Source of the DNA: a virus
Reading direction: 5' to 3' (one strand)
Length of the DNA stretch: 64,000 nucleotides
Virus record (IMG/VR): IMGVR_UViG_3300045988_183523
Span: 40,364 to 104,363 of that record
In this document: one piece after another, positions 1-64,000 of the stretch
How the letters are laid out: each line of letters opens with the position of its first letter
Numbering within the stretch: position 1 is the stretch's first letter
Program-made: the position numbers and the translations under genes
Notes under the pieces: generated by a model
What the model saw: the letters and a program-made list of their open reading frames with translations, nothing else
What the model was told of the DNA's origin: nothing
Databases searched by the model: none

Positions 1-1
1 A

Positions 2-598
2 GAAAAAAGAGGGGAAATAGGCTCAGTAAAACCGACAGGCTGGCATCTTGCTAAATATGATTTCATTGACGGCAAATATCTTTACAATAGGTGTCATTTG
101 ATAGGTTATCAACTTACAGGTGAGAATGCTAATGAAAAAAATCTGATTACAGGCACGAGATACCTCAATATTCAAGGCATGCTGCCTTTTGAGAACGAAG
201 TAGCTGAATATATTAAAAATACAAACAATCATGTTATGTACCGTGTTACGCCTATATTTGAGGGAGATAATCTTCTCGCTGACGGTGTGCAAATGGAAGG
301 ATATTCGGTTGAAGATAAAGGTAAAAGTATTTCGTTCAATGTTTTCTGCTATAATGTTCAACCCGGTGTGAACATTGATTATGTAACCGGTGATAATTCT
401 GCATCAGGAGAATACACAACAACGACTGATGAAGATATAACAGATACATATATTGTAAATCTCAATACAAAGAAATTCCACAAACCAAGTTGTAGTTCAA
501 TATCTCAAATGAGTAAGAAAAATAAAAAACAATACAAAGGAAAAAGAAGCAGTTTGATTAACAATGGTTACGAGCCTTGTAAGAACTGCAATCCATAA
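2..598 (+). CDS. DNA/RNA non-specific endonuclease family protein (EndA/NucA-like). The 5' end is cut by the window edge. The C-terminal tail is Cys/His-rich (FHKPSC...GYEPCKNCNP).
   Basis: The frame is open from position 2. The segment ...YNRCHLIGYQLTGENANEKNLITGTRYLN...MLPFENEVAEYIK...VMYRVTPIF matches the conserved core of the Endonuclease_NS_2 / DNA-entry nuclease family. The ORF-track start at 98 is an internal TTG. Confidence 0.6.
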   Translation, partial: EKRGEIGSVKPTGWHLAKYDFIDGKYLYNRCHLIGYQLTGENANEKNLITGTRYLNIQGMLPFENEVAEYIKNTNNHVMYRVTPIFEGDNLLADGVQMEGYSVEDKGKSISFNVFCYNVQPGVNIDYVTGDNSASGEYTTTTDEDITDTYIVNLNTKKFHKPSCSSISQMSKKNKKQYKGKRSSLINNGYEPCKNCNP

Positions 599-620
599 GA
601 TTTAAAATGCAAAATATTTG

Positions 621-649
621 TTGAATTTTTTTGGAATGCACTATATAAT
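621..649 (+). promoter_or_regulatory. sigma-A-like promoter: TTGAAT, 17 nt, TATAAT. The -10 is embedded in a cACTATATAat copy of the recurrent motif.
   Basis: Read directly: ttgaat ttttttggaatgcacta tataat. It lies upstream of the GHKL ATPase gene. Confidence 0.35.
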
Positions 650-912
650 ATTATTGCAGAAGGAAAGTAATATTAGTATAGAAGTGAATGATATTATGTC
701 TGAAACAATTAAGTATGGTTAGCCTATTGATACTGTAATCATTTGAATTACTTGAGTAGGAAGCTCGGTATTTCGATGCCAAGTAGTTCACTGACAATAG
801 ACCGATTATTTGTACTAAAACAGAGCATCCATTGACTATTGGTAAATTTTATTTAAAATATTAGATATAAAGTGTTTGTCTATTATGAATAAGATTCAAT
901 GTCAATTATGAA

Positions 913-2184
913 ATGCTCGTTATTGAAATAAGGAGAATTCTTGACGGTTATTTTAAAGAAAAGAATATTGTAAATGATATGATAGATAATGAATTGTTAA
1001 TCAAATATAACTCTAACTTTAATATGAAAAAGAAAAAAATTAAGTTTAAAACAACGAATAAAGGACTTAAATTTTTTGAATATCGGTACACTAAATCCGA
1101 ATTCGGAATTGTCGATTTGATTGATTTATTGAATTTTTTATCATATGTATCAAAAAAAATATTGAGAAATTATCCAATTATAATAGACTTTAGAAAAACT
1201 ATTTTTTCTGATAAACTTACTTTTGTAATATTAGAATGTATTTTGTATTATTATATAAATGATATGAAATGTTCTAATATTATGCTAACGCTTAGCCAAA
1301 AAGCAGAAATTCATACGCAAGGTTTAAATTTATCTCCACTAAATGCATTATGTGACACAACCAAATCTACTGAACAGAGATATGATTTATTTAATAAAAA
1401 ATATAATATTGATTTATCAAAAAAACATTTTAGAAAAATCATTTTGAAAGAAAGTGATTCTTTTGAGCATCCTGTAACAAGTTTATTAATGCAAGATATA
1501 GAATCTTATTTAAAAATTCAAGAAGTATCTAAAGAGTACACTGATACTATTCCAAGTGTAATTTCTGAATTGGTTGACAATGTAATTGAACATTCTAATT
1601 CGGATTGTTTGATTGATATTGATATTACCCCAAGTACATTCAAAAAAATGGATTCCATCACAAATGAATATTCCAATGAAAATTTTTATGCTTTGAATGT
1701 TGTAATTGTAAATTTGTCAGATAAATTATTAGGTGAAAATTTAACTCATAAAATAAAAGGATATAAGAGTACTGATGAAATTCCACAAAGATACAAAGCT
1801 GTAAAAAATGCTTGTAATAATTTACAAAATATATTTGATGATAACTATAACGAAGATGACTTTTTTGTGATTGCTTCTTTCCAAGATAAAATATCAGGTC
1901 GAATTGATTCAAATACAACCGGTGGAAAAGGACTAACGGAATTGCTGAAATCTTTACAAGAAAATGGAAATACTGATTCTTATAATTGTTATATGTACTC
2001 AGGAAATAGTGTTTTATGGTTTAAAAAAGACTATCTAAATTATAATTCTGATGGTTGGATTGGCTTTAATAATCAAAACAACTTTTTTGATTGTAAACCC
2101 GATTCCGAAGTTTTCACTAAAATACCGTTTTATTTTCCCGGAACTGCATATAATTTGAATTTTGTAGTAAAAAAATCGGAATGA
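913..2184 (+). CDS. GHKL-superfamily (histidine-kinase-like) ATPase, stand-alone
   Basis: N-box-like ELVDNVIEH and G2-box-like TTGGKGLTELL motifs. No kinase HisKA/DHp region. The start is uncertain (in-frame ATG at 913 and at 979). Confidence 0.5.
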   Translation: MLVIEIRRILDGYFKEKNIVNDMIDNELLIKYNSNFNMKKKKIKFKTTNKGLKFFEYRYTKSEFGIVDLIDLLNFLSYVSKKILRNYPIIIDFRKTIFSDKLTFVILECILYYYINDMKCSNIMLTLSQKAEIHTQGLNLSPLNALCDTTKSTEQRYDLFNKKYNIDLSKKHFRKIILKESDSFEHPVTSLLMQDIESYLKIQEVSKEYTDTIPSVISELVDNVIEHSNSDCLIDIDITPSTFKKMDSITNEYSNENFYALNVVIVNLSDKLLGENLTHKIKGYKSTDEIPQRYKAVKNACNNLQNIFDDNYNEDDFFVIASFQDKISGRIDSNTTGGKGLTELLKSLQENGNTDSYNCYMYSGNSVLWFKKDYLNYNSDGWIGFNNQNNFFDCKPDSEVFTKIPFYFPGTAYNLNFVVKKSE

Positions 2185-2239
2185 TATTTTCCAATTATTT
2201 TAATAAAAATAACTAATGAACTAACGGAGGATAAATTTT

Positions 2240-2527
2240 ATGAATACAATTAAATTAGATTTCAAAAAAGATTTAACAAAGCTTGCAGGAAATAATTTTG
2301 GAAAACAAACTTATGCCAATCAAGTTTCACATATAATATCAAAAAAACCAGATGATAATTACATTATTATTATACCTGAACGAATTGACAGAATTGCATC
2401 ATCTTTCATCCAAGGCTTCTTTGATTCTTATATTAAAAATTATGGCTTTTCTGCTTTGGCAAATCATATATCTATTCAATCTTCAATTAAAGATATTAAC
2501 GAGTTAATAAATGACAGTTTGGAGTAA
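2240..2527 (+). CDS. STAS-like (DUF4325-like) small protein, partner of the upstream GHKL ATPase
   Basis: 95 aa. IIIIPERIDRIASSFIQGFF resembles the conserved 'vDFegV..issSFadE.f' core of STAS-like DUF4325 proteins. It lies 55 nt downstream of the ATPase with an RBS (ggagga). Confidence 0.4.
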   Translation: MNTIKLDFKKDLTKLAGNNFGKQTYANQVSHIISKKPDDNYIIIIPERIDRIASSFIQGFFDSYIKNYGFSALANHISIQSSIKDINELINDSLE

Positions 2528-2530
2528 AAA

Positions 2531-2962
2531 ATGAAGGATAGTACAGTTATTTCTTGTCTTGCTTTATTTATATCAATAATTACACCATATCTTAATTTCT
2601 TGATGAACAGACAAGTTAACAATATTTCATTGGAATCACAACATTTAGAAGATATATATGTTGAATTTTTGACTAAAAAAATACCTGAAGCTAAGCGTGA
2701 TATAATATACAAAAACAACTATTTTCAAGGCAGTTATCCATTACAAAAAGTATTAGTTGAATTGCTTAAGGCTTTGAGTTTTTATAAATATATTGATAAT
2801 GAATTTTACACAGATGCTAAAATTGCAATACAAAAATTAGAAGATTATATTGTTTTGTACGAAAGTGAAATTTTTAAAAATTCAGAAGTTCCTCGCATTG
2901 AAATTGAAAAAAATTTGTCAGATATATATTGTATTATAAATAATAAGTATAAAAACGGTTAG
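2531..2962 (+). CDS. hypothetical protein (143 aa), third gene of the GHKL/STAS operon
   Basis: ORF starts 4 nt after the previous stop. N-terminus is hydrophobic and the rest is helical and charged. Confidence 0.4.
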   Translation: MKDSTVISCLALFISIITPYLNFLMNRQVNNISLESQHLEDIYVEFLTKKIPEAKRDIIYKNNYFQGSYPLQKVLVELLKALSFYKYIDNEFYTDAKIAIQKLEDYIVLYESEIFKNSEVPRIEIEKNLSDIYCIINNKYKNG

Positions 2963-2968
2963 TATATT

Positions 2969-2995
2969 ATAAAATATAATAATATAATCATATAT
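2969..2995. repeat. 27-bp direct repeat, copy 1 (TAAAATATAATAATATAATCATATATA)
   Basis: Identical 27-mer at 4702-4728. Both copies start 7-19 nt after a + strand stop codon. Confidence 0.6.
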
Positions 2996-3087
2996 AGATA
3001 CACTATGATTTTCAGAAAGAGCCTTTGCGTTTTTTTGCAAGCAAAAAATTTTGAAAAAAACTGAATTGTAAAAATATAAAAATAATA

Positions 3088-3116
3088 TTGACTTTTAAAA
3101 AAATATTGTATATACT
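3088..3116 (+). promoter_or_regulatory. sigma-A-like promoter: TTGACT, 17 nt, TATACT
   Basis: ttgact tttaaaaaaatattgta tatact. It reads into the tandem-repeat array. Confidence 0.45.
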
Positions 3117-3137
3117 AAACTATACAAACGATATTTT

Positions 3138-3262
3138 GAACACTATTTTTTAACACTATTTTTTAACACTATTTTTTTACAAACTATTTTTTTTTACAAA
3201 CTATTTTTTTACAAACTATTTTTTGAACACTATTTTTTGAACACTATTTTTTTTACAAACGA
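3138..3262. repeat. Tandem array of ~9 units of 13-17 bp with two unit types, (G)AACACTA-T6-8 and ACAAACTA-T6-9, arranged 3+3+3
   Basis: Read directly: gaacactatttttt aacactatttttt aacactattttttt acaaactattttttttt acaaactattttttt acaaactatttttt gaacactatttttt gaacactatttttt gaacactatttttttt acaaacg. Confidence 0.8.
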
Positions 3263-3265
3263 ATT

Positions 3266-3301
3266 AAAGAGCAGAAGAGGGTATTACCTTTTCTGCTCTT
3301 T
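3266..3301. terminator. Bidirectional rho-independent terminator between convergent genes
   Basis: aaagagcagaa-gagggtattacc-ttttctgctcttt. It is an 11-bp stem with A/T runs on both sides. Confidence 0.6.
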
Positions 3302-3323
3302 AATTTTATATAATTATATATAT

Positions 3324-4154
3324 CTAATCTACTAACCAATTCGACTCGGGTTTCATCAATACTCGTGCTTTTTCATATGCCATTTCTTTTGTAAAAATGG
3401 TGTTTGCCCTGTATTGGCTTGTCTCTGTTCTTTCAACTGCAAGTGCCATAGTTACATTATTTCCATTTATATCCGGTATAGTAATAGGAACTAAGTACAT
3501 AATTTGATTTTTATAAAATTGTGGCACAACAAGTCTAAGATTTCGCTTTGTTTTCTTTTTTGCTTCTTCTACAACTCCGGTCAAAAGAAGCTTAACAATA
3601 TTTTTGCTAGGATATTTTAATACCGATTCAATTCTATCCCAGTTATCATCGAGAATGTGGTCTGTATTGACAACAATGTTATAATCAGGATTGAAATACA
3701 AATCTTGAAATGACTCAGTATATGTAGCTAATTTTGGCACTTCTGCAAATACATTCAAGAAGTCTCGGCTACTCTTTTCTTTGAATTTCCGTAATATCCA
3801 AGGTTGTGCCCCATCACGAGTGTTTTTCTCAAAGATTGCAATAATATCATCTCCGTTAGGGGTCAATAATCCTGTATTAAAACAAGAATATTCTCCGTCG
3901 TCAGAAATAAGAACTTTCTTTTGCTTACTGCATTGAGAAAATGTGTCAGATAAATATTTTTTTAGAATATGATATGGCTTTGTTTCGTCAAAACTCCATT
4001 TTTCCTCTTCTGCAATATTAGTAAGATAACTTAACATTTTATTATAGCCTTCTTCTGTACTGCAAAAAGCATATTCATATAAATTGTGAATGTCTTTGAT
4101 AACCATGCTATTTTTCCTCTCTAATATACAAAGTATTTTTTTGTATTTTATCAC
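3324..4154 (-). CDS. DUF3825-like hypothetical protein
   Basis: 276-aa ORF. The likely real start is the internal Met (MVIKD..., ~4109). The motif ...FNTGLLTPNGDDIIAIFEKN...PWIL... is recalled as resembling DUF3825 proteins of Firmicutes. This is one of only two minus-strand genes. Confidence 0.4.
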   Translation of the reverse strand: MIKYKKILCILERKNSMVIKDIHNLYEYAFCSTEEGYNKMLSYLTNIAEEEKWSFDETKPYHILKKYLSDTFSQCSKQKKVLISDDGEYSCFNTGLLTPNGDDIIAIFEKNTRDGAQPWILRKFKEKSSRDFLNVFAEVPKLATYTESFQDLYFNPDYNIVVNTDHILDDNWDRIESVLKYPSKNIVKLLLTGVVEEAKKKTKRNLRLVVPQFYKNQIMYLVPITIPDINGNNVTMALAVERTETSQYRANTIFTKEMAYEKARVLMKPESNWLVD

Positions 4155-4359
4155 ATTTCAACAAAATTTTCAATGATTTGTAAAAAGCTTTGTTAATTGT
4201 AAATATCAATGACTATTTATTTAGTGATTTTTCAGCTATGTAAACTCCAAAATACTATATAATTCTTGACAGGGAACAGGCGTAATTTAGCGCAGAATTA
4301 AAATAAGTAATATTATTGAAAAATCATATGTTAGTTTACCTATTCTTATTTCTGAAATT

Positions 4360-4683
4360 GTGAGTATTTTTTCCACCGTAAATAATGGGCTTGATAATAT
4401 TTTTGATTTGCTATCTGCAATTATTATATCAGCAATAAATATATACTGTCTATCAGTTGATGAATTGGATAATTCATTTATACCTCTATTTAATGCTTTT
4501 ATGAAATTTCCTTCTCCATACAAAGGCGTTGATAAAAACGAATTTTGTAAAAAAGTCAGAGAATTTGAAAATAGTTTAACAGATAATACAATCAATGAAA
4601 TGCTAGAAATTTTATATGCAAAAAATATCATAATGTATAATGAGAATAAAATAGTATTGAAAGAAAAAATAGAAATAAACTGA
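4360..4683 (+). CDS. hypothetical protein (107 aa, GTG start)
   Basis: Charged, helical and non-repetitive composition. A copy of the recurrent promoter motif (4254-4261) precedes it. The overlapping minus-strand ORF 4287-4697 is Phe/Leu/Ile low-complexity and judged spurious. Confidence 0.35.
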   Translation: MSIFSTVNNGLDNIFDLLSAIIISAINIYCLSVDELDNSFIPLFNAFMKFPSPYKGVDKNEFCKKVREFENSLTDNTINEMLEILYAKNIIMYNENKIVLKEKIEIN

Positions 4684-4701
4684 TTATTATATTTCAAATA
4701 C

Positions 4702-4728
4702 TAAAATATAATAATATAATCATATATA
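4702..4728. repeat. 27-bp direct repeat, copy 2
   Basis: Identical to 2969-2995. Confidence 0.6.
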
Positions 4729-4732
4729 TAGA

Positions 4733-4768
4733 AACACCACAGATTTACTCTGTGGTGTTTTATTTTTT
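4733..4768 (+). terminator. rho-independent terminator
   Basis: aacaccacag-atttact-ctgtggtgtt followed by ttattttttc. Confidence 0.6.
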
Positions 4769-4911
4769 CTATTTGGCAGTCTTTGTAGCTCATAATTGGT
4801 AATAATTACCATATTTTCCAATATTTACTTGTTGTTTAAGCAAAAAAACGGTATTAAAATTAAATTATAAACAAAAAGCACATTGAAAAAATGTATTTTT
4901 AGTAAAAAATT

Positions 4912-4919
4912 ACTATATA
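4912..4919 (+). promoter_or_regulatory. Recurrent promoter-like motif copy (aaaaaTTACTATATAc)
   Basis: See the recurrent-motif finding. It lies upstream of 4977/5090. Confidence 0.35.
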
Positions 4920-4976
4920 CTGTCAGAACGAAAAATAATATTTTTCACAAACTAAAAAATATTGAGGCGATTATAT

Positions 4977-5072
4977 ATGTCAGAAAGATTACATTTGAAA
5001 GAAAGAAAACTCCCTAAGAGTATTGTAGATAAATTGGTTGATATTTTGACAGAATTAGGATACGAACAATAA
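4977..5072 (+). CDS. 31-aa peptide (MSERLHLKERKLPKSIVDKLVDILTELGYEQ) paralogous to the N-terminus of the next gene
   Basis: LPKSIVDKLVDILTELGYE aligns with IPKKIVNDLVNTLNDLGYK of the 5090 protein. It may be a duplicated 5' fragment or a leader peptide. Confidence 0.3.
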   Translation: MSERLHLKERKLPKSIVDKLVDILTELGYEQ

Positions 5073-5089
5073 TTGAAAGGAGATAAGTA

Positions 5090-5470
5090 ATGAAGCCTGA
5101 GAAAATTCCTAAAAAAATAGTTAATGATTTAGTAAACACTTTAAATGACTTGGGTTATAAAACGGAAGTATTGGAAAATACAAATGATTTATATGTTGTT
5201 TGGAAATCAAATGATGGATATTATTTTTGTGCATCTGATTACTTCCCAAAACGCAGTGATATACCGGCAATAATTGGTAGTGGATATTTATATATGGATA
5301 GTATGCTGTTTTGTTGTCCTATTGATGTACCAATTAGCAAGGATAATGTTGCATACATCATTAATGATTTAAAGAAAAATATAGCAAAATTATATGATGA
5401 AAAAAATATTGTAAAATTTCTTTTAAACAGTGACAAATATTTTGAAAAATGGAAGAAAAGTGGAAACTAA
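5090..5470 (+). CDS. hypothetical protein (126 aa)
   Basis: Good RBS (aaggagataagtaATG). No family recognised. Confidence 0.45.
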   Translation: MKPEKIPKKIVNDLVNTLNDLGYKTEVLENTNDLYVVWKSNDGYYFCASDYFPKRSDIPAIIGSGYLYMDSMLFCCPIDVPISKDNVAYIINDLKKNIAKLYDEKNIVKFLLNSDKYFEKWKKSGN

Positions 5471-6231
5471 AACTTAAATATTATATTTTTCGTATTAGAT
5501 ATAATACTATATGTCTTACTTCCATGGTCATTTTCTTCTTGTGAAAACCAATTACCAAAAATAACTATTTTGGTTTTTATATACTTTTTAAAATTAGTGA
5601 AATATTTATCTTCAATTTCCCAAAATAATTTTGTATCTAAAACACGCAATGTTAGTTTTAGAATTTTATTTGTATCTGTTGTTGATTGAATTTCTATCGT
5701 GAATTCATGCGTTTTTTTATTATAAATAACAATATTACCTTCAACTAATTTTAAACCTGATATACCATTATTAATAATATTATAATCAAGTGTATTTTTG
5801 TTGATGAAGAAATCTTTGATTTTTAATCCGTTAAGATATTCTGTGTTGTAGTCATTAGCGCAACAATAAGCGTATAGTTGTCTTGTAGTATGTATGTTAC
5901 AAGTTTTCACATCACCATCATGACTGCGATTATCAGTATTATTCTGTCTGTTATTGCCTTCTTCATTGAAATTGCCTCTCTCAAAAATATCTTCAAGCGA
6001 ATGCTTATCTATTATGTTGTTAGATTTTTCAGAATAGTCTGATATATATTTACAATCACTGTTTTTATCATGCTCGTTTTTCGCTCTGAAATATGGAGGA
6101 TATATTCCTTTAAATGATGCAACAATTACTTCTGTTTTACAATAAGGACAATAATACTTATTGCCTTTATTATCAGAATTAATATCTCTGATGTTTATCA
6201 ATTTACCATTTTGATCTAATGCTATTCTCAT
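5467..6231 (-). CDS. Competence protein CoiA-like family protein
   Basis: The N-terminus MRIALDQNGKLINIRD...YYCPYCKTEVIVASFKGIYPPYFRAKNEHDKNSDC matches the CoiA N-terminal pattern (M.vA.d..G.lv...... CP.C...v....G....HFaH.....C), with HFAH degenerated to YFRAKNEH. Confidence 0.45.
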   Translation of the reverse strand: MRIALDQNGKLINIRDINSDNKGNKYYCPYCKTEVIVASFKGIYPPYFRAKNEHDKNSDCKYISDYSEKSNNIIDKHSLEDIFERGNFNEEGNNRQNNTDNRSHDGDVKTCNIHTTRQLYAYCCANDYNTEYLNGLKIKDFFINKNTLDYNIINNGISGLKLVEGNIVIYNKKTHEFTIEIQSTTDTNKILKLTLRVLDTKLFWEIEDKYFTNFKKYIKTKIVIFGNWFSQEENDHGSKTYSIISNTKNIIFKF

Positions 6232-6339
6232 TTTTACAATTCTCCAATCTTAATAATAATGTAATTATATAGCATTAACGGAGAAAATACAAATAAATCA
6301 TATCAGATTAAATAGAAAAGTGAGGTTAAAAAAGCAATT

Positions 6340-6522
6340 ATGAAAACCTTTTACAAGAAAGCTTTGAAAAATCATTATGCTGTTACTTGCCCTTATTGTT
6401 GTTCGGCATATGTTTCCGAATTAAACCATCCTATTAGCAGTATCGACAATAATATTACTGTTTACTGTTATCTTTGCCATGATTGTGGTGAAAAATGGAT
6501 GGATAAAGAGTTTAAGTTATAA
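6340..6522 (+). CDS. Small zinc-ribbon protein (CPYCC...CHDCG)
   Basis: 60 aa with two CxxC pairs. Confidence 0.4.
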   Translation: MKTFYKKALKNHYAVTCPYCCSAYVSELNHPISSIDNNITVYCYLCHDCGEKWMDKEFKL

Positions 6523-6540
6523 GAAATTTGCAGTAAAAAA

Positions 6541-6562
6541 GCACCTTGATTCAACAAGGTGC
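6541..6562 (+). terminator. Hairpin terminator (weak T-run)
   Basis: gcaccttg-attcaa-caaggtgc. Confidence 0.35.
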
Positions 6563-6927
6563 TAAATTGTGTTACATTTTTTATCAACAACGAGGGAATC
6601 TTTTGTATTATTTTATTTTGTATTTTTACTAAAAATGCAAAATTCTGTTGTTTGTGGATTTTTCTATACTGATTTATACAAAAGAAATTATATGGATAAA
6701 TACAACATTTTTTTATGTGTTTTTTGTTTTTGGTTACTATATATGATTAAAGAAGCTTATATAAGTTGTTTTAAAAGTTTCTTTACGAATAACCAATGTG
6801 TTAAGTGAACAAGTGTTATTCTACACTAATTGTTTTGATTTGTCTACAGTTATATTTTTCCAATTTGTGAAAAATATATTAACTTTTCAAAAATGATAAA
6901 ATAAATTTTCAGATTTTTAAAAATATT

Positions 6928-6935
6928 ACTATATA
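6928..6935 (+). promoter_or_regulatory. Recurrent promoter-like motif copy (tttttaaaaatatTACTATATAtat)
   Basis: See the recurrent-motif finding. Confidence 0.35.
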
Positions 6936-6944
6936 TATCATGAA

Positions 6945-7258
6945 AAGGTTAATAAGCCTTTTAGGTAGAATTAGCTACCAGAAGCTATTGCTAAACATTT
7001 ATGTTGGATAGTAATGAATTAACAAAGGTTAAATAGTTAGTCCGCTTGCAACTATGCCAGAGCATGAGATAGAGCTATTTAACAATGTTTAACTTTGTAA
7101 TTTGAAGTTTTAGAACTATCTGAAATTACATGATACTAAAAGCGCAAAAGGATGTGGAACGAATGACCGGAATGGTTTTAGAACTGCATGAATTGCATGA
7201 TACTAAAAGCGAAAGACAAAATTAGTATCATAAAGTCCTAAAAGCTTTTAGGATTTTA
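6945..7258 (+). ncRNA. Candidate ~300-nt structured non-coding transcript or leader (promoter motif to hairpin terminator)
   Basis: No ORF of 60 aa or longer. Internal direct repeat CATGATACTAAAAGCG at ~7131 and ~7196, hairpin tgatactaa...ttagtatca, and terminator-like tcctaaaag-cttttagga-ttttat at 7236-7258. Confidence 0.2.
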
Positions 7259-7496
7259 TGATGTTAATTTAAAACATCATTGAACCTTGAAAATTGAATA
7301 TTGATAGTTTTTAAAAAATATAGTTTCTCTGAAAAATGAGATTTTTTAGAAGAAAAACCGAACATAAAAAAAGGCTGAAAAGCCTTGATTTTACTACGGT
7401 TTTAGTTGAAATTTGAGTACCTATATGGTATAATAAAAGTAGATAAAGGAAACTATCGAATACGGTAGGCGGTTAGTCCTCTCAATTACAAAATTT

Positions 7497-7519
7497 GGGA
7501 GGATAATAAAATTCCTCCC
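7497..7519 (+). promoter_or_regulatory. Hairpin GGGAGGA-taataaaatt-CCTCCC. It pairs an SD-like sequence with an anti-SD immediately upstream of a second GGGAGGA RBS.
   Basis: Read directly. The second gggagga (7535-7541) is the RBS of the 21-codon ORF. Confidence 0.3.
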
Positions 7520-7548
7520 TTAAATAAATATGAAGGGAGGATGATATT

Positions 7549-7614
7549 ATGGAATATTCAGTGATAACAACATTAATACTTATTATTACTCTAATTCTCA
7601 TAATAAAAAAATAA
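7549..7614 (+). CDS. 21-aa hydrophobic peptide MEYSVITTLILIITLILIIKK (type I toxin-like or leader peptide)
   Basis: Strong RBS gaagggaggatgatattATG. Single TM-like helix ending in KK. Flanked by inverted repeats GGCGGTTAGTCC (7468-7479) / GGACTAACCG (7659-7668) and AACCGCC (7609-7615). Confidence 0.3.
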   Translation: MEYSVITTLILIITLILIIKK

Positions 7615-7765
7615 CCGCCCAGTCTGAATGAGCGATTATTTTTAAAAATAAAACACATGGACTAACCGTCTATCCGACAAGTCCTTTATCTATAAGTATA
7701 TTAACACAGGAAATAATATTTGTCAAGATTATGAATATAATCTGAATTTATAAGGAGGAAAATAA

Positions 7766-9055
7766 ATGAAAAACAAAACTAAAATGTTATCAATCGTTTT
7801 GGCGATTGTTATGATTCTAACAAGTGTCAGCATTGGTGTGCCGACATTCGCAGCAAGTAAGCCAAGTGCAACACAGATTACTTCAATTAAGGCTATTCAT
7901 AATGGCTTTAAAGTTAAGTGGAAGAAGAAATCTTGCACAGGTTATCAGGTGCAGTACAGTACCTCAAAGAAGTTTACTTCAAAAACTTCTAAAACTTTGA
8001 AAGTAAACAAAGCAAAGACAACTTCTAAAACTGTAAAGAAGCTCAAAGCAAAAAAGAAGTATTATGTAAGAGTAAGAACATACAAAACTGTTAAAAAGAA
8101 GAACTATTACTCAAAGTGGTCGGCTAATTACAGCGTGACTACTAAGGCAAAGAAAGGTTCTTCAAGCAGCAGTTCAAGTGTTCCTACTATCAAATCTATT
8201 TCTTATCTTGATAAGGGATATGGTTTTAAGCTTACTTGGAGCAAAGTTTCTAAAGCTTATGGTTATGAGATTCAGTATAGCACTGATAAGAATTTTTCAG
8301 ATGTGTATGATAAAGATACAGGTTATCCATATTTAGGTCATTATCTTGAAGTAGGAAAAAATAAAAATACAGTAAACTTCAAAATTGATGAAAAGGATCC
8401 GGCAGGTGATGAAACTTGGTATGTAAGAATTAGGGCAAAGAAAAATCAAGGCTCACTTACAACGAAAGTAAAATATACCGGTTGGTCAAAGACCATTTCA
8501 ATCCTTACTCCTGAAAGAAAAGATTATCTCAGACTTATGGATAAGGCTTATGGCGAAATGGGTATTGTAGCAACTGACAGTGATTTTGATAAGCTTGTTA
8601 AAATTCAAAAATGGATTGATTATAATTGGTATTATGACAGAGACACTATTCATAATGATGCAATTAGTGTTTACCAATTAGCAAAATATCATCATAATGG
8701 ATGTAATTCATTTGCAATATGTTTTAATTACTTTGCTAATAAAGCTGGTATTCAAAGTTACGATATTGGTGGATGTCCTGCAAACAAAAATATTGAAGGG
8801 CATCATTGGAATTACATTTGTATTAATGGTTATTGGTATCAATATGATTGTGAGTCTGATCCTAATCCAAATAAATCACCAAGTGGAAAGCCATATTATA
8901 GAACAAGATTTTATTCTGAAAAAATGATTGAATTTTACATTCTTGATAATAAAAGTCAAATTATTTATAATAATAATATTCCACATGGTACGGATTATCG
9001 CTATTATGACCAGCAAATTCAAAATGCTATTGGATATGAATATCATTATAACTAA
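7766..9055 (+). CDS. Secreted protein with a signal peptide, two fibronectin-III-like repeats and a C-terminal transglutaminase-like cysteine-protease domain
   Basis: Signal peptide MKNKTKMLSIVLAIVMILTSVSIGVPTFAA. Fn3-like repeats (TGYQVQYSTSKKF...AKKKYYVRVRTYK). Transglutaminase-like Cys/His/Asp core: NGCNSFAICFNYFANKAGIQSY...GHHWNYICINGYWYQYDCES. Confidence 0.6.
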   Translation: MKNKTKMLSIVLAIVMILTSVSIGVPTFAASKPSATQITSIKAIHNGFKVKWKKKSCTGYQVQYSTSKKFTSKTSKTLKVNKAKTTSKTVKKLKAKKKYYVRVRTYKTVKKKNYYSKWSANYSVTTKAKKGSSSSSSSVPTIKSISYLDKGYGFKLTWSKVSKAYGYEIQYSTDKNFSDVYDKDTGYPYLGHYLEVGKNKNTVNFKIDEKDPAGDETWYVRIRAKKNQGSLTTKVKYTGWSKTISILTPERKDYLRLMDKAYGEMGIVATDSDFDKLVKIQKWIDYNWYYDRDTIHNDAISVYQLAKYHHNGCNSFAICFNYFANKAGIQSYDIGGCPANKNIEGHHWNYICINGYWYQYDCESDPNPNKSPSGKPYYRTRFYSEKMIEFYILDNKSQIIYNNNIPHGTDYRYYDQQIQNAIGYEYHYN

Positions 9056-9076
9056 TTTGCAATAAATTATATTTAA

Positions 9077-9115
9077 AGAACTATCAAATTTCGTATTTGA
9101 TAGTTCTTTTTTTTA
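9077..9115 (+). terminator. rho-independent terminator
   Basis: aagaactatcaaat-ttcgt-atttgatagttctt followed by ttttttt. Confidence 0.7.
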
Positions 9116-9270
9116 TACAAAAACTAAATAATTGAAAGGTGGTGAACGGTAATGAAAAGATATTTTTCAGGATTCATTTAGAATGAAATTTAAAGATTTT
9201 ATTTTATTTTCCGGAAAGTAAATTAAACAAAAATTAAAAACTAAAAGTCTCAAAGAAAGGAGAGAACTAT

Positions 9271-12200
9271 ATGGCAACTAAATTAAAATTCAACAGAAAA
9301 TTTGGCAAAAAGATACTTGCGTTGCTGTTATCAGTGTTAACAGTGTTTACTTGTATAACACCTGTTATGTCAGTATTAGCTGATTCATCAATAAAAGATG
9401 TATGGTCATCAAGCGGAATGGCACACCATAGGCTTGAAATAGACGGAAAAGATGCCTTTTGTATTAACTATGGTGCAAGTTCATCAGGCAAGTTTAAAAC
9501 AGATTCAGAAGCTGTAAAGTATTGGAATGCGCTTGGCTCATCAAAGAAAAACAAAATACAAAATATTCTTTCATGTGCCGGAGCAAAAGGATATATGAAC
9601 GGTACTGATGCTCAATATTTCGGTATTCAAAGAGCAATTTGGAAGGTTGTTACTTCCAAATCAGAAAAAGAACTTTCTGATTATTTTAAAAAACAAACAA
9701 AAGATGTTTATGAAACTCTAATTTCAAATTACTCAAAATATTCAAATAAAAAGCCTAATTTCGGCGGCAGTACCATAAAACTTGAACCACAATATGATGA
9801 ACAGGGTAATGTTACCTCATACAAAGGCTCTGCAACTGATAGTAATGGCGTTTTAAGTAAATTTGATATTACTGATAAAGCAGGGCTTACAACTTCTATT
9901 TCGGGTAATAAACTTACGGTATCAACATCAACAAAATTTGATGGTTTGAAAACACTTAAAATGGCTGCTGAGTATAAGCATTATACTATTAAGGACAGTC
10001 AGGTTGGTCATTTCGGTGATCAGCAAGTTATAGCTACTGGTAGCCCAAGTACATTAAATGCAAATGTTACTGTTAGTCGTGAAACAAACTATGGTTCAAT
10101 ACAAATCAGTAAGATTTCTGAAACTGGTGAATCAATGAGTGGCATTCAATTTAATTTGTATGATTCAAATGGAACTTATATTAGTTCAAATTGGACTGAT
10201 GAAAGTGGTGTTACAGATTTTATTGGGTTACTGCCCGGAACATACACAGTAACAGAAGTAACTCCTGCCGGATATGTACCATACGGTAATATTGGTAGTG
10301 TACAAGTAACAGTTGTTGCTAACCAAACAACCAATGCATCAAACCATGTAAGCGGCAATTGGGTAAACACCTTGCAGCGTGGTGATATTTATATCCATAA
10401 GACGATTGAGGATACAAATACACCGTACCAAGCACAATTTACATTGTATGATTCAGACGGTAATTATGTATTGTCAGGAACAACAAATACTGCCGGTGAT
10501 TTGTATTTTTGTAATGTACCGATTGGATATTATCAACTTAAAGAAACCAATACATTTAACGGTAATGTTATAGATTGGCAAAAAGTATATTATACTTACG
10601 ATTATAATTCCGGTCAGTATGTAGCAAATAAGGGTGATTCGATATATGTAGCATGGGATGGTCAAACAAGTTATCCATATGCAAATCAAGTATGTCATAA
10701 CGGTTGGTTGAACGATAATGATGATGCAACAAAAGGTGGCGTAAATCTTTGCGATTGGTATAACCTCATTAACTATTCAGGTGAAAATACAATAGTTAAT
10801 AGATATAAGCGTGGCGATTTAAGATTGCATAAATTAGCAGAAGAGCCAGTAGAAGTATCGGAAAACGGTTATACATATAAGTACACATCAAACGATAATG
10901 TAGGAACATATAAATCATTATCCGGTGCAACATTTACTGCTACAAGCTACTCAAATCAAAATGTTTTGGGTAGAGATTTAACATTTACAACTACTACCGG
11001 TGCAGACGGATATGCATATTTCTGCGATATGCCAATTGGTGTATATACAGTACAAGAGGTTAATACAGACAGTAAGTATGTTCAACCGGCTTCACAAACA
11101 TTTTATGTTGATTGGGATGGCAATACTTCCTATGATATATCAGGTGCTAATTTTAGAAACACTGCAAACTACTTTACAGGTAATAATACAAACACATTAA
11201 CCTTTATCAATTACTTGAAGTATTTTAGATTTGAGTTCTCAAAACTTGATGAAACAACAAACAGTTCAACTGCTCAAGGTGATGCTTCACTTGCAGGTGC
11301 TGTGTATGAATTGTATAAAGGTGATGAACTTGTAGGCACATATACGACAGATGCAAAAGGTAAATTTACCACAAAGTATCATGTATGCGGTTCAGATTAT
11401 TACCTTAAAGAAAAATCATCTTCATCCGGTTACTTTATCAACCCTGATAAAATAACCATTTCGGAAGATTGTACTAAATATACTGCACGATTAAATGATA
11501 CAAAGTATTCACAAACCGAACTTGAAAAATACGGCAAAATCGAAATCATTAAGCATTATGATCCTGATGATGCAACACAAATTGAGCAACCTGAAGAAGG
11601 AGCTGAATTTCAAGTATATTTGAAATCTGCCGGCTCATATGATAATGCAAAAGATAATGAAAAGGATTATCTTGTAACGGATAAAGACGGTCATGCTGTA
11701 TCTAAAAAATTGCCTTACGGTGATTATGTAATTCACCAAACAAAAAGCACTGAAGGCACGCTTTTTGTACCTGATAAAGTACAAGGCATACAAACAGGTT
11801 TAAACGGTGATAAATTTTATTCTGATGATTACCTTATTAAAAACAAAGATGTATCAATTGAAGATACTGTAATTTCATATAAGTATTTGATGTTAGATAC
11901 ACTCGATAAAGCGTATATCAAACTTGTAAAAGAAGACAGCGAAACAGGTAAAATAATTCCATATAACGAATTACAGGGTGCTGTGTTCCAAATTCTTGAT
12001 AAGGATTTGAATGTTATTTCAATGACATATACATACCCGAAGAAAATAACTGTTAACTCTTTTACAATTAACGATGAAGGATATATTATCACTCCTCAGA
12101 AGCTTAAATACGGCACATATTATCTTGTAGAAGTACAATCACCATACGGATATTATAATCCAAACGGTGAGCTTGTAAGCGTTGATAACGGTACATATAA

Positions 12201-15156
12201 ATATGATGCAAATAAGGTCGTTAAAACTAAATTCAAAGTTGATACAGTTAATAATGATTATGAAGTTGATAAAAGTGATAAAGAGTTTATTACAATTAAC
12301 ATTCCAATCAAAAATACAAATCAGTATCCAACACTTTCAATTGAAAAGAGAGGTGAAGTCTTCTCATCAGTAATTGAAAAAGATAATACATATTATCCGG
12401 TATATCAAGTTGAAGGTTTAAAGAATGCAGTATATGCAGTCACAGCGAGTGAGGATATTGTAACACCTGACGGTACAGTTCGTTACAAGAAAGGTCAAAT
12501 GGTTTGCAAAATGACAACAGGTGAAAATGGCATTGCTAATTCACAGTCAAGCAAAACTGAATGGCTTGGAAACTGGAAACATTTGTATCTTGGTAAATAT
12601 GAAATTACTGAAATCAAAGCACCGTATGGATATATTCTTAATTCAAACACACAGTATGTTGAGTTTACATATCAAGGTCAAAATGTCGAAACATTTGATA
12701 CTTCATTAACTTATAATAACGATAGACAAACTGTCGAAAGTAAAGGTAATAAACAACTTGAAGTAAACAAAACTTATGGAATAGGTGACAACGGTGAAAT
12801 TCAATCAGTAGTGTTTGGTCTTTTTGCAAGTGAAGATATTGTAGCATCAGACGGTAAGAAGATTCCAAAAGACGGTTTAATTCAAGCTGTAAATGTATCA
12901 AGTGACGGTACATTTGGTTTTGATGCGGACCTTCCAATCGGTCACAAATATTATGTAAAGGAAATCGCAACTGATAATCATTACATTCTTGATGATACAA
13001 AATATCCTGTTGACTTTGAGTATAAAGGACAGGATGTTGAAAAACAAACTATCAATATTAACGATAATAAAGTGATAAAGAATTCACTTAAATACGGTAA
13101 GTTAAGCGGTCTTAAAAAGGATGATTTGGGTAATAAACTTCAAGGTGTAACATTTGGTTTGTTTAAATCAACTGAAACAAAATTTACAAAGGACACAGCA
13201 ATTGTAACAACTACTACCGATAAAAACGGTAAGTTTGAATTTACAAACATTCCGGTAGGTGATTACAAGCTTGTAGAACTTAAAGCACCAAAAGATTATG
13301 TATTCTCCAAAGAACCTGTTGCAATTACAGTCAGTGAAGATAAACAAACAATTACCAAAGAGATAACAAATATCCTTGCAAGAGGACAGGTTAAAATATC
13401 AAAAGAGGGCGAAGTCTTTTATTCTGTAAAGGAAAATGAAGACGGTACTCAAACACCTATATATAAGTTACAAAAGCTTGCAGGTGTAGTATTTGACATT
13501 GTAGCTGCAAAAGATATTGTAACTCCTGACGGTGTAGTTCGTGCAAAGAAAGGTGATGTAGTTGATACAATTACAACTAATGATTCCGGTTATGCCGAAA
13601 GCAAAAAGCTTTTCCTCGGCGAATATACAGTCAAAGAAGTTAAAACTCCTGCCGGTTATTATCTTGATACAAATAACTATAAAGAAGGGGAAAATCTCTT
13701 TAATGTAACGCTTGAATTTGAAAACAGTGATAAAGAAATTGTTGTTAAAAATCTTGATGTAATTAACCAAAGACAAAGAGCAGAAGTTTCACTTCTTAAA
13801 TCAATGGAAAAGGATGAAACCTTTAATATTGACGGTAAGAATGAACTCAAAAATGTAGTATTTGGTCTTTTTGCAAAAGAAGATATGACAGCATTAGACA
13901 GTTCACAAATCACAAAAGACAGCGTAATTGCACTTGCCAAACCGGATGAAAACGGTAAAGTTTCCTTTAATGTAGATTTACCTTACGGTTATAAATACTA
14001 TGTAAAAGAAATGGCAACCGATATTCATTATTCGCTTAATGAAGCTGAATATGAGTTTTCATTCGATACAAAAGATAACTCACTTAACACACAAAAGATA
14101 GCTTTAAATGATAGTAAAGAAGTTGTAAATGAACTTAAAAGAGGTACAATAATCGGTCATAAAACATCCGAAGACGGTACTGCACTTGCAGGTGCAACAT
14201 TCGGTTTGTTCTATTCTGACTGTACTCAATTTACTGCAGATAACGCTATTATGACAGCTACATCTGATACAACCGGCACATTCAAATTTGAATATGTTGA
14301 CTACGGTAAGTTTATTATAAGGGAAATTCAAGCCCCTGCAAAACATGCACTTGATACTACAAATTATGAAGTATCAATACAAGAACACAATCAAATAGTA
14401 AACATAAATGTATCAAACAAACTCATCAGAGCAACCGTAATTGTTACAAAGATTGATAAGGAATATCCTGACAACAAGCTTTCAGGCGCAACCTTTGCAA
14501 TCTTCAATGATGTAAATGAAAACGGTATCTATGATGAAAATATTGATACCCTGTACGGTAATCTTAATGAAACCGAACAAGGTATTTACAAATTATCAAA
14601 CATTCCTTATGGTCATTATTTAGTTAAAGAAACGGAAGCACCAAAAGGTTTTGAACTTGACAATACTTATTATCCGGTATTTATTTGTGAGGATCAAGCA
14701 GTGTACAACATTCAAAACAACGGCGAATGTTTTATAAATAATGCACTTACCGGAACGCTTAAAGTTATTAAAAAATCTTCTGACGGCACAGTAGAAGGCT
14801 TTGATTTCTTAATCAAAGGTGTATCTGATTCAGGTACTCCTGTTGAAATTACAGCTACTACAAATGCTGACGGTGAAATAGTTATTCCTTCACTTCGTAC
14901 AGGTACTTATACAATTTCGGAAGTTCAAAACAAACTTTCTAAAAAGTATATTACTCCTAAATCTCAAACAGTTACCATTATCGAAGGTAAAACTACTACC
15001 GTTAATTTCTTCAATAAGCTTAAAGATGTTGGTATTCCTAAAACCGGTACGAATATTGCAATTGTATATGGAACAATAATCGTACTTGCTGTTTCTCTTG
15101 GTGCTTCTTTAATAGTTTATTCAAAAAGGAAGAAAAATTCAACAAAAGAAGATTGA
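9271..15156 (+). CDS. Giant cell-wall-anchored adhesin (1961 aa) with many Cna-B/SpaA-type prealbumin-fold repeats and a C-terminal IPKTG sorting signal, TM segment and basic tail
   Basis: Signal peptide. Repeated modules of the type GATFGLF..TDxNGKFEF.N.PxGxYxLKEIKAPxGY. C-terminus ...GIPKTG-TNIAIVYGTIIVLAVSLGASLIVY-SKRKKNSTKED (IPKTG at 15034-15048). Confidence 0.7.
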   Translation: MATKLKFNRKFGKKILALLLSVLTVFTCITPVMSVLADSSIKDVWSSSGMAHHRLEIDGKDAFCINYGASSSGKFKTDSEAVKYWNALGSSKKNKIQNILSCAGAKGYMNGTDAQYFGIQRAIWKVVTSKSEKELSDYFKKQTKDVYETLISNYSKYSNKKPNFGGSTIKLEPQYDEQGNVTSYKGSATDSNGVLSKFDITDKAGLTTSISGNKLTVSTSTKFDGLKTLKMAAEYKHYTIKDSQVGHFGDQQVIATGSPSTLNANVTVSRETNYGSIQISKISETGESMSGIQFNLYDSNGTYISSNWTDESGVTDFIGLLPGTYTVTEVTPAGYVPYGNIGSVQVTVVANQTTNASNHVSGNWVNTLQRGDIYIHKTIEDTNTPYQAQFTLYDSDGNYVLSGTTNTAGDLYFCNVPIGYYQLKETNTFNGNVIDWQKVYYTYDYNSGQYVANKGDSIYVAWDGQTSYPYANQVCHNGWLNDNDDATKGGVNLCDWYNLINYSGENTIVNRYKRGDLRLHKLAEEPVEVSENGYTYKYTSNDNVGTYKSLSGATFTATSYSNQNVLGRDLTFTTTTGADGYAYFCDMPIGVYTVQEVNTDSKYVQPASQTFYVDWDGNTSYDISGANFRNTANYFTGNNTNTLTFINYLKYFRFEFSKLDETTNSSTAQGDASLAGAVYELYKGDELVGTYTTDAKGKFTTKYHVCGSDYYLKEKSSSSGYFINPDKITISEDCTKYTARLNDTKYSQTELEKYGKIEIIKHYDPDDATQIEQPEEGAEFQVYLKSAGSYDNAKDNEKDYLVTDKDGHAVSKKLPYGDYVIHQTKSTEGTLFVPDKVQGIQTGLNGDKFYSDDYLIKNKDVSIEDTVISYKYLMLDTLDKAYIKLVKEDSETGKIIPYNELQGAVFQILDKDLNVISMTYTYPKKITVNSFTINDEGYIITPQKLKYGTYYLVEVQSPYGYYNPNGELVSVDNGTYKYDANKVVKTKFKVDTVNNDYEVDKSDKEFITINIPIKNTNQYPTLSIEKRGEVFSSVIEKDNTYYPVYQVEGLKNAVYAVTASEDIVTPDGTVRYKKGQMVCKMTTGENGIANSQSSKTEWLGNWKHLYLGKYEITEIKAPYGYILNSNTQYVEFTYQGQNVETFDTSLTYNNDRQTVESKGNKQLEVNKTYGIGDNGEIQSVVFGLFASEDIVASDGKKIPKDGLIQAVNVSSDGTFGFDADLPIGHKYYVKEIATDNHYILDDTKYPVDFEYKGQDVEKQTININDNKVIKNSLKYGKLSGLKKDDLGNKLQGVTFGLFKSTETKFTKDTAIVTTTTDKNGKFEFTNIPVGDYKLVELKAPKDYVFSKEPVAITVSEDKQTITKEITNILARGQVKISKEGEVFYSVKENEDGTQTPIYKLQKLAGVVFDIVAAKDIVTPDGVVRAKKGDVVDTITTNDSGYAESKKLFLGEYTVKEVKTPAGYYLDTNNYKEGENLFNVTLEFENSDKEIVVKNLDVINQRQRAEVSLLKSMEKDETFNIDGKNELKNVVFGLFAKEDMTALDSSQITKDSVIALAKPDENGKVSFNVDLPYGYKYYVKEMATDIHYSLNEAEYEFSFDTKDNSLNTQKIALNDSKEVVNELKRGTIIGHKTSEDGTALAGATFGLFYSDCTQFTADNAIMTATSDTTGTFKFEYVDYGKFIIREIQAPAKHALDTTNYEVSIQEHNQIVNINVSNKLIRATVIVTKIDKEYPDNKLSGATFAIFNDVNENGIYDENIDTLYGNLNETEQGIYKLSNIPYGHYLVKETEAPKGFELDNTYYPVFICEDQAVYNIQNNGECFINNALTGTLKVIKKSSDGTVEGFDFLIKGVSDSGTPVEITATTNADGEIVIPSLRTGTYTISEVQNKLSKKYITPKSQTVTIIEGKTTTVNFFNKLKDVGIPKTGTNIAIVYGTIIVLAVSLGASLIVYSKRKKNSTKED

Positions 15157-15190
15157 TTGTAATTATTTTTTAACTTTAAGTATTTAATTT

Positions 15191-15238
15191 AAGGCACAGG
15201 GAATGACAAATGATTTCTCTGTGCCTTTTAATTTTTTT
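15191..15238 (+). terminator. rho-independent terminator
   Basis: aaggcacag-(19 nt)-ctgtgcctt followed by ttaattttttt. Confidence 0.6.
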
Positions 15239-15266
15239 ACACAAAGATAATGTAAAGGAGAATATT

Positions 15267-15887
15267 ATGATCAATATATATAAGCACAATGATGTGTTAG
15301 ATTTGATTAAATTGGTTAATTCAATGAAAGTTGTTTCTATGCCGCAGATAAAAAAATATTTTGCTAACAAAGGTATTGAAGGTGATAGATTATCTAACAT
15401 TTTAACAATCACTGAAAAGTCCGGAAGAATTTTTTTTACTGATACGAAAACATTTGCAGTAAATCAAAAACATATGTTAGAGGAAAATTATTTTAATTTG
15501 TATATGAATATTTATAAAATTGCTTGGCTTTATTGCGAACTTTCTTCAATATATGATGAAATAAATACTGATTGTAAATTTCCATGTAAAGCTTTTTTGT
15601 ACAATTCTAAATCTGCAAAAACAATGCATATTTTTCAAATTTCTAATAACAGTTTTGAAAATGACTGTATAAATATTGAAACTAATTTTGATATTCCAAT
15701 AACTCAAAAGCATCCAATTGATTCGATAATAATACTTGATTCAATTGATAAATTAAATGAAATATGCCTTCCGGATTGTATTAAAGTTATTGCATATTCG
15801 GTGATCAATAAACTCGATAACGGTAATGCCGAAACACTTTTTTATAATTCGAAAGGGGAAAGGATGAAAATAAATACCAATGGGTAA
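15267..15887 (+). CDS. hypothetical protein (206 aa)
   Basis: The ORF-track start at 15210 lies inside the terminator hairpin. ATG 15267 has an RBS (aaggagaatattATG). No family recognised. Confidence 0.4.
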   Translation: MINIYKHNDVLDLIKLVNSMKVVSMPQIKKYFANKGIEGDRLSNILTITEKSGRIFFTDTKTFAVNQKHMLEENYFNLYMNIYKIAWLYCELSSIYDEINTDCKFPCKAFLYNSKSAKTMHIFQISNNSFENDCINIETNFDIPITQKHPIDSIIILDSIDKLNEICLPDCIKVIAYSVINKLDNGNAETLFYNSKGERMKINTNG

Positions 15888-16620
15888 TATGAACAACGAA
15901 AAAATATCTCGTAAACTTATAACAATCAATAAAGGTCTTGATAGAGCAATGTATCAAACTTCGCAATCTAAAGACGGCATTATTGAAAACGATACTAATC
16001 TTTACGAAGATAAACTTATAGAAGCTTTGCTTAATACTGAAAAGCAATATATTGAACTAAAAAAATTAGCTGCACTTACAATTAGCAATAAAGTAATGCT
16101 GAAGAACATTGAAAAAAATGAAAAAGAAGTTGCTAACATTGATATAAAATTATTAAAAAAAGGAATTATTTGTTTGTCAATTCCAATTATAACTCCTTTT
16201 TCTATTTATCACACATTGCAGTTATATCCCAAAAATATTGAACGCCCATATATTGTAAATGCAATTGACAAAACTTTTTCTCAATTATATTTGATTCAAA
16301 AAGAACTTGAAAACTTCTTCGATGAAAATAATATTGAGCAAGAAAAATACAAACATATGTCAGTTGTTTTTATAAATCATTATGGCGAGAAATATGATAA
16401 CATCCGTATTCCTGATTCTAATAATTATGCGTATAAAGCATTAACAGATGTAATTTGTTCTGTATTTAAGTGTGAAGAAATCGGTTCAGTAGTTGACACT
16501 ATCATTCAATCTCGTAGTGGTAGGGAAACATTTACAGAAATTTATATTCTTCCTTGCCAATACGACTTTAAAAAAACCACTCTTGAATTTCAAAAAAACA
16601 ACAGGATACAAAACAAATGA
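15880..16620 (+). CDS. hypothetical protein, tandem paralog A (246 aa)
   Basis: Shares blocks with the next ORF: IEALLN/IEALYN, FINHYGEKYDNIRIPDSNNYAYKAL / YVNNYDEKYIKSDFPDTDNYSYKRI, ETFTEIYILP / STFTEIFILP. Start overlaps the previous stop. Confidence 0.5.
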   Translation: MGNMNNEKISRKLITINKGLDRAMYQTSQSKDGIIENDTNLYEDKLIEALLNTEKQYIELKKLAALTISNKVMLKNIEKNEKEVANIDIKLLKKGIICLSIPIITPFSIYHTLQLYPKNIERPYIVNAIDKTFSQLYLIQKELENFFDENNIEQEKYKHMSVVFINHYGEKYDNIRIPDSNNYAYKALTDVICSVFKCEEIGSVVDTIIQSRSGRETFTEIYILPCQYDFKKTTLEFQKNNRIQNK

Positions 16621-17366
16621 TAAGCGAAAATTTTAAAAATAGGCTTAATGAATCATTGAAAAAAAATCGTGAAAGATTGAAAAAAATTGAATTTTATTTT
16701 GATGAATGTCAAAAAAATATCAATGAAAATGATAAAAAATCTTACGATGAAAATATGATTGAGGCACTATATAACTGTGATTTAATGGCACTGAATTTGC
16801 GTAATTTATCTTCCGTTACAATAGATCCTATTTGGACTATCAATCATCCTAAAGAACAAAATCAAGTATTAAAAAAAGTCGAAAATATGGAATTATCTTT
16901 ATATGATATATCAATTTCAACATTAAAAAGCGGCGGTTTTAAAATCAAAATGCCAATTATAAAACCGTTTGCACGATATAAAAAAGTAAAACTTTTTGAC
17001 GAATCTCGAAAAAAAAATTATGCAATTAAATGTATCGAAGATGTTGAATATGATTCAAAAATAATTTCATTAGCAATAAAAAAATTCTTATCAGAAAACA
17101 AAATAAATAAAATCAATAGCAATAAATTAACAATTATATATGTAAATAATTATGATGAAAAGTATATCAAATCAGATTTTCCTGACACGGATAACTATTC
17201 ATATAAGAGAATTTCTGATGAAATTTTGAAAAATTTTTCGATAGATATTGATGATTCTTGGGTCGATTTTTGCTACTTTTCTCGTAAAAATATTTCTACT
17301 TTTACTGAAATTTTTATTCTTCCGAATGAATCTTTTTTTGAATTTTTTTGCTCTGAAATTGATTAA
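16617..17366 (+). CDS. hypothetical protein, tandem paralog B (249 aa)
   Basis: See paralog A. 4-nt start/stop overlap. Confidence 0.5.
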   Translation: MISENFKNRLNESLKKNRERLKKIEFYFDECQKNINENDKKSYDENMIEALYNCDLMALNLRNLSSVTIDPIWTINHPKEQNQVLKKVENMELSLYDISISTLKSGGFKIKMPIIKPFARYKKVKLFDESRKKNYAIKCIEDVEYDSKIISLAIKKFLSENKINKINSNKLTIIYVNNYDEKYIKSDFPDTDNYSYKRISDEILKNFSIDIDDSWVDFCYFSRKNISTFTEIFILPNESFFEFFCSEID

Positions 17367-17424
17367 AAAATTCGTTAATTTTTTTGAGTTTTTATTTCAA
17401 AAGTGGGTATTTTTAAGAAATTTT

Positions 17425-17466
17425 TACCATTCAAAATTAGAAAGGTAAAAATACCCAGTTTTTTCC
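17425..17466 (+). terminator. rho-independent terminator (nested hairpins)
   Basis: tgggtattttta...taaaaataccca followed by gtttttt. Confidence 0.55.
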
Positions 17467-17642
17467 TTTAAAATAGGGCAAAAACAGCACTTTTTGAACG
17501 AGGTAGCGATTAAGTCTTAAAAATCAACACAAAAGTATAAAACCAATAAAAACAAAAAGTAACCATCAAAAATATTTAAACTCACGCTACTAATCAAGAA
17601 AAAAGCGTGAGAAGGAATATTGAAAGAGTGAGGCTAAATGTT

Positions 17643-18851
17643 ATGAAACTGAATATGAAGATTACATCACAGTATCGCAAAAATTTATTATATGTGATTG
17701 GTCAATATCATTTCTTACCAAGTAATGTAACAATGATAGTAAGTGCATATCCATTTTTTGAAAATGAAGAAAAGCTTAATACTACATATAGGCATATGTC
17801 GGAAAAACATCTTGTTCAAAAAATAAAAACACTTAACACAACAAAATCAATTAAAAATCAAAAAGACACGATTGTTACAACAGAACTTGGAAATTTAGCA
17901 ATGGCAAATAATGATATAAAAACAAATCAATTAGTAGAAGGCAAAATAACAAGCACTAAACAAAGAACATTGTATTACGCTGCTGAATGTGAAATATTCT
18001 TTAGAGCGTTTTGTGAAAGCGCAAATGACAAATTCAAAAATTATTTGAATCGACAAATGATACAGTTTGCTTTAAAAAATTCAAAGATAATCAATAAAAA
18101 GATTTTGTTAGCAATTAAGGGTACGAGAGTTTATGGTTTATGGAAAACACCAAACAGGTACTTCCGTTTTTACAATGTTCAAGAATACAACATTCGACTT
18201 ATAACAGCACAAGAGGAAAATTTAGTTACTGCTTTGTGTACCACACAGAATATTACAGAAAATGAAATTGGAGATTCAATTTTGCTTGCCAAGAATGTTG
18301 AAACAATTAACAAGTATATTGATGTGCCAAATGAGCAGGAACTCGAAAAGAAGGTACTTGAAACGAAATACAGTCGAAATACGAATCGAATATTTGATGT
18401 ATCAGGTACTTATTACGATTTTGAACATTTGAAATATTTTGTGTACAACTCGCCGGAGCAAACATACATTTTAAATTTTCTACTTTATAGTAATGTGAGA
18501 AAATCAAATGAACATAGCAATTTGGAACATTTAATACAAAGATACATAATTGCATTGAATCCAAATAGGCACTTCATAGCGAAAAAGTATGGAAATACAG
18601 TTTATGAGAGTAACGAAGAAATTGCTTTTGAAATAGTAACACAGGAACTTAACAAATTAAAAGGTATTGTTGTGAATGTAAAAGCAATGCGAAACGGATA
18701 TTTTAATGAAAAAAGAAAGATTGTAATTTACGGATGTGATTTTAACAAAAAACTGTATAACAGATTATTTTCTAAATATGAAAATATAGAATTTAGGTAC
18801 TTAAATAAAAATGAATTGCTTGAATATGTTAAAGCAAGAGCTAACGAATAG
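17643..18851 (+). CDS. hypothetical protein (~400 aa) immediately upstream of the coupling protein. Possible relaxosome or replication factor, from position only.
   Basis: ATG at 17643 after gagtgagg. No recognisable motifs. Confidence 0.4.
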   Translation: MKLNMKITSQYRKNLLYVIGQYHFLPSNVTMIVSAYPFFENEEKLNTTYRHMSEKHLVQKIKTLNTTKSIKNQKDTIVTTELGNLAMANNDIKTNQLVEGKITSTKQRTLYYAAECEIFFRAFCESANDKFKNYLNRQMIQFALKNSKIINKKILLAIKGTRVYGLWKTPNRYFRFYNVQEYNIRLITAQEENLVTALCTTQNITENEIGDSILLAKNVETINKYIDVPNEQELEKKVLETKYSRNTNRIFDVSGTYYDFEHLKYFVYNSPEQTYILNFLLYSNVRKSNEHSNLEHLIQRYIIALNPNRHFIAKKYGNTVYESNEEIAFEIVTQELNKLKGIVVNVKAMRNGYFNEKRKIVIYGCDFNKKLYNRLFSKYENIEFRYLNKNELLEYVKARANE

Positions 18852-18953
18852 GTACTTAAAAATCTATTTAATGAAAGGGTGTGGATGGAAAACAAATAAA
18901 ACCTGTTAGGTCAGTAGGTACTCAAAAAATAAAAATAAAATGAAAGGAAACCG

Positions 18954-21443
18954 ATGAAAGATGAAGAAAAGAAGTTAGGAAATAAAATCAAGAGAAAAAT
19001 AAAACAAATAAAAGAGTTTGTAATGAAACATCCAGTAAAAATAGTATTAAGCATAATAGTTTTATTGTATGTTTCAGGAATAATGAGTGAAGCACTGTAT
19101 CAAGCGATTCACTTTGGGGAAATACGAAACGGTAATGGCATACCATGGTATATGTTGTCTTGGGGTCCAAAAGCAATGTTACAATGGTGTACAAGCGTAA
19201 GAGGTTTCATTTGCCTGTTATTGACAATAGTAGCAGCATATCTATTGTGGATATACGGTGTTAAACCTCGTGTTAAAGAAGAGACAGGTAAGGACAATAT
19301 AGATATACCTTTCAAGTATTCAGAAGAAAAGCCGTATGGTTCAGCAGAGAAAATGACGGAAGAAGATTTGGAAGATATATTGGAATTCAAACCGATAGAA
19401 GAAACACATGGAATTATATTAGGACAAACCTATGATGGAAAGGTAGTATCAATTCCTACATCGGAAGAATTTGAAGAAAAAGCAAAAAGAAAAAATTGGT
19501 CACGAGATGATATGACCAATAATACAAGAAACAGAAACATTCTTGCTATTGGCTCACCGGGTACTATGAAGACAAGAGCACTAATAATGAATCAAGTATT
19601 TCAAGCAATAGTACATGGGGATTCAATAATGATAACAGACCCAAAAGGAGAAATATATGAAAAGACATATAATCGCCTTAAAGAGAATGGTTATGATGTA
19701 AGAATGTTTAACCTTATCAAGCAGGACCACAGTGATAGTTGGAACCCAATAAACGAATTAAAGGTTGAGGACTATGATACATTCAATCCGATTGAGATAT
19801 TAAGAAACTCATCAGATAAGACACAAAGAAAAGTCATATCAAGTGTATACGCAAAAATATTTGCATCTACCATTGTTAATAATGCAGATGAAAACGGAGA
19901 AAAGTATTGGAGCGATAACGCAATGAATGTATTGAAATCATGTTTGATGTTAAAAGATATGGATAGTCTTGGTAAGATATATGATTTCATAAGCAGAAGT
20001 ACGATTGAACAGCTTGCATTAAAGTTTTCGGATGCAGATGATGAATCGGTAGCAAGAAGAGCATTTGATATATTTAATCAAAGTTCAGAAACAGTAAAAG
20101 GTCAAATAATAAACGGACTTGGTATTATGATAGATGTATTTCAAGACGAAAGAATCAGAAATATGACAGGTTCAAGTGAGATTGATATGACAAAACCTGC
20201 AAAGGAAAAGTGTGCATACTTTGTTATAACATCAGACCAACACAGAACATTTGACTATTTAGCAGTTTTGTTTTGGACTATGGCATTCATAAAGCTTATT
20301 GAATACATAGATGAAAACAGAGACGAGAAGGGCGATCCGACCACCTTACCAATACATATGTTGCTTGATGAATTTCCAAATATAGGTGAGATACCGGATT
20401 TCAACCGAAAGTTAAGTGTAGTAAGAAGTAGATTGATATATACAACAATAATCATTCAAAACTTACCTCAATTGATGAACCGTTATCCTAACGGAATGCA
20501 TGAAGAAATATTCTCGGACTGTGACTTTACAGTATTCCTTGGTTGTAATGACTATACAACTGCAGAATACATAAGTAAGTTAACAGGTATAGCGAGTATA
20601 GAAGTAACGACACAAAATAGTACCTATGCAAGAAATGTAATGGTACTTAATCAAGACCCGAATTTTAAAGAAGTAAAATCAATAGGTCAAAGGACAGTAA
20701 TGAATGCTGATGAGGTAAAGTCAATTAAAAATACAGATTTGCTTATCTTTATCAGAGGCACAAAGTCTGTATATCAGTGTAAAAAATTTGACTATTCAAA
20801 GCATCCATTTGCAAAGGATTTAAAAATAGCAAAAATAAAAGACTATGTTCCTGAATGGAAACAACAACTAATTGATGATGCAAAGGAACAAATCAGAAGA
20901 AATGAAGAACGCTTAAAGAAAGAAGCAGAAGAAAAAGAAAGAGAAAGACTGATCCAAGAAAAAGCTATTGAAAGAGAAAATCGAAGAAAAGAAATGATGA
21001 AACAAGATGAAGATGATTTCTTTGAAGGATTTACGCAGCAGGCAATTAATTTTGATGATTACCTTCAAAACAAAAAAATAGCAAATAAAGAAGATTTCAT
21101 AAATACAGAAGATGAATCTGAAAACGAAATTAAGTTAATAACAGAGAAGCAAACTCTTGATGAAATAAATACAAATGAAAATGATATATTTTCTACATTA
21201 CTCGGTGATGAAGAAGATACAATTCCTAACCTAACAAACTCTAAAAACAAATCAACTAACAAAAAAGACACAAAGTCAAAAAATGAAAAAAAGATAATAT
21301 CAAGAAATACAATGCAGAATAAATTAAATGCAATAAGTAAATCGCTTGATAAAATCGAAGATGAAAATGTTGAACTGGATATAAAAAAAGAGGCAGAAGA
21401 CATTTTTGGAAATTTTGACTTTAGTAATAATAACGATAATTGA
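18954..21443 (+). CDS. Type IV secretion/conjugation coupling protein (VirD4/TraG family T4CP) with an N-terminal TM region and a long E/K/N-rich C-terminal tail
   Basis: N-terminal TM helices. P-loop-like LAIGSPGTMKTRA. MITDPKGE matches the T4CP 'DPKGE' motif. LLDEFPNIGEIPDFNRKLSVVRSRLIYTTIIIQNLPQL matches the TraG/VirD4 'llDEf.n.g.ip' C-terminal core. Confidence 0.75.
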   Translation: MKDEEKKLGNKIKRKIKQIKEFVMKHPVKIVLSIIVLLYVSGIMSEALYQAIHFGEIRNGNGIPWYMLSWGPKAMLQWCTSVRGFICLLLTIVAAYLLWIYGVKPRVKEETGKDNIDIPFKYSEEKPYGSAEKMTEEDLEDILEFKPIEETHGIILGQTYDGKVVSIPTSEEFEEKAKRKNWSRDDMTNNTRNRNILAIGSPGTMKTRALIMNQVFQAIVHGDSIMITDPKGEIYEKTYNRLKENGYDVRMFNLIKQDHSDSWNPINELKVEDYDTFNPIEILRNSSDKTQRKVISSVYAKIFASTIVNNADENGEKYWSDNAMNVLKSCLMLKDMDSLGKIYDFISRSTIEQLALKFSDADDESVARRAFDIFNQSSETVKGQIINGLGIMIDVFQDERIRNMTGSSEIDMTKPAKEKCAYFVITSDQHRTFDYLAVLFWTMAFIKLIEYIDENRDEKGDPTTLPIHMLLDEFPNIGEIPDFNRKLSVVRSRLIYTTIIIQNLPQLMNRYPNGMHEEIFSDCDFTVFLGCNDYTTAEYISKLTGIASIEVTTQNSTYARNVMVLNQDPNFKEVKSIGQRTVMNADEVKSIKNTDLLIFIRGTKSVYQCKKFDYSKHPFAKDLKIAKIKDYVPEWKQQLIDDAKEQIRRNEERLKKEAEEKERERLIQEKAIERENRRKEMMKQDEDDFFEGFTQQAINFDDYLQNKKIANKEDFINTEDESENEIKLITEKQTLDEINTNENDIFSTLLGDEEDTIPNLTNSKNKSTNKKDTKSKNEKKIISRNTMQNKLNAISKSLDKIEDENVELDIKKEAEDIFGNFDFSNNNDN

Positions 21444-21456
21444 AAGGATTAAGATT

Positions 21457-22431
21457 ATGAAAAAAATTGTTGAAGTACCGGAAGGTGCTAATACGGCTTT
21501 TGACGAAGAAAGAGAAAAAATAGCTGTATACCAAGTATTAAATGAATCTCTTGAAAGTGCAACAAAAAGCAAGAAAAAATTTATCACTTGCAAAGTTCTC
21601 GGTGCAAAGCATAATATGAACGGTTCAACGCCGGAATATAGAGTTTGTGCTATGTGCCAATATAAAGACTGGATTATACTTGTTAAAGCTGACCAAATGG
21701 GCTTTAATCCAAAAGAATTTGAAGGACTTAACAATCAACAAAAAGAAGCCAAATATGCTAAATTTATCAGCAATATGACTTTTTCAACTATAAATGTAGT
21801 TATTATCGGAATAGATGTCAAAACAAAAAGAGCAGCCGGAAATAGAAATATGGCAATGGAGTATATCAAAGACAGATATTATTTCAAAAGTGATTCAAAC
21901 GGTAAATCGGCAATGGAAAAAATCTTTGAAAGTAAAAAAGAAGTCTTTCCACAAGCTCGTGTTGTTACCGTAAGCAAGAGCGTTGTTTGGCTTGAAGTGT
22001 TTGGCTTACTAACAGATGTATATGCAAGAGATGTTGAATGGCGATTTGTTGAAAATTTAAAATCTGTTATTTCTGTCGGCGATTTAGTACCGGTTAAAAT
22101 TATGGAATTAACGATAGACAAAGAAAACAAGAAAGTCAAGATGAGAGTGTCAATTAAAGAAGCAAAAGAAAATATGATGATACGAAATATGCAGTATTAT
22201 AACGAAGGTGACACTCTTGCAGGAACAGTTTCTAATATCCAAAATGGAGCATGTTATGTACAAATTGGAGATTTTAAAACAGGTATTGATGTTCTATGCA
22301 AGATAATAAATCTTGATGAGGTGCCAAATAAAAAAGACATTGTACTCGTAACAATAGGGAAAAAAGACAATGAAACCGGAAGAGTATTTGGTCGAATCGA
22401 AGAAATCAGAAAACGAGCAAGTAATTATTAA
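21457..22431 (+). CDS. S1/OB-fold (RNA-binding-like) repeat protein (324 aa from ATG 21457)
   Basis: Two or three S1-like segments (GDLVPVKIMELT...; GDTLAGTVSNIQNGACYVQIGD.KTG..). RBS aaagga precedes ATG 21457. The upstream in-frame extension in the ORF track is probably not translated. Confidence 0.4.
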   Translation: MKKIVEVPEGANTAFDEEREKIAVYQVLNESLESATKSKKKFITCKVLGAKHNMNGSTPEYRVCAMCQYKDWIILVKADQMGFNPKEFEGLNNQQKEAKYAKFISNMTFSTINVVIIGIDVKTKRAAGNRNMAMEYIKDRYYFKSDSNGKSAMEKIFESKKEVFPQARVVTVSKSVVWLEVFGLLTDVYARDVEWRFVENLKSVISVGDLVPVKIMELTIDKENKKVKMRVSIKEAKENMMIRNMQYYNEGDTLAGTVSNIQNGACYVQIGDFKTGIDVLCKIINLDEVPNKKDIVLVTIGKKDNETGRVFGRIEEIRKRASNY

Positions 22432-22445
22432 AAAAGAGGTGACAA

Positions 22446-22835
22446 GTGAAAATGAATGTATCAGAGCAATTACAACAATTCTATACGGAATTACAATATC
22501 TCGTTGCCGTTAAATATCGTACTACACTTCTTGATAGTATCAACGCTGAAAAAGAATACTATAATTCTATTATCAGTGATATTAACGAGTTAGGTGAAAG
22601 GCTGAGCACATATACTATTGAGGACAAAACGCTCAATGATAATGAAAACGAGGCATTCTTACAATGGTTAAAAATTCAGTTGATTGGTGAAATTGAAAAT
22701 TGTAGGAAAAATATTATGAAAAATTATTCAAAATTTTTAAAATCTACATATTCTTCTACTATACCTAATAAAAAGGGTAAAAAAGAAAAACAAGAAGATT
22801 TTACTGATAATGAGAATATGAAGCAAGAGCAGTAA
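22446..22835 (+). CDS. hypothetical protein (129 aa)
   Basis: ORF only. Confidence 0.4.
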   Translation: MKMNVSEQLQQFYTELQYLVAVKYRTTLLDSINAEKEYYNSIISDINELGERLSTYTIEDKTLNDNENEAFLQWLKIQLIGEIENCRKNIMKNYSKFLKSTYSSTIPNKKGKKEKQEDFTDNENMKQEQ

Positions 22836-22965
22836 CGGAAAAGCAAATCTGGCTATCTTATGAGTTTGGCGTGAAGACAGACTAATGAGGCAAATAATTT
22901 CATCGTGAAAATTAAAAAAATAAATTTGTTGATTTAGTCTGTTTTTATGAGATGAAGGTGAAAAA

Positions 22966-23142
22966 ATGAGTAAAAACACAAAAAAATCAAATTATATAAA
23001 ACCGGGGTCGAAAGAAAATTATATTTATGACCTTGAAAAATTTTATAAAGAAAATGGCTATCCAAGCAACAAAACAGCAAGTAAATCAAAAAAAGAAAAA
23101 CAAATAGCAGACGAATATAACGAATTTAAACTTATATTGTAA
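22966..23142 (+). CDS. small basic protein (58 aa) not in the ORF track
   Basis: RBS gaaggtgaaaaaATG. MSKNTKKSNYIKPGSKENYIYDLEKFYKENGYPSNKTASKSKKEKQIADEYNEFKLIL. Confidence 0.3.
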   Translation: MSKNTKKSNYIKPGSKENYIYDLEKFYKENGYPSNKTASKSKKEKQIADEYNEFKLIL

Positions 23143-23171
23143 AAATATCTGTGTATTTTTTAAAATTGATT

Positions 23172-23179
23172 ACTATATA
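23172..23179 (+). promoter_or_regulatory. Recurrent promoter-like motif copy (tttttaaaattgatTACTATATAcc)
   Basis: Upstream of the SpoVG-like gene. Confidence 0.35.
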
Positions 23180-23233
23180 CCATACGAGGTAGAGGAGATA
23201 CCTTGAAAAAATTAAGGGAAAGGAGAGAACGAT

Positions 23234-23614
23234 ATGAGTACATATTCATTACCTATCAAGGTAAATTCTGACAGTAATAATACGGATAATATTTTAAATG
23301 TCGAAATTGATTGTCGAATTTATCCTGTTAGAAGAGGAAGAGATGGTCTTCGCGCTACTGCTGTGTTAGATTATTTCGGTTTCACATTGGGTGATATACA
23401 AGTTTATGAAAGGCGTGGTCAAATTTCAATAGTATATCCAACAAGAGAAATTCGCCGTAAAGGTGAATTAAGAGAAGCATCAGTATATTTTCCAAACAAC
23501 AGAGAACTTGGTCAAAATATCAACCATATCATCAATCAAGAATATCTTAATGTTGTCAAACATAACGATGTTCCTGTGCTTGAAGGTATGGGTATCAAGA
23601 ACGGTCAAGAATAA
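23234..23614 (+). CDS. SpoVG-like nucleic-acid-binding protein
   Basis: ILNVEIDCRIYPVRRGRDGLRATAVLDYFGFTLGDIQVYERRGQISIVYPTRE...ASVYFPNNRELGQNINHIINQEY follows the SpoVG pattern (evtdvrlrrv..g.mkA.asit.d..fv.hdirvi.g..gLfvamPsr....fRDi.hPi....r..i...vl.ey). Confidence 0.55.
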   Translation: MSTYSLPIKVNSDSNNTDNILNVEIDCRIYPVRRGRDGLRATAVLDYFGFTLGDIQVYERRGQISIVYPTREIRRKGELREASVYFPNNRELGQNINHIINQEYLNVVKHNDVPVLEGMGIKNGQE

Positions 23615-23635
23615 ATAATTAAGAAAGGAAATAAT

Positions 23636-24706
23636 TTGAAAAAATTTGGTAAAACTTTATCAATAGGACTTGCTACAATTATGGCTGTTTCGTCATTAGG
23701 TATCGGTACAACGGCATTTGCATCACAGGTTAATTCTGTACAAACTGCGGAAAGTATCGGCTTAAATGAGACGAAATCGGCAGTATTTAGATATGGGGAA
23801 ATCAATGATGATTTTCTTTCTGAAAATACAAAATACTTTAAATTTGTGGCACCTACTACCGGTTATTATGAATTTAATTTAACCGGGTATCAAAACAGAA
23901 TTGATGGTCAGAATACAACTGCATATATTGATGTTACAGACACAACAGGAAAAAGTGTTGATTCAGGAGGATATTATGACCAATATTATAATGATGTTAA
24001 GGCTATTGCCGAATTAACACAAGGTCAAACATATTACATCGAATCATATTATTCACCGTTTAAGACTGCAAATTATGAAAATAATGGATATGCAGAATCA
24101 ACCATCAATATTTCAGTTACACCTCACACACACGAATTTTCAGCTGAAGCATATTCGACCACAACATATTATACATGTAACAGATGTCATTATTCGTATT
24201 CAGAGGAAAACAAAAAATCAATCTCAAATATTTATCTTGAAAAGATAAAATATGTTTATGACGGTAAATTGAAAACGCCAAATGTTATTGCTTATGATAC
24301 AGCCGGAAACCTTGTTAATTTAACAAATGTTTCATACGCATCAGGCAGAAAGAATGTAGGTACTTACAATGTATCAGTTACATATGGCAAACGATCATTT
24401 AATTTATCGTTTCAAATTGTACCAAAAAGAACAAATATTTCTTCTGTTAAAGCGGGAAAGAAAAAACTTACTTTAAAATGGAAGAAACAACAAAAGCAAG
24501 CAACAGGCTATCAAATCCAATATTCTACTTCTAAAAAGTTTTCCAGAGCAAAAACAATAACTGTTAAAAGTAAGATTACTTCTAAAACAATTAAAGGTTT
24601 GAAAGCCAAGAAAAAATATTATGTAAGAATAAGGACTTATAAAGTTGTAAACGGTAAAAAGCTTGCTTCTTCTTGGTCAAAAACAAAATCAATAAAAACA
24701 AAATAA
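23636..24706 (+). CDS. Secreted protein with a signal peptide, a central domain with an HxH/Cys cluster and a C-terminal Fn3-like domain (TTG start)
   Basis: Signal peptide MKKFGKTLSIGLATIMAVSSLGIGTTAFA. The C-terminal ...TGYQIQYSTSKKFSRAKTITVKSKITSKTIKGLKAKKKYYVRIRTYK is near-identical to the Fn3 repeats of the 7766 protein. Confidence 0.55.
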   Translation: MKKFGKTLSIGLATIMAVSSLGIGTTAFASQVNSVQTAESIGLNETKSAVFRYGEINDDFLSENTKYFKFVAPTTGYYEFNLTGYQNRIDGQNTTAYIDVTDTTGKSVDSGGYYDQYYNDVKAIAELTQGQTYYIESYYSPFKTANYENNGYAESTINISVTPHTHEFSAEAYSTTTYYTCNRCHYSYSEENKKSISNIYLEKIKYVYDGKLKTPNVIAYDTAGNLVNLTNVSYASGRKNVGTYNVSVTYGKRSFNLSFQIVPKRTNISSVKAGKKKLTLKWKKQQKQATGYQIQYSTSKKFSRAKTITVKSKITSKTIKGLKAKKKYYVRIRTYKVVNGKKLASSWSKTKSIKTK

Positions 24707-24716
24707 TAAGCTTAAG

Positions 24717-24744
24717 TAGCCCAGCATGTATCATGCTGGGCTAA
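24717..24744 (+). terminator. Hairpin (terminator-like, weak U-tract)
   Basis: tagcccagcatg-tatc-catgctgggcta. Confidence 0.35.
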
Positions 24745-24773
24745 AAGTCAATATAAGAAAGGGGAGAAAAACC

Positions 24774-25205
24774 GTGAAAAATACGAGCATGAAAATTGCA
24801 TTGTTGTTAATGTGTATTGTTGTTATTTCTTCTACAAGTGCTTATGCAGCGACATACAAAGTCGAAGAAGGAAAAGAAGAAACAATTACAGTTAATGTTG
24901 ATTATAACAAGACAACTGCAGAAAGCACTACGAAAAGTGAAACTCAATATACAGAAAATAATACCACTAATGTTATAACTACTGAAATCGTTAGTACAAC
25001 AGAACCAAATATTGTGCAAACAACAAGTGAAACTATTGCCACAGAAACCACACCGAAGCCAACAGAAACCAAGGCAACAAAAAAATATAAAAAAGAAAAA
25101 AGTGTAAAAACCGGTTTCAACACTTTACCGTTATATTTTACAATAATAGGACTGGCAATATTATTGATTATCATGAAAAGAAAGAGGGTGCGAATAAATG
25201 AGTAA
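24774..25205 (+). CDS. Small surface protein (signal peptide, T/E-rich linker, SVKTG + TM + KRKR tail)
   Basis: GTG 24774 after ggggag RBS. ...EKSVKTG-FNTLPLYFTIIGLAILLIIM-KRKRVRINE (SVKTG at 25101-25115). The ORF-track start at 24726 lies inside the upstream hairpin. Confidence 0.5.
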   Translation: MKNTSMKIALLLMCIVVISSTSAYAATYKVEEGKEETITVNVDYNKTTAESTTKSETQYTENNTTNVITTEIVSTTEPNIVQTTSETIATETTPKPTETKATKKYKKEKSVKTGFNTLPLYFTIIGLAILLIIMKRKRVRINE

Positions 25206-28200
25206 AAATAAAAAAATAATTTCTGTTTTTTTAGCTATTATTACAATGCTTACTTGCTTTCCGATTTCGGCATTTGCTAATAATATAGACTGGGAATATT
25301 CTGTTAATGAAGACAATACAATCAAAATAACAGGATACAACGGAAATTTATTATCAACTCTTGAATTACCAAAAACAATTGATGATAAAACCGTTATAGG
25401 TACTTCTTCCGAAATTTTTGAAAACAAAAGCGTAGATAATGTAAAAACAATTATAATTCCATATACATATCAATTTATTTGGAATCTTGATTTGTTTTCT
25501 AATTTGAAAAAAATTGAAGCCCATTCGTTAACTATACAAAATATGTATTTGTTAAATGGAGGACAGGAAAACAAATACATTGAATTAAACAGTGAAAATA
25601 CAGAAAAATTTGAAAAATCACTTGCTGTATTGTCAAAATTAAACGAATCGTTATGTGAAAACAATAAAGAAATAAATAAAGAAAAAACAACAGATTGTAA
25701 GAAAGATGGTATAAATTACATTTGTAAAGTGTGTGGATATGAATGGAAAAAAGCTTGTCAAGAACACCAATATGAGTATGTTAAAGAAAAGAGTACAAAA
25801 GATAATTGCTATTCTGAATGCATTGCTTGTGGCGAGCAGATTAAAAGTAATCATAATTACAAATCTGAAATAACAAAAGCACCAACTTGTACCGAAGAAG
25901 GAACAAGAACATATACTTGTACTAATTGTGGATATTCATATGCAGAGGATATACCGAAAACAACTCATGATTTTGTTCGTAAGACCTTGGTTGAAGCAAC
26001 TTGTGCGCAACCGGGTACTGACGAATTGACTTGTAGCAGATGTGGATATAAAGAGACGGAAACAACATATAAATCACATGAATATGATGATGGAGTTGTT
26101 GTTGACGAAGGCAATTGCGTTAATGTAAAAATTAAATATACCTGCAAACTTTGTGGAAACACATATGAAGAAACTGAAGATGTTCTTCATGATTGTATAA
26201 TAGAAAACGGCTATTTTCAATGTAAAAGATGTAATAAAAAAGTCAAACTTACTTTAAATTCAATCAATACTGAAAATTATACATACAATTTTGATGATGT
26301 TAATGATTTGGACTGGGATGGTGCATTGAATACATATGTTATAAATTGCAATGAAGATTCTCGGTATACATTTGATTTTTCAAAGTTAAATTTCAATTCA
26401 GATCATGGTAGTGTAAGTTTAGTTAAAATAGATCCGGAGTTTACCGATGATGAAATTATTCTTTATTCCCTACTTAAACAAGCTTATCCGCGATACCAAT
26501 TAGATAAATATGATACAGATGGTAGATGCCATCCTGTTGAAAATGCGCCTAAACTTTCTTATGATTTCTTATCAATGTTTAGTTTATATGATTGGACTGC
26601 ATATGGATGGGATCCAGAATGGTCTGCTAATTTAGAAAATAAATTTGAATGGACTGAAAATTCGGAGCTGCAATTCAAAAATAGTCAAGTCTTTTTTGAT
26701 CTACAAAAAGATAGAAGTAATGGCAAAGCATATAATTATCTTGAAAAATATGGAAGTGAGTGCTTTTTGGATGGTACTACTAAAGAAACACTTTCGCTAA
26801 AAAAAGGTAAATATTTATTAGTTGTAAAAAACGCTTATTCTGATTCTTGCAAAGAACCTATGTTTACAGGAAAATTTGATATAAAAAAAGAATGCAACCA
26901 TGTTTATAACGAAACTATAACGAAAGCACCAACTTGTAATGAAAAAGGAACAAAAACATATACTTGCACAAAATGTGGATATTCATATACAGAGGATATA
27001 CCAAAAATAACACACAATTACAAAGCCAAAATAACAAAAGAGCCAACATGTACCGAAGAAGGAATAAAAACATATACTTGTAAATTATGTGGTGATTCTT
27101 ATACAGAAATCATTCCGGCAACCGGACACGAGTACAAAAAAATCAATATAGACGATAAAACATATAAAATTGAATGCTCAAAATGTGGTTTAAATCGTTT
27201 TTATAAAGAATTAGATGATTGGACTATTACATTTAGCGGTAATGATAATACTTGTACGCTGTATAAATATAATGGTTCAGAAACAATTTTGTCACTTCCG
27301 GAAAAAGTTGGAAAATATAAAGTTTTAGGTTTGGAAAAAAGTGCTTTTGAAAATGTTAAAATAGCTGACGATATAACAGAAGTAACTATTCCTTATACAT
27401 ATAAAAAGGTTGAAGGAATAGAAAATTTGTCTAATTTGCGACAATTGAATTATCATGAAATTTTATGGGATTATTTTAGTAATGAACTAATAAGCTTTTT
27501 TGACCAAAATAATATATACTGTCGTTCTCTTTGCGAAGGACATTGGTATACGGATCAAGATTGTACAAAACAAGACATAGATGTTTATTGCAAAATATGT
27601 GGATATACGGAAAAAAGAGATTCTAATATGACCTATTTCGAGGATGGTCATCAATATGTGATAAGTAATGTTAACGGTGATACAATTACCTATACTTGTA
27701 CGCAATGCCCGAATTCATATACAATGATTTGCAAACATAATAATGCCAAATACGACAGAAAGGTTGAAGCAAATTGCCAGCATGGCTCATACGATATATA
27801 TGTTTGTCCTGACTGTAACAGCGAAATCAAGCGTCATGAGCAACCAACTCTTGGTGAACACTCTTATGAAATAAAAAACGGAAAAGCCATATGTGAAGTT
27901 TGTCAAAACGAAATCACTTACAAATCATATAATATAGATGAGTTAAATAAACAATACACTTTCTATCAAAAGGATTTCTATGATGATCACTTATCTTCTA
28001 CCGAAAAGAAAAATCGTTATAATTGTGTAAAGCTGACAATTGATAAAAATAATACTCCGGTTTATTTCTATCAAACAAAAAGTCAAGGAAAATTTAATAT
28101 AAGGACATTCGAAGGGTTAAGTCAAGATGAAATTGATTATTATTTAATTTCATCTTCGCAGTATGGTTTAAATTATGATAACTTTGAAAAATACAACGAA

Positions 28201-31113
28201 TTTGAAAATGATATTAACTCGTATTTGAATAATGAAAAAAAGCAAGAAATAATTCCGGAAGAACCAAGTATATTTAAAAATAATGAACCGGTTTATTTAG
28301 ATAAAGGTATTTATTATCTGTTTTTAGATTTTGGTCCGGGAAGTTTGGCAATCTCTAATTCACCAATATACAAATGTGACACAAAATTGCATTTTCAAAA
28401 TCCAGAAGATTATAATATCATGTATAATCAAATTGCTGAAAATTTGCCGAACAGTTGCACAAATGAAGAATATAAAGAAGCCTTTAAAGATTTTTCAAAC
28501 TACAACAAAGCACATAATTTCGTTTTTTATAAGAATGAAAAACTTGCACACGATATAACAACTTATCAGTTTAGCGGCAGCGATAACGAAAAAATCAAAA
28601 ATACTTATGAAGATGCAGAATGTATTTCAATGATTTGTGAAAATTGTGGTGAAATTGTTTATAGCTATGCTAAATTTGAGGTTGAAGCTGATCAAGATAA
28701 GGATCCTGATAATAAACATCCTGAAAAAATAGATGATAGTGACCACAATTTTGTTTACACTTATGATGAGCCAAATTGTATTGAAGCTGGATATAAAAAG
28801 TGGATTTGCAAGAACAGTGTGGTACAAGGATATGTTTTAACCGGAGACACAGAACATCGTTCTTATATTGAAGATTACATACAAAATAAGAATGATATAC
28901 CTTCTGATTTTGTTAATGCAACATTTGACGAATTTAAGAATTATTATAATCAAAATTTCGAAAGAAAATTTGAGGAGAAATATCCAGATGTAAATTCATT
29001 TTCAGATTTATATAAAAATAAAAATTCTAATAACTTTTTTGAATATGAATCTAATTATGATGCATTGATGAATTTTATAAAAAGTCATAGCTTTTATGAA
29101 ACTGATTATTGTGATAAGGAAATAAAAGAAGTAGTACCTGCTCTTTCAACTAACCATCAACATAGTTTTAAGGCTACATACACTGCTAACTTTGATGGCA
29201 CACATAACAAAAAAGCCGTTTGCACTAATAAGGGTTGTTATAGTTATATGAAAGAAAAAGAACTTTACAACCTTACTGATTCTGAGGCTTCCGAGTTAAA
29301 TTTAAACTATTTTAGAGATAATAATGGAATATGGTATAAATTCGATGAAAACGGAAATTCGACGATTGTAAACAGGAACAGTGAGGAAATTGTCCTTAAT
29401 ACTTATGGCGAAAAAGTAAAAACTACAACAAAAATAAATGAAACTGAAAATTGCATTTATGACGACAATTGCACCTGTATCTACTGTGGAGCTGTAAATC
29501 ATAAAAAAATAAACAGTGAAATATCAAATTATATTCCATCAACAGCAGATACAAACGGTTCATATATTAAAACAGATTATTGTGAAAAATGTAACGCGAT
29601 TGTTGATGTAAATAAAATAATTTTACCAAAAGGAGAAATCACTGTTAATGTAGATGACAATATTACTCTTAAAGTAAACAAAAAGGGAACATATTCAGCA
29701 TCATATAACATCAAATTTAACGGTATTGACAACTATTCTAATATAACATTCAAACCAAAAGATACACTTGTTCTTGTTAATGATAAAACAAATGAATCTA
29801 AAATAGCGAAAGTATCACAAAAACAAATTGAATTTTCTAAAGATAAAGGTCTTACAACAACAGGTACAGTTACTGTTGAAAGTTTAACAGAAGGTACTTG
29901 GACCGGATATATTACATTTGACTACTACTTTTGGAAAAATGTAGATGTAACAGATTATTTCATTTGGACTCAAGATACAGAAAAATTGTATGTTTTAAAT
30001 AATGATGGTAAAACAGAAGAATATTGGAATGACGAATTGATTAAAATGATACAGGATAATCAATCGAACAATGTATGGGTAGATGAAAACAAAAATATCA
30101 GAGAAAAGTTGCCTTCGGATTTATATTATAAATATTTGAATTCACGAGTATTTGACAGTTCTTCGTTTGGAGATGATAATTTACAACAAAAAAGCAAAAA
30201 TGCGTATAATCATCATTGTTCTAATAATTTAGCAATTAAAAAAGAAAATACATTAACCGGATATATTCCATATGAAAGAACGGCAATAAACGGATTGACG
30301 GATTTGGGTGCTGAATGGATTAAAGCTAACAATGGCAAGCTTGTTATACCATCGTGCGCAACTGCGATAGCAGATGCCAAAGTTATCAATTCGACTACTA
30401 CATCAGATGAATATAACACAACAGATCCGGTAAGAGATGTATATTCAATTGTAAAATATGGAAAAGGAACATTTCAACCGTATTTAATTTCCTATGATAA
30501 AAGCGGTAAAAAATATTATGTTGAGGATGATAATGTAACTTTGATTGATCCTTATTCAAGTCGAGGTAGAGAAATTGAACATTATAATGATAATATTTAT
30601 AGTGTTACAGAAGTAATTATTCCAAATAGTTGTAAATCAATTGGTATAAAATCATTTTTCTACAATAGTAGTATTAAAAATATTACTCTCAAAGGATCCA
30701 CATTTGTTAAAAATTATGCATTTTCGGGAATTGATTCTGCATATGCTCTTGGAAATTCATATGAAAATCTTTATGAAGTAAATAATAAGAAAAACGATAA
30801 ACTTGATATATATATCCCTGACGATACAATCTTTAGTTCACTTGTATTTGGATGTGCAAATGCATTAGAATCACTTGAATTGTATGGCTCAATTGCAAAA
30901 GTGCTACTCGTAGATAACAAGTATCCTGATAAGTTAGTTGGATATGATTATCATGAAACTTCTGCGGATATAATTATTCATTATAATTCATTAGAAGAAT
31001 TAAATAGAATAAAAAACGCTTCGCCTATTTACAGATTTTTTGATAATTCTTATAATGAGAACGAATATTACGAAACTAATAATATGAATTTTATAAAAAA
31101 TAGTGGTACATAA
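25198..31113 (+). CDS. Giant secreted protein (1971 aa) with ~7 Cys-rich zinc-ribbon-like repeats (APTCTEEGT.TYTC..CGYSYTEDIP) and BspA-type leucine-rich-repeat segments
   Basis: Signal peptide MSKNKKIISVFLAIITMLTCFPISAFA. Repeated CxxC..(20)..CxxC units. LRR_5-like segments (IIIPYTYQFIWNLDLFSNLKKIEAH; VIIPNSCKSIGIKSFFYNSSIKNITLKGSTFVKNYAFSG). No sorting signal. Confidence 0.6.
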   Translation: MSKNKKIISVFLAIITMLTCFPISAFANNIDWEYSVNEDNTIKITGYNGNLLSTLELPKTIDDKTVIGTSSEIFENKSVDNVKTIIIPYTYQFIWNLDLFSNLKKIEAHSLTIQNMYLLNGGQENKYIELNSENTEKFEKSLAVLSKLNESLCENNKEINKEKTTDCKKDGINYICKVCGYEWKKACQEHQYEYVKEKSTKDNCYSECIACGEQIKSNHNYKSEITKAPTCTEEGTRTYTCTNCGYSYAEDIPKTTHDFVRKTLVEATCAQPGTDELTCSRCGYKETETTYKSHEYDDGVVVDEGNCVNVKIKYTCKLCGNTYEETEDVLHDCIIENGYFQCKRCNKKVKLTLNSINTENYTYNFDDVNDLDWDGALNTYVINCNEDSRYTFDFSKLNFNSDHGSVSLVKIDPEFTDDEIILYSLLKQAYPRYQLDKYDTDGRCHPVENAPKLSYDFLSMFSLYDWTAYGWDPEWSANLENKFEWTENSELQFKNSQVFFDLQKDRSNGKAYNYLEKYGSECFLDGTTKETLSLKKGKYLLVVKNAYSDSCKEPMFTGKFDIKKECNHVYNETITKAPTCNEKGTKTYTCTKCGYSYTEDIPKITHNYKAKITKEPTCTEEGIKTYTCKLCGDSYTEIIPATGHEYKKINIDDKTYKIECSKCGLNRFYKELDDWTITFSGNDNTCTLYKYNGSETILSLPEKVGKYKVLGLEKSAFENVKIADDITEVTIPYTYKKVEGIENLSNLRQLNYHEILWDYFSNELISFFDQNNIYCRSLCEGHWYTDQDCTKQDIDVYCKICGYTEKRDSNMTYFEDGHQYVISNVNGDTITYTCTQCPNSYTMICKHNNAKYDRKVEANCQHGSYDIYVCPDCNSEIKRHEQPTLGEHSYEIKNGKAICEVCQNEITYKSYNIDELNKQYTFYQKDFYDDHLSSTEKKNRYNCVKLTIDKNNTPVYFYQTKSQGKFNIRTFEGLSQDEIDYYLISSSQYGLNYDNFEKYNEFENDINSYLNNEKKQEIIPEEPSIFKNNEPVYLDKGIYYLFLDFGPGSLAISNSPIYKCDTKLHFQNPEDYNIMYNQIAENLPNSCTNEEYKEAFKDFSNYNKAHNFVFYKNEKLAHDITTYQFSGSDNEKIKNTYEDAECISMICENCGEIVYSYAKFEVEADQDKDPDNKHPEKIDDSDHNFVYTYDEPNCIEAGYKKWICKNSVVQGYVLTGDTEHRSYIEDYIQNKNDIPSDFVNATFDEFKNYYNQNFERKFEEKYPDVNSFSDLYKNKNSNNFFEYESNYDALMNFIKSHSFYETDYCDKEIKEVVPALSTNHQHSFKATYTANFDGTHNKKAVCTNKGCYSYMKEKELYNLTDSEASELNLNYFRDNNGIWYKFDENGNSTIVNRNSEEIVLNTYGEKVKTTTKINETENCIYDDNCTCIYCGAVNHKKINSEISNYIPSTADTNGSYIKTDYCEKCNAIVDVNKIILPKGEITVNVDDNITLKVNKKGTYSASYNIKFNGIDNYSNITFKPKDTLVLVNDKTNESKIAKVSQKQIEFSKDKGLTTTGTVTVESLTEGTWTGYITFDYYFWKNVDVTDYFIWTQDTEKLYVLNNDGKTEEYWNDELIKMIQDNQSNNVWVDENKNIREKLPSDLYYKYLNSRVFDSSSFGDDNLQQKSKNAYNHHCSNNLAIKKENTLTGYIPYERTAINGLTDLGAEWIKANNGKLVIPSCATAIADAKVINSTTTSDEYNTTDPVRDVYSIVKYGKGTFQPYLISYDKSGKKYYVEDDNVTLIDPYSSRGREIEHYNDNIYSVTEVIIPNSCKSIGIKSFFYNSSIKNITLKGSTFVKNYAFSGIDSAYALGNSYENLYEVNNKKNDKLDIYIPDDTIFSSLVFGCANALESLELYGSIAKVLLVDNKYPDKLVGYDYHETSADIIIHYNSLEELNRIKNASPIYRFFDNSYNENEYYETNNMNFIKNSGT

Positions 31114-31149
31114 TACCACTATTTTTTTTTGTATTTTTTAATTTTTATT

Positions 31150-31157
31150 ACTATATA
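31150..31157 (+). promoter_or_regulatory. Recurrent promoter-like motif copy (ttttttaatttttatTACTATATAtat)
   Basis: Upstream of the flotillin gene. Confidence 0.35.
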
Positions 31158-31300
31158 TATGCAGAATGTAAATTACTCGGCGTTGAAATAGAAAGTATTC
31201 TTGACGGTAGTTTATAAAAAGGAGGTAAAATATGAATTAGCAACTATTCTAAAATCGAAAATAATCAAAAAAATCAATCAAAAATTAAAGGAGAAAAAAT

Positions 31301-32716
31301 ATGTTAAAAATCATTATTCCAATCGTTGTAGTTATTGTATTACTTATAGCTTTTTTTAAGGCGTTTTATGTTATTGCCTCACCAAATCAGGCACTTGTAA
31401 TTTCAGGATTTAAAAAAGAGCCACGATTTATTGTAGGTAAAGCAGGACTCAAATTACCTGTTTTAGAAAAGCTTAATAAACTTTCGCTTGCAAATATGCA
31501 GGTGGATATAAAAACCGAAGAAAGTGTTCCAACTGAAGAATTTATTAATATATACATAGATGCTGTTGCTACATTTAAGATTTCATCTGATCCAAAATAC
31601 CTTTCAATTGCGGCAGAAGCACTTTTAGGTAAAAGTGAAGAAGAAATTAAAGAAATGGTATCACAAACCCTTTTAGGCTCAACGAGGGAGGTTGTTGGTC
31701 TTATCGGTGTAGTTGATTTAAACAACAAACAGATGATTTCACAAAAGGTTATGGAAAATGTTACTGATGAACTTTTGAAAATCGGTATTGAAGTAACAAA
31801 CTTCAATATTCAAAATTTCCGTGATGAAAACGGAATTCTTGAAAATCTCGGTATTGATAATACAGAAAAAATTCGTAAAAATGCAGCTATTGCAAAGGCA
31901 GAAGCAGAAAAAGAAACTGCTATTGCAAGAGCGTTAGCTGAAAAAGAAACATTGATTGCTAAAAGTAAAGCAGCACAGGAAGCTAATGAAATAAGAATTA
32001 AAGCTGAAACAGAAATTGCTGAAAGCAATAACAGACTTGCAATCAGAAAAGCAGAACTTAAAGCTATCGAAGAACAGCAACAGGCAAAAACTGATGCAGC
32101 TAAGCAAATTGAAGATGAAGCACAGCGCCGTGAAATTGAAATTAAAAAGCAAGATGCCAATATTGCAAGGCAAGAAAAAGAGGCTGTACTTGCTGAAAAA
32201 ACTGTTGCAGTTCAAGAAAAGAAATATGCTGCTGAAATTAACAAAAAGGCTGATGCTGACAGATATGCTGCTGAACAACAAGCACAAGCTGATTTAGCTG
32301 TTAAAAGAGCTAATGCAGATGCTAAAATTTACGAGGCTCAAAAAGAAGCGGAAGCTATCAAAATTAAAGGCTTAGCTGAAGCTGAAGCTATCGAAAAGAA
32401 AGCAGATGCAATGCAGAAATACGGTGAAGCTGCTATTCTTCAAATGGTACTTGAAAAAATGCCTGAAATCGTTGAAAATGCATCTAAACCTCTTCAAAAT
32501 GTTGATTCAATTACTATGTACGGTGATGGTAACGGTTCAAAACTTGTCGGCGATGTTATGAAAACTGTTAATCAGGTAATGGCAGGCTTGAAATCAAATG
32601 GGATTGATGTTAATGATATAATAAATAAGTCACTTGAAAAGAAAAGCTTGAAATCGGCTGTGGTTGACAATGTAATTGATTCAGATGTTACTGAGAATTT
32701 ATCAAAAATTGAATAA
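31301..32716 (+). CDS. floT: Flotillin (SPFH/band-7 domain, FloT-like)
   Basis: N-terminal TM. SPFH core. Long Ala/Glu/Lys coiled-coil with KKADADRYAAEQQAQADLA and IKGLAEAEAIEKKADAMQKYGEAAILQMVLEKMPEI, both close to B. subtilis FloT. Confidence 0.85.
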   Translation: MLKIIIPIVVVIVLLIAFFKAFYVIASPNQALVISGFKKEPRFIVGKAGLKLPVLEKLNKLSLANMQVDIKTEESVPTEEFINIYIDAVATFKISSDPKYLSIAAEALLGKSEEEIKEMVSQTLLGSTREVVGLIGVVDLNNKQMISQKVMENVTDELLKIGIEVTNFNIQNFRDENGILENLGIDNTEKIRKNAAIAKAEAEKETAIARALAEKETLIAKSKAAQEANEIRIKAETEIAESNNRLAIRKAELKAIEEQQQAKTDAAKQIEDEAQRREIEIKKQDANIARQEKEAVLAEKTVAVQEKKYAAEINKKADADRYAAEQQAQADLAVKRANADAKIYEAQKEAEAIKIKGLAEAEAIEKKADAMQKYGEAAILQMVLEKMPEIVENASKPLQNVDSITMYGDGNGSKLVGDVMKTVNQVMAGLKSNGIDVNDIINKSLEKKSLKSAVVDNVIDSDVTENLSKIE

Positions 32717-32739
32717 TAAAGATATAAGGAGTTTTTCCT

Positions 32740-33138
32740 ATGTTTGATGTTAATGTTATTTTATCAGATTTGCCGGCATTTATTATAGTCGGGGCTATTG
32801 TTATCGCTGCAATTACAGCTAAGCATGTTCGTGAAAAGATGGATTCTGATATTGACATGGAAGAAGAAAATGAAAATCAACAAAAAGTTAAAATCAAAGT
32901 GAAAAAATATAATCCTGATGGCACCGAAATGAAAAATGATGATACTAATCATCATAAACCAACTAAAACAAAAGAGCCACTTGTTTCAAATGATTTTACT
33001 GTAAATAATCAATCTGTTGAATCTAAAATTGATATTGAAAATACTAATTTTGATTTTGATGATAATAACTTACTCGGCGGTATTTCAGATGCATCCCAAA
33101 GTTTATTTGATGAAGTCTTTAAACAAAATAACGATTAA
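32740..33138 (+). CDS. Small membrane protein (N-terminal TM, acidic tail), co-transcribed with flotillin
   Basis: RBS aaggag. One TM helix. Confidence 0.45.
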   Translation: MFDVNVILSDLPAFIIVGAIVIAAITAKHVREKMDSDIDMEEENENQQKVKIKVKKYNPDGTEMKNDDTNHHKPTKTKEPLVSNDFTVNNQSVESKIDIENTNFDFDDNNLLGGISDASQSLFDEVFKQNND

Positions 33139-33143
33139 AGTTA

Positions 33144-33182
33144 AGAACGCTTGAACTTATTTGTTCAGGCGTTCTTTTTTTT
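33144..33182 (+). terminator. rho-independent terminator
   Basis: agaacgcttgaac-ttatttg-ttcaggcgttct followed by ttttttt. Confidence 0.7.
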
Positions 33183-33235
33183 AGAAAAAATTATAAATAT
33201 TAAAGATGTTTTTACTAATTTTTTCAAAAATATTA

Positions 33236-33243
33236 CTATATAC
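33236..33243 (+). promoter_or_regulatory. Recurrent promoter-like motif copy (ttttttcaaaaatatTACTATATAct)
   Basis: Start of the phage-like gene block. Confidence 0.35.
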
Positions 33244-33270
33244 TCTTAGAAAATATTAGGGAGTGTAATT

Positions 33271-33639
33271 ATGATTATTTTGAAAAAGCATCAATTAGCT
33301 GATAATTCAGAATATCTTAATGCAACAGATTTGATTGATGAAAAGAACTTGGAAAGTACGGAAAAAATTTATCCGATAGGAAAGGCTTGTGCGGATGTTT
33401 TGAACTACTATCAAGAAAATACGCCTGATGCATACGGTAATGCTCCATACGCAAGATTAGACGGCTTTTTACAAGGATATTTAGCTGCATCTAAATTAGA
33501 ACTTGTTAAGAACGAGCAATATTGGGATGTTGTAAAAAACAAACATGTTCTATTAAGAATTGAAGTACCTAAAAAGCCTTCTTCTTATTATGAAACAATT
33601 TCTGATATGAATAATGCATTAGAAAAGGAAAACAGGTGA
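33271..33639 (+). CDS. hypothetical protein (122 aa)
   Basis: ORF only. Confidence 0.4.
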   Translation: MIILKKHQLADNSEYLNATDLIDEKNLESTEKIYPIGKACADVLNYYQENTPDAYGNAPYARLDGFLQGYLAASKLELVKNEQYWDVVKNKHVLLRIEVPKKPSSYYETISDMNNALEKENR

Positions 33640-33645
33640 TTATAT

Positions 33646-33858
33646 ATGAAAATACCTAAATATATTGAGGAAACCCTCAGAAAACGAAGCAAAACTTCGG
33701 TGAAGTTAACTGAATTTGATTTGATTGTTACAAAATTCATAGAAGAACATAATATTGATGTTGATGAATATGACTACAATGGTGGTTGTGAAATGATTGT
33801 CAATCCGTATGAAAGCGAAGAACGAATCAGAACGGCAATTCTAAATCATAAGGAGTGA
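33646..33858 (+). CDS. hypothetical protein (70 aa)
   Basis: ORF only. Confidence 0.35.
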   Translation: MKIPKYIEETLRKRSKTSVKLTEFDLIVTKFIEEHNIDVDEYDYNGGCEMIVNPYESEERIRTAILNHKE

Positions 33859-33865
33859 AATACAT

Positions 33866-34111
33866 ATGAGACAGAGTAAAAAGGAGAAAATGAAATTGAA
33901 AGAAAAAAAGGCATATATGTTAAGTTTGATTATTTGTATGATTATTGACCAAATCGGAGCAATCACATGTTTGCTCCTTGGATTTACTGAATGTGATGAA
34001 AGTGATAATTGGGTAATTTTTTGGCTATTTATGTATGCTTTTTTTGCATCATATGTGGCACACAATATGAAGTTTGACAAAATTTCGCAAACAAATGATT
34101 TTTTAGAATAG
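33866..34111 (+). CDS. small membrane protein (81 aa, 2 TM)
   Basis: ORF only. Confidence 0.35.
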   Translation: MRQSKKEKMKLKEKKAYMLSLIICMIIDQIGAITCLLLGFTECDESDNWVIFWLFMYAFFASYVAHNMKFDKISQTNDFLE

Positions 34112-34122
34112 GAGAATACAAT

Positions 34123-34440
34123 TTGAAAAATAAAAAAGATACAATATGTTTCTTTTACTATAATGATGAAATTGTTTTTATCGGTAAAACAAAGCGTACT
34201 TGTGAAACATATGTAGAAAGTAAAGTGAAAAATGATAATTCACTTGATGCTCGTAAAATAACCAAAATAAAGTATCATTCGTTTGATAGCAGTGCAGATG
34301 CGTTACTTTATTATAATTATTTTGTCAACAATTATAAGCCAAGATTTAATAATTATATAAGCCAAGGCAACATAACAGCTATATTACCACCATTAGATTT
34401 TTCCGTTGTCGGTAAAGAACAACTCGTTTTGTTGAAATAA
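34123..34440 (+). CDS. GIY-YIG-like small protein (105 aa)
   Basis: ICFFYYNDEIVFIGKTKRTCETY...YH.FDS.ADAL..Y.YFVNNYKP resembles GIY..YIG..R. Confidence 0.4.
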   Translation: MKNKKDTICFFYYNDEIVFIGKTKRTCETYVESKVKNDNSLDARKITKIKYHSFDSSADALLYYNYFVNNYKPRFNNYISQGNITAILPPLDFSVVGKEQLVLLK

Positions 34441-34576
34441 ACTGTATAAAAATATATTTAGTACAAAAGTTAGTTTCATTTTGAAATTTATGCGAATTTA
34501 TATTGTTTACACAAATGAGTTTAATATTTTGAATGTAAAAAATTCAGTTCATAAAAAATAAAAAGGAGTTAATCTA

Positions 34577-35350
34577 TTGAAAAATTATATTGTGTACAAA
34601 ATATATTACGGCAATACTGTTGCTTATGTTGGAAAAACTGACAGAACAATACAAGAAAGAACAAGAGAGCATCTTTTTGAAAAGCCGTTAAATCGAATTT
34701 TTGATATAAACTTTGTGACAAAAGTTGAATATCATAATTTTGACTCAGAAGCGGATATGAACTTTTACGAATTATACTACATAAATCTGTTAAAGCCACC
34801 GCTTAATTCTTTTGCTAAACTTAAAGATAAAATTACTTTTACTTTGCCGGAAATAACATGGATAAGCGCAGAATTCAGAGACTGGGATAAATGGAAATAT
34901 GAACTGTTGCATATGAATAACAGTTATCTCTCTTTTGACAAGAACTTGAAAATTCTTAATGATAAGAAAAAAGTATTATTAAGTATACAAAATAAAATTG
35001 ATACTGAAACTTTTTGGAAAGCATATGCATCATTACTCCAAAAAGAAAAATCTATTTTACGAAAATATACGATAGTCATTGATAATAAGACATTTGCACC
35101 ATTACCGTTTCCTTTGATGTTCATGAAAGACGATTATGTTTGCTATCGTATTGGTAAAAACTTGTTTTCTATTGGAAAGGTTGTAAATGGTTGTCTGACA
35201 TTATCAAATAATCATGTATTATTTCAGAAACTTTACACTTATAATTCTAAGACTAAAAAATTCGTAAAGGTAAATGACAGATATAATTATGATGCACAAA
35301 GGTGTTCTGCACTTTTAAAATTGGATTATTTGTATTACCAAAAACAATAA
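34577..35350 (+). CDS. GIY-YIG nuclease-domain protein (257 aa)
   Basis: IVYKIYYGNTVAYVGKTDRTIQERTREH...NFYELYYINLLKPPLNS is a GIY-YIG core. Paralog of 41396. Confidence 0.55.
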   Translation: MKNYIVYKIYYGNTVAYVGKTDRTIQERTREHLFEKPLNRIFDINFVTKVEYHNFDSEADMNFYELYYINLLKPPLNSFAKLKDKITFTLPEITWISAEFRDWDKWKYELLHMNNSYLSFDKNLKILNDKKKVLLSIQNKIDTETFWKAYASLLQKEKSILRKYTIVIDNKTFAPLPFPLMFMKDDYVCYRIGKNLFSIGKVVNGCLTLSNNHVLFQKLYTYNSKTKKFVKVNDRYNYDAQRCSALLKLDYLYYQKQ

Positions 35351-35400
35351 ACTTTATTAAAAGGAAAAGATGAAAAAACCTAACGAAAGGAAGTATTATT

Positions 35401-35976
35401 ATGAAAATTATAATTGCTTGTGGAGCTGTTGTGTTGGTTATTATATGTCTTGTAATAAACCACAAAAAAAATATGAGAAATAAGAAAAAGAAAGATGAAA
35501 TTGTGAAATTTATTCAAAATTTATCTTTAGATGATTTCGATTTTATCTTATCAAAAAAAGAAAATGCAATTGAAATATCAAAATATAATATAAGCAAAAT
35601 TCTTTATCCTGATAAAAAAATTCGCTTAAAAATTAGCAATATTATATCACCATGTCGCTCTTTTATGGAGATATTTAATGATATTAAAGAACTAACTATT
35701 GATGCAAATGAAAAAGAAATTAAAGACTTTTATCTTTTTTTAAACGATGCTGATTCTATGAAATTAGATATATGTTATTTAAAAGCGAATGTCAAAAATC
35801 AAAAAATAAAAGAAGTAATTAATATGATTAGGATTCCTAAATATTTTGCATTTTACAATATTGATTTAAGTCCTTATTTTGAAAGTCAAAAATTTTCATT
35901 CACAGATAAAAACAAAGAAGCGTTATTGGAAGAAATCAAAAACTTTTTCTTGGAACGAATTGATTCGTTATCATAA
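35401..35976 (+). CDS. hypothetical membrane-anchored protein, tandem paralog pair 1a
   Basis: N-terminal TM. NLSLDDFDF.../...DLSPYFESQKFSFTDKNKEALLEEIKNFF aligns with 35989. Confidence 0.45.
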   Translation: MKIIIACGAVVLVIICLVINHKKNMRNKKKKDEIVKFIQNLSLDDFDFILSKKENAIEISKYNISKILYPDKKIRLKISNIISPCRSFMEIFNDIKELTIDANEKEIKDFYLFLNDADSMKLDICYLKANVKNQKIKEVINMIRIPKYFAFYNIDLSPYFESQKFSFTDKNKEALLEEIKNFFLERIDSLS

Positions 35977-35988
35977 TGAGGTGAAAAA

Positions 35989-36555
35989 ATGTTTGAATTT
36001 ATCGGAATTGTATTTATTACAGTAATTGTGGCAATTGCAACTTATGAAATTACTGATTCTAAAAGGTTTGATAAAAAATGTAAAGCCAGTGAACTCATAT
36101 ACAATTTGACTTTAGATGATTTTGAATTTTCAAAAGAAATAAGCAATTTGCTAATTTCTAAAAAGAATGTAAAAAGAATTTTCTGCGTAAATAGTGATAA
36201 AGAAAAAGCATGTATATTGAGAATATCTGCCGGAAATCACATATTTTCAATTAAAGCGACTAAAAAAGAAACGGATGCTTTTTTGAAATTATTTGATGAT
36301 ACAGATTTTATTCAAGTTGATTTACATACTTTCATTATGTATATAAGCACTAAAAGTGAAAAAGCTGAAGAAATAAGAAAAATTAAGCGTTCTTTGTCAA
36401 GAGATTGTAATATACCATCAATTTTTAAAAAATATAAAGTTGATTTGAGTTCATACTTTGAAGACAAAAGTGCGAAAGCGGAATTTACAGATAAAGATAC
36501 AAAAGAATTATTATTTAAAATAAAAGATACTATCAATGCAAATATACCATTGTAG
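35989..36555 (+). CDS. hypothetical membrane-anchored protein, tandem paralog pair 1b
   Basis: NLTLDDFEF...DLSSYFEDKSAKAEFTDKDTKELLFKIKDTI. Confidence 0.45.
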   Translation: MFEFIGIVFITVIVAIATYEITDSKRFDKKCKASELIYNLTLDDFEFSKEISNLLISKKNVKRIFCVNSDKEKACILRISAGNHIFSIKATKKETDAFLKLFDDTDFIQVDLHTFIMYISTKSEKAEEIRKIKRSLSRDCNIPSIFKKYKVDLSSYFEDKSAKAEFTDKDTKELLFKIKDTINANIPL

Positions 36556-36575
36556 TAATTATAAGGAGTAAGAAA

Positions 36576-37064
36576 ATGGTAAAGATAAAAGATATTTTTG
36601 GAAGCATAATTATTTTTCTTATATTCGCAATGCCGATGATTTTAATTAGTGATATGTGCGTTGTTAATATTAAAAATTATGATTATATTAATATTAACGA
36701 AACGGTGAATGCTACATATTCAAATGATGATATTTCAAATCTAACAAAAAGTAGAAATACTTATTACCGACATAAATATTATTTTTATGATGAAAATGGT
36801 AATACAGTATCAATTGAATTATATGGACCAAAACAGAGATATTACGGCAGAACTCAACATGAATATAAGTATGTAATTGATGATACTCTCGGAGATACTG
36901 TTACTGTCAAAGATGTAACGATAATAGAAAAGAAAAATCTTAATAAATTGAATAAATTAAATAGAAAATTAATTTTCAAAAAAAGTAGAAGTAAAAATTA
37001 TTACATTGTAACCGGCAGTAAAGAAAATATCGAAAGAATTTTGCTTTCGATTGAAGGCAATTAA
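36576..37064 (+). CDS. hypothetical membrane-anchored protein, tandem paralog pair 2a
   Basis: N-terminal TM. ...YIVTGSKENIERIL aligns with 37098 (...YIITGSRKNIERIL). Confidence 0.45.
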   Translation: MVKIKDIFGSIIIFLIFAMPMILISDMCVVNIKNYDYININETVNATYSNDDISNLTKSRNTYYRHKYYFYDENGNTVSIELYGPKQRYYGRTQHEYKYVIDDTLGDTVTVKDVTIIEKKNLNKLNKLNRKLIFKKSRSKNYYIVTGSKENIERILLSIEGN

Positions 37065-37097
37065 CTAAATAAAAAATTTTCGGGGGGGCAATGATAA

Positions 37098-37589
37098 GTG
37101 AAACAAAAGGCGAAAAATTTCATAAATACTAAAATAAAAAACAATATCAAACCAGTATTTTACATTATTTTAATGGCAGTGATAATTGTATTAGTGTTTG
37201 ATATTTTGAATGTTAATTTGGAAGATTATGATATTATCAATCCAAAAGAAACGATAAATAACATTTTTTCTGTTCAGGATATTACAACTCAATTTACTAA
37301 TAATGATAATATTTACTATTTTGATGATGAAAACGGATATGTGAAATCGTTTTGTTTTCATCTACCAGATGGTATTGATGATAGTAATGAATATCAAGTA
37401 TACAAATATAAGGTCGATAATTCACTTGGAAATAAAATAGTTATTAAAGATGTAACTGTAACAGGAAAGAAAGACACAAGCACGCTTAATCAATTTAACA
37501 AAATGATTCTTTTAAAGAAAAATAAAAAGGAAAGACGATATATTATAACTGGAAGTAGAAAAAACATCGAAAGGATTTTAAAACAGTGA
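37098..37589 (+). CDS. hypothetical membrane-anchored protein, tandem paralog pair 2b (GTG start)
   Basis: See pair 2a. Confidence 0.45.
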   Translation: MKQKAKNFINTKIKNNIKPVFYIILMAVIIVLVFDILNVNLEDYDIINPKETINNIFSVQDITTQFTNNDNIYYFDDENGYVKSFCFHLPDGIDDSNEYQVYKYKVDNSLGNKIVIKDVTVTGKKDTSTLNQFNKMILLKKNKKERRYIITGSRKNIERILKQ

Positions 37590-37674
37590 AAAAACAAAAA
37601 AATATAGTTTTCAATTGGATAAAGAGACAAATGATTGTAAACAGAAATTACTGTAAATAGCCCAAAAGTAGCGA

Positions 37675-37707
37675 AAAAGGACCACTTTAATTGGTGGTCC
37701 TTTTTTG
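37675..37707 (+). terminator. rho-independent terminator
   Basis: aaaaaggaccac-tttaatt-ggtggtcctttttt. Confidence 0.7.
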
Positions 37708-37757
37708 TTAATAATTTGTAAATTCGTATGAGCATATAAAATTTTTGTTTAAAAATT

Positions 37758-37765
37758 ACTATATA
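37758..37765 (+). promoter_or_regulatory. Recurrent promoter-like motif copy (tttgtttaaaaaTTACTATATAcc)
   Basis: Upstream of the YopX gene. Confidence 0.35.
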
Positions 37766-37817
37766 CCTGTGAAATGAAAAATGAAAGAATATTAAGCCAT
37801 TAGAAAGGATAAATAAC

Positions 37818-38351
37818 ATGAGAGAAATTGTGTTTAGGGGAAAACCTGTTAATAAAGCAATTTATACAAATTTTGAAAAGAAATTCAAAAATGCCAGCTT
37901 TTTTAGTAATGGTTTTGTTTTCGGCTCGTTGGTCATATATGAAAATAAATATTATATTTGTCTAAATATAAAGTTAAATATGTCAGGAATCATATTTAAC
38001 AGTAACGAAAGTAATATGACAGCGACAATGATTGAGGTTATTCCTGAAACTGTAAGTCAGTTTACCGGCAAATATATTAATAACGCTCGACTCTTTGATG
38101 GAGATGTTTTAGAGTGGTGTGACGACTACGATGATAGTTGGGGATTCCCAAATACTGCTGTAACGAGAAGTGTTGTATCTTGGGATGAAAATGACAGTTG
38201 TTGGGTTTTAAAACATGACGGTAAGGACGAATGCATTTGCACATTCACTGAATATGATAAATCTGAGTGGGAAAATATGAATTTAATCGGAAATATTTAT
38301 GATAACCCGGAATTGTTATTGGATTATAACAAACAGGTTACTACCGTTTAA
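37818..38351 (+). CDS. YopX-family phage protein
   Basis: N-terminal MREIVFRGKP... and C-terminal ...NLIGNIYDNPELL are the hallmark ends of the YopX family (SPbeta-like phages). Confidence 0.65.
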   Translation: MREIVFRGKPVNKAIYTNFEKKFKNASFFSNGFVFGSLVIYENKYYICLNIKLNMSGIIFNSNESNMTATMIEVIPETVSQFTGKYINNARLFDGDVLEWCDDYDDSWGFPNTAVTRSVVSWDENDSCWVLKHDGKDECICTFTEYDKSEWENMNLIGNIYDNPELLLDYNKQVTTV

Positions 38352-38468
38352 GGAGGCAATAATTTGGAAAAATGGTATTACGATTTAATGGAATAAATAG
38401 AGGACGAGAAAACGGCAAACCGTATAAAAAAAGAAACGGCAAATACATACTTGTTGAGGTAACTAACG

Positions 38469-39293
38469 ATGCTTGAAATAATTTACAGAATTTATGAGGT
38501 TGCTGATGAAGAAACAGCCGCAAAAAATCGTGAAAAAGATTTAGGATTTGGTTTGTTTTCTTCAACGAGTAAAGTGGAAAATACTGAAATTCTTATGGAC
38601 TGCCTAATTTGTGACAGCCGAGAGCAATTCAAAGAAATAATTAAAGAACAGTATGGGCAAGCGATTGCTTTTCGTTACTCAAAAAAATTAAAAGCAGGAG
38701 ATTTGTACTGCATTATCATCGGCGAGCATTGTTATAACACAGAACGATATTTCAATAAAGTCACTTTTACTTGCGACTGTTGTGGTGCAACCGTAGAAAC
38801 TTACTACGGTAGTGCGATATATTTCTCTGACTATGAAGTAAGAAATAGATTTTATGGTATAGAAGAATATGCAAAAAAGCGTTTTTGCTGTCACAAATGT
38901 AAACAAGTATATGAGGAGCGAGAACACGCAAAATTACACCCCGATGATGAACAAGAGTTTTATATTCAAAGAGATATGTTTACAGAAGATATATCCGGCT
39001 ATATCTATAAAATCTCGAAGAAGTCAACAGGCGAATTTTATATCGGTCAAACAATGTATGCACCTGTTTTTCGTTGGGGTCAGCACTTGAAAACGGAAAG
39101 ATTCCCTATCGAGAATATTACAGATTACAAGTTTGAGGTTATAGAGATTGTTCCAAAAACTGAAAACATTTTGGAACGAGAAAAATATTATATTCAAAAA
39201 TTCTATAAGGAAAACCCGGAAAAATCTTTGAATATAATGTGTACTGCAAATTTAAACCCTGAACAGTTACAATTTGATGAGGTGAAAGAATGA
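38469..39293 (+). CDS. Cys-rich zinc-finger + C-terminal GIY-YIG domain protein
   Basis: CLICDS...CDCCGATVE...CCHKCKQ, then YIYKISKKSTGEFYIGQTMYAPVFRWGQH...EREKYYIQKF. Confidence 0.5.
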   Translation: MLEIIYRIYEVADEETAAKNREKDLGFGLFSSTSKVENTEILMDCLICDSREQFKEIIKEQYGQAIAFRYSKKLKAGDLYCIIIGEHCYNTERYFNKVTFTCDCCGATVETYYGSAIYFSDYEVRNRFYGIEEYAKKRFCCHKCKQVYEEREHAKLHPDDEQEFYIQRDMFTEDISGYIYKISKKSTGEFYIGQTMYAPVFRWGQHLKTERFPIENITDYKFEVIEIVPKTENILEREKYYIQKFYKENPEKSLNIMCTANLNPEQLQFDEVKE

Positions 39294-39667
39294 GAGAGAT
39301 ATTATTTAGAGGTAGACGAATGAAAGCGTGGGAAGTGAAAAACAAATACGAAGGTTTTAATGCTGAAATTGTTTTTGCGACAACAGCAGGTAAAGCTAAA
39401 ACAATTGCTTTAAGTATAAGTGAAGATAATTTAGATGATAGTAACTTCTGTGACCTTGAAGCTCACAGAGCACCGGCACTTGACAAATATTATAAGTCGG
39501 GCAAAACACACATGGATTGGTGTGAACCAAATGACAGGCTTGTGCTTGTTAAGGAATATGATTACTACTGTAGTGATGAGTGTTTTAGTGTAAAAGAGTG
39601 CTACAAGTGTATAGCAAACAAATACTGTCAAAGATACAAAGATTATGTAGAAAGGAATAAGGAATAA
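39290..39667 (+). CDS. hypothetical protein with a YopX-like N-terminus (MREILFRGRR...) and a Cys-rich C-terminus
   Basis: Shares the MREI.FRG start with 37818. The rest is divergent. Confidence 0.4.
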   Translation: MREILFRGRRMKAWEVKNKYEGFNAEIVFATTAGKAKTIALSISEDNLDDSNFCDLEAHRAPALDKYYKSGKTHMDWCEPNDRLVLVKEYDYYCSDECFSVKECYKCIANKYCQRYKDYVERNKE

Positions 39668-39668
39668 T

Positions 39669-40502
39669 ATGGATATAAAAATAGCTGAAAAATGTTTTGC
39701 AAATCATAAGGCAACATTAACTGATTATGGAAATATTAAGATTTTAGATTTTAAAAATCCAAAATCTTCTGAATACAGAATAAGATTTCTTTTTGAGGAA
39801 GATTATTGCAGACTACATATATCAGGTGATTTAGGTGAACTGACTGCTACTAATTATTACAATATGACTTATGAAAAATTTAGTGATATGGTAAGAGATG
39901 TAGGCTACTTTGAAGGAAAGGTGAATTGCCACAGTAGACCTCTTTACATTTATGATGAAGACGCCATAAAAGAAGATGTCCTTGAACTTGTGAAAGAAAA
40001 GTATGGGCTTGAAGAATTAATAGAAGATTATAGAAATTATGATTTTTATTCTAATGAGGAAGTTTTGGAAGAATTTTACGATGATATTCTTTCTGATTTT
40101 TCTGATTCAACCGGTATAAGTTCTGAAGCTCGTAAAATCTTAGCCAAATACATTGGTGAATACGATGCGTACTCGGAGGATATTGGCAAAAGAAAAACAG
40201 ATATACTTGATTGGTATATGTTTGCTTTTCAGTTGGCACAAAAACAATTAAATGATGACAATGCAGACATCAAAACACATCCGGCAGTTGAGACAGAAAA
40301 ATACGCACATTGGATTAAACACAAACCTAATGAAGAACAAATGAAAGCATATCATGAACTTGGTTTTGGTAAAGCAATGAGTGTAAAAAGCATATATTGG
40401 TCATGCTCAAACTGTAATTGTTGGGGAACACCGGTATATAAGTATTGTTCAAATTGTGGCAAAAAAATGAAAAAAGTAAAGGAGAATAACAATATTGAGT
40501 AA
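39669..40502 (+). CDS. hypothetical protein with a C-terminal zinc ribbon (CSNCNCWGTPVYKYCSNCG)
   Basis: ORF; CxxC..CxxC at the C-terminus. Confidence 0.4.
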   Translation: MDIKIAEKCFANHKATLTDYGNIKILDFKNPKSSEYRIRFLFEEDYCRLHISGDLGELTATNYYNMTYEKFSDMVRDVGYFEGKVNCHSRPLYIYDEDAIKEDVLELVKEKYGLEELIEDYRNYDFYSNEEVLEEFYDDILSDFSDSTGISSEARKILAKYIGEYDAYSEDIGKRKTDILDWYMFAFQLAQKQLNDDNADIKTHPAVETEKYAHWIKHKPNEEQMKAYHELGFGKAMSVKSIYWSCSNCNCWGTPVYKYCSNCGKKMKKVKENNNIE

Positions 40503-41262
40503 AGATTATTATATTTACAAAGCATTAGAAAGGCATAATAGATTTGCAACTGAAATTTTTGATAATTCTCAAAATATTATTGGCTGTTTTCTTATCGGTA
40601 GCCAAAATTATCATTTAAGTGATGAAGAGTCAGATGTCGATACGGTTGTTTTAGTTGCACCAACACTCAAAGAAATTGCTACTAACAAAAAGCCGATAAG
40701 CAAGACATATATTCAACCTAATGGTGAACATACCACAATTAAGGATATTCGCCTTTTTGTTGAAGGCATTAAAAAAGGCAGATTGGAATGCCTTGAAATT
40801 TTACATACTGTTTACTTTATAATCAATGGTAATTGGCATAATTCTGTTGTCTTTAATTATTATTTATTATATTTTATTAAACAAAACAAAGAAAAAATTG
40901 CTCGTCTTAATGAGAGGGCAGTAATTCAAGCTGCAACCGGAATGATTAAAAGTTGTAATCGTAAAAATGCAAAACCTAAAGATCTTTATCATTCTATAAG
41001 ATTAAAAAGTTTCTTACAAAAATATATAAATAAAGAACCTTATGAGGTATGCCTTATTGGTGAACCCGATATGATTGCTTGTAAAAGAAAGTCAAATTTA
41101 ACAAATAATGATTTAGTAATTCTTGAAAACAATGCAAAAATGGCTCAGGAAATATTAAACAATTTAGACGATTATAAATATTCCTTAACAGATGAAGAAA
41201 AAAGTGAAATTGAAAAAGAAGTTGATGCTTTTACAATGAAATTTGTTAAATACGGTCTATAA
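40495..41262 (+). CDS. Pol-beta-superfamily nucleotidyltransferase (minimal NTase fold + helical C-terminal domain)
   Basis: CFLIGSQNYHLSDEESDVDTVVLV matches the hG[GS]x9-13[DE]h[DE]h NTase signature. Confidence 0.5.
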   Translation: MSKDYYIYKALERHNRFATEIFDNSQNIIGCFLIGSQNYHLSDEESDVDTVVLVAPTLKEIATNKKPISKTYIQPNGEHTTIKDIRLFVEGIKKGRLECLEILHTVYFIINGNWHNSVVFNYYLLYFIKQNKEKIARLNERAVIQAATGMIKSCNRKNAKPKDLYHSIRLKSFLQKYINKEPYEVCLIGEPDMIACKRKSNLTNNDLVILENNAKMAQEILNNLDDYKYSLTDEEKSEIEKEVDAFTMKFVKYGL

Positions 41263-41395
41263 GATTATTACTGCTCTATTTGTAGACACTATTTGGGAAA
41301 TGAAATGGAACTGAAATATGCTTGCTTACAGCCTAAATTCTGTCCTAACTGCGGACAATATTTAGATTGTAATGATTGAGAGGTGAAAACTCAAT

Positions 41396-41932
41396 TTGAG
41401 TAACAGTAAAATACATACTTTATACCGGATATATTATGATAACATTATTGTTTATGTTGGAAGAACAAATCAACCTCTACAAACTCGTATTAGAGGACAT
41501 TTATTCAAAAAGCCAATGCATCGTACTTTGGATATTAACCAAATTTCAAAAATTGAATATACCGAGTTCGAGTCCGAAGCTGATATGAACTTGTACGAAA
41601 TATATTATATTAATTTGCTTAAACCTGCTTTAAATTGTGATGATAAGGTCAAAGACGAGCTGACTGTTAAATTACCGGAAGTAGAGTGGAAAGAAGCTTA
41701 CTTCAAATTATGGAATAAGTGGAAAAAAGAAATATCAGAAAAAGATAACGAAATTGAAAATTGTTATCAAAGAATCAAAGATATTGAGGAAGAAAAAACA
41801 ATATTAAGAGGACTTAAAAGAATAGGTCAAATTTCAGAAAATGAATTTTGGAATAAAATGGATTTATATAATCAGGAACAAGACAAAATAAGAAATCAAT
41901 GTAGGAAAAAAAGAGGAGAAACTTATTTTTGA
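41396..41932 (+). CDS. GIY-YIG nuclease-domain protein (TTG start), paralog of 34577
   Basis: LYRIYYDNIIVYVGRTNQPLQTRIRGH...NLYEIYYINLLKPALN. Confidence 0.55.
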   Translation: MSNSKIHTLYRIYYDNIIVYVGRTNQPLQTRIRGHLFKKPMHRTLDINQISKIEYTEFESEADMNLYEIYYINLLKPALNCDDKVKDELTVKLPEVEWKEAYFKLWNKWKKEISEKDNEIENCYQRIKDIEEEKTILRGLKRIGQISENEFWNKMDLYNQEQDKIRNQCRKKRGETYF

Positions 41933-41959
41933 GTAAATAGGTATTATGTGAGGTAAAAA

Positions 41960-42181
41960 ATGACAGACACACCATATAACAGAAAAATACAAAACTTTCT
42001 TGAGGAATACATTAACTGCAATCCTGATGCTGTTTATGTAAACGGAATGATGAAAAATGAAGCAGTCAAAGAAGCAGTTAGATTATTGATTGAAGAAAAT
42101 GTTTTTTCATCTGTTAAAGATATGAGGTTACAGGCATTAAAAGATTATAATATCTTTTTGCCTGATTGGGTATTTGAATAG
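41960..42181 (+). CDS. hypothetical protein (73 aa)
   Basis: ORF only. Confidence 0.35.
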   Translation: MTDTPYNRKIQNFLEEYINCNPDAVYVNGMMKNEAVKEAVRLLIEENVFSSVKDMRLQALKDYNIFLPDWVFE

Positions 42182-42387
42182 GTCGAAGGAAGTGAAATAT
42201 AATGCTTGGTGTTTTTTTACTGATGTTTTTATCTATATTTTTGGTTGTTATTTTACTAATAAGTTTAGTGAACTTTGTTTTTTATAATAACGATTCTATA
42301 AAATTTGAAAACAAAGTTGAAAATTCAAATATAAAAAACATTAATTTTAAGTACAGAAATGTTTTTAAAAAATAAGAGGTGATAATA

Positions 42388-42894
42388 TTGCAATCCATAT
42401 TAGTTAATGTAAAACCCTTGGAAGCTAATTCTATTTGTGAAATGAAAAATAATTTTATTGAAAGAAAAAGTCAACCAAAATTAGAGCCGCCGTTCACTTG
42501 TTATTTGTACTGTGGTAAAGCAAAAACAAAAAAAGATATAGTGAGCTTTTGTTACTATACCAAAGATGATTTTATTCTTTTTGATAATATTATTAATGGT
42601 AGAGTTTTTGGCAAATTTACCTGCGATTACATTCAAAAAGAAAAAGATTGTCATAGAAATGATAAATCAGTATATTTTTGGCATATTAGCAACTTGGTAA
42701 TTTACAGACAATCTATTGAATTAAATAGATTTCTGTTTCCTAAATGGAATGAAAAAAGACCTTGTGATTATGGTTATTGTGAATTTGAAAATAAATGTTT
42801 GAAGAAGGGTATTTATTATGACAATTGCCCGAAAACAAAATTAAATAAAGCACCGGTATCATGGTGCTATGTAAATAAGGAGGGTTTATTTTGA
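42388..42894 (+). CDS. Cys-rich hypothetical protein (TTG start after agaggtga RBS)
   Basis: ORF only. Confidence 0.35.
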   Translation: MQSILVNVKPLEANSICEMKNNFIERKSQPKLEPPFTCYLYCGKAKTKKDIVSFCYYTKDDFILFDNIINGRVFGKFTCDYIQKEKDCHRNDKSVYFWHISNLVIYRQSIELNRFLFPKWNEKRPCDYGYCEFENKCLKKGIYYDNCPKTKLNKAPVSWCYVNKEGLF

Positions 42895-43274
42895 TTTTTA
42901 TAGAAAAAGGTGATTTTTACTTAGGTCACAGAATAAAGGATGGTAATGGAAATATAATTCAACAAAACGGACCGGAATTTGAACCGGATGATAATGGCAG
43001 TTCTGTTATAGTGGGAAAACTTGATTCAGAAACAAGGAAACAAGTAGGTGAAGCAGATATTTTTGGCGATTTTAATGCAGCAGGTTACTTGAAAAAGGTT
43101 CTTGAATTGTTGACACCCGGAAGAACAATTAATATTCCGAATTTTAAAGAATTGTTTGTTTCTGCATCTAAGGATAATGTAGATATGTGTGATTATTGTG
43201 AAGGGTTACATTGTGATAATTGTATAGTGTCCGAATGGAAAGAGAGTTTAGAGGTGATGAAAAATGACTTGTAA
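42891..43274 (+). CDS. hypothetical protein (127 aa)
   Basis: 4-nt overlap with the previous gene. Confidence 0.4.
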   Translation: MIFIEKGDFYLGHRIKDGNGNIIQQNGPEFEPDDNGSSVIVGKLDSETRKQVGEADIFGDFNAAGYLKKVLELLTPGRTINIPNFKELFVSASKDNVDMCDYCEGLHCDNCIVSEWKESLEVMKNDL

Positions 43275-43421
43275 AGATTGTATTCACTATAATGTGAGTC
43301 AAGACTACGACAATAGAGTTGCACTTGAATATGATTTTCAGGTTTTCAGATTTTGGAAAAAAGGTATTTCTTACTCGTGAAGAAGCGAAAAAAATATAAA
43401 ATCGCATAAATAAATTAAGGT

Positions 43422-44858
43422 TTGAAAAGTGAAGTGAAATACATGAAATATATAACTGAAATGTTTTTATATATAAATTATTTTAAGAAAAAATTTAATA
43501 TCAAAACACAAACCTTTAATCCGTATTATACGGCAATAGAAGGAGTAAAAAAATATTGTGAATACAATGATGTAAATTTAGACAAAAGAAACAAAATTGA
43601 AGATTACATTATTTCTTTGAATGTTCCAAACATTAAAATCAATATATTCAATCTTTTGTATCCAAATGTTAAATGTAATGTTACTGATGAAAGAGTTCAA
43701 AAATGTGATTTATCTATGCTGTCGGATTCACTTTTATTGAAATATCTTTTTATTATTTTTTCTACAATAAATTTTGTTTATAAAGATAATCTAATAGGTC
43801 TTAAATACAATGCTGTTATATGGAAGACAGGATTTCATAATCTTGCAAAACTCTGCAGAGGAAAAGTAATAGATAGTAAAACAATGACAATAGTTTCATA
43901 TCCTTTTGATAAATTTTTTAATGTAAACGAAGTATCGGAAACAAAAGAGGATATTATTAAAGAACTTGTGGGTGAAAGCACTTATGTATATACAACCGAC
44001 AAAAAAGATGGTTCTACTATTATAGTTTCACTTTATAAGAACAAACCTCTCATCACTACAAATGGTTCTTTTGAAAATGACCAGATTGTATTGGCAGAAC
44101 AACTTCTAAAAAAGAAATATCCAAAATTTTTAAAGGAAATAAAGGAAGGATATACTTATATCTTTGAACTTATACATCCTGAAAACAGAATAGCAATAAA
44201 TTACGGTGATGAAAAATCACTTTATTTACTTGCCGTAAGAGACTTAAGAACAGAAAAACTTCTTTCACTTGATGAAACTCATATCATTGCAAATGATTTT
44301 GGCTTTCCTGTTCCTCAAACATTTTCTTTTAAAAATCTTTCTGATATTCTTTATCTTGCTCATACAGAAAGAAATACTAACCGTGAAGGATGGGTACTTC
44401 GTATAGGAAAAAAAGATGGTGGAGAATTTATGCTCAAAATAAAATTAGATGAATACTTTGAACTTCACTCAGTTTTCAGTAAAATTACTCTTACATTTGT
44501 ATATCGGCATTTGCTTGCAAATGACCTTGATGATATTATCAGCATTGTTTCCGAAAATCAACAGAAAGAAATAAAGGAATATATTAAAGAAATTGAAAAT
44601 ATCAGAGAAAAAATAAAAGAAAATTCTGAAAATTTAACCGAAAATATTTGCAAAAAATTTGCAACTTCTTCGATAGTTGCAAGAACCGACAGAGAACTTA
44701 CTGTCAAAATTATAAGTGAAATTATAAAAGAAAAAAGTTTGTATGGAAGTTTTGCTATTGAATATTTGAAATACGGAGATAGTGTTGAGGATAAAATACG
44801 GAAAATTCCTACGAAAATATTCAAGAAATTTGTTGAGGTTTTGAACGAAAAGGTTTGA
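43422..44858 (+). CDS. ATP-dependent RNA ligase, T4 Rnl1-like
   Basis: Motif I TTDKKDGST (compare T4 Rnl1 TKEDGSL). Motif IV EGWVLR. Motif V FMLKIKLDEY (compare T4 Rnl1 HFKIKSDWY). Confidence 0.6.
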   Translation: MKSEVKYMKYITEMFLYINYFKKKFNIKTQTFNPYYTAIEGVKKYCEYNDVNLDKRNKIEDYIISLNVPNIKINIFNLLYPNVKCNVTDERVQKCDLSMLSDSLLLKYLFIIFSTINFVYKDNLIGLKYNAVIWKTGFHNLAKLCRGKVIDSKTMTIVSYPFDKFFNVNEVSETKEDIIKELVGESTYVYTTDKKDGSTIIVSLYKNKPLITTNGSFENDQIVLAEQLLKKKYPKFLKEIKEGYTYIFELIHPENRIAINYGDEKSLYLLAVRDLRTEKLLSLDETHIIANDFGFPVPQTFSFKNLSDILYLAHTERNTNREGWVLRIGKKDGGEFMLKIKLDEYFELHSVFSKITLTFVYRHLLANDLDDIISIVSENQQKEIKEYIKEIENIREKIKENSENLTENICKKFATSSIVARTDRELTVKIISEIIKEKSLYGSFAIEYLKYGDSVEDKIRKIPTKIFKKFVEVLNEKV

Positions 44859-44870
44859 AAATAAGGAGAT

Positions 44871-45584
44871 ATGTTATCAATGGATGAATTACTTAATAAG
44901 TATGAAACTGCTAAAAGAGTTAATCATTTAATAGCAGAAGAAACAAAAAATATTAACCAAGATTCTTCACCTAATGAAATGTATCAAACAATTAGAACAT
45001 TGAGAACTGAAATAGGTGAGGCAATTAAAGATTTCCCAACCATAAAAACATTTGAAAGAGAAACTTATATAGGTCCAAACGGTAGATGTGAAATCTGTGG
45101 TGCAAATTTAAACGAAATTTTTGAATCAAAAAACTGTGTGAAAGATATTTCGTATTGTTGGAGTTGTGGGCGTAAAATTGATAAAAGAAGAATATTAAAA
45201 TTATATGATAAACCGTTTACAACTATAGAAGATTTGTCTGATAAATTTGATTGTGATTTAGTAAGCTGTTATTTGATTTATATTAAGGACTATAAGTTGA
45301 TTTTTGATAAAATTGAAGACGATAACAGAAATTCAATAATCAATGAATTGATGACTAATTCTGATTACTACGGTTTAATTGATTTTGATAATAAAAATAT
45401 TATTTCTTTTGATAAAAACAAATATTTTTTGTCTGAAATTGCTGTTGCTACTTTTTATAATGGAATTACAAAAAATTTAAATGTGTTTGTACCGTATGTT
45501 TTTGATGAAAAATCTTGTGAAAAGTTGATGCTTTGCAAAACAGATATAGAAAACATGACGGAGGATTTTTCTTGTGAAAATTAA
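44871..45584 (+). CDS. hypothetical protein with an internal zinc ribbon (CEICGAN...CWSCGRK)
   Basis: ORF only. Confidence 0.4.
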   Translation: MLSMDELLNKYETAKRVNHLIAEETKNINQDSSPNEMYQTIRTLRTEIGEAIKDFPTIKTFERETYIGPNGRCEICGANLNEIFESKNCVKDISYCWSCGRKIDKRRILKLYDKPFTTIEDLSDKFDCDLVSCYLIYIKDYKLIFDKIEDDNRNSIINELMTNSDYYGLIDFDNKNIISFDKNKYFLSEIAVATFYNGITKNLNVFVPYVFDEKSCEKLMLCKTDIENMTEDFSCEN

Positions 45585-45836
45585 CATTATGATTGCTGCA
45601 CTGTTCCTGATTTTTAATATTTCATCTATTCTCACATTTATATATTATTGCAAATTACCACAGCCTAAAATGTCTGACGGTGAGCACAATTTTAACAAGT
45701 GTGATTTCAAAGTGAACAATATTATAAAAAATCAGCAAGTTACCGGCAAGTAAAATAACATGTAATAAAGCCAAATAGTTGAAAATATATGCTTTTTAGC
45801 AAGTTACAAGCAAGTTAAACTGAAAGGAAAAATAAA

Positions 45837-46412
45837 ATGTTATATGTTCTAATATTGTTAATTATCAATGCATTATTAACGGCTTTTATGTACTTTTTAA
45901 CCGAAATTCCAATCGTAACAGTTATATATATAGTTATTCTGTTTTTGTATGAAGGATTGATATATTTTGCATACAGAGTTGTGAACGGTAACTGTGATGA
46001 AAAGTCTATGTGGATTGAAAAATGTGAACCAAAATGGTTTGAAGTGAAAAATGAAGTTATATACGATCCTATTGATACTAACATTAATGATATTTATAAT
46101 CTGAAATTGTATGCTAATTATTATCATAAAAAACGAAACGGTAAACTGATTCAGAAACATATTAATTTATATAATGAGTCAAAAAATACTTTGGACTTTT
46201 CCGAAAAGTACAGTGAACCACACAAAATCACTTATGTGTGTAGCAATACAAAATTAGCCGTTAAACCTAATTTTTGGACCACATTGCCACACTTATATTT
46301 CAAATATCGTGGCACCAAAGTAGGCTCTTATGTCAATTTCAGTGATGAATACATCAATATTGTGTTACCTATGGAATACAGAAAAAACATTTATAAAACT
46401 GAAAGGAATTAA
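45837..46412 (+). CDS. hypothetical membrane protein (2 TM + soluble domain)
   Basis: ORF only. Confidence 0.4.
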   Translation: MLYVLILLIINALLTAFMYFLTEIPIVTVIYIVILFLYEGLIYFAYRVVNGNCDEKSMWIEKCEPKWFEVKNEVIYDPIDTNINDIYNLKLYANYYHKKRNGKLIQKHINLYNESKNTLDFSEKYSEPHKITYVCSNTKLAVKPNFWTTLPHLYFKYRGTKVGSYVNFSDEYINIVLPMEYRKNIYKTERN

Positions 46413-46417
46413 AAATT

Positions 46418-46981
46418 ATGGATAATAAAAATACAGTACAAATTAATTGGAAAACAATGTTTATTATTTTAGGTATTATAGTAGCTATTGTAGTAGCATT
46501 CTTCTTAACAAAACTTTCAATTAATACAACAGCAATAAACAAGGAAGAACAAATCTTTGAATCAGCATCGTCAATTAATGTTCAAATGGATACTCGAAAC
46601 AGAAAAATCAAACAGGTTGCTCAGGTTGTTGAAAAATACGCTGATTATGAAAAAGGCATTATGACAGATTTTGCAGAAGCAAGGAAAGAAATCTCCTCCG
46701 GCACTGATAAAGCATCTACTGTTCTTAATGCTATTTCTGAGCAATATCCTGCACTTAAAGCTGACAAGCAATATGAAAAGCTGAGTAATGAAATTATTTC
46801 CTGTGAAAACAAAATATCTGATTACAGAGAAGATTATAACCAACAAGTGAAAAGTTATCGAAAATATTGTAGAAATCCGGTAAATAAGTTTTTCCTTGGA
46901 AATTATAAAATGATTAATGATTCGGAATATTTGCAGTTTGATGAAAGTGTATCGGAAGTAGGGGATGTTTTTGAAAAATAA
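46418..46981 (+). CDS. lemA: LemA-family membrane protein
   Basis: N-terminal TM. ...AISEQYPALKADKQYEKLSNEIISCENKISDYREDYNQQVKSYRKYCRNPVNKFFLGNY matches the LemA core (E.YP.LKA...f..L...l...En.i...R..YN). Confidence 0.8.
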   Translation: MDNKNTVQINWKTMFIILGIIVAIVVAFFLTKLSINTTAINKEEQIFESASSINVQMDTRNRKIKQVAQVVEKYADYEKGIMTDFAEARKEISSGTDKASTVLNAISEQYPALKADKQYEKLSNEIISCENKISDYREDYNQQVKSYRKYCRNPVNKFFLGNYKMINDSEYLQFDESVSEVGDVFEK

Positions 46982-47837
46982 AAACGATAATGTACTGATT
47001 GATTGTGATACCTTTACAGTAACGAAGCGTGAAGCTCTTGTTTCAATAATAATTGTTATTTTGCTAATAGGAATAGGCATATATACAACTTCTTCTATTA
47101 TCAACAAAGTAGACGAGCATAATTCCAAGGTTAATCGTATTCAGTGCTGTGATACTCAAGATATGTTTGACCATTTGGTCGATACCAATGCAGGAAAAGT
47201 AATTGCAAATGCAAATGTCGTATGTACTAAGCCTGTAACAATGAACGATAGAATATCGGGTAAATATTCTTATATTTATTATCAAAGAGAAAAGTATGAA
47301 ATTCATACGAGAGTAGTTACAGATACATATACCGATGCTGACGGCAATACTCATACAAGTTCACATACAGAAACATATTACGAATGGGATACGAAGGATT
47401 GGAAATCAAAGTCAAGTGATGAAATTACAATTAATAATCATAAGTACAAACCGGAAAATGTAACAAAATATTTTCCATATAAGTATTTAAGTGCTAAAGA
47501 CTATAAAGGTAAATATTCTTATGAAAGTGGAAATTATATTTACTTGTCATCACATGAAAGAATATCATTTAAGGTCTATGAATTGACTTCTGCCGGCGTA
47601 GTGTATTGTAAACTTGACAATAACAAAATTGATTATGTTCGTAAATATTACCTTAACAAGACAAGTCCAAAAGAAGTCAAAAAATCAATGTTGAAAAACG
47701 CCAATTCTGTTTTAGCTGTATTTTGGATAATTGATGCTTTGCTTATATTGGGCGTTGTATTTGTATTTGTTTATTTTGACAACGATTGGCTTTATGGCAA
47801 AAAGGAGGAGAAAAGTTTTGATGAGTACGATTGGTAA
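46965..47837 (+). CDS. membrane protein (N- and C-terminal TM) downstream of lemA
   Basis: 17-nt overlap with lemA. Confidence 0.45.
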   Translation: MFLKNKNDNVLIDCDTFTVTKREALVSIIIVILLIGIGIYTTSSIINKVDEHNSKVNRIQCCDTQDMFDHLVDTNAGKVIANANVVCTKPVTMNDRISGKYSYIYYQREKYEIHTRVVTDTYTDADGNTHTSSHTETYYEWDTKDWKSKSSDEITINNHKYKPENVTKYFPYKYLSAKDYKGKYSYESGNYIYLSSHERISFKVYELTSAGVVYCKLDNNKIDYVRKYYLNKTSPKEVKKSMLKNANSVLAVFWIIDALLILGVVFVFVYFDNDWLYGKKEEKSFDEYDW

Positions 47838-48219
47838 AATATTATTTGTGGCAATTATAGTTTTGTTAATTGTAATTGGTATAATTGTTTTTAAATGTGT
47901 AAAAAAATCAAACGATTATTTTAAAAAAAGCGGACAAACCGGAACCGCCGTGATTGTTGGATACGATAGTGAATCTACAAGCACAAATGTAAGACTTTCT
48001 GTTAAGGTTCTTAACTCTGATGATGAACATTCATACAATTTAAAAGGCATATATAATGTAAAGAAAATTGACGGCTCGTTAGATGAAAAATATCCGCATT
48101 TTTCTATTGGTGATGAAGTTAAAGTTATTTATGCAAAAAAGAAAACTTTAGGCATCGAAATGTTTGATGTCAGAATTGATCAAAGTCAATATGATTATCC
48201 TAAAAAACAGGAGGAATAA
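47821..48219 (+). CDS. membrane protein (N-terminal TM + beta-rich domain, DUF3592-like)
   Basis: ATG 47821 after aaggagg. The ORF-track start at 47731 is an upstream extension. Confidence 0.45.
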   Translation: MSTIGKILFVAIIVLLIVIGIIVFKCVKKSNDYFKKSGQTGTAVIVGYDSESTSTNVRLSVKVLNSDDEHSYNLKGIYNVKKIDGSLDEKYPHFSIGDEVKVIYAKKKTLGIEMFDVRIDQSQYDYPKKQEE

Positions 48220-48222
48220 TTA

Positions 48223-48351
48223 ATGGGTAAAGAATATAAAAAGTTACTATCTGAACGATTAAAAGATAAAGATTTCAAAAAAGAATATGATAAATTAATA
48301 CCGGAATGTGAAAAAATCAAGCAGGATTTAAGGAAAGGAAAAAACAAGTGA
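48223..48351 (+). CDS. small basic protein (42 aa) MGKEYKKLLSERLKDKDFKKEYDKLIPECEKIKQDLRKGKNK
   Basis: RBS caggaggaataattaATG, 3 nt after the previous stop. Confidence 0.3.
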   Translation: MGKEYKKLLSERLKDKDFKKEYDKLIPECEKIKQDLRKGKNK

Positions 48352-48441
48352 AAATTTGTCTCATTGATGTTGACAGTCATAATTTTCCAAATCTTGCTTT
48401 GATGATTATATTTAGAAGTCGTGATTATTTTAATAATTATA

Positions 48442-48470
48442 ATAAACTTTGTTGACTTATGCTAATGGTT
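48442..48470 (+). promoter_or_regulatory. Near-consensus sigma-A promoter: TTGACT, 17 nt, TATAAT
   Basis: ttgact tatgctaatggttcgca tataat. Confidence 0.55.
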
Positions 48471-48476
48471 CGCATA

Positions 48477-48616
48477 TAATGAAGATTATAAATAATTATA
48501 CAAAAAATTGTTTTAAAACTGAATATCGGATACGACTCTCCGCACCTCTATTTTGTATGTGTCACAGTGAGAGATAATTTAACAGCTACAGAATAATTTC
48601 TGTGGCTGTTTTTTTG
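48477..48616 (+). ncRNA. Candidate ~140-nt small RNA (consensus promoter to intrinsic terminator, no ORF)
   Basis: Terminator acagctacag-aataatttc-ctgtggctgt followed by ttttttt at 48583-48616. The only ATG overlaps the -10. Confidence 0.35.
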
Positions 48617-48635
48617 TAATTTTGTAATTTTTTTA

Positions 48636-48643
48636 CTATATAA
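48636..48643 (+). promoter_or_regulatory. Recurrent promoter-like motif copy (tttttTTACTATATAag)
   Basis: Upstream of 48673. Confidence 0.35.
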
Positions 48644-48672
48644 GTATGTAATAGAAAAAATATAATCTATTT

Positions 48673-49077
48673 ATGGAAAGGATGATTAAAATTAAAACTA
48701 TTTTATTTAATGAAAAGAAAAATCAAAAAATTGAAATATATCAGACAGATAATCTGATCGTAATTTTTAAAAGTGCAATCACAGATAAGAAATCAAATCA
48801 CCATTTTGATTTTAGCGATATTAAACCAAAAATTACTGGTCAAAATATGTTGTGTATTTCACAAAATGGCTTCAGTATTTTATTAAATAAATTTTCAAAT
48901 GAAAATAAGGCAAACGCATATGCTAAATCATATGCAAAATACCATTTAACTAATGAAGGGTATTGCATTGCAAGTTGTAAAGTGCAAGAACAAAAAAATC
49001 AAAAATTTGTACAATGTATGAAAAATGTTGCAAAACAATATCCTGATTTCTTTTGCGATTTAAGTGAGGATGTGTAA
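48673..49077 (+). CDS. hypothetical protein (134 aa)
   Basis: ORF only. Confidence 0.4.
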   Translation: MERMIKIKTILFNEKKNQKIEIYQTDNLIVIFKSAITDKKSNHHFDFSDIKPKITGQNMLCISQNGFSILLNKFSNENKANAYAKSYAKYHLTNEGYCIASCKVQEQKNQKFVQCMKNVAKQYPDFFCDLSEDV

Positions 49078-49079
49078 CA

Positions 49080-49271
49080 TTGAAAAGTATTCCGAAAAGT
49101 CAAAAGCTAATTCTTACATATATTGTCGAGGGAAAGCCAAAATATTATATTACAAAGAGTAAAACTGAAAAGAAATTCTATCTATATGAGCAAACGAATG
49201 AAGAAATTGTGTTTTTAAAGAAAAATTCAGTTTCGCCAACAAAATTCACTGAATGTTATTCTAAAAGCTGA
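49080..49271 (+). CDS. hypothetical protein (63 aa)
   Basis: ORF only. Confidence 0.35.
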   Translation: MKSIPKSQKLILTYIVEGKPKYYITKSKTEKKFYLYEQTNEEIVFLKKNSVSPTKFTECYSKS

Positions 49272-49276
49272 GGTGT

Positions 49277-50398
49277 TTGATATTGAAAATAGAAGTTTTA
49301 AAAAGTGAATATTATAGTTATTTAAACCTTAATGGCTATTACGAACCTGATATTGCTATTCATTGCGATACGCAAGAAAAAGCCGAAATACTTATGGCAA
49401 TGTATTATGTCTTAGGGAAAAAATGGGGCGTAAATCCGATATTCCTTGAAAAAGAAAACAGATTTGCTACTCGTTGGAAAAAGAATAGAACCAACACCTG
49501 TTATCGAATTAGTGCGGAAGATGATAGTTGTCTTGTAAACGGTTCAAAAGCATATTATGAGAATAAAAACAATGTAGTTGTTGTTAATTTTAATGAAATA
49601 TTTAAGTCTGTTGTTAATGAATTAACGGAAAAGCCTGAAGATTATTATGAGACAAACACCAAGAAAAAAAGTCTATTTGGCAACAAAAAGAAAGAAATCA
49701 TTCCGTCAAAATCTAATTCATCTGTTGAAGAAAAGATAATTAACGAGGTGTTACCGGACAATAACTCATCTGTTGAAACTGATAATTCAAATATTGAGCT
49801 TGAAGAAACAAGTTCCACCGGAAAAATTATTTCGGATGTAGATGTTCCTGTTCGGAAAGACACCTCTGAATCAGGTGATTTGGATAATGTTAATACAAAT
49901 GCTTTTGACTTTGACAACAACGAAGGTGGACCGGAGAAGGATACTAATGTAAGCACAAGTGATAACGCAGAAAATACTAACGAGAACGATATTTTTACAT
50001 CAGGTGGTAAACAAATAAAAAACGAAGATGAAAATGATGATATATCAAATAATAAGAAGAATAACGATTTTATGAATAAATTCAACAAACTTGTTGAACA
50101 GTACGAAGAAAAAGATAAATCGGATAGTGAAGTTTCTAATAAACATAATGTTTTAAATTCTGATGTTTCAAGCGGTTTTCATGAATTGGATTATATTCCT
50201 ATTATGAAACCTTTCATTGTTAAAAATGACATTTTTGAAGGAAGAATATTCCGATTTAACGAGAATTATTTGCGTGAAGAATTTAAAGCAAAAAACTTTT
50301 GGATTCAATGTAATTGTGAATGGGAATTGTCGCTGATTTTGAAATGTGCTTTTGATAATCAGATTGAACTTCTTTTTGAGGGTAATGATAATGATTAG
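49277..50398 (+). CDS. hypothetical protein with a long acidic D/E/N/S-rich low-complexity centre
   Basis: ORF only. Confidence 0.4.
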   Translation: MILKIEVLKSEYYSYLNLNGYYEPDIAIHCDTQEKAEILMAMYYVLGKKWGVNPIFLEKENRFATRWKKNRTNTCYRISAEDDSCLVNGSKAYYENKNNVVVVNFNEIFKSVVNELTEKPEDYYETNTKKKSLFGNKKKEIIPSKSNSSVEEKIINEVLPDNNSSVETDNSNIELEETSSTGKIISDVDVPVRKDTSESGDLDNVNTNAFDFDNNEGGPEKDTNVSTSDNAENTNENDIFTSGGKQIKNEDENDDISNNKKNNDFMNKFNKLVEQYEEKDKSDSEVSNKHNVLNSDVSSGFHELDYIPIMKPFIVKNDIFEGRIFRFNENYLREEFKAKNFWIQCNCEWELSLILKCAFDNQIELLFEGNDND

Positions 50399-51593
50399 AA
50401 AAAATAAAATTTTATGCGTTATTTTATCATTCATTGTTGCATTATCTTCTTTACCAATAATAAGCTATGCCGGAACTCCTAATATTCCAAAAAGTTTTTC
50501 TGTTGGTTTAGGAGGAACATTGACTATACCAGTTGATTTGTCAAATTGTTCAGGAAAGCAAAAAAAATGGAAGATCAATGGTGATGGTTCTGTTGCAACA
50601 ATATCTTCAAATGGGGATGTTACAGGAAACAATTTAGGAACTGTGTCAGCCTATTGTTCAACGAGTGCCGGAGAAATCGCAATCTGCAAAGTTACAGTTG
50701 TTCCAAGTGCAAATATTTCTATTGATAAAGCTAATGTATCACTGAAGATAAGTGATACTGTTAAGTTAAATAGCACTGTTTTTCCGGAAAACGCAGTTCA
50801 AAATGTTATTTGGAATTCACAAAATAATTCTGTTGCAACTGTTACTAACGATGGAATTATTACAGCAGTAGGAAAGGGTTTTACAAAAATTACCTGTATT
50901 TCAACTGATGGAACAAATAATAATGCAACATGTAACATTACCGTTATAGAACAAACAACTAAACCATTAAAAAAACAACGAAAAAACAAATCAACTACTA
51001 AAAAGCGGAAAACAGAAGTGAAAACCACAACCACAAAAAAAGAAACTGTTTTGCAAACAGATAAAACAACAAAGAAAAAAATAAAATCTACTTTTGACAA
51101 TTCTGTGAAAAGAAATGAAGATAATATAACTGAAGCTAAGACAACTGCTGCTTCTACAACAAAAAAAATAACTTCAAAAATAAATTTAATTGAAAGTACA
51201 ACTGCATCACAAAATGAGAGTGAAAATGAATTTGATATAAATAATGGTGATGAAAGCGTAGCAGACAGCGAATATTCTTTATTTGCAATCAGTAAAAGTA
51301 AAAAGCCAATTCAAATTACTTGGAATAAATTAGAATCGGTATCAGGTTATGAATTATATCAATCAGATAAAGCAAATTTATCAAAACTCAGCTTAATATA
51401 TGACGGACCACAAAATTATTACAATAAGCATTTATATCTAAATGGAAAAAACTATTTTTTTGTAGTTCGTGGATATAGTTTCAACGATAAAGGTGAAAAA
51501 ATATATATGAATTATTCCAAAGCAATTTACATAAAAGCAGTAAACAAATCAATAATAAGAAAAATATTTGATAAATTACAAAAAGATGTGTAA
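50385..51593 (+). CDS. Secreted protein: signal peptide, two Big_2 Ig-like domains, T/K-rich linker and a C-terminal Fn3-like domain
   Basis: MIMIRKNKILCVILSFIVALSSLPIISYA. Big_2-like VSLKISDTVKLNSTVFPENAVQNVIWNSQNNSVATVTNDGIITAVGKGFTKITC. Confidence 0.55.
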   Translation: MIMIRKNKILCVILSFIVALSSLPIISYAGTPNIPKSFSVGLGGTLTIPVDLSNCSGKQKKWKINGDGSVATISSNGDVTGNNLGTVSAYCSTSAGEIAICKVTVVPSANISIDKANVSLKISDTVKLNSTVFPENAVQNVIWNSQNNSVATVTNDGIITAVGKGFTKITCISTDGTNNNATCNITVIEQTTKPLKKQRKNKSTTKKRKTEVKTTTTKKETVLQTDKTTKKKIKSTFDNSVKRNEDNITEAKTTAASTTKKITSKINLIESTTASQNESENEFDINNGDESVADSEYSLFAISKSKKPIQITWNKLESVSGYELYQSDKANLSKLSLIYDGPQNYYNKHLYLNGKNYFFVVRGYSFNDKGEKIYMNYSKAIYIKAVNKSIIRKIFDKLQKDV

Positions 51594-51608
51594 AAACTAT
51601 TTTATTTT

Positions 51609-51616
51609 ACTATATA
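51609..51616 (+). promoter_or_regulatory. Recurrent promoter-like motif copy (ttattTTACTATATAac)
   Basis: Upstream of hpf. Confidence 0.35.
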
Positions 51617-51725
51617 ACATCAGAAAAGAAAAACAGCATATTTTTTACTTCGAATATATTTTATAAAAAATATGTAAAAAAGCAAAATAATAACTATATA
51701 ACATTGTAACAAAAGAGGAAATGAA

Positions 51726-52286
51726 ATGTTAAATAAGAATTTTGTAGTAAAGGGTTTTGAGCTTATAGATGAAGAAAAAGAAATAATTTCATCAAAAGTA
51801 GACAAGCTTGATAAAAAAATAAAAATCAATACAGATGTAACGATTAAAATCAGAACAGCGGCGAGTGGAGACTACAAGTCAACTGTTTCGTTTACATTAC
51901 TTGGAAAATTTATTAAGGGTGAAGGTAAAAATAAAAAATCACCTATACCGGCAGTAAATGAAGCCATTGATGATGCAATTCGCAAATATAGAAAGCTTAA
52001 GGATAATCGTTTTGAAAAGCAAGGAAATAAAATTTCTAAACTTCTTGAACCTAAAGCTGTTCTAAAAAATGTCAATATGAAAGAATATGACAACTTTGGC
52101 TCAATGTCTGAAAAAATAACAAAGAAAAAATATATTGAATTAAGACCTCAAACTATTGACGAAGCCATTGACGAAATGCTGTTTCTCGGAGAAAAATTTT
52201 ATATGTTTAAAAACCTTGATGGTGAAACTTGTACAATTTTCAAAAGAAACAATAATCAAGGATTCGGATTGTTAGTGTCGAAGTAA
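51726..52286 (+). CDS. hpf: Ribosome hibernation-promoting factor, long form
   Basis: N-terminal domain FVVKGFELIDEEKEIISSKVDKLDK... and C-terminal domain IELRPQTIDEAIDEMLFLGEKFYMFKNLDGETCTIFKRNNNQGFGLLVS align with B. subtilis Hpf/YvyD. Confidence 0.8.
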   Translation: MLNKNFVVKGFELIDEEKEIISSKVDKLDKKIKINTDVTIKIRTAASGDYKSTVSFTLLGKFIKGEGKNKKSPIPAVNEAIDDAIRKYRKLKDNRFEKQGNKISKLLEPKAVLKNVNMKEYDNFGSMSEKITKKKYIELRPQTIDEAIDEMLFLGEKFYMFKNLDGETCTIFKRNNNQGFGLLVSK

Positions 52287-52298
52287 GGAGTACATATT

Positions 52299-52787
52299 AT
52301 GTTTAAATTAGAAATAAGAAGTGATAATTATAATATTTATTCTTCTGATTTTGATGAATTTAAGAGAAATGAAAATGATAAATATTCATTAAAAACAACT
52401 TATTATTTCCAAAATCGCAGTGATGCGATTAAATTCATTGAAAAATTTCTCGTCGATTTTTGTAAATATACAAAAATTCAAAAGGTTAATAACTGTCAAA
52501 GCATTTATCCTAATTCAAAAATAACTGATAATCAAAGAAAAACATTTCTACGCACAGTACGAAGGTTTGTTCCTGATTTCAAAAAAATATCACAATCTTA
52601 TAAATGTTTTGATATATTGTTTTTTATATCTGGCGGAAGCGCAAGTAGAGTAACACCTTTAAGTTTCAATTTAAAGGAAATTAACTATGATTCTACTTTA
52701 AGCAATGCAATTAAAATTACAGAAAAGTATTCTAAAAATTTTGCATTGTTTATATTAAGTTCGCCTGAAGATGTAAAAAACATTTAG
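52299..52787 (+). CDS. hypothetical protein (162 aa)
   Basis: ORF only. Confidence 0.4.
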   Translation: MFKLEIRSDNYNIYSSDFDEFKRNENDKYSLKTTYYFQNRSDAIKFIEKFLVDFCKYTKIQKVNNCQSIYPNSKITDNQRKTFLRTVRRFVPDFKKISQSYKCFDILFFISGGSASRVTPLSFNLKEINYDSTLSNAIKITEKYSKNFALFILSSPEDVKNI

Positions 52788-52912
52788 TATGATTTATTTG
52801 CGTATATAGCCAAATGCTTTAACTAAAAAGATTTCTTCGAGCAAATAAGTGGTCAGAAGGTTATTGCATTTGGATTATATAAATATAAAAACATGAAAGG
52901 AGGAGGATACCA

Positions 52913-53620
52913 ATGATGAAGAAAATTCAGAAAGCACTCGCGATTTGTATGTCAGTAGCTTGTATTGCCGGTTATTCTACACCAGCTCTTGCTGCATCTA
53001 CAAATGTAAACTCTGTCGGTTCTGTTGTTGCAGATGCAGCTGCAGACGATCAAAGCGAAAATAACTATGGTTCACAAGGAATTGTAGGTAAGGATGCTAC
53101 ACAGCAGAAAGAATCAGAATACTCTACATATGCTAACACTGATAAAACAGTTGAAAACGGTAATGCTGCATCAACAGATGTTTATGCAACACAATCATCA
53201 ACTTTCTCAGTCGTTGCACCGGTTGTACTCGTAATGGATGGTTCTGCCGAAAATGAAACTCATAAGGCTGTCGGACAAATTCAGGTTGCAGGAAACCTTG
53301 CAGGTAACGAATATGTTGAAGTGACACCGCAAGATGCTGATACACAAAAAGACGGCATTAACTTTGCATTGAAACAAACAGGCAAGAGCGATGTAGTTGC
53401 TACAATTGTTCAGGATAAAACAAAGTTCTGTACAGCAACAAGTGGTACTGTTGCAGACATGGATAATATGACTAAAGGTCTTACAACAAGTCTTGCAGAT
53501 ACTACAGCAACAATTACTGTTACTGCTGATGATTCAACTAAAAGCGGCGATGCCGGTATTTCAGCAGGTTCATGGCATGGTCAATATAATACTAATATTG
53601 CACTTAATGTAGCTGAATAA
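52913..53620 (+). CDS. Secreted protein consisting only of the shared N-terminal module (module-only or 'major' member of the 4-paralog family)
   Basis: Signal peptide ...STPALA|AS. Mature N-terminus STNVNSVGSVVAD. VYATQSSTFSVVAPVV. C-terminal SAGSWHGQYNTNI. Confidence 0.6.
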   Translation: MMKKIQKALAICMSVACIAGYSTPALAASTNVNSVGSVVADAAADDQSENNYGSQGIVGKDATQQKESEYSTYANTDKTVENGNAASTDVYATQSSTFSVVAPVVLVMDGSAENETHKAVGQIQVAGNLAGNEYVEVTPQDADTQKDGINFALKQTGKSDVVATIVQDKTKFCTATSGTVADMDNMTKGLTTSLADTTATITVTADDSTKSGDAGISAGSWHGQYNTNIALNVAE

Positions 53621-53632
53621 CTTGGCAAAAAG

Positions 53633-53691
53633 TATTTTCTCAACCAAAACAAAAGTTAGTTCATCTTTCTTTTTGTGCGGTTGAGAAAATT
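53633..53691 (+). terminator. 12-bp-stem hairpin with a large loop (attenuator or partial terminator) between the module-only gene and the downstream genes
   Basis: attttctcaacc...(34 nt)...ggttgagaaaat followed by ttgtatt. Confidence 0.3.
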
Positions 53692-53750
53692 TGTATTATA
53701 AATATTATATGTGTAATTAATATTTATATTTTTTAAGGAGGAAAATATAT

Positions 53751-54803
53751 TTGAAAGAAAAAAAGCTTAAAGAAGTGTTTGTTACAGATGTAAATGAATA
53801 TCCATATTTGCATGAAATTCTTGATGATGAAGATGTTGAAAACTTAAAGATATTTAAGAAGGATAAAAAAATAATTCCATTCAATTATCTCACAAAAAAG
53901 CAATTTAAAGAAATTCTTGACGATGAAGATTGTCAGGCTAAAGTTATCGGTAATGTAAGACTTCGTGATAAGTATCATAGAGAAGTTAAAAATAAAAACC
54001 AAAAAACTAAAACAAAAAAGAAATCAAATGTAATAGGTTGTTTTCACACATATTTCAACGATGAATATATCGAAAAGCATCCTAATGAAGAGTTTAACGA
54101 AACTCATACATATGAATTAAATCTTTATAAGCCTAAAGATACATCTTGCATTGGCTATGCTTATATTGGTAACAATAAGTTTGTACGAATTGAAAATGAA
54201 CATTATTTCTTTGTTTTCCTTCTTATCATGATTATGATTGCCGCTGTTGTTTTAGGTGTGTATCTTATTCCGAAAATTGATATTAACAAATCAAAAGACT
54301 TTGAAAACGGAGATTATACTTCACCAAATAGTTTCAATTTGTCATACGAAAATAACATTCAATTTGATTTTGTTAACCATTATACTATTGATAAGGAACA
54401 TACTTATTTGCCAATCGGCAATCCTGAAAAAAATCAATTTTCTTATAAAGTAAAAGTATATCTTGTTAAACCAGATGATATAAGCAAAAAAAATTACCTT
54501 ACTACCATAAAAGATAGCGATGGTAATGATATTCTCTGTTTTGATATGAATAAAAATGGAATAGTTGACAAAAACGAATCGGTTGTTGATGAATTAGTCT
54601 GGGAAACGAAACTAATTGAACCGGGTGGAAATCCGGCTAAAGTTGAGCTGTATGATATTCTCCCAAAAGGAACTTATTATTTGGCGTTTAAATATAGTTT
54701 AAGTCAGAAAGACGGTACTGATATTACAACACCGGATAATCAAAAATATTCGGTTCAAAACGGTTTTACGGCTGTTACAACTACAATTGATGTAGTTAAA
54801 TAA
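53751..54803 (+). CDS. Single-pass membrane protein (cytoplasmic ~165 aa, TM, extracellular ~165 aa), TTG start
   Basis: RBS aaggagga. TM FFVFLLIMIMIAAVVLGVYLI. Confidence 0.45.
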   Translation: MKEKKLKEVFVTDVNEYPYLHEILDDEDVENLKIFKKDKKIIPFNYLTKKQFKEILDDEDCQAKVIGNVRLRDKYHREVKNKNQKTKTKKKSNVIGCFHTYFNDEYIEKHPNEEFNETHTYELNLYKPKDTSCIGYAYIGNNKFVRIENEHYFFVFLLIMIMIAAVVLGVYLIPKIDINKSKDFENGDYTSPNSFNLSYENNIQFDFVNHYTIDKEHTYLPIGNPEKNQFSYKVKVYLVKPDDISKKNYLTTIKDSDGNDILCFDMNKNGIVDKNESVVDELVWETKLIEPGGNPAKVELYDILPKGTYYLAFKYSLSQKDGTDITTPDNQKYSVQNGFTAVTTTIDVVK

Positions 54804-54808
54804 CATTA

Positions 54809-55363
54809 TTGTTTATGCTGAAAGATAATGAAAAGGTTCTCAAACTAAAAATAAAAAAAATATCATCTTTTTTTCTTACATTTGGACTTGTTCTTTTCTT
54901 CTTATTGGCTATCAGACATTATGTCTGTACCCCAATATATATTCCCTCTGAATCAATGAGCGAAACATTACAAGTTAATGATTTGCTGTTGATGTCAAAG
55001 ATTTCCTATAATGTTTCTAAACCCGAAAGAAAAGATATTGTTGTTTTTTCCTCTGATCAAGTTGATGAAAAGGAAACAATACTAATTAAAAGAATTATCG
55101 GTCTTCCGGGCGATAAAATTGAAATAAAAAATGGAAATGTTTATGTGAATAATAAACTTCTTAGTGAGTCTTATGCTAAAAAAGATAATTTTTCCGGCAC
55201 ATTTGTTGTTCCAAAAAACAAATACTTTGTTCTTGGAGATAACAGAGAGGACTCTTTAGATTCACGATACTGGGATAATCCTTATGTAGATAAAGATGAT
55301 ATAATTGGCAAAGCGATTTTTAAATACTATCCAAAATTTGAAAATATTTATAAGAAAAAATGA
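54809..55363 (+). CDS. Signal peptidase I (S26, P-type Ser/Lys LepB/SipS family)
   Basis: IPSESMSETL (box B, Ser nucleophile), KDIVVF (box C), LIKRIIGLPGDKIE (box D, Lys base), VLGDNREDSLDSRYW (box E). Confidence 0.85.
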   Translation: MFMLKDNEKVLKLKIKKISSFFLTFGLVLFFLLAIRHYVCTPIYIPSESMSETLQVNDLLLMSKISYNVSKPERKDIVVFSSDQVDEKETILIKRIIGLPGDKIEIKNGNVYVNNKLLSESYAKKDNFSGTFVVPKNKYFVLGDNREDSLDSRYWDNPYVDKDDIIGKAIFKYYPKFENIYKKK

Positions 55364-55463
55364 AACAACCGTAGACATATGGGGATTGCTCAAATAATAG
55401 AGAAGCTATGTTTATATAGCGGATGTTGTAAATTTATAAAAGACTGAAAGAACTGATTGTATT

Positions 55464-55652
55464 ATGAGAAAATTATTGGCAATTTTGGTCGTGTTAGCCA
55501 TAGTTGGAGCATTAATAGTCGGAATATCAGGAAAAGATATTGTTGATTATTGTATCAATTTTATGAAAAATCTATGTGTCTTTATTCTGAATTGGCTTAA
55601 ACAGATAGCTGATTTTATTCAGGACTATATAATATCTCATGTGGCTTCGTAA
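55464..55652 (+). CDS. small membrane protein (62 aa)
   Basis: ORF; 1-2 TM. Confidence 0.35.
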   Translation: MRKLLAILVVLAIVGALIVGISGKDIVDYCINFMKNLCVFILNWLKQIADFIQDYIISHVAS

Positions 55653-55656
55653 TATA

Positions 55657-55687
55657 AGGACACTCATTTGAGTGTCCTTATTTTATT
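55657..55687 (+). terminator. rho-independent terminator
   Basis: aaggacactc-attt-gagtgtcctt followed by attttatt. Confidence 0.65.
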
Positions 55688-55712
55688 ATAAATTAGAATT
55701 GAGAGGTAAAAT

Positions 55713-57389
55713 ATGATAAAAAATAAACTTATAAATAAAATTATAGCTGTTTCTTTGACGGCACTGACATTATCAAGTTCTGCAGTACCGGCTATGGCAG
55801 CTACACAAAATGTTAATTCAATAGCTTCAGTAGCAGAAGATGTTTCGAATTCACAAAAAGTAGGTCAAGATAAAAATCAAAGTAAGCAAACTAAATATAG
55901 TGAATATCAAGATGATACAAATACATCAACTGATGTGTATGTCACACAAACATCTACATTTTCTGTAACAGCACCAGTAGTTGCAATACTCAATGGTCAA
56001 CCTGATGACAACGGTAATTATTCAGGTGATGTAAAATACAGTATTAAAGGTAATATTGCATCAAACGAAATTGTTAAAGTAGTTCCAGATAATTCGTTAT
56101 TCTTATCTCAATCCGGCAAAGATGATATTGAATGTTCAATTGTTGGAAAAAATAATGAAGTTGCAAAAACAGAATTCTCATATGCAGATGGTCTTCGTGC
56201 TGAAAAAGAGTTAAGTCAAGAATACACTATAACTACAAAAGATATTACAGCTGGTTCTTGGCACGGTCAATATAATACAAATATTTCACTTGAAAACAAT
56301 CTTAAATGGTATGATATTACAGATAAGATTGATTTAGCAAACGGTGAAAATGCTCGATGGAATATGTACGGTATACTGATGAAAGGTGATTCAAAAAACG
56401 AGTATAAAACAGTAAATATTCCTGTTCAAGAAGGGGAAAAATATAGAGTAACTGGTGTCGTTTATGGTAGTGATAGATTGTTAACGGCAAGATCTGAACT
56501 TGGATACGGTTCTCAATATACAATTGATAATCAAATGATTCCGGCAAACAATATCAATGGATCAGGAACTATTAAAGAGCAAGTGTTGACTATACCAGAA
56601 GGTGCAAAATGGTTATGTGTATCATCACCGAAGTTTGCTTTGTCACAGTTCAAACTTGAAAAACTTAGTAATGACTCTGTAAACATTACTCCTTATTCAA
56701 GTGAAAATTTCAAATGGCAGTTTGATAAACCATATTTAACATTTACTGTTGATGATACCAATGACAATATTGACGAGATTGCAAAAGTTTTTGCAAAACA
56801 CAATATGCCTTGCAATTACGCAACACAGTATTCAAGAATTGACGGCACTGCAAATAACGGCGAAACAAAAAAAGATATATTATTGAAAGCCCAAGAATCC
56901 GGTAGTGAAATTTTGGCTCATCATTATCTTGTTCTTGATGATAAATCAACAGAAAATGATTATACCGAAATATACGAAAATACAAAAACACAACTTGAGA
57001 AAGCTGGTTTTAATGTAAATGGTATTATTGTTTCGGGAGGCTCAACATATTCGAAACAAAATTTTTCTAAATCAACAAAGCATGCTTACGCTGCAGGTTA
57101 CTTATATTCGGATTTAACAGCGACAAATAATGTATATAATCATAGATATTATAACAACAGAATTTGGAATGACTCTGCCGATATTAGTTATTGGAAAACT
57201 CAAATTGATAATTTGGTGAATGACGGCTCTGGCTGGTTAAATATTGGCTCACATGTTGATGCTGATTGGTTGAGTGGTCATACAATGAATCCTGAAATGA
57301 TTGATGAAATACTTACTTATTGTGAAGAAAAAGGCGTTGAGGTTACAACTTGGAATTCACTTTACAATAATTGTGGCGTAAACAAATAA
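55713..57389 (+). CDS. Secreted protein: shared N-terminal module + middle beta-rich domain + C-terminal polysaccharide-deacetylase (CE4/NodB)-like domain
   Basis: Signal peptide ...AVPAMA|AT. Shared module. C-terminal LTFTVDDTNDNIDEIAKVFAKHNMPCNYAT...ILAHHY resembles the CE4 TFDDG/HxxH motifs. Confidence 0.5.
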   Translation: MIKNKLINKIIAVSLTALTLSSSAVPAMAATQNVNSIASVAEDVSNSQKVGQDKNQSKQTKYSEYQDDTNTSTDVYVTQTSTFSVTAPVVAILNGQPDDNGNYSGDVKYSIKGNIASNEIVKVVPDNSLFLSQSGKDDIECSIVGKNNEVAKTEFSYADGLRAEKELSQEYTITTKDITAGSWHGQYNTNISLENNLKWYDITDKIDLANGENARWNMYGILMKGDSKNEYKTVNIPVQEGEKYRVTGVVYGSDRLLTARSELGYGSQYTIDNQMIPANNINGSGTIKEQVLTIPEGAKWLCVSSPKFALSQFKLEKLSNDSVNITPYSSENFKWQFDKPYLTFTVDDTNDNIDEIAKVFAKHNMPCNYATQYSRIDGTANNGETKKDILLKAQESGSEILAHHYLVLDDKSTENDYTEIYENTKTQLEKAGFNVNGIIVSGGSTYSKQNFSKSTKHAYAAGYLYSDLTATNNVYNHRYYNNRIWNDSADISYWKTQIDNLVNDGSGWLNIGSHVDADWLSGHTMNPEMIDEILTYCEEKGVEVTTWNSLYNNCGVNK

Positions 57390-57415
57390 TTTCTATTTAA
57401 TTCAGGAGGTTTTAT

Positions 57416-59584
57416 ATGAAAATAAAAAAAATAATCTCTATTATTTTAGCTAATATAATTATTTTTTCTTATGCAACAACAGCTTATGCGGCAACAGAAT
57501 ACAAAAATTCATCCGGTTCTGTTGCGGAGGATATAACGAACACCGATATAGTAGGTGTTGATGAAAATCAAAATGCTCAAACAAAGTATAATGAATTTAA
57601 TGTTGATAACAGTGCTATAACAAGAGTATATGTTTCGCAAACATCAACATTTTCGGTAACAGCACCAGTAGTTGCAATACTCAATGGTCAACCTGATGAC
57701 AGCGGTAATTATACAGGCAATGTCGAATATTCAGCAGTAGGAAATATAGCTTCAAACGAAAAAATTGTTGTAACTCCTGATGACACTTTTAATCTTTCGC
57801 AAAACGGAAAAGATGATATTAACTGTTCGATCACATTAAATGATGATAATAATTCAAAAACAGATTTTACATATGTTAACGGACTTCGAGAGGATAATTC
57901 ACTAAAACATACTTATACACTTTCAACTAAAGATATTTCAGCAGGTTCATGGCACGGTCAATACAATACAAATATCTTTTTGGCAAGTAATGAACTATAT
58001 TATTCTTCAATTGATAAAGCAGTAAATGATGCTAACAATTTGACAACTCAAAATGCTGATGTTTTAACTAAAAATTCAAAAAGCGCAGAAGCAAGTGTAT
58101 TTGTTCAAGACAATGTTACATACATTACTTTAATGAATGATGTAACTAATGCTGATAATATTGTTCTTACAAACGATACAGTCCTTGACCTTAATTTTCA
58201 TACCTTGTCTTTTGAATCAGGTAAATATCTTGAATTTAACAAAAATTTGACAGTATACGATGGTGTTATAAATATTGATGATTCACATTACGGAATACTT
58301 GGTGCAAAAGATAATACAGAAAACTCATTTGTACTAAATAATGTTACATTTAATCAAAATATAAGTGAAAATATAAGTTATAATTCTTTTTGTATTGATA
58401 TAAGCACTTCAAATAGTAATTGTTCAAATTTAAAAATTTATCAAAAAGGAAAAGGTAATTCATCATATGGTGTATACGGATATACGAACAGAAATAAAGA
58501 TGAAAAAGCACAAGGATTTTTAGAACATTTTATTTTTGAAAGCACAGTTGAAAATCCTTTGAAAATTCGTGGAACTCAAAATGGTGGAAATGATGAGATC
58601 AGTAATGCAAAAATAAAAATAAATCTACAAAATAATTCTTCTATATCAACCGGAATATATAGTGCTAATACTTCATCAAACCTAAAAATATTAGATAGTG
58701 ATGTAGATATTTATTCGACAAGTGGGTATGTTAGTGGAATAGAATCACGCTCTATTAATACAACCATTAAAAATTGTAGTGTAAATAGTGACGATTTTAC
58801 AAAAAAATCAGACAGAGATGGTAGTACCGGAGTAGCCATCATTCTGCAAAACAAACCTACAACATCAAGTAAAACAATAGTTGAAGATTGCACCATTTAT
58901 GGAAAACAGTGGGGGTTGGAAACTCCGGCTTATAGCGAAGTTGTAATTAAAAACTGTGATGTGACTTCCACAAATCATACAGCATATATTTGCGGTAATG
59001 GTGATGTCTATAATTCAACATTTAAAATTGCTAACAGAGATAAATATCTAAATGGCACTCTCGACACCCCATATGGATTCTATGCCGGAAGTCCATACGA
59101 TAAAGTTAAAACACATATTGTTAATATCTATAATTGCGAAATTGGCAATCCGATTGACACATCAGGAAAAAACATTCCTGAAAATGGTGTAACGGCTAAA
59201 AATAATGGCTATTATCCACCAAAGGAAATAAATATTTATGATTCAGTAGTATATCAAGGTCGTCAAGCAGTATTTAATTTTAACGCTTCTTCGCCATATA
59301 TAAAGAATTTTGCAAAATTTAATTTATATGGAAATACAAAACTAATGACAAATTCGAAAACAGAATTATCAAAAAATCAAGTTGCGTTTGATATTGAATG
59401 GTTTAAAAATCCAGATATTACTTACAATTTAAAAGGTGATTGGGAAGCAGCCAAGGATGATTATATTTATTATGGAATAATGAGTAGTCCGAATAAACTT
59501 ATTAACGCAAATATGTATTGTAAAGAAAATGCTCCTAAATCTGAAGCTTATGAAGATTATGCAAATGTGTACGATTACAGATGA
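57416..59584 (+). CDS. Secreted protein: shared N-terminal module + right-handed beta-helix (pectate-lyase-like) repeats
   Basis: Signal peptide ...TTAYA|AT. Shared module. N/S/T/G-rich ~22-aa periodic repeats. The C-terminal ~90 aa are homologous to the C-terminus of 59696. Confidence 0.5.
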   Translation: MKIKKIISIILANIIIFSYATTAYAATEYKNSSGSVAEDITNTDIVGVDENQNAQTKYNEFNVDNSAITRVYVSQTSTFSVTAPVVAILNGQPDDSGNYTGNVEYSAVGNIASNEKIVVTPDDTFNLSQNGKDDINCSITLNDDNNSKTDFTYVNGLREDNSLKHTYTLSTKDISAGSWHGQYNTNIFLASNELYYSSIDKAVNDANNLTTQNADVLTKNSKSAEASVFVQDNVTYITLMNDVTNADNIVLTNDTVLDLNFHTLSFESGKYLEFNKNLTVYDGVINIDDSHYGILGAKDNTENSFVLNNVTFNQNISENISYNSFCIDISTSNSNCSNLKIYQKGKGNSSYGVYGYTNRNKDEKAQGFLEHFIFESTVENPLKIRGTQNGGNDEISNAKIKINLQNNSSISTGIYSANTSSNLKILDSDVDIYSTSGYVSGIESRSINTTIKNCSVNSDDFTKKSDRDGSTGVAIILQNKPTTSSKTIVEDCTIYGKQWGLETPAYSEVVIKNCDVTSTNHTAYICGNGDVYNSTFKIANRDKYLNGTLDTPYGFYAGSPYDKVKTHIVNIYNCEIGNPIDTSGKNIPENGVTAKNNGYYPPKEINIYDSVVYQGRQAVFNFNASSPYIKNFAKFNLYGNTKLMTNSKTELSKNQVAFDIEWFKNPDITYNLKGDWEAAKDDYIYYGIMSSPNKLINANMYCKENAPKSEAYEDYANVYDYR

Positions 59585-59594
59585 TTGTAATAAT

Positions 59595-59630
59595 AAAAAA
59601 CCAGTTACATTTTGTAATTGGTTTTTTATT
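59595..59630 (+). terminator. rho-independent terminator
   Basis: aaaaaaccagttaca-ttt-tgtaattggtttttt. Confidence 0.6.
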
Positions 59631-59658
59631 ATTTTTTATGTAGTTTTTAATTTTTTTT

Positions 59659-59666
59659 ACTATATA
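59659..59666 (+). promoter_or_regulatory. Recurrent promoter-like motif copy (ttttttttTTACTATATAat)
   Basis: Upstream of 59696. Confidence 0.35.
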
Positions 59667-59695
59667 ATCTTGTAAACAAAGAAGGAAGTGAAAAA

Positions 59696-62326
59696 ATGAA
59701 AAGAAATAAATTTTGGAAATTGATAGCTTTTTGTATGATGATAATTACAACATTATCAATATCGACTCCTGCAATGGCAGCAAGTAAATATATGAATTCA
59801 TCTGGTTCGGTTATTGAAGATATAGTTAACAGCGTAAAAACAGGAAAAGATAAAAATCAAAACGAAGAAACAAAATATAAAAGTTATTCAAGTGATAGTT
59901 CGACAACAACAAGCGTATATGTTTCGCAAGCTTCTACCTTTTCTGTTATAGCACCTGTAATTGTCACAATGAATGGAGAAGCAGACAAAAATGGAAATTA
60001 TACAGGTACAATTAAATACAGTGTTACCGGAAATATCGCCGGCAATGAAGTAGTTACAGTAGAACCGGATTCATCCTTTGAATTAAAACAACCTGAAAAA
60101 GAAAATATTTTATGTAATATTGTATCAAATGATGGAAACACAGCAAAAACTAAATTTACTTACGGTGAAGGATTAAAAATAGGTAATACAGTATCACAAG
60201 AATACACTTTAACTACAAAAGATGTAACGGCAGGTTCTTGGGTTGGATATTTTTCAACAAATATTTCTATTTCTGATTCGGAAAAATTTTATTCTTCAGT
60301 TAAAAAAGCCGTTGATGATGCTAATAATTTAACAACCGAGAATGCTGACATTTCTGTAAGTAATGTGAATAACGCAGCAGCAAGTCTTTTCGTGTCGAAT
60401 AACAATGCCTATATAACTTTATTAAATGATGCAAGTGATGTTGAAGCACTAACATTAAACAATAATACGGTTTTGGATTTACAAAATAATTCATTATCTT
60501 TTAAAACAGGCAAAAATCTTGTTTTTAATAAAGATTTTACAATTCTAAACGGAAATGTTATTTCGACTGATACAAATAAAACAATTCAAGGCTCAACAAG
60601 CAATACTAATGGTGAATTTTATTTGAATGACATTAAACTTACACAAAATGTTACTTCATCAATCAGTTTTACTGCAATAGGCGTTGATATAAGCACTCTA
60701 AATTCAACATTTAGAAATTTTAGTATAATTCAACAGGGGAGCGGCAATAACTCATACAATACATTAGGAATTGCAACACGAAATAAAAGTACGGATTCAA
60801 ACACACTAATTGATAATTTTAACTTTGATTCAACAGTAACTGGCGGAAATTATCAGACTGCTGTTCAGCCATTTGGAAATACTGTAATAAGTAATTTTAA
60901 CATTATTATAAATACTGTTAATGCAGGTACAAGGGCATTTAATGCTCCACAATCAGCTGTTAATTTCACTGCTAAAAGTGGAAATATTGATTTGAAAACA
61001 AATCGTGAAATAAGCGATAATGGAACATTTGCAGTAAATATATGTGCTTCTGTGGCAAGTAATATAAAAGATGTAAACATAAATTTAAAAGGAAACACTT
61101 CTGAAATAAGAGGTATACAGATTCCATCTAATTCTTACAATAATAAGTTAGAAAATGTAACAATAGATCTCGAATCAAATTCAAATAATATATTCGGAAT
61201 TGCAACTTTTGGTAATGATTTAACAATGATTGATTCAAATATTCAAGTAAACTCGAAAAATGCTCAAAATGGTAACGCAATTTGCGGAATTACCGGAAAT
61301 AATAAATATACAAATGAATATTTAAAAGTAATCAATTCAAAAATTTCTGTTAATTCTGAAGGAAATAATCAACCTATTGTTAACGGAATAGAACTTTGGA
61401 AATATGATTTAGATGTCAATGGAAGTGAAATCACAACGAATTCTATCAACTCAAATCAGGATTACGGAATTCAAACTACTAATGAAAATATAAATATTGT
61501 AAATACTAATGTTACTTGCAATACGAAGAATGTAACCACCGGGGCTGCAGTTAAAGTTGAAAATGATTCAAATGTTTCAAATAAAAAAACCTATATAACA
61601 AAATCTGATATATATGGAACACATAATGGCGTTATTACATCGGAAAAAAATAAAACAGAAATTAAAAATTCAAATATTACTTCTGCAACTGAACCAATCA
61701 CAATTAAAGAAAATACTGATGTTTATGATTCAAAAATTAAAACTATCAATAGAGATAAGTATAGTGCCAAAGAAATAGGTCCTTCATTTTTTTCAGTAAA
61801 AATCATAAGAAGTGATAATAATGATTCGGCTCGTAATACAATAAATTTCTATAATTGTGAAATAGGAAATCCTATGGATGATGTTTCAAATTATTCATAT
61901 TACACTTTTCTTACCTATAATGATAGTTGTGCATCATGTCCTTTTGATGTTAACATTTATGATTCAATAACATATAAAGGTAAAACAAATTATATTTATT
62001 TAGGTACACCTATTTCATCTTTTGTTAAAAAGGGAACAAAAAAATCGACAACATATAATCTATATGGTTCAACAAAAATAATGAAAGATAATCAAACTGA
62101 AATATCGAAAGAACAGATTGCATCGGATATTGAATACTTTAATGATCAAAATAACTGGACTTATCCAATAAGAGGTAATGCAAGTGATTCTACACCAGAT
62201 GATGAAAAGTATTATGCATCATTATGGACTCCTAATAGAATTATTGAAGCGCATTATTATTGTGCAGACGGCACACCAAAGTCATATGCATACGAAGATA
62301 CATGTGGATTACATGATAAACGATGA
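59696..62326 (+). CDS. Secreted protein: shared N-terminal module + long beta-helix repeat region (876 aa)
   Basis: Signal peptide ...STPAMA|AS. Shared module with AGSWVGYFSTNI. Beta-helix-like repeats. C-terminus homologous to 57416. Confidence 0.5.
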   Translation: MKRNKFWKLIAFCMMIITTLSISTPAMAASKYMNSSGSVIEDIVNSVKTGKDKNQNEETKYKSYSSDSSTTTSVYVSQASTFSVIAPVIVTMNGEADKNGNYTGTIKYSVTGNIAGNEVVTVEPDSSFELKQPEKENILCNIVSNDGNTAKTKFTYGEGLKIGNTVSQEYTLTTKDVTAGSWVGYFSTNISISDSEKFYSSVKKAVDDANNLTTENADISVSNVNNAAASLFVSNNNAYITLLNDASDVEALTLNNNTVLDLQNNSLSFKTGKNLVFNKDFTILNGNVISTDTNKTIQGSTSNTNGEFYLNDIKLTQNVTSSISFTAIGVDISTLNSTFRNFSIIQQGSGNNSYNTLGIATRNKSTDSNTLIDNFNFDSTVTGGNYQTAVQPFGNTVISNFNIIINTVNAGTRAFNAPQSAVNFTAKSGNIDLKTNREISDNGTFAVNICASVASNIKDVNINLKGNTSEIRGIQIPSNSYNNKLENVTIDLESNSNNIFGIATFGNDLTMIDSNIQVNSKNAQNGNAICGITGNNKYTNEYLKVINSKISVNSEGNNQPIVNGIELWKYDLDVNGSEITTNSINSNQDYGIQTTNENINIVNTNVTCNTKNVTTGAAVKVENDSNVSNKKTYITKSDIYGTHNGVITSEKNKTEIKNSNITSATEPITIKENTDVYDSKIKTINRDKYSAKEIGPSFFSVKIIRSDNNDSARNTINFYNCEIGNPMDDVSNYSYYTFLTYNDSCASCPFDVNIYDSITYKGKTNYIYLGTPISSFVKKGTKKSTTYNLYGSTKIMKDNQTEISKEQIASDIEYFNDQNNWTYPIRGNASDSTPDDEKYYASLWTPNRIIEAHYYCADGTPKSYAYEDTCGLHDKR

Positions 62327-62327
62327 A

Positions 62328-62368
62328 ACAAAAGAGAGAAATCGTTATTGATTTCTCTCTTTTGTTAT
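62328..62368 (+). terminator. rho-independent terminator
   Basis: acaaaagagagaaatc-gttatt-gatttctctcttttgt. Confidence 0.75.
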
Positions 62369-62387
62369 GTACTTTTTTGTTTTTTTT

Positions 62388-62395
62388 ACTATATA
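62388..62395 (+). promoter_or_regulatory. Recurrent promoter-like motif copy (ttttttttTTACTATATAaac)
   Basis: Upstream of the sortase gene. Confidence 0.35.
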
Positions 62396-62421
62396 AACAT
62401 GAATAGCAAAGGAGGATTTTT

Positions 62422-63291
62422 ATGAGTACAAAATCAATAAAAATAGTGACAGTTTTAATTTCGATAGCACTAATTACCTGTGTAGCGTTTTTGTTAATAT
62501 TTAAAATAAATGTTAATAATTCGTATAAACAAACTAATCAAGTTATGCAGAGTGTATTGGTGAAAAATTCAAAAGATGAAAATGATGTCGATTGGGAAAA
62601 ATTGAAAGCGAAAAATAAAGATGTTATTGGCTGGCTGTCGATAAACGACACAACAATAAATACGCCTATTGTTCAATCAACAGATAATTCATATTACTTA
62701 AAGAAAAATTTTAACAAAAAATATTCTTTTAACGGTAATCCATTTATTGATTACCGTAATGATATGAATATAGGTGATACTAATACTATTATATACGGTC
62801 ATAATATGAGAGATAGTCAATTATTTGGAGAATTACTTGACATATATAAAAACTCACAAACGGCAAGTAATTACAAAATAATAAAATTGAAAACACCTAA
62901 AAGTGTACACAAATATGCAATAATTGGAGCTTTTTATACCAATTCAGAGCCTAAAGATGATAATGGATATGTTTTTGAATACAATTCACCTAATTTAGAC
63001 GAAGGCGATTATGCTGACTTTTTAGCACAACTTGAACAGAGATACATATTTACATCCGGTGTTGATGTGAATATGTCTGATAAACTTCTAACTCTTTCTA
63101 CATGTGCTTATCAATTTAAAAATGAGAGATTTGTAGTTGTCGCAAGAGAACTTCGTAATGGTGAATCAGAAAATTCAATAAAATTCAATTTTGAAGATGT
63201 AAATAATCCGAGGTATCCCGACAAATGGTATAAAGTAAACCACAAAAATAACATTTACAAAAATTTGCCTAAATGGTCATTAAGCGAGTAA
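62422..63291 (+). CDS. srtB: Class B sortase
   Basis: N-terminal TM. DVIGWLSINDTTINTPIVQ...NTIIYGHNM (catalytic His)...LLTLSTC (catalytic Cys)...RFVVVAREL (Arg) align closely with S. aureus SrtB. Confidence 0.85.
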   Translation: MSTKSIKIVTVLISIALITCVAFLLIFKINVNNSYKQTNQVMQSVLVKNSKDENDVDWEKLKAKNKDVIGWLSINDTTINTPIVQSTDNSYYLKKNFNKKYSFNGNPFIDYRNDMNIGDTNTIIYGHNMRDSQLFGELLDIYKNSQTASNYKIIKLKTPKSVHKYAIIGAFYTNSEPKDDNGYVFEYNSPNLDEGDYADFLAQLEQRYIFTSGVDVNMSDKLLTLSTCAYQFKNERFVVVARELRNGESENSIKFNFEDVNNPRYPDKWYKVNHKNNIYKNLPKWSLSE

Positions 63292-63328
63292 TACATATTT
63301 TGAAAAAATATAGGAGGTGAAAAATACG

Positions 63329-63526
63329 ATGTTTAAAAAATTGATTAACGAAATCAAAAAACTTGAATCTTTAAAACAAGCTAAACTTGAACAAAAAGCT
63401 AAACTTGATGCAGAAATCAAAATTATTGAAGCTAAATTAAAGCCAAAATATGCAGCAAGAACCAAATATGAAGAAGCTGAAAAAATGGCTCAAGAAGCTT
63501 TAGATTTTGATACGAAGGAAGAATAA
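63329..63526 (+). CDS. small coiled-coil protein (65 aa from ATG 63329)
   Basis: RBS aggagg. K/E/A-rich heptads. Confidence 0.35.
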   Translation: MFKKLINEIKKLESLKQAKLEQKAKLDAEIKIIEAKLKPKYAARTKYEEAEKMAQEALDFDTKEE

Positions 63527-63628
63527 TTTGGAATAATCGTTTGCAATATTCTCGTGAGTTTGGTTATGAGAGTACTTACTAATTACAGACAATTCTAAAA
63601 AATAATTATGTAAAAACGCATTTTTTTT

Positions 63629-63636
63629 ACTATATA
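63629..63636 (+). promoter_or_regulatory. Recurrent promoter-like motif copy (ttttttttTTACTATATAacc) followed by >360 nt without an ORF to the window end
   Basis: Read directly. Confidence 0.3.
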
Positions 63637-64000
63637 ACCATGTAGCAATAAAAAGAAGTTGTTTGCTATATCATTTTATCTCTGCGGAGGTACAGTGATT
63701 TAAGTGATCGTGTTAAGTTACTTGTGAGGTGCTTAACTTGGCATAAGATATTTTTTCGGTTTTAGCCTTGTGCATGAATGTACTAAATCATAACCATACA
63801 AGTAATAACAAAAAAGTTAGGACTTTTTGTATTGAGTGGCTAAAAAGCTACGCATAGTTTTTCTAACGATATAATGGATGTTTTGTAAGAGTGTACATAT
63901 TACTTATATGAAATTATATCGCCGCCCTCCCTAATTTGCCGATAGATAGTAATCCTCCCACTATAAGGGATGTGAAAAGGTCTATCGGTCCTATGTAACC

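Follow-up and report, generated by a model that had tools for sequence, protein, structure and literature searches.

A recurrent two-block motif of sigma-70 geometry as a candidate promoter regulon in one lineage of large conjugative elements from gut Firmicutes

A promoter-like signal recurs almost unchanged in front of unrelated transcription units along the window (the whole stretch of 64,000 nucleotides analysed here), which raises the question of whether it is a product of base composition, an ordinary promoter or a signal proper to the element. The carrier is a conjugative element whose length is about 123 kb or more, provided with a tyrosine integrase and harbored by uncultured low-GC gut Firmicutes (29% GC in the 64-kb window); its only species-genome match is a 17-kb MAG contig. 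Gene-block indels distinguish the variants of the element. The T4CP-S1 module in the window is a homologue of that on the C. sporogenes plasmid pRSJ11_1, on which two sigma genes directly follow the module. An orphan 352-aa HTH protein is encoded upstream of the T4SS genes of the element; its predicted structure is of low quality (pLDDT 36.6) and its gene is frameshifted in one assembly.

The string ACTATATA was found 19 times in the window against 4.17 copies expected from dinucleotide shuffles (none of 100 shuffles reached 19), and 17 of these copies were on the + strand. The longer TTACTATATA was present in 12 copies against 0.45 expected, all of them on the + strand and all intergenic. Intergenic DNA represents 11-14% of the window and every family site lies inside that fraction. 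These counts are in agreement with the original prediction that the sites are restricted to the + strand and to intergenic DNA and are not a by-product of AT-richness. The ACTATATA copies at 16766 (+; coding DNA), 55624 (+; 3' end of a small ORF), 45927 and 58656 (both on the - strand) were rejected as chance copies. The family counts 13 sites in the window, and 18 across the ~123 kb of the same element, the motif continuing outside the window over the whole element. All 13 cores listed in the original prediction exist, although two coordinates had to be shifted by one (33235 instead of 33236, and 48635 instead of 48636), and 11 of them belong to the family. The two others, 640 (GCACTATATAAT) and 4254 (ATACTATATA), are devoid of both TTAC and the upstream block, the former being a canonical TTGAAT-17-TATAAT promoter, whereas 6736 (TTACTATATA) and 51693 (TAACTATATA, preceded by a correctly spaced TGTA) had been missed.

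With TATATA numbered -12 to -7, the family motif covers about 38 bp and consists of two blocks that are near-identical between sites. The upstream block is made of a T at -36 and TGTA at -34 to -31; a T-rich and variable spacer of 14 nt separates TGTA from the downstream block, TTACTATATA at -16 to -7. In the information profile of 16 sites, TTACTATATA was invariant except for one A at -15 (TAAC, site 51693). TATATA is followed by seven variable bases, then by an A and a purine. This A, located 8 nt past TATATA, was found at 16 of the 16 profiled sites and at 17 of 18 when the later-found sites were counted; to judge from the sequence it is the likely transcription start, which backs a start ~7-8 nt past TATATA, in line with the ~7 nt proposed earlier. 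The base directly after TATATA, first described as A or C, can also be T. The similarity is limited to the discrete blocks: the T-rich spacers are variable, several sites having similar ones, and the flanks are unrelated between sites. The motif had initially been considered as centred on the -10 region, with just an upstream A/T tract and no -35 element. This description was wrong in substance since the motif is bipartite: nine of the 13 window sites carry TGTA in the -35 position, always with a distance of 16 nt to the downstream ACTATATA, and other spacings did not occur. The announced A5-tract was present at just 4 of 13 sites; in most cases a T-run is found, and several of these runs are the tails of upstream terminators.

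The arrangement nTGTAn, 17 nt, TATATA, with a predicted start 8 nt downstream, is of the sigma-70 type, with -35 and -10 hexamers separated by 17 ± 1 nt; the sites are intergenic and gene-facing, with a purine as the predicted start ~7 nt after the -10. The bases themselves are less usual. Position -7 is occupied by A, never by T, in 18 of 18 sites and the sigma-A TAnnnT pattern is not found in this register; the sole TAnnnT frame (TACTAT) would leave a 14-nt spacer to TGTA and the invariant A 11 nt downstream. Positions -16 to -13 read TTAC at 17 of 18 sites, as had been noticed, instead of a TG extension at -15/-14, which is absent from all 18. No TTGACA-like -35 was seen either, the matches to the -35 consensus being T-34 and G-33 only. 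A-14, C-13, T-8 and A-7 are invariant non-consensus bases. The symmetry is confined to GTA/TAC (3 bp), without a clear dyad. Folding of the motif region at 13 sites did not reveal any single-strand structure (MFE 0 to -3.8 kcal/mol, no common fold), and the z-scores against shuffles ranged from -1.5 to +1.4 at 12 of the 13 sites and reached -2.4 at one.

The 13 window members, all on the + strand, are described here from left to right. The putative promoter at 4890..4927 (core 4912) combines TGTA, TTACTATATA and the A at +8, and lies 163 nt before a 126-aa ORF at 5090. The next two, 6714..6751 (core 6736; TGTG block and TTACTATATA) and 6906..6943 (core 6928; weak -35 block TTCA), both head non-coding DNA, the latter a sequence of ~440 nt ending at a terminator at 7371-7386. 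The site at 23150..23187 (core 23172) is 47 nt before a SpoVG-like gene, and that at 31128..31165 (core 31150) adjoins a terminator hairpin, 136 nt before a flotillin gene. Two sites have a weak -35 block: 33213..33250 (core 33235; CTAA), 21 nt before a 122-aa ORF that is the first of a phage-like block, and 37736..37773 (core 37758; AAAA), 45 nt before a YopX gene. The site at 48613..48650 (core 48635) precedes a 134-aa ORF and adjoins the terminator of an sRNA-like unit. A tandem pair precedes the HPF gene, its distal member at 51587..51624 (core 51609) and the other at 51671..51708 (core 51693; TAACTATATA, TGTA at the exact spacing), 18 nt before the gene. The top PWM score was obtained for 59637..59674 (core 59659), directly after a terminator and 22 nt before a gene whose product is an 876-aa secreted protein. 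The site at 62366..62403 (core 62388) also directly follows a terminator, 19 nt before a sortase B gene, and the last one, at 63607..63644 (core 63629), heads a long non-coding stretch; some element variants have a five-tRNA array there and, after it, a topoisomerase gene.

The distance of 20-50 nt to an RBS or start proposed for all sites held for seven of them, at which the predicted start A is 18-47 nt from the start codon, with a good RBS at each; this distance is 102-163 nt at three sites, more than 800 nt to the next ORF at 6736 and 6928, and no ORF follows 63629 before the window end. As originally predicted, the promoter-like sites head many diverse transcription units: surface proteins, sortase, HPF, flotillin, the SpoVG-like gene and the phage-like block, as well as methylase, VirB4, the tRNA array and non-coding RNAs. 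An intrinsic terminator hairpin lies at most 45 nt upstream of 8-9 of 16 sites and ends 7-9 nt before the TGTA block at six. Because about half of the sites come directly after a terminator, the element would be cut into insulated units, each restarted by the same type of promoter. The element also carries canonical TTGACA/TATAAT-like promoters, TGn being present in several of them (for instance TTGAAA-17-TGnTATAAT and TTGACT-17-TATAAT); they are enriched in intergenic DNA and serve sRNA-like and small regulatory units.

The fate of the motif was then compared between copies and relatives of the element. Among ~25 metagenome copies, every TTACTATATA was free of substitutions; variation was seen in the -35 block and in the flanks. 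In L187, a variant with 93% T4CP identity, the promoter orthologous to the SpoVG-like site keeps TTACTATATACCnTAnGAG although the surrounding intergenic DNA has diverged, and both sites (n = 2) have tACGGTr in place of TGTA. A lineage with 57% T4CP identity has its own family, GRAAA-N13-TGACTATATG, with five sites in 41 kb; this pattern was found four times in L186 against 0.04 expected and three times in L185 against 0.13, L185 overlapping L186 with two sites in common. The lineage-specific -35 blocks are defined on few sites, two in L187 and five in the L142 lineage. In sister elements with 40-48% T4CP identity, TTACTATATA was absent from the gene strand. Taken together, the family appears to be a genuine promoter regulon that would be specific to the element.

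The motif, its statistics, placement, orientation, geometry and conservation, as well as the lack of secondary structure, are direct observations, from which we infer that the sites drive transcription, where it would start and what kind of factor would read them. The family sites are very probably promoters. In the explanation that we favour, they would form a set of bipartite promoters of sigma-70 geometry, private to one lineage of large conjugative element and read by RNA polymerase via a dedicated specificity factor, either an alternative sigma or a protein remodelling sigma-A, rather than by unaided housekeeping sigma-A. This factor would recognise the extended -10 block, the -35 block being a lineage-specific module, and the whole element could be switched as one regulon. 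The invariant non-consensus bases, the coexistence of canonical promoters and the -35 block swapped between lineages favour a dedicated factor over unaided sigma-A; taken by itself, the need for such a reader is an evenly balanced matter, and we give the statement as a whole a little better than an even chance. An element-encoded sigma or TcdR-like gene, suggested by the original prediction, was sought across ~123 kb and was not found: among ~120 predicted proteins, Pfam, PHROGs and NCBIfam profiles, which a very divergent sigma could escape, detected no sigma-70 domain (r2 or r4), no TcdR-like protein, no RNA polymerase-like protein and no DxDGD motif, and the element has no homologue of the pRSJ11_1 sigmas. 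The right end of the element was covered in the sigma search only via a sister lineage. The proposed reader is therefore hypothetical.

Several other explanations were weighed against this dedicated-reader model. Chance or composition could be invoked in a window of 29% GC, where TATATA-rich strings are common, and many unrelated viral contigs contain one TGTA-N14-TTACTATATA by chance. Nevertheless, the excess of TTACTATATA, its absence from the coding bulk and from the - strand and the partner block at a fixed distance speak against it, and the enrichment statistics effectively refute chance. A single-stranded DNA or RNA motif (Frpo-like hairpin promoter, priming or nick site, RNA processing site) is hardly more than a nominal alternative as well: folding energies are no better than those of shuffles, with z-scores around 0, no stable hairpin of the Frpo or N4 type was found in the promoter strand, and the sites, being downstream of terminators, should seldom be transcribed from upstream. 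It is also very improbable that the likeness results from recent common descent rather than from selection on each base, as expected for a copy-and-paste 'mobile promoter' or a recombination scar. The similar T-rich spacers at several sites and the gene-block indels between variants are compatible with such a scenario, but the likeness is confined to the blocks while spacers vary and flanks are unrelated, adjacent bases change and the blocks do not, both among ~25 copies and in a diverged orthologue, and none of the indel borders examined falls at a family site.

An unlikely explanation, though less so than the preceding ones, is that the blocks are binding sites of one element-encoded repressor or class-II activator acting over weak sigma-A promoters, an operator set that would silence the whole element or turn everything on together. 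The lineage-specificity of the -35-zone block recalls immunity and operator specificities, uniform sites precede functionally unrelated units, and the orphan HTH protein upstream of the T4SS genes would be available for such a role. On the other side, invariance is strongest in the -10 zone and at the start A, which do not form a dyad, and for the HTH protein the structure prediction was uninformative and the gene is frameshifted in one assembly. Slightly less unlikely would be ordinary strong sigma-A promoters of an AT-rich Firmicute, with a weak TTGTAA-like -35, a TATATA -10 and an UP-element-like effect of a curved T-tract in the spacer or further upstream, their uniformity reflecting selection for one optimal strength. 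The 17-nt geometry, the start 8 nt downstream and the lack of any alternative sigma found on the element are compatible with this possibility, and nTGTAn-17-TATATA agrees with the sigma-A consensus at T-34, at G-33 and at four of the six -10 positions, which also stands against a dedicated reader. Moreover, clostridial -35 elements of the form TTGTAA or TTGAAA are taken to belong to the sigma-A type (PMC4031146). However, T-7 and the TG extension are absent from 18 of 18 sites, none of A-14, C-13, T-8 and A-7 is known as an important sigma-A contact, true housekeeping promoters are degenerate rather than identical over 10 bp, and better canonical promoters serve other units of the same element. 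Finally, the unrelated -35 blocks of sister lineages should not be tolerable for an invariant sigma-A region 4.

A literature search did not reveal any published consensus matching TGTA / TTACTATATA, and the dedicated-reader model was compared with known systems. The late promoters of phage T4 (TATAAATA) are read by gp55 with gp33 and consist of a long, nearly invariant, AT-only extended -10 without -35 element, gp55 being a sigma too divergent for easy detection. Like them, the family has a near-invariant extended -10 that differs from TATAAT and would define an entire set of genes under common control, but it also possesses a -35-zone block at a fixed distance, and no gp55-like protein was detected on the element with PHROGs. 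The streptococcal ComX/sigma-H 'cin-box' promoters (TACGAATA, with an upstream T-tract) are read by a small and highly divergent sigma; compared by sequence alone, they share an extended -10 starting with TAC and a T-rich stretch upstream, and differ after TAC (GAATA there, TATATA here). In promoters of single-subunit polymerases of the T7/SP6 type (…ACTATAG), one continuous block of ~23 bp extends to the start G. The ACTATA string and the many identical copies on one strand are common to both, whereas in the family 14 nt separate the two blocks and the predicted start lies 8 nt past TATATA, which is not a T7-like organisation, and no gene for a phage-type RNA polymerase was found on the element. 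Mobile elements can encode sigma factors reading their own promoter sets, as do gp28 and gp33/34 of phage SPO1. Such sets resemble the family in their many near-identical two-block promoters with sigma-70 spacing, co-oriented with the element genes and unlike the host consensus; they differ in that the sigma gene is known there and none is detectable here. Sigma genes also occur on related Firmicute conjugative elements, eight of them in C. difficile 630 (PMC7438776) besides the two of pRSJ11_1, which speaks for the dedicated-reader model. The promoters of group-5 sigma factors (TcdR/BotR/TetR/UviA) have the consensus TTTACA / GTTATA (PMC4031146). They belong to clostridial toxin and bacteriocin loci and share with the family a low-GC clostridial setting, often plasmid-borne, and highly conserved non-canonical -35 and -10 elements, but their consensus is not nTGTAn / TTACTATATA; given also that no sigma gene was found in ~123 kb, a TcdR-like sigma is unlikely.

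A wider proposal, which we put forward tentatively and consider rather doubtful, is that a family of giant gut conjugative elements carries its own transcription-specificity system, with a sigma-like or non-sigma reader beyond current profiles. Such a reader would take a 10-bp extended -10 (TTACTATATA, with TGACTATATG and ACTATATATAG as related forms) in combination with a -35 module that is specific to each lineage and swaps rapidly, and each lineage would then have a private, orthogonal promoter code. The 'Hodor' conjugative megaplasmids from the human gut (44-47% GC, Rep_3/ParAB genes, proteins of more than 7,000 aa) were described in a paper that contains no promoter analysis (bioRxiv 2026, PMC12934698). 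As the element studied here, they are very large, conjugative, hosted by gut Bacillota, equipped with sortases and a surface-protein module, and partly filed as 'viral' in public databases; they differ by their GC content of 44-47% against 29% and by the tyrosine integrase found on this element.

The window has a GC content of 29% and a GC skew that is positive throughout, and almost every gene lies on its + strand. The top recurrent 9- and 10-mer of its intergenic DNA is TTACTATATA, which is present in 12 copies against 0.45 expected, all 12 on the + strand. The core ACTATATA occurs 19 times (17 on the + strand) against 4.17 expected from dinucleotide shuffles, and none of 100 shuffles reached 19 copies. 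The 13 cores of the original prediction were all found, two of them displaced by one nucleotide (33235 and 48635 are correct), but membership had to be revised: the sites at 6736 and 51693 had been overlooked, the latter being TAACTATATA with TGTA in register, and two others had been wrongly included. The site at 640 (GCACTATATAAT) is part of a canonical TTGAAT-17-TATAAT promoter, and that at 4254 has ATAC and no block in register. The family thus has 13 members in the window, all on the + strand, at 4912, 6736, 6928, 23172, 31150, 33235, 37758, 48635, 51609, 51693, 59659, 62388 and 63629. Cores at 16766 and 55624, and at 45927 and 58656 on the - strand, were rejected as chance copies. With a position-weight matrix built on the family's own sites, which makes the check partly circular, the only matches scoring above shuffled sequence were intergenic + strand sites. 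On a composite element of about 123 kb, 18 family sites were counted, about one per 7 kb. Scanning IMG/VR with the pattern TGTA-N14-TTACTATATA returned mostly single chance matches, the only exception, L085, being the element itself, and a literature search on the 10-mer gave irrelevant matches only.

The sites had been described as centred on the -10 region, with an upstream A/T tract. Alignment of the + strand sites on the core reveals a second conserved block, and the family is therefore bipartite. Nine window sites have TGTA exactly 16 nt before ACTATATA, and none has it at another spacing in the 10-18 nt range. In a profile of 16 non-redundant sites, numbered so that TATATA occupies -12 to -7, T-36 is found in 14 of 16, followed by T-34 (14/16), G-33 (12/16), T-32 (12/16) and A-31 (15/16). 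The spacer contains T-rich runs at -29 to -25 and -21 to -18, and positions -16 to -7 correspond to TTACTATATA, invariant save for one A at -15. Downstream, seven variable bases precede an A conserved in all 16 sites (17 of 18 once two later-found sites are counted), and the next base is A or G in 15 of 16. Read as hexamers, the sites are composed of nTGTAn, 17 nt, TATATA and a purine 8 nt past the hexamer, a layout with the geometry of the sigma-70 family. The alternative -10 frames TACTAT and CTATAT were ruled out by spacer length, by a missing A at -11 or by the distance to the invariant A.

The surroundings of the sites were also analyzed. The announced A5 tract is present at only four window sites, and T-runs are found at most sites. 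In eight or nine of the 16 sites, the 45 nt upstream contain a terminator-like hairpin; in six of these cases 7-9 nt separate the hairpin end from the TGTA block, and the T8 run noted earlier thus corresponds to a terminator tail. The proposed distance of 20-50 nt to a ribosome-binding site or start codon holds at seven sites, where the start codon is located 18-47 nt from the predicted transcription start with a good ribosome-binding site each time, but not at three others, where it is 102-163 nt away. The sites at 6736 and 6928 precede non-coding DNA, and no ORF follows 63629 before the window end. The prediction that these sites are promoters has good support from their location and orientation, their geometry, the pairing of terminator and promoter, the invariant start base and purifying selection.

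Among about 25 copies of the element, no substitution was detected in any TTACTATATA, and the flanks and the -35 block vary (TGTA to CGTA or TATA). In L187, a variant whose coupling protein (T4CP) is 93% identical, the orthologous promoter of the SpoVG-like gene retains TTACTATATACCnTAnGAG within an intergenic region that has diverged and carries an 11-nt indel; both L187 sites show tACGGTr where the window sites have TGTA. The lineage with a 57% identical T4CP (the L142 lineage) possesses its own promoter-like family, GRAAA-N13-(r)TGACTATATG, of which 41 kb contain five sites, all intergenic and on the + strand. These sites, often followed by a second TATATG, are located at 6079, 9632, 23493 and 25674 of contig L186 and at 22245 of contig L185. 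The motif was found four times in L186 (0.04 expected) and three times in L185 (0.13 expected), two of these three being common to both contigs, which overlap. Two ACTATATATAG sites are present in a lineage with a 60% identical T4CP. Neither TTACTATATA nor an obvious common promoter word was detected in lineages with T4CPs of 40-48% identity or in IMG/VR contigs carrying modules 92-96% identical to those of the element, and the recurrent k-mers of the 47-48% and 41-45% lineages revealed no shared promoter motif. This comparison indicates that the -10-zone block is kept over moderate distances and that the -35-zone block is lineage-specific. The sites are a genuine family of predicted promoters, bipartite and private to one lineage among the element lineages compared, and we file it among the promoter regulons specific to mobile elements.

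Good canonical promoters were identified on the same DNA: TTGAAT-17-TATAAT at 621, upstream of the 913-2962 operon; TTGAAA-17-TG-n-TATAAT at 7406, upstream of a small hydrophobic ORF; TTGACT-17-TATAAT at 48452, upstream of an sRNA-like unit; and TAGACA-18-TATAAT at 4452 (-), upstream of a DUF3825 gene. Several canonical promoters of the element have TGn. Four of the nine canonical matches agreeing at 11 or more of 12 positions are intergenic, about fourfold more than expected, as intergenic DNA makes up 11.5% of the window. Host sigma-A thus appears to be canonical, with two classes of promoter present on the element.

The best-supported reading, on which we would place an even bet, is that the family promoters need a dedicated factor. 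The exchange of the -35 block between close lineages fits a co-evolving DNA-binding module, either region 4 of a sigma factor or an activator. Recognition by unaided sigma-A seems unlikely: position -7 is A and not T at all sites, the TG extension is absent from every family site, the invariant A-14, C-13, T-8 and A-7 are outside the consensus, and 10 identical bases in 18 copies are unlike housekeeping promoters. A common operator overlying weak sigma-A promoters is slightly less probable still. Propagation of the sites by copy-paste we regard as very improbable, and chance, or a function of the single strand, as the least credible of all; no single-strand structure was found in the motif region, the folding energies being 0 to -3.8 kcal/mol with z-scores between -1.5 and +1.4 at 12 of 13 sites and of -2.4 at one.

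Known alternative factors were compared with the motif. Group-5 sigma promoters (TTTACA / GTTATA, PMC4031146) are unlike it, and sigma-E, -K, -F, -G, -H, ECF, Bacteroidetes and archaeal TATA/BRE readings were rejected on sequence, the archaeal one being also disfavoured by the bacterial-type terminators and the gene content.

The dedicated factor was sought on the element. The search for a sigma-70-family or TcdR-like gene, suggested by the original prediction, gave none: about 120 proteins contained no Sigma70 r2/r4 domain, RNA polymerase or DxDGD motif. Every window protein and about 70 from the flanks were scanned with Pfam, 20 candidates with permissive Pfam (E up to 5), and a 72-protein set with PHROGs and NCBIfam; these scans, and that for the YonO-type DxDGD motif, were all negative. 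The sole clear HTH protein is a 352-aa orphan whose winged-helix/HTH occupies residues 235-271; a 1.3-kb gap separates its gene from the T4SS genes that follow. The IMG/VR copy L188 (9935-10993) encodes it intact, and in scaffold_22 (L145, 465-1522) a frameshift splits it. Only two homologous clusters were found among 5.8 billion proteins, the frameshifted 174-aa fragment retrieved nothing as a query, and the AlphaFold model (pLDDT 36.6) is unusable.

A distant cultured relative was found in the C. sporogenes plasmid pRSJ11_1 (NZ_CP013700.1, 225297-266700), in which the T4CP gene is followed by that of an S1-domain protein, homologous to the S1 protein of the window (E = 5e-17), and then directly by two sigma-70-family genes. 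phmmer with both sigma proteins detected no homologue on the element. On pRSJ11_1, where 2.9 copies of GTATATATA would be expected, 17 are present; most lie on the gene strand, some 40-50 nt before a start. Since it is partly palindromic and less strand-specific, it is a lead only; by analogy, it may represent a plasmid-specific promoter set in a tractable organism. Sigma genes borne by mobile elements are common in Firmicutes, C. difficile 630 having eight (PMC7438776).

Should the finding be confirmed, the regulon of a widespread, uncultured human-gut conjugative element of more than 120 kb would be defined by one short sequence, and the expression timing of its genes, among them those for surface proteins, conjugation, ribosome hibernation and tRNAs, could be approached directly. 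With its invariant non-sigma-A bases and its lineage-specific -35 modules, the family is good bait for a new sigma-like or sigma-remodelling factor, and the promoters could provide compact, orthogonal parts for low-GC Firmicutes. On metagenomic copies of such elements, the position-weight matrix makes it possible to annotate transcription units without expression data.

The window encodes a VirD4-type coupling protein, a SpaA/thioester adhesin, flotillin, YopX, GIY-YIG, RNA ligase, LemA, HPF, a signal peptidase, three large secreted proteins and a sortase. Identical proteins are found on many human-gut metagenome contigs, commonly of 300-430 kb and at most 1.47 Mb (ERZ28755260 contig_1459); another long assembly that carries the element is ERZ23880623 NODE_1, of 964 kb. 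One flank carries T4SS genes (VirB4, cell-wall hydrolase) and the other topoisomerase, RecD2-like helicase, ArdC, thymidine kinase and methylases. The far left was reached via a 47.6-kb IMG/VR contig (L197), of which positions 1-3619, some 40 kb to the left of window position 1, encode a tyrosine integrase (PF00589) and then the anaerobic ribonucleotide reductase NrdD. These left-end genes suggest an integrative conjugative element of about 125 kb or more, pieces of which seem to be filed as 'viral' in public virus collections. The nearest plasmid coupling proteins, from Subdoligranulum, Vescimonas and C. botulinum/sporogenes plasmids, are only 32-34% identical, and a scan of species genomes with the T4CP matched solely a 17-kb contig of a MAG. 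Megablast found no match for the first 25 kb of the window in PLSDB or for its 30-55 kb part in the phage collection. The 'Hodors' of a 2026 preprint (PMC12934698), which presents no promoter analysis, are comparable gut conjugative megaplasmids but have 44-47% GC.

Variants of the element differ by indels of gene blocks. About 4 kb of small ORFs between a 122-aa gene and YopX (window 33640-37930) are missing from L002 (12334-12756), and in one variant an IS605-family TnpB gene stands upstream of a 134-aa gene (L136, 1-411). A five-tRNA array (Gln-TTG, Gly-TCC, Asn-GTT, Met-CAT, Lys-TTT) is located 470-870 nt past the equivalent of window 63629, with the sortase region on one side and the topoisomerase gene on the other, in L144 (2581-3083), L013 (11681-12197) and L135 (11680-12183), and is missing from L012 and L137. 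The 1971-aa protein encoded at 25198-31113 has a signal peptide and no Pfam domain; likewise, the secreted proteins of 558, 722 and 876 aa at 55713-62326 and one of 761 aa upstream of the window share an N-terminal signal/leader and have no Pfam match. An inverted repeat, GTGGGTATTTTTA…TAAAAATACCCAG, at about 17403-17463, in the gap upstream of the 414-aa gene preceding the coupling protein, is a candidate oriT; related TTGGGTA/TACCCAA repeats occupy the same place in sister lineages (L141 8169-8672, L142 8309-8693, L187 4231-4506).

Several small units were also observed. The family promoter at 6928 heads about 440 nt without ORF (6943-7386), containing a direct repeat of about 40 nt at about 7107 and 7176 (ttttagaac…catgatactaaaagcg) and ending at a terminator (7371-7386); this is a candidate non-coding RNA. 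The unit at 7406-7645 consists of a canonical extended -10 promoter, a 21-codon hydrophobic ORF (MEYSVITTLILIITLILIIKK, about 7549-7614) and a terminator hairpin, and its sequence looks like a type I toxin module. In the sRNA-like unit (48452-48610), preceded by a 42-aa ORF at 48224-48352, a strong terminator hairpin lies about 100-130 nt past the promoter and its T-tail enters the family promoter at 48635. Rfam detected no family at threshold in the window, including 6943-7386 and 48452-48610. The 913-2962 operon, served by the canonical promoter at 621, encodes a 423-aa protein and membrane proteins of 95 and 143 aa. The 423-aa protein had been called GHKL; Pfam gives no match and the call stays unconfirmed. 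One of the 72 scanned proteins, not traced to a given member, has a weak DUF4325 (STAS-like) match (E = 0.02). GHKL and STAS proteins together would be reminiscent of the partner-switching modules that control sigma factors, but no sigma is encoded nearby here. About eight tandem units of 13-17 nt (AACACTATTTTTT / ACAAACTATTTTTTT) at 3123-3260 adjoin the - strand DUF3825 gene, between a canonical-like site at 3088 (TTGACT-17-TATACT) and a bidirectional terminator-like hairpin at about 3262-3297; this array could correspond to iterons, a partition site or a repeat-built small RNA.

Follow-up and report, generated by a model that had tools for sequence, protein, structure and literature searches.

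What four secreted paralogs encoded around a type I signal peptidase gene might build together, and whether that peptidase is dedicated to them, is the question raised by this locus. It lies in a 64,000-nucleotide stretch of viral-collection DNA (IMG/VR record IMGVR_UViG_3300045988_183523, positions 40,364 to 104,363), called here the window. The initial annotation proposed a TasA/SipW-like system. Our preferred reading, to which we give a probability of roughly 0.45, is a pilin-like scaffold or display system at the cell surface, borne by mobile elements of gut Clostridia, with the peptidase as an accessory.

The four annotated genes are present as plus-strand open reading frames (ORFs; Table 1), each starting with a hydrophobic signal peptide that ends in AxA. 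As had been described, their products share an N-terminal module, which spans about 190 aa, is 38 to 42% identical to that of the 235-aa protein, and has 49 invariant columns across the four paralogs (including NS.GSV..D, VY..Q.STFSV.APV, and AGSW.G...TNI). The family profile scored the four modules well past chance (E values, 1e-55 to 1e-63). In the 235-aa protein, the segment that follows the signal peptide carries the motifs NSVGSVVAD and GKDATQQKESEY. The single-pass membrane protein (here TM350) and the small membrane protein behind the peptidase gene were also confirmed, the former by one central hydrophobic helix and the latter as a hydrophobic ORF. Elsewhere in the window, a giant LRR-type protein of 1971 aa contains a divergent copy of the module core (hmmsearch domain E value = 4.6e-9), with the last-strand motif ...LTEGTWTGYITFD included. 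Searches of plasmid and phage collections returned no match, either for the DNA of 52800-62400 (megablast) or for the module protein (tblastn).

Table 1. Positions of the module genes, their neighbors, and hairpins in the window
Feature	Position	Strand	Description
Divergent internal module-core copy	29575..29922	+	residues 1460-1575 of 1971-aa secreted protein (25198-31113); without extension
Stand-alone module protein	52913..53620	+	235 aa; signal peptide 1-28, extension ~29-75, Ig-like core ~86-235
Stem-loop	53634..53690	+	directly 3' of stand-alone gene; 12-bp outer stem plus inner stem, then U-rich run
TM350, single-pass membrane protein	53751..54803	+	350 aa; one central hydrophobic helix
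Type I signal peptidase (S26A, P-type)	54809..55363	+	PF10502, TIGR02227; Ser49 and Lys94
Hydrophobic protein, 62 aa	55464..55652	+	ORF
Terminator-like hairpin	55654..55681	+	12 bp plus T-run; closes the TM350-peptidase-small-gene unit
Module fusion, 558 aa	55713..57389	+	module 1-~196, then ~360-aa C-terminal domain; ortholog in L001 (552 aa)
Module fusion, 722 aa	57416..59584	+	module 1-~192, then repetitive C-terminal region ending ...NVYDYR
Terminator-like hairpin	59589..59633	+	20 bp plus T-run
Module fusion, 876 aa	59696..62326	+	full-length paralog of the 722-aa protein
Terminator-like hairpin, cluster end	62327..62366	+	18 bp
Class B sortase	62422-63291		TIGR03064, 3.9e-48

The annotation had not recognized the module as any named family, and this held: it had no match in Pfam, NCBIfam, or PHROG (the one Pfam signal, DUF4179, was below threshold and confined to the signal-peptide region), and a profile search of PDB sequences matched antibody leader peptides alone and no relative. 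An exhaustive profile search nevertheless recovered 961 cluster representatives at an E value of ≤1e-3 and 447 at ≤1e-10, where representatives stand for clusters at 50% identity (about a thousand). Module proteins ranged from 106 to 2017 aa among the 150 matches listed. The module was N-terminal in 202 of the 203 members examined, which divided into 110 short (≤265 aa) and 93 fused proteins; stand-alone members of about 170 to 240 aa thus make up about half of the family, and the rest are fused to varied C-terminal domains. Every source name for these proteins was "hypothetical." The module therefore defines a large, unnamed, and unannotated family restricted to uncultured gut Clostridia, often on mobile elements.

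Next, we looked at the neighborhoods of module genes. Alignment of the module yielded few related loci (2 GTDB, 6 metagenome, and 1 viral-collection; loci bear L numbers below), and the census therefore rests on 14 distinct contexts. TM350-like genes were the commonest conserved neighbor, adjoining module genes in 7 of the 14, both with and without the extension described below (L001/L019, L004, L021, L011, and L015, with partial homologs in L009/L010); within the sequence available, they were not seen in the other half. Solitary module genes occurred in L008, L013, L016, and L022-L026, and clusters of paralogs recurred (four module genes in the window, three in L004, four to five in L009, four in L011, and three in L012). 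TM350 itself begins with a Lys-rich N-terminal domain that lacks a signal peptide, followed by a transmembrane helix at about residues 152 to 175 and a C-terminal domain of about 170 aa, a layout which suggests that the N-terminal domain is cytoplasmic and the C-terminal domain extracellular. It had five close homologs in a word-indexed search and no match in Pfam, NCBIfam, or PHROG, and we regard it as a candidate anchor or assembly partner of the module proteins. The 62-aa protein is probably not a core component; its only phmmer match was in the near-identical element L005. The window also encodes a T4SS coupling protein and a thioester/SpaA adhesin, and T4SS genes are found in L015. The locus belongs to a mobile element whose host, an uncultured Clostridium of the gut, is a low-GC monoderm.

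The hairpin that had been noted behind the module-only gene was upheld, with a 12-bp outer stem and a predicted RNA fold of -27 to -28 kcal/mol (z = -3.2 to -3.8). In each of the six clusters tested (the window, L001, L019, L004, L009, and L012), the stand-alone gene was followed by a strong hairpin (z = -2.9 to -5.1), and the hairpin sequences were unrelated. The stem-loop in the window is a candidate attenuator or terminator that would set subunit stoichiometry.

The motifs that follow the cleavage site proved to be part of a separable extension of about 45 aa, marked by [ND]S.GS...D and G.D..Q.K.S.Y. Of the 203 members, 120 carried this extension at the N terminus, 6 had it circularly permuted to a position behind the core, and 77 lacked it; the first motif lay about 2 to >15 residues from AxA. 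The state of the extension was uniform within every cluster that allowed scoring (one of the two L007 matches is a truncated ORF). Because of this uniformity, and because it is permuted in six proteins, we consider the extension a distinct unit that acts together with the core; since it is absent in 77 of 203 members, it cannot be a universal polymerization element. The claim that the N terminus is conserved exactly at the cleavage site is thus correct for the four window paralogs but fails for the family, where spacing varies and the extension may follow the core. For the same reasons, variable spacing, permutation, and absence of the motifs in many members, we rejected the proposal that they form a recognition tag for the peptidase.

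The module core has an Ig-like predicted fold, which in fold searches came closest to chaperone-usher pilins (the PapG and FimH pilin domains, FimA, PapA, CfaB, CsuA/B, and Caf1; 11 to 16% identity). In an AlphaFold model built from a deep alignment, the extension docked onto the core in cis (pLDDT, about 77 to 95), while a shallow-alignment model left it disordered. The predicted fold, nearest to donor-strand pilins, speaks for the idea of donor-strand complementation, and the cis docking against it. The initial annotation had itself held that an N-terminal strand satisfied internally would refute its proposal, and the AlphaFold monomer shows such docking, which as a model fits a self-contained domain. 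Monomer models of strand-exchanging subunits, however, frequently show self-complementation, so that cis docking weakens the donor-strand idea yet is compatible with it. Putative cross-linking of the module through isopeptide or ester bonds at its conserved Lys158, Gln, and Thr-Gln residues was also considered.

The cis-docked model favors the principal alternative, in which the module would be a self-contained Ig-like stalk or anchor and the extension an intramolecular strap that would complete the fold and stabilize it. A monomer would then bind the wall or the TM350 ectodomain and so keep the varied C-terminal domains at the surface of the cell, nothing would polymerize, and the stand-alone protein would be a decoy, spacer, or regulator. 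The permuted order (core, then motif A, then motif B) would geometrically allow the same cis site on a seven-strand sandwich, and extension-less members and solitary module genes, both common, agree with a stalk. The same is true of the core copy internal to the giant LRR-type protein, which is as expected of a generic spacer domain and counts against a scaffold. What a monomeric stalk leaves unexplained is that about half of the family stands alone, first in clusters and with a terminator-like hairpin behind, and that the best fold matches are polymerizing pilins and not wall-binding or CBM domains; the disordered extension of the shallow-alignment model also goes against it. We hold this alternative to be a tenable but tentative one.

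The product of the peptidase gene is, as annotated, a bona fide P-type signal peptidase I. It matched PF10502 (E value = 3.5e-46, 157.6 bits, cut-off 22.9) and TIGR02227 sigpep_I_bact (E value = 2.3e-46, 157.6 bits, cut-off 47), and it fell below the cut-off for TIGR02228 sigpep_I_arch (19.1 bits versus 51.85). We aligned it with the copies from L001 and L019 and with two Clostridium plasmid LepB proteins, and the catalytic dyad, Ser49 in Box B and Lys94 in Box D (KR.IG.PGD), was invariant. The canonical Pro of Box B (SM.PT) is missing from the window, L001, and L019 copies (SMSETL, SMINTL, and SMVNTL) and present in the two plasmid proteins (SMSPTV and SMMPTL). The initial annotation treated this peptidase as a dedicated, defining partner, which the census does not support: the gene occurred in just 2 of the 14 contexts and was absent from L004 and L021 despite their extension and TM350, and plasmid-borne lepB is commonplace (tblastn hits in 480 plasmid records, including 23 from Clostridium, such as C. 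perfringens pJFP55F, near netE, and C. taeniosporum pCt3). These same observations favor the view that the peptidase is a second generic lepB on a large mobile element, tied to the module genes by proximity alone. That view is rather doubtful, given that the order module-only gene, TM350, peptidase was kept in two diverged lineages (TM350 about 41% and peptidase 56 to 58% identical), that the peptidase start codon overlaps the TM350 stop codon in L001 and L019, and that the Box B variant sets these copies apart from the plasmid proteins compared. The best reading is that the peptidase is an optional, lineage-specific accessory of module clusters.

The C-terminal domains of the fusions had no match in Pfam, PHROG, or PDB sequences, and the labels "CE4/NodB" and "beta-helix" given to them earlier thus lack a counterpart in these collections. 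The 722- and 876-aa proteins, which had been said to share, besides the module, a C-terminal domain of about 90 aa, are full-length paralogs (46% identity across the first 405 aa and 32% across the last ~340). Fusion cargo varies between near-identical elements; the 722-aa gene is missing from L020, which is otherwise near-identical. The C termini of the four proteins (...IALNVAE, ...NNCGVNK, ...ANVYDYR, and ...CGLHDKR) showed neither a sorting motif nor a hydrophobic tail nor a charged end. Because the subunits have no C-terminal LPXTG-type sorting signal, we rejected sortase-assembled pili, and the class B sortase encoded beyond the strong terminator probably serves other substrates.

In the scaffold or display system that we prefer, the 235-aa protein is the candidate major or structural subunit. 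It would be made in excess, because its gene comes first and is followed by the attenuator-like hairpin, and the three fusions would join the scaffold through the same module, thereby displaying their C-terminal domains. TM350 would be the cell-side anchor or nucleator, and the peptidase, a co-transcribed accessory for the element's own secreted cargo, would cut off the AxA signal peptides. We infer the excess of the stand-alone subunit, the association of modules with each other or with TM350, and any fiber formation by strand or extension complementation. A bolder version of the scaffold, which we think unlikely, is a new class of Gram-positive fiber: pilin-like, Sec-secreted subunits would polymerize through the extension without chaperone or usher and be anchored by TM350, paralogs bearing enzymes or adhesins would co-polymerize, and permuted members would be self-complemented and non-polymerizing. 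Such a fiber could be a mating or colonization appendage, given that conjugative elements of gut Clostridia carry it.

The TasA/SipW-like proposal, with a dedicated peptidase that recognizes the conserved mature N terminus as the donor strand of a heteropolymeric fiber, is highly improbable: the conserved gene order with its start/stop overlap, the unusual Box B without Pro (SM[SIV][EN]TL), and the pilin-like predicted fold are in its favor, but 12 of 14 contexts have no peptidase (L004 and L021 among them), the peptidase is P-type and not SipW-type, the motifs vary in their distance from the cleavage site, the extension can be internal or C-terminal to the core, and Pfam, hhalign, and fold search all set the module apart from TasA. 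Specifically, none of the four module proteins matched PF12389 (Peptidase_M73) at an E value of ≤0.1; hhalign of a 56-sequence module profile against Bacillus subtilis TasA (query checked against PDB 8AUR/5OF1, E value = 5e-151) gave a probability of 3%, and homology was rejected; and TasA, a jelly-roll fold, was missing from both fold-search lists.

The general layout is nonetheless that of TasA-SipW-TapA in Bacillus and BsaA-SipW in Clostridium perfringens: in these Firmicutes, too, the gene for a Sec-secreted subunit is clustered with those for a signal peptidase and a membrane-associated accessory protein. Here the module lies outside Peptidase_M73/TasA, and the peptidase is LepB-like, P-type, and dispensable for most clusters. 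Bacillus SipP is an accessory type I signal peptidase encoded on a plasmid. Like SipP and the products of the Clostridium plasmid lepB genes, the window peptidase is an extra S26A enzyme on a mobile element beside genes for abundant secreted proteins; unlike them, peptidases of the window type are coupled in translation to one particular membrane protein and lack the conserved Box B Pro. The chaperone-usher pilins differ in showing no sequence relationship to the module (no Fimbrial Pfam match, and identity no higher than given above), in belonging to Gram-negative bacteria and not to a monoderm without periplasm, in carrying functional domains N-terminally (FimH and PapG) instead of C-terminally to the module, and in using a strand of 10 to 20 residues, compared with an extension of ~45 aa that has two motifs and is absent in many members. 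Pfam detected neither a chaperone nor an usher gene among the ORFs of 50346-63291, 17 larger window ORFs, and the Pfam-marked genes of related loci. TasA and BsaA fibers form by chaperone-free donor-strand exchange of an N-terminal segment (PMC11580942; bioRxiv 10.1101/2022.03.14.484220), and the archaeal bundling pili AbpA, Sulfolobus threads, and cannulae consist of signal peptidase I-processed subunits that polymerize without chaperone or usher (PMC9245690, PMC9715654, bioRxiv 10.1101/2024.12.30.630787). The archaeal donor-strand filaments are a mechanistic precedent for how the module might behave in a monoderm. When the literature was searched for comparable clostridial systems, whether sortase-independent, pilin-like, or based on donor strands, only the TasA/BsaA, archaeal, and Bacillus cereus systems emerged.

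Only a few kinds of surface fiber are known from monoderms: sortase pili, type IV pili, TasA/BsaA-type fibers, and spore appendages. If the module self-assembles, it would represent a new assembly route for monoderm fibers, would place the pilin fold outside the chaperone-usher pathway as well, and would account for the display, by gut commensals, of many large LRR/BspA-type and enzyme-like proteins that have no recognized anchor. Even if it is a monomeric anchoring domain, naming the module and TM350 would annotate hundreds of "hypothetical" proteins and supply testable partners.

The cluster of genes sharing the module is real and statistically solid. All ORFs described in the initial annotation were present in the window, and the proteins encoded at 52913, 55713, 57416, and 59696 (235, 558, 722, and 876 aa) each carried, as claimed, an N-terminal signal peptide (basic-hydrophobic, with a terminal AxA). 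They had in common ~190 residues with 38 to 42% identity and 49 invariant columns, including every motif quoted in that annotation, and matched the family profile at E values of 1e-55 to 1e-63. Also upheld were the assignment of 54809 to the bacterial type I signal peptidases (scores above Pfam and TIGRFAM cut-offs, catalytic Ser and Lys present), the one central hydrophobic helix of the 350-aa product of 53751 (TM350), the hydrophobicity of the 62-aa product of 55464, and a hairpin directly downstream of gene 52913 (53634-53690; z, about -3.2 to -3.8). The labels "CE4/NodB" and "beta-helix" for the C-terminal regions were left without support, because these regions matched nothing in Pfam, PHROGs, or PDB sequences; the paralogy of the 722-aa and 876-aa proteins spans their whole length.

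Next, we looked into the extent of the module family. A word-indexed search with the 235-aa protein as the query returned nine relatives only, and an exhaustive profile search over 1.84 billion cluster representatives yielded 961 proteins at an E value of ≤1e-3 (447 at ≤1e-10). Their source names were all "hypothetical protein," no Pfam domain was recorded over the module among them, and we found no description of the family in the literature. Named relatives came only from uncultured Clostridia and one Lachnospiraceae isolate, and annotated plasmid and phage collections held no similar sequence at the DNA or protein level. The module was N-terminal, directly after the signal peptide, in 202 of the 203 members examined, with 110 being short stand-alone proteins (≤265 aa) and 93 being fusions, the longest of 2017 aa, in which LRR_5/BspA-type repeats were a frequent partner. 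A divergent copy of the core lies within a 1971-aa secreted protein of the window that had no Pfam match (residues 1460-1575; domain E value = 4.6e-9); this copy ends in LTEGTWTGYITFD and lacks the extension, showing that the core occurs as an internal domain too.

The module is made up of an Ig-like core (VYATQ.S.FSV.IPK ... SAGSW.G.FNF.I) plus an extension of ~45 aa marked by the motifs [ND]S.GS...D and G.D..Q.K.S.Y. In 120/203 members, the extension preceded the core; it was missing in 77 and C-terminal to the core in six (P0071, P0121, P0135, P0138, P0146, and P0157), which represent a natural circular permutation. Within each scorable cluster its state was uniform, with all paralogs having it or all lacking it (in locus L007, one of the two matches is a truncated ORF). 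The distance from the AxA site to the extension varied widely across the family. Given this variation, the permutation, and the absence of the extension from many members, exact conservation of the N terminus at the cleavage site holds for these close paralogs and does not extend to the family, which argues against the extension as a peptidase recognition tag.

An AlphaFold model built with 12 sequences was mediocre (pLDDT 61, extension disordered), and one built with 56 diverse sequences reached a pLDDT of 88.2 and a pTM of 0.76, with block-mean pLDDT values of about 77 to 95 for the extension, which packed on the core in cis in this monomer. The top Foldseek ranks were CfaE (probability 1.00), the PapG pilin domain (0.99), CfaB (0.97), and CsuE (0.87), and the shallow model gave a similar list. 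Because the scores were modest, we call the predicted fold "pilin-like Ig" without inferring homology from it. Neither of the two lists contained TasA, camelysin, archaeal bundling pili, threads, or Ena subunits.

A census of neighborhoods covered 14 distinct genomic contexts. Multiparalog clusters recurred (four genes in the window, three in L004, four to five in L009/L010, four in L011, and three in L012), and a TM350 homolog adjoined module genes in 7 of the 14 contexts (window, L001/L019, L004, L021, L011, L015, and, in partial form, L009/L010), including clusters without the extension. The TM350 family is modular (N-terminal domain, transmembrane helix, and C-terminal domain), and TM350 is the leading candidate for the role of anchor or nucleator. 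Beside the stand-alone module gene of L009 lies a gene for a 354-aa repeat protein that is not a TM350 homolog and whose C terminus, ...KVQTGDE with a hydrophobic tail and a basic end after it, resembles sorting signals of the NVQTG type known for class B sortases of clostridia.

Terminator-like hairpins follow positions 55652, 59584, and 62326 of the window and therefore split the region into several transcription units. A strong stem-loop stood directly after the stand-alone module gene, within the short gap to the following gene, in each of the six clusters tested (window, L001, L019, L004, L009, and L012). These stem-loops (z, -2.9 to -5.1) were unrelated in sequence, and several of them had canonical U-tracts. 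Their shared position suggests that the stand-alone protein may be produced in excess over the downstream products, like major pilus subunits, and fits a separate transcription unit equally.

The signal peptidase occurred in only two lineages among the 14 contexts (window/L005/L020 and L001/L019), between which the membrane proteins were ~41% and the peptidases 56 to 58% identical. The peptidase start codon overlaps the membrane-protein stop codon in L001 and L019, and 5 nt separate the two genes in the window. Both lineages share an unusual Box B, SM[SIV][EN]TL, without the canonical Pro, which was retained in the two Clostridium plasmid LepB proteins compared. No peptidase was present in the available DNA of L004 and L021, both of which have a stand-alone gene, the extension, and the membrane protein. 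Extra lepB copies are common on Firmicute plasmids, with matches on 480 plasmid records (23 from Clostridium), for example, adjoining the netE toxin gene on C. perfringens pJFP55F. Taken together, these distributions point to a lineage-specific, cotranscribed accessory rather than the organizing principle of the system. The proposal of a dedicated peptidase with tagged substrates was thus largely unsupported, given the two lineages and the variable distance from AxA to the motifs.

The window is AT rich (GC, 25 to 34%) and has the hallmarks of a Gram-positive conjugative element, namely genes for a T4SS coupling protein, a thioester/SpaA adhesin, and a class B sortase.

Coordinates of features in the window and in related loci
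Feature	Locus	Position	Remarks
Module-linked peptidase	Window	54809-55363	SMSETL; Box B Pro (SM.PT) to Glu
Module-linked peptidase	L001	11820-12347	SMINTL; Box B Pro to Asn
Module-linked peptidase	L019	2089-2643	SMVNTL; Box B Pro to Asn
T4SS coupling protein	Window	18954-21443	
Thioester/SpaA adhesin	Window	9271-15156	1961 aa
fn3 + transglutaminase-core protein	Window	7766-9055	Secreted
Class B sortase	Window	62422-63291	TIGR03064, 3.9e-48
1971-aa secreted protein	Window	25198-31113	Internal core, nt 29575-29922
HPF/YfiA-like homolog	Window	51726-52286	Ribosomal_S30AE and its C-terminal domain
Three further cargo genes	Window	43422-44858, 38469-39293, 31301-32716	
354-aa repeat protein	L009	10604-11668	

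The class B sortase gene lies just downstream of the module cluster, past a strong 18-bp terminator; its substrates are probably the element's adhesins, because the four module proteins have no sorting signals. The transglutaminase-core protein gene adjoins the adhesin gene and might matter should any of the element's surface proteins be cross-linked. A ribosome hibernation factor homolog is encoded immediately upstream of the cluster, and the three further cargo genes encode, in the order tabulated, a T4 Rnl1-type RNA ligase (PF09511, 2.8e-30), a protein with a GIY-YIG domain, and a protein of the flotillin/SPFH type. Metagenome contig ERZ773235 NODE_8, at least 309 kb long (308,984 bp), has a copy identical to gene 52913. 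Both L020 and L024 lie on it: about 57 kb from that copy is a second, solitary module fusion of 765 aa. The 722-aa paralog is missing from L020, although its stand-alone gene is identical to that of the window; fusion cargo therefore varies between near-identical elements. Contig L026 (IMGVR_UViG_3300045988_187020, 47.7 kb), classed as viral by IMG/VR, encodes a module fusion of 767 aa, almost the same length as the fusions of L022 to L024; prophages may therefore be a further vehicle for the family, unless the contig has been misclassified.

We favor, at a probability of roughly 0.45, a scaffold or display system with module-mediated association. Sec would export the four proteins, with cleavage after AxA helped here by the element's own peptidase, and the module would then bring them together at the cell surface, where the stand-alone protein would be the abundant structural unit, the fusions would display their C-terminal domains, and TM350 might serve as the anchor or nucleator. 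A possible, more doubtful reading is that the module is a purely monomeric stalk or anchor domain. In its favor, and against polymerization, stand the confident docking of the extension in cis, the many members without it, the solitary module genes, and the 1971-aa protein with its divergent internal copy of the core. Both polymerization and monomeric docking agree with the permuted members: with core, motif A, and motif B in this order, the extension can arrive at the same cis site, and engineered self-complemented pilins have this order too. Polymerization is supported by the similarity of the predicted fold to pilins, the number of stand-alone subunits, the hairpins, and the precedent of chaperone-free strand-exchange fibers in TasA/BsaA and archaea (PMC11580942; PMC9245690; PMC9715654); an actual new class of fiber seems unlikely. 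The hunch of an unrecognized fiber-like or scaffold-forming module gained independent support from the fold search and gene organization.

Membership in known systems was rejected for TasA/SipW (3% probability in a profile-sequence comparison with B. subtilis TasA, verified against 8AUR/5OF1, and TasA in neither fold list, leaving that analogy largely unsupported), for chaperone-usher pili (no chaperone or usher gene among the neighbors scanned, and no sequence relationship), and for sortase pili (no sorting signals in the module proteins). The module resembles chaperone-usher pilins in predicted fold, the system resembles TasA/BsaA and archaeal chaperone-free fibers in logic, and its peptidase resembles SipP and other plasmid accessory peptidases. 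The module defines a family that is new and sizeable, lacks annotation, and has a membrane protein as its conserved partner.
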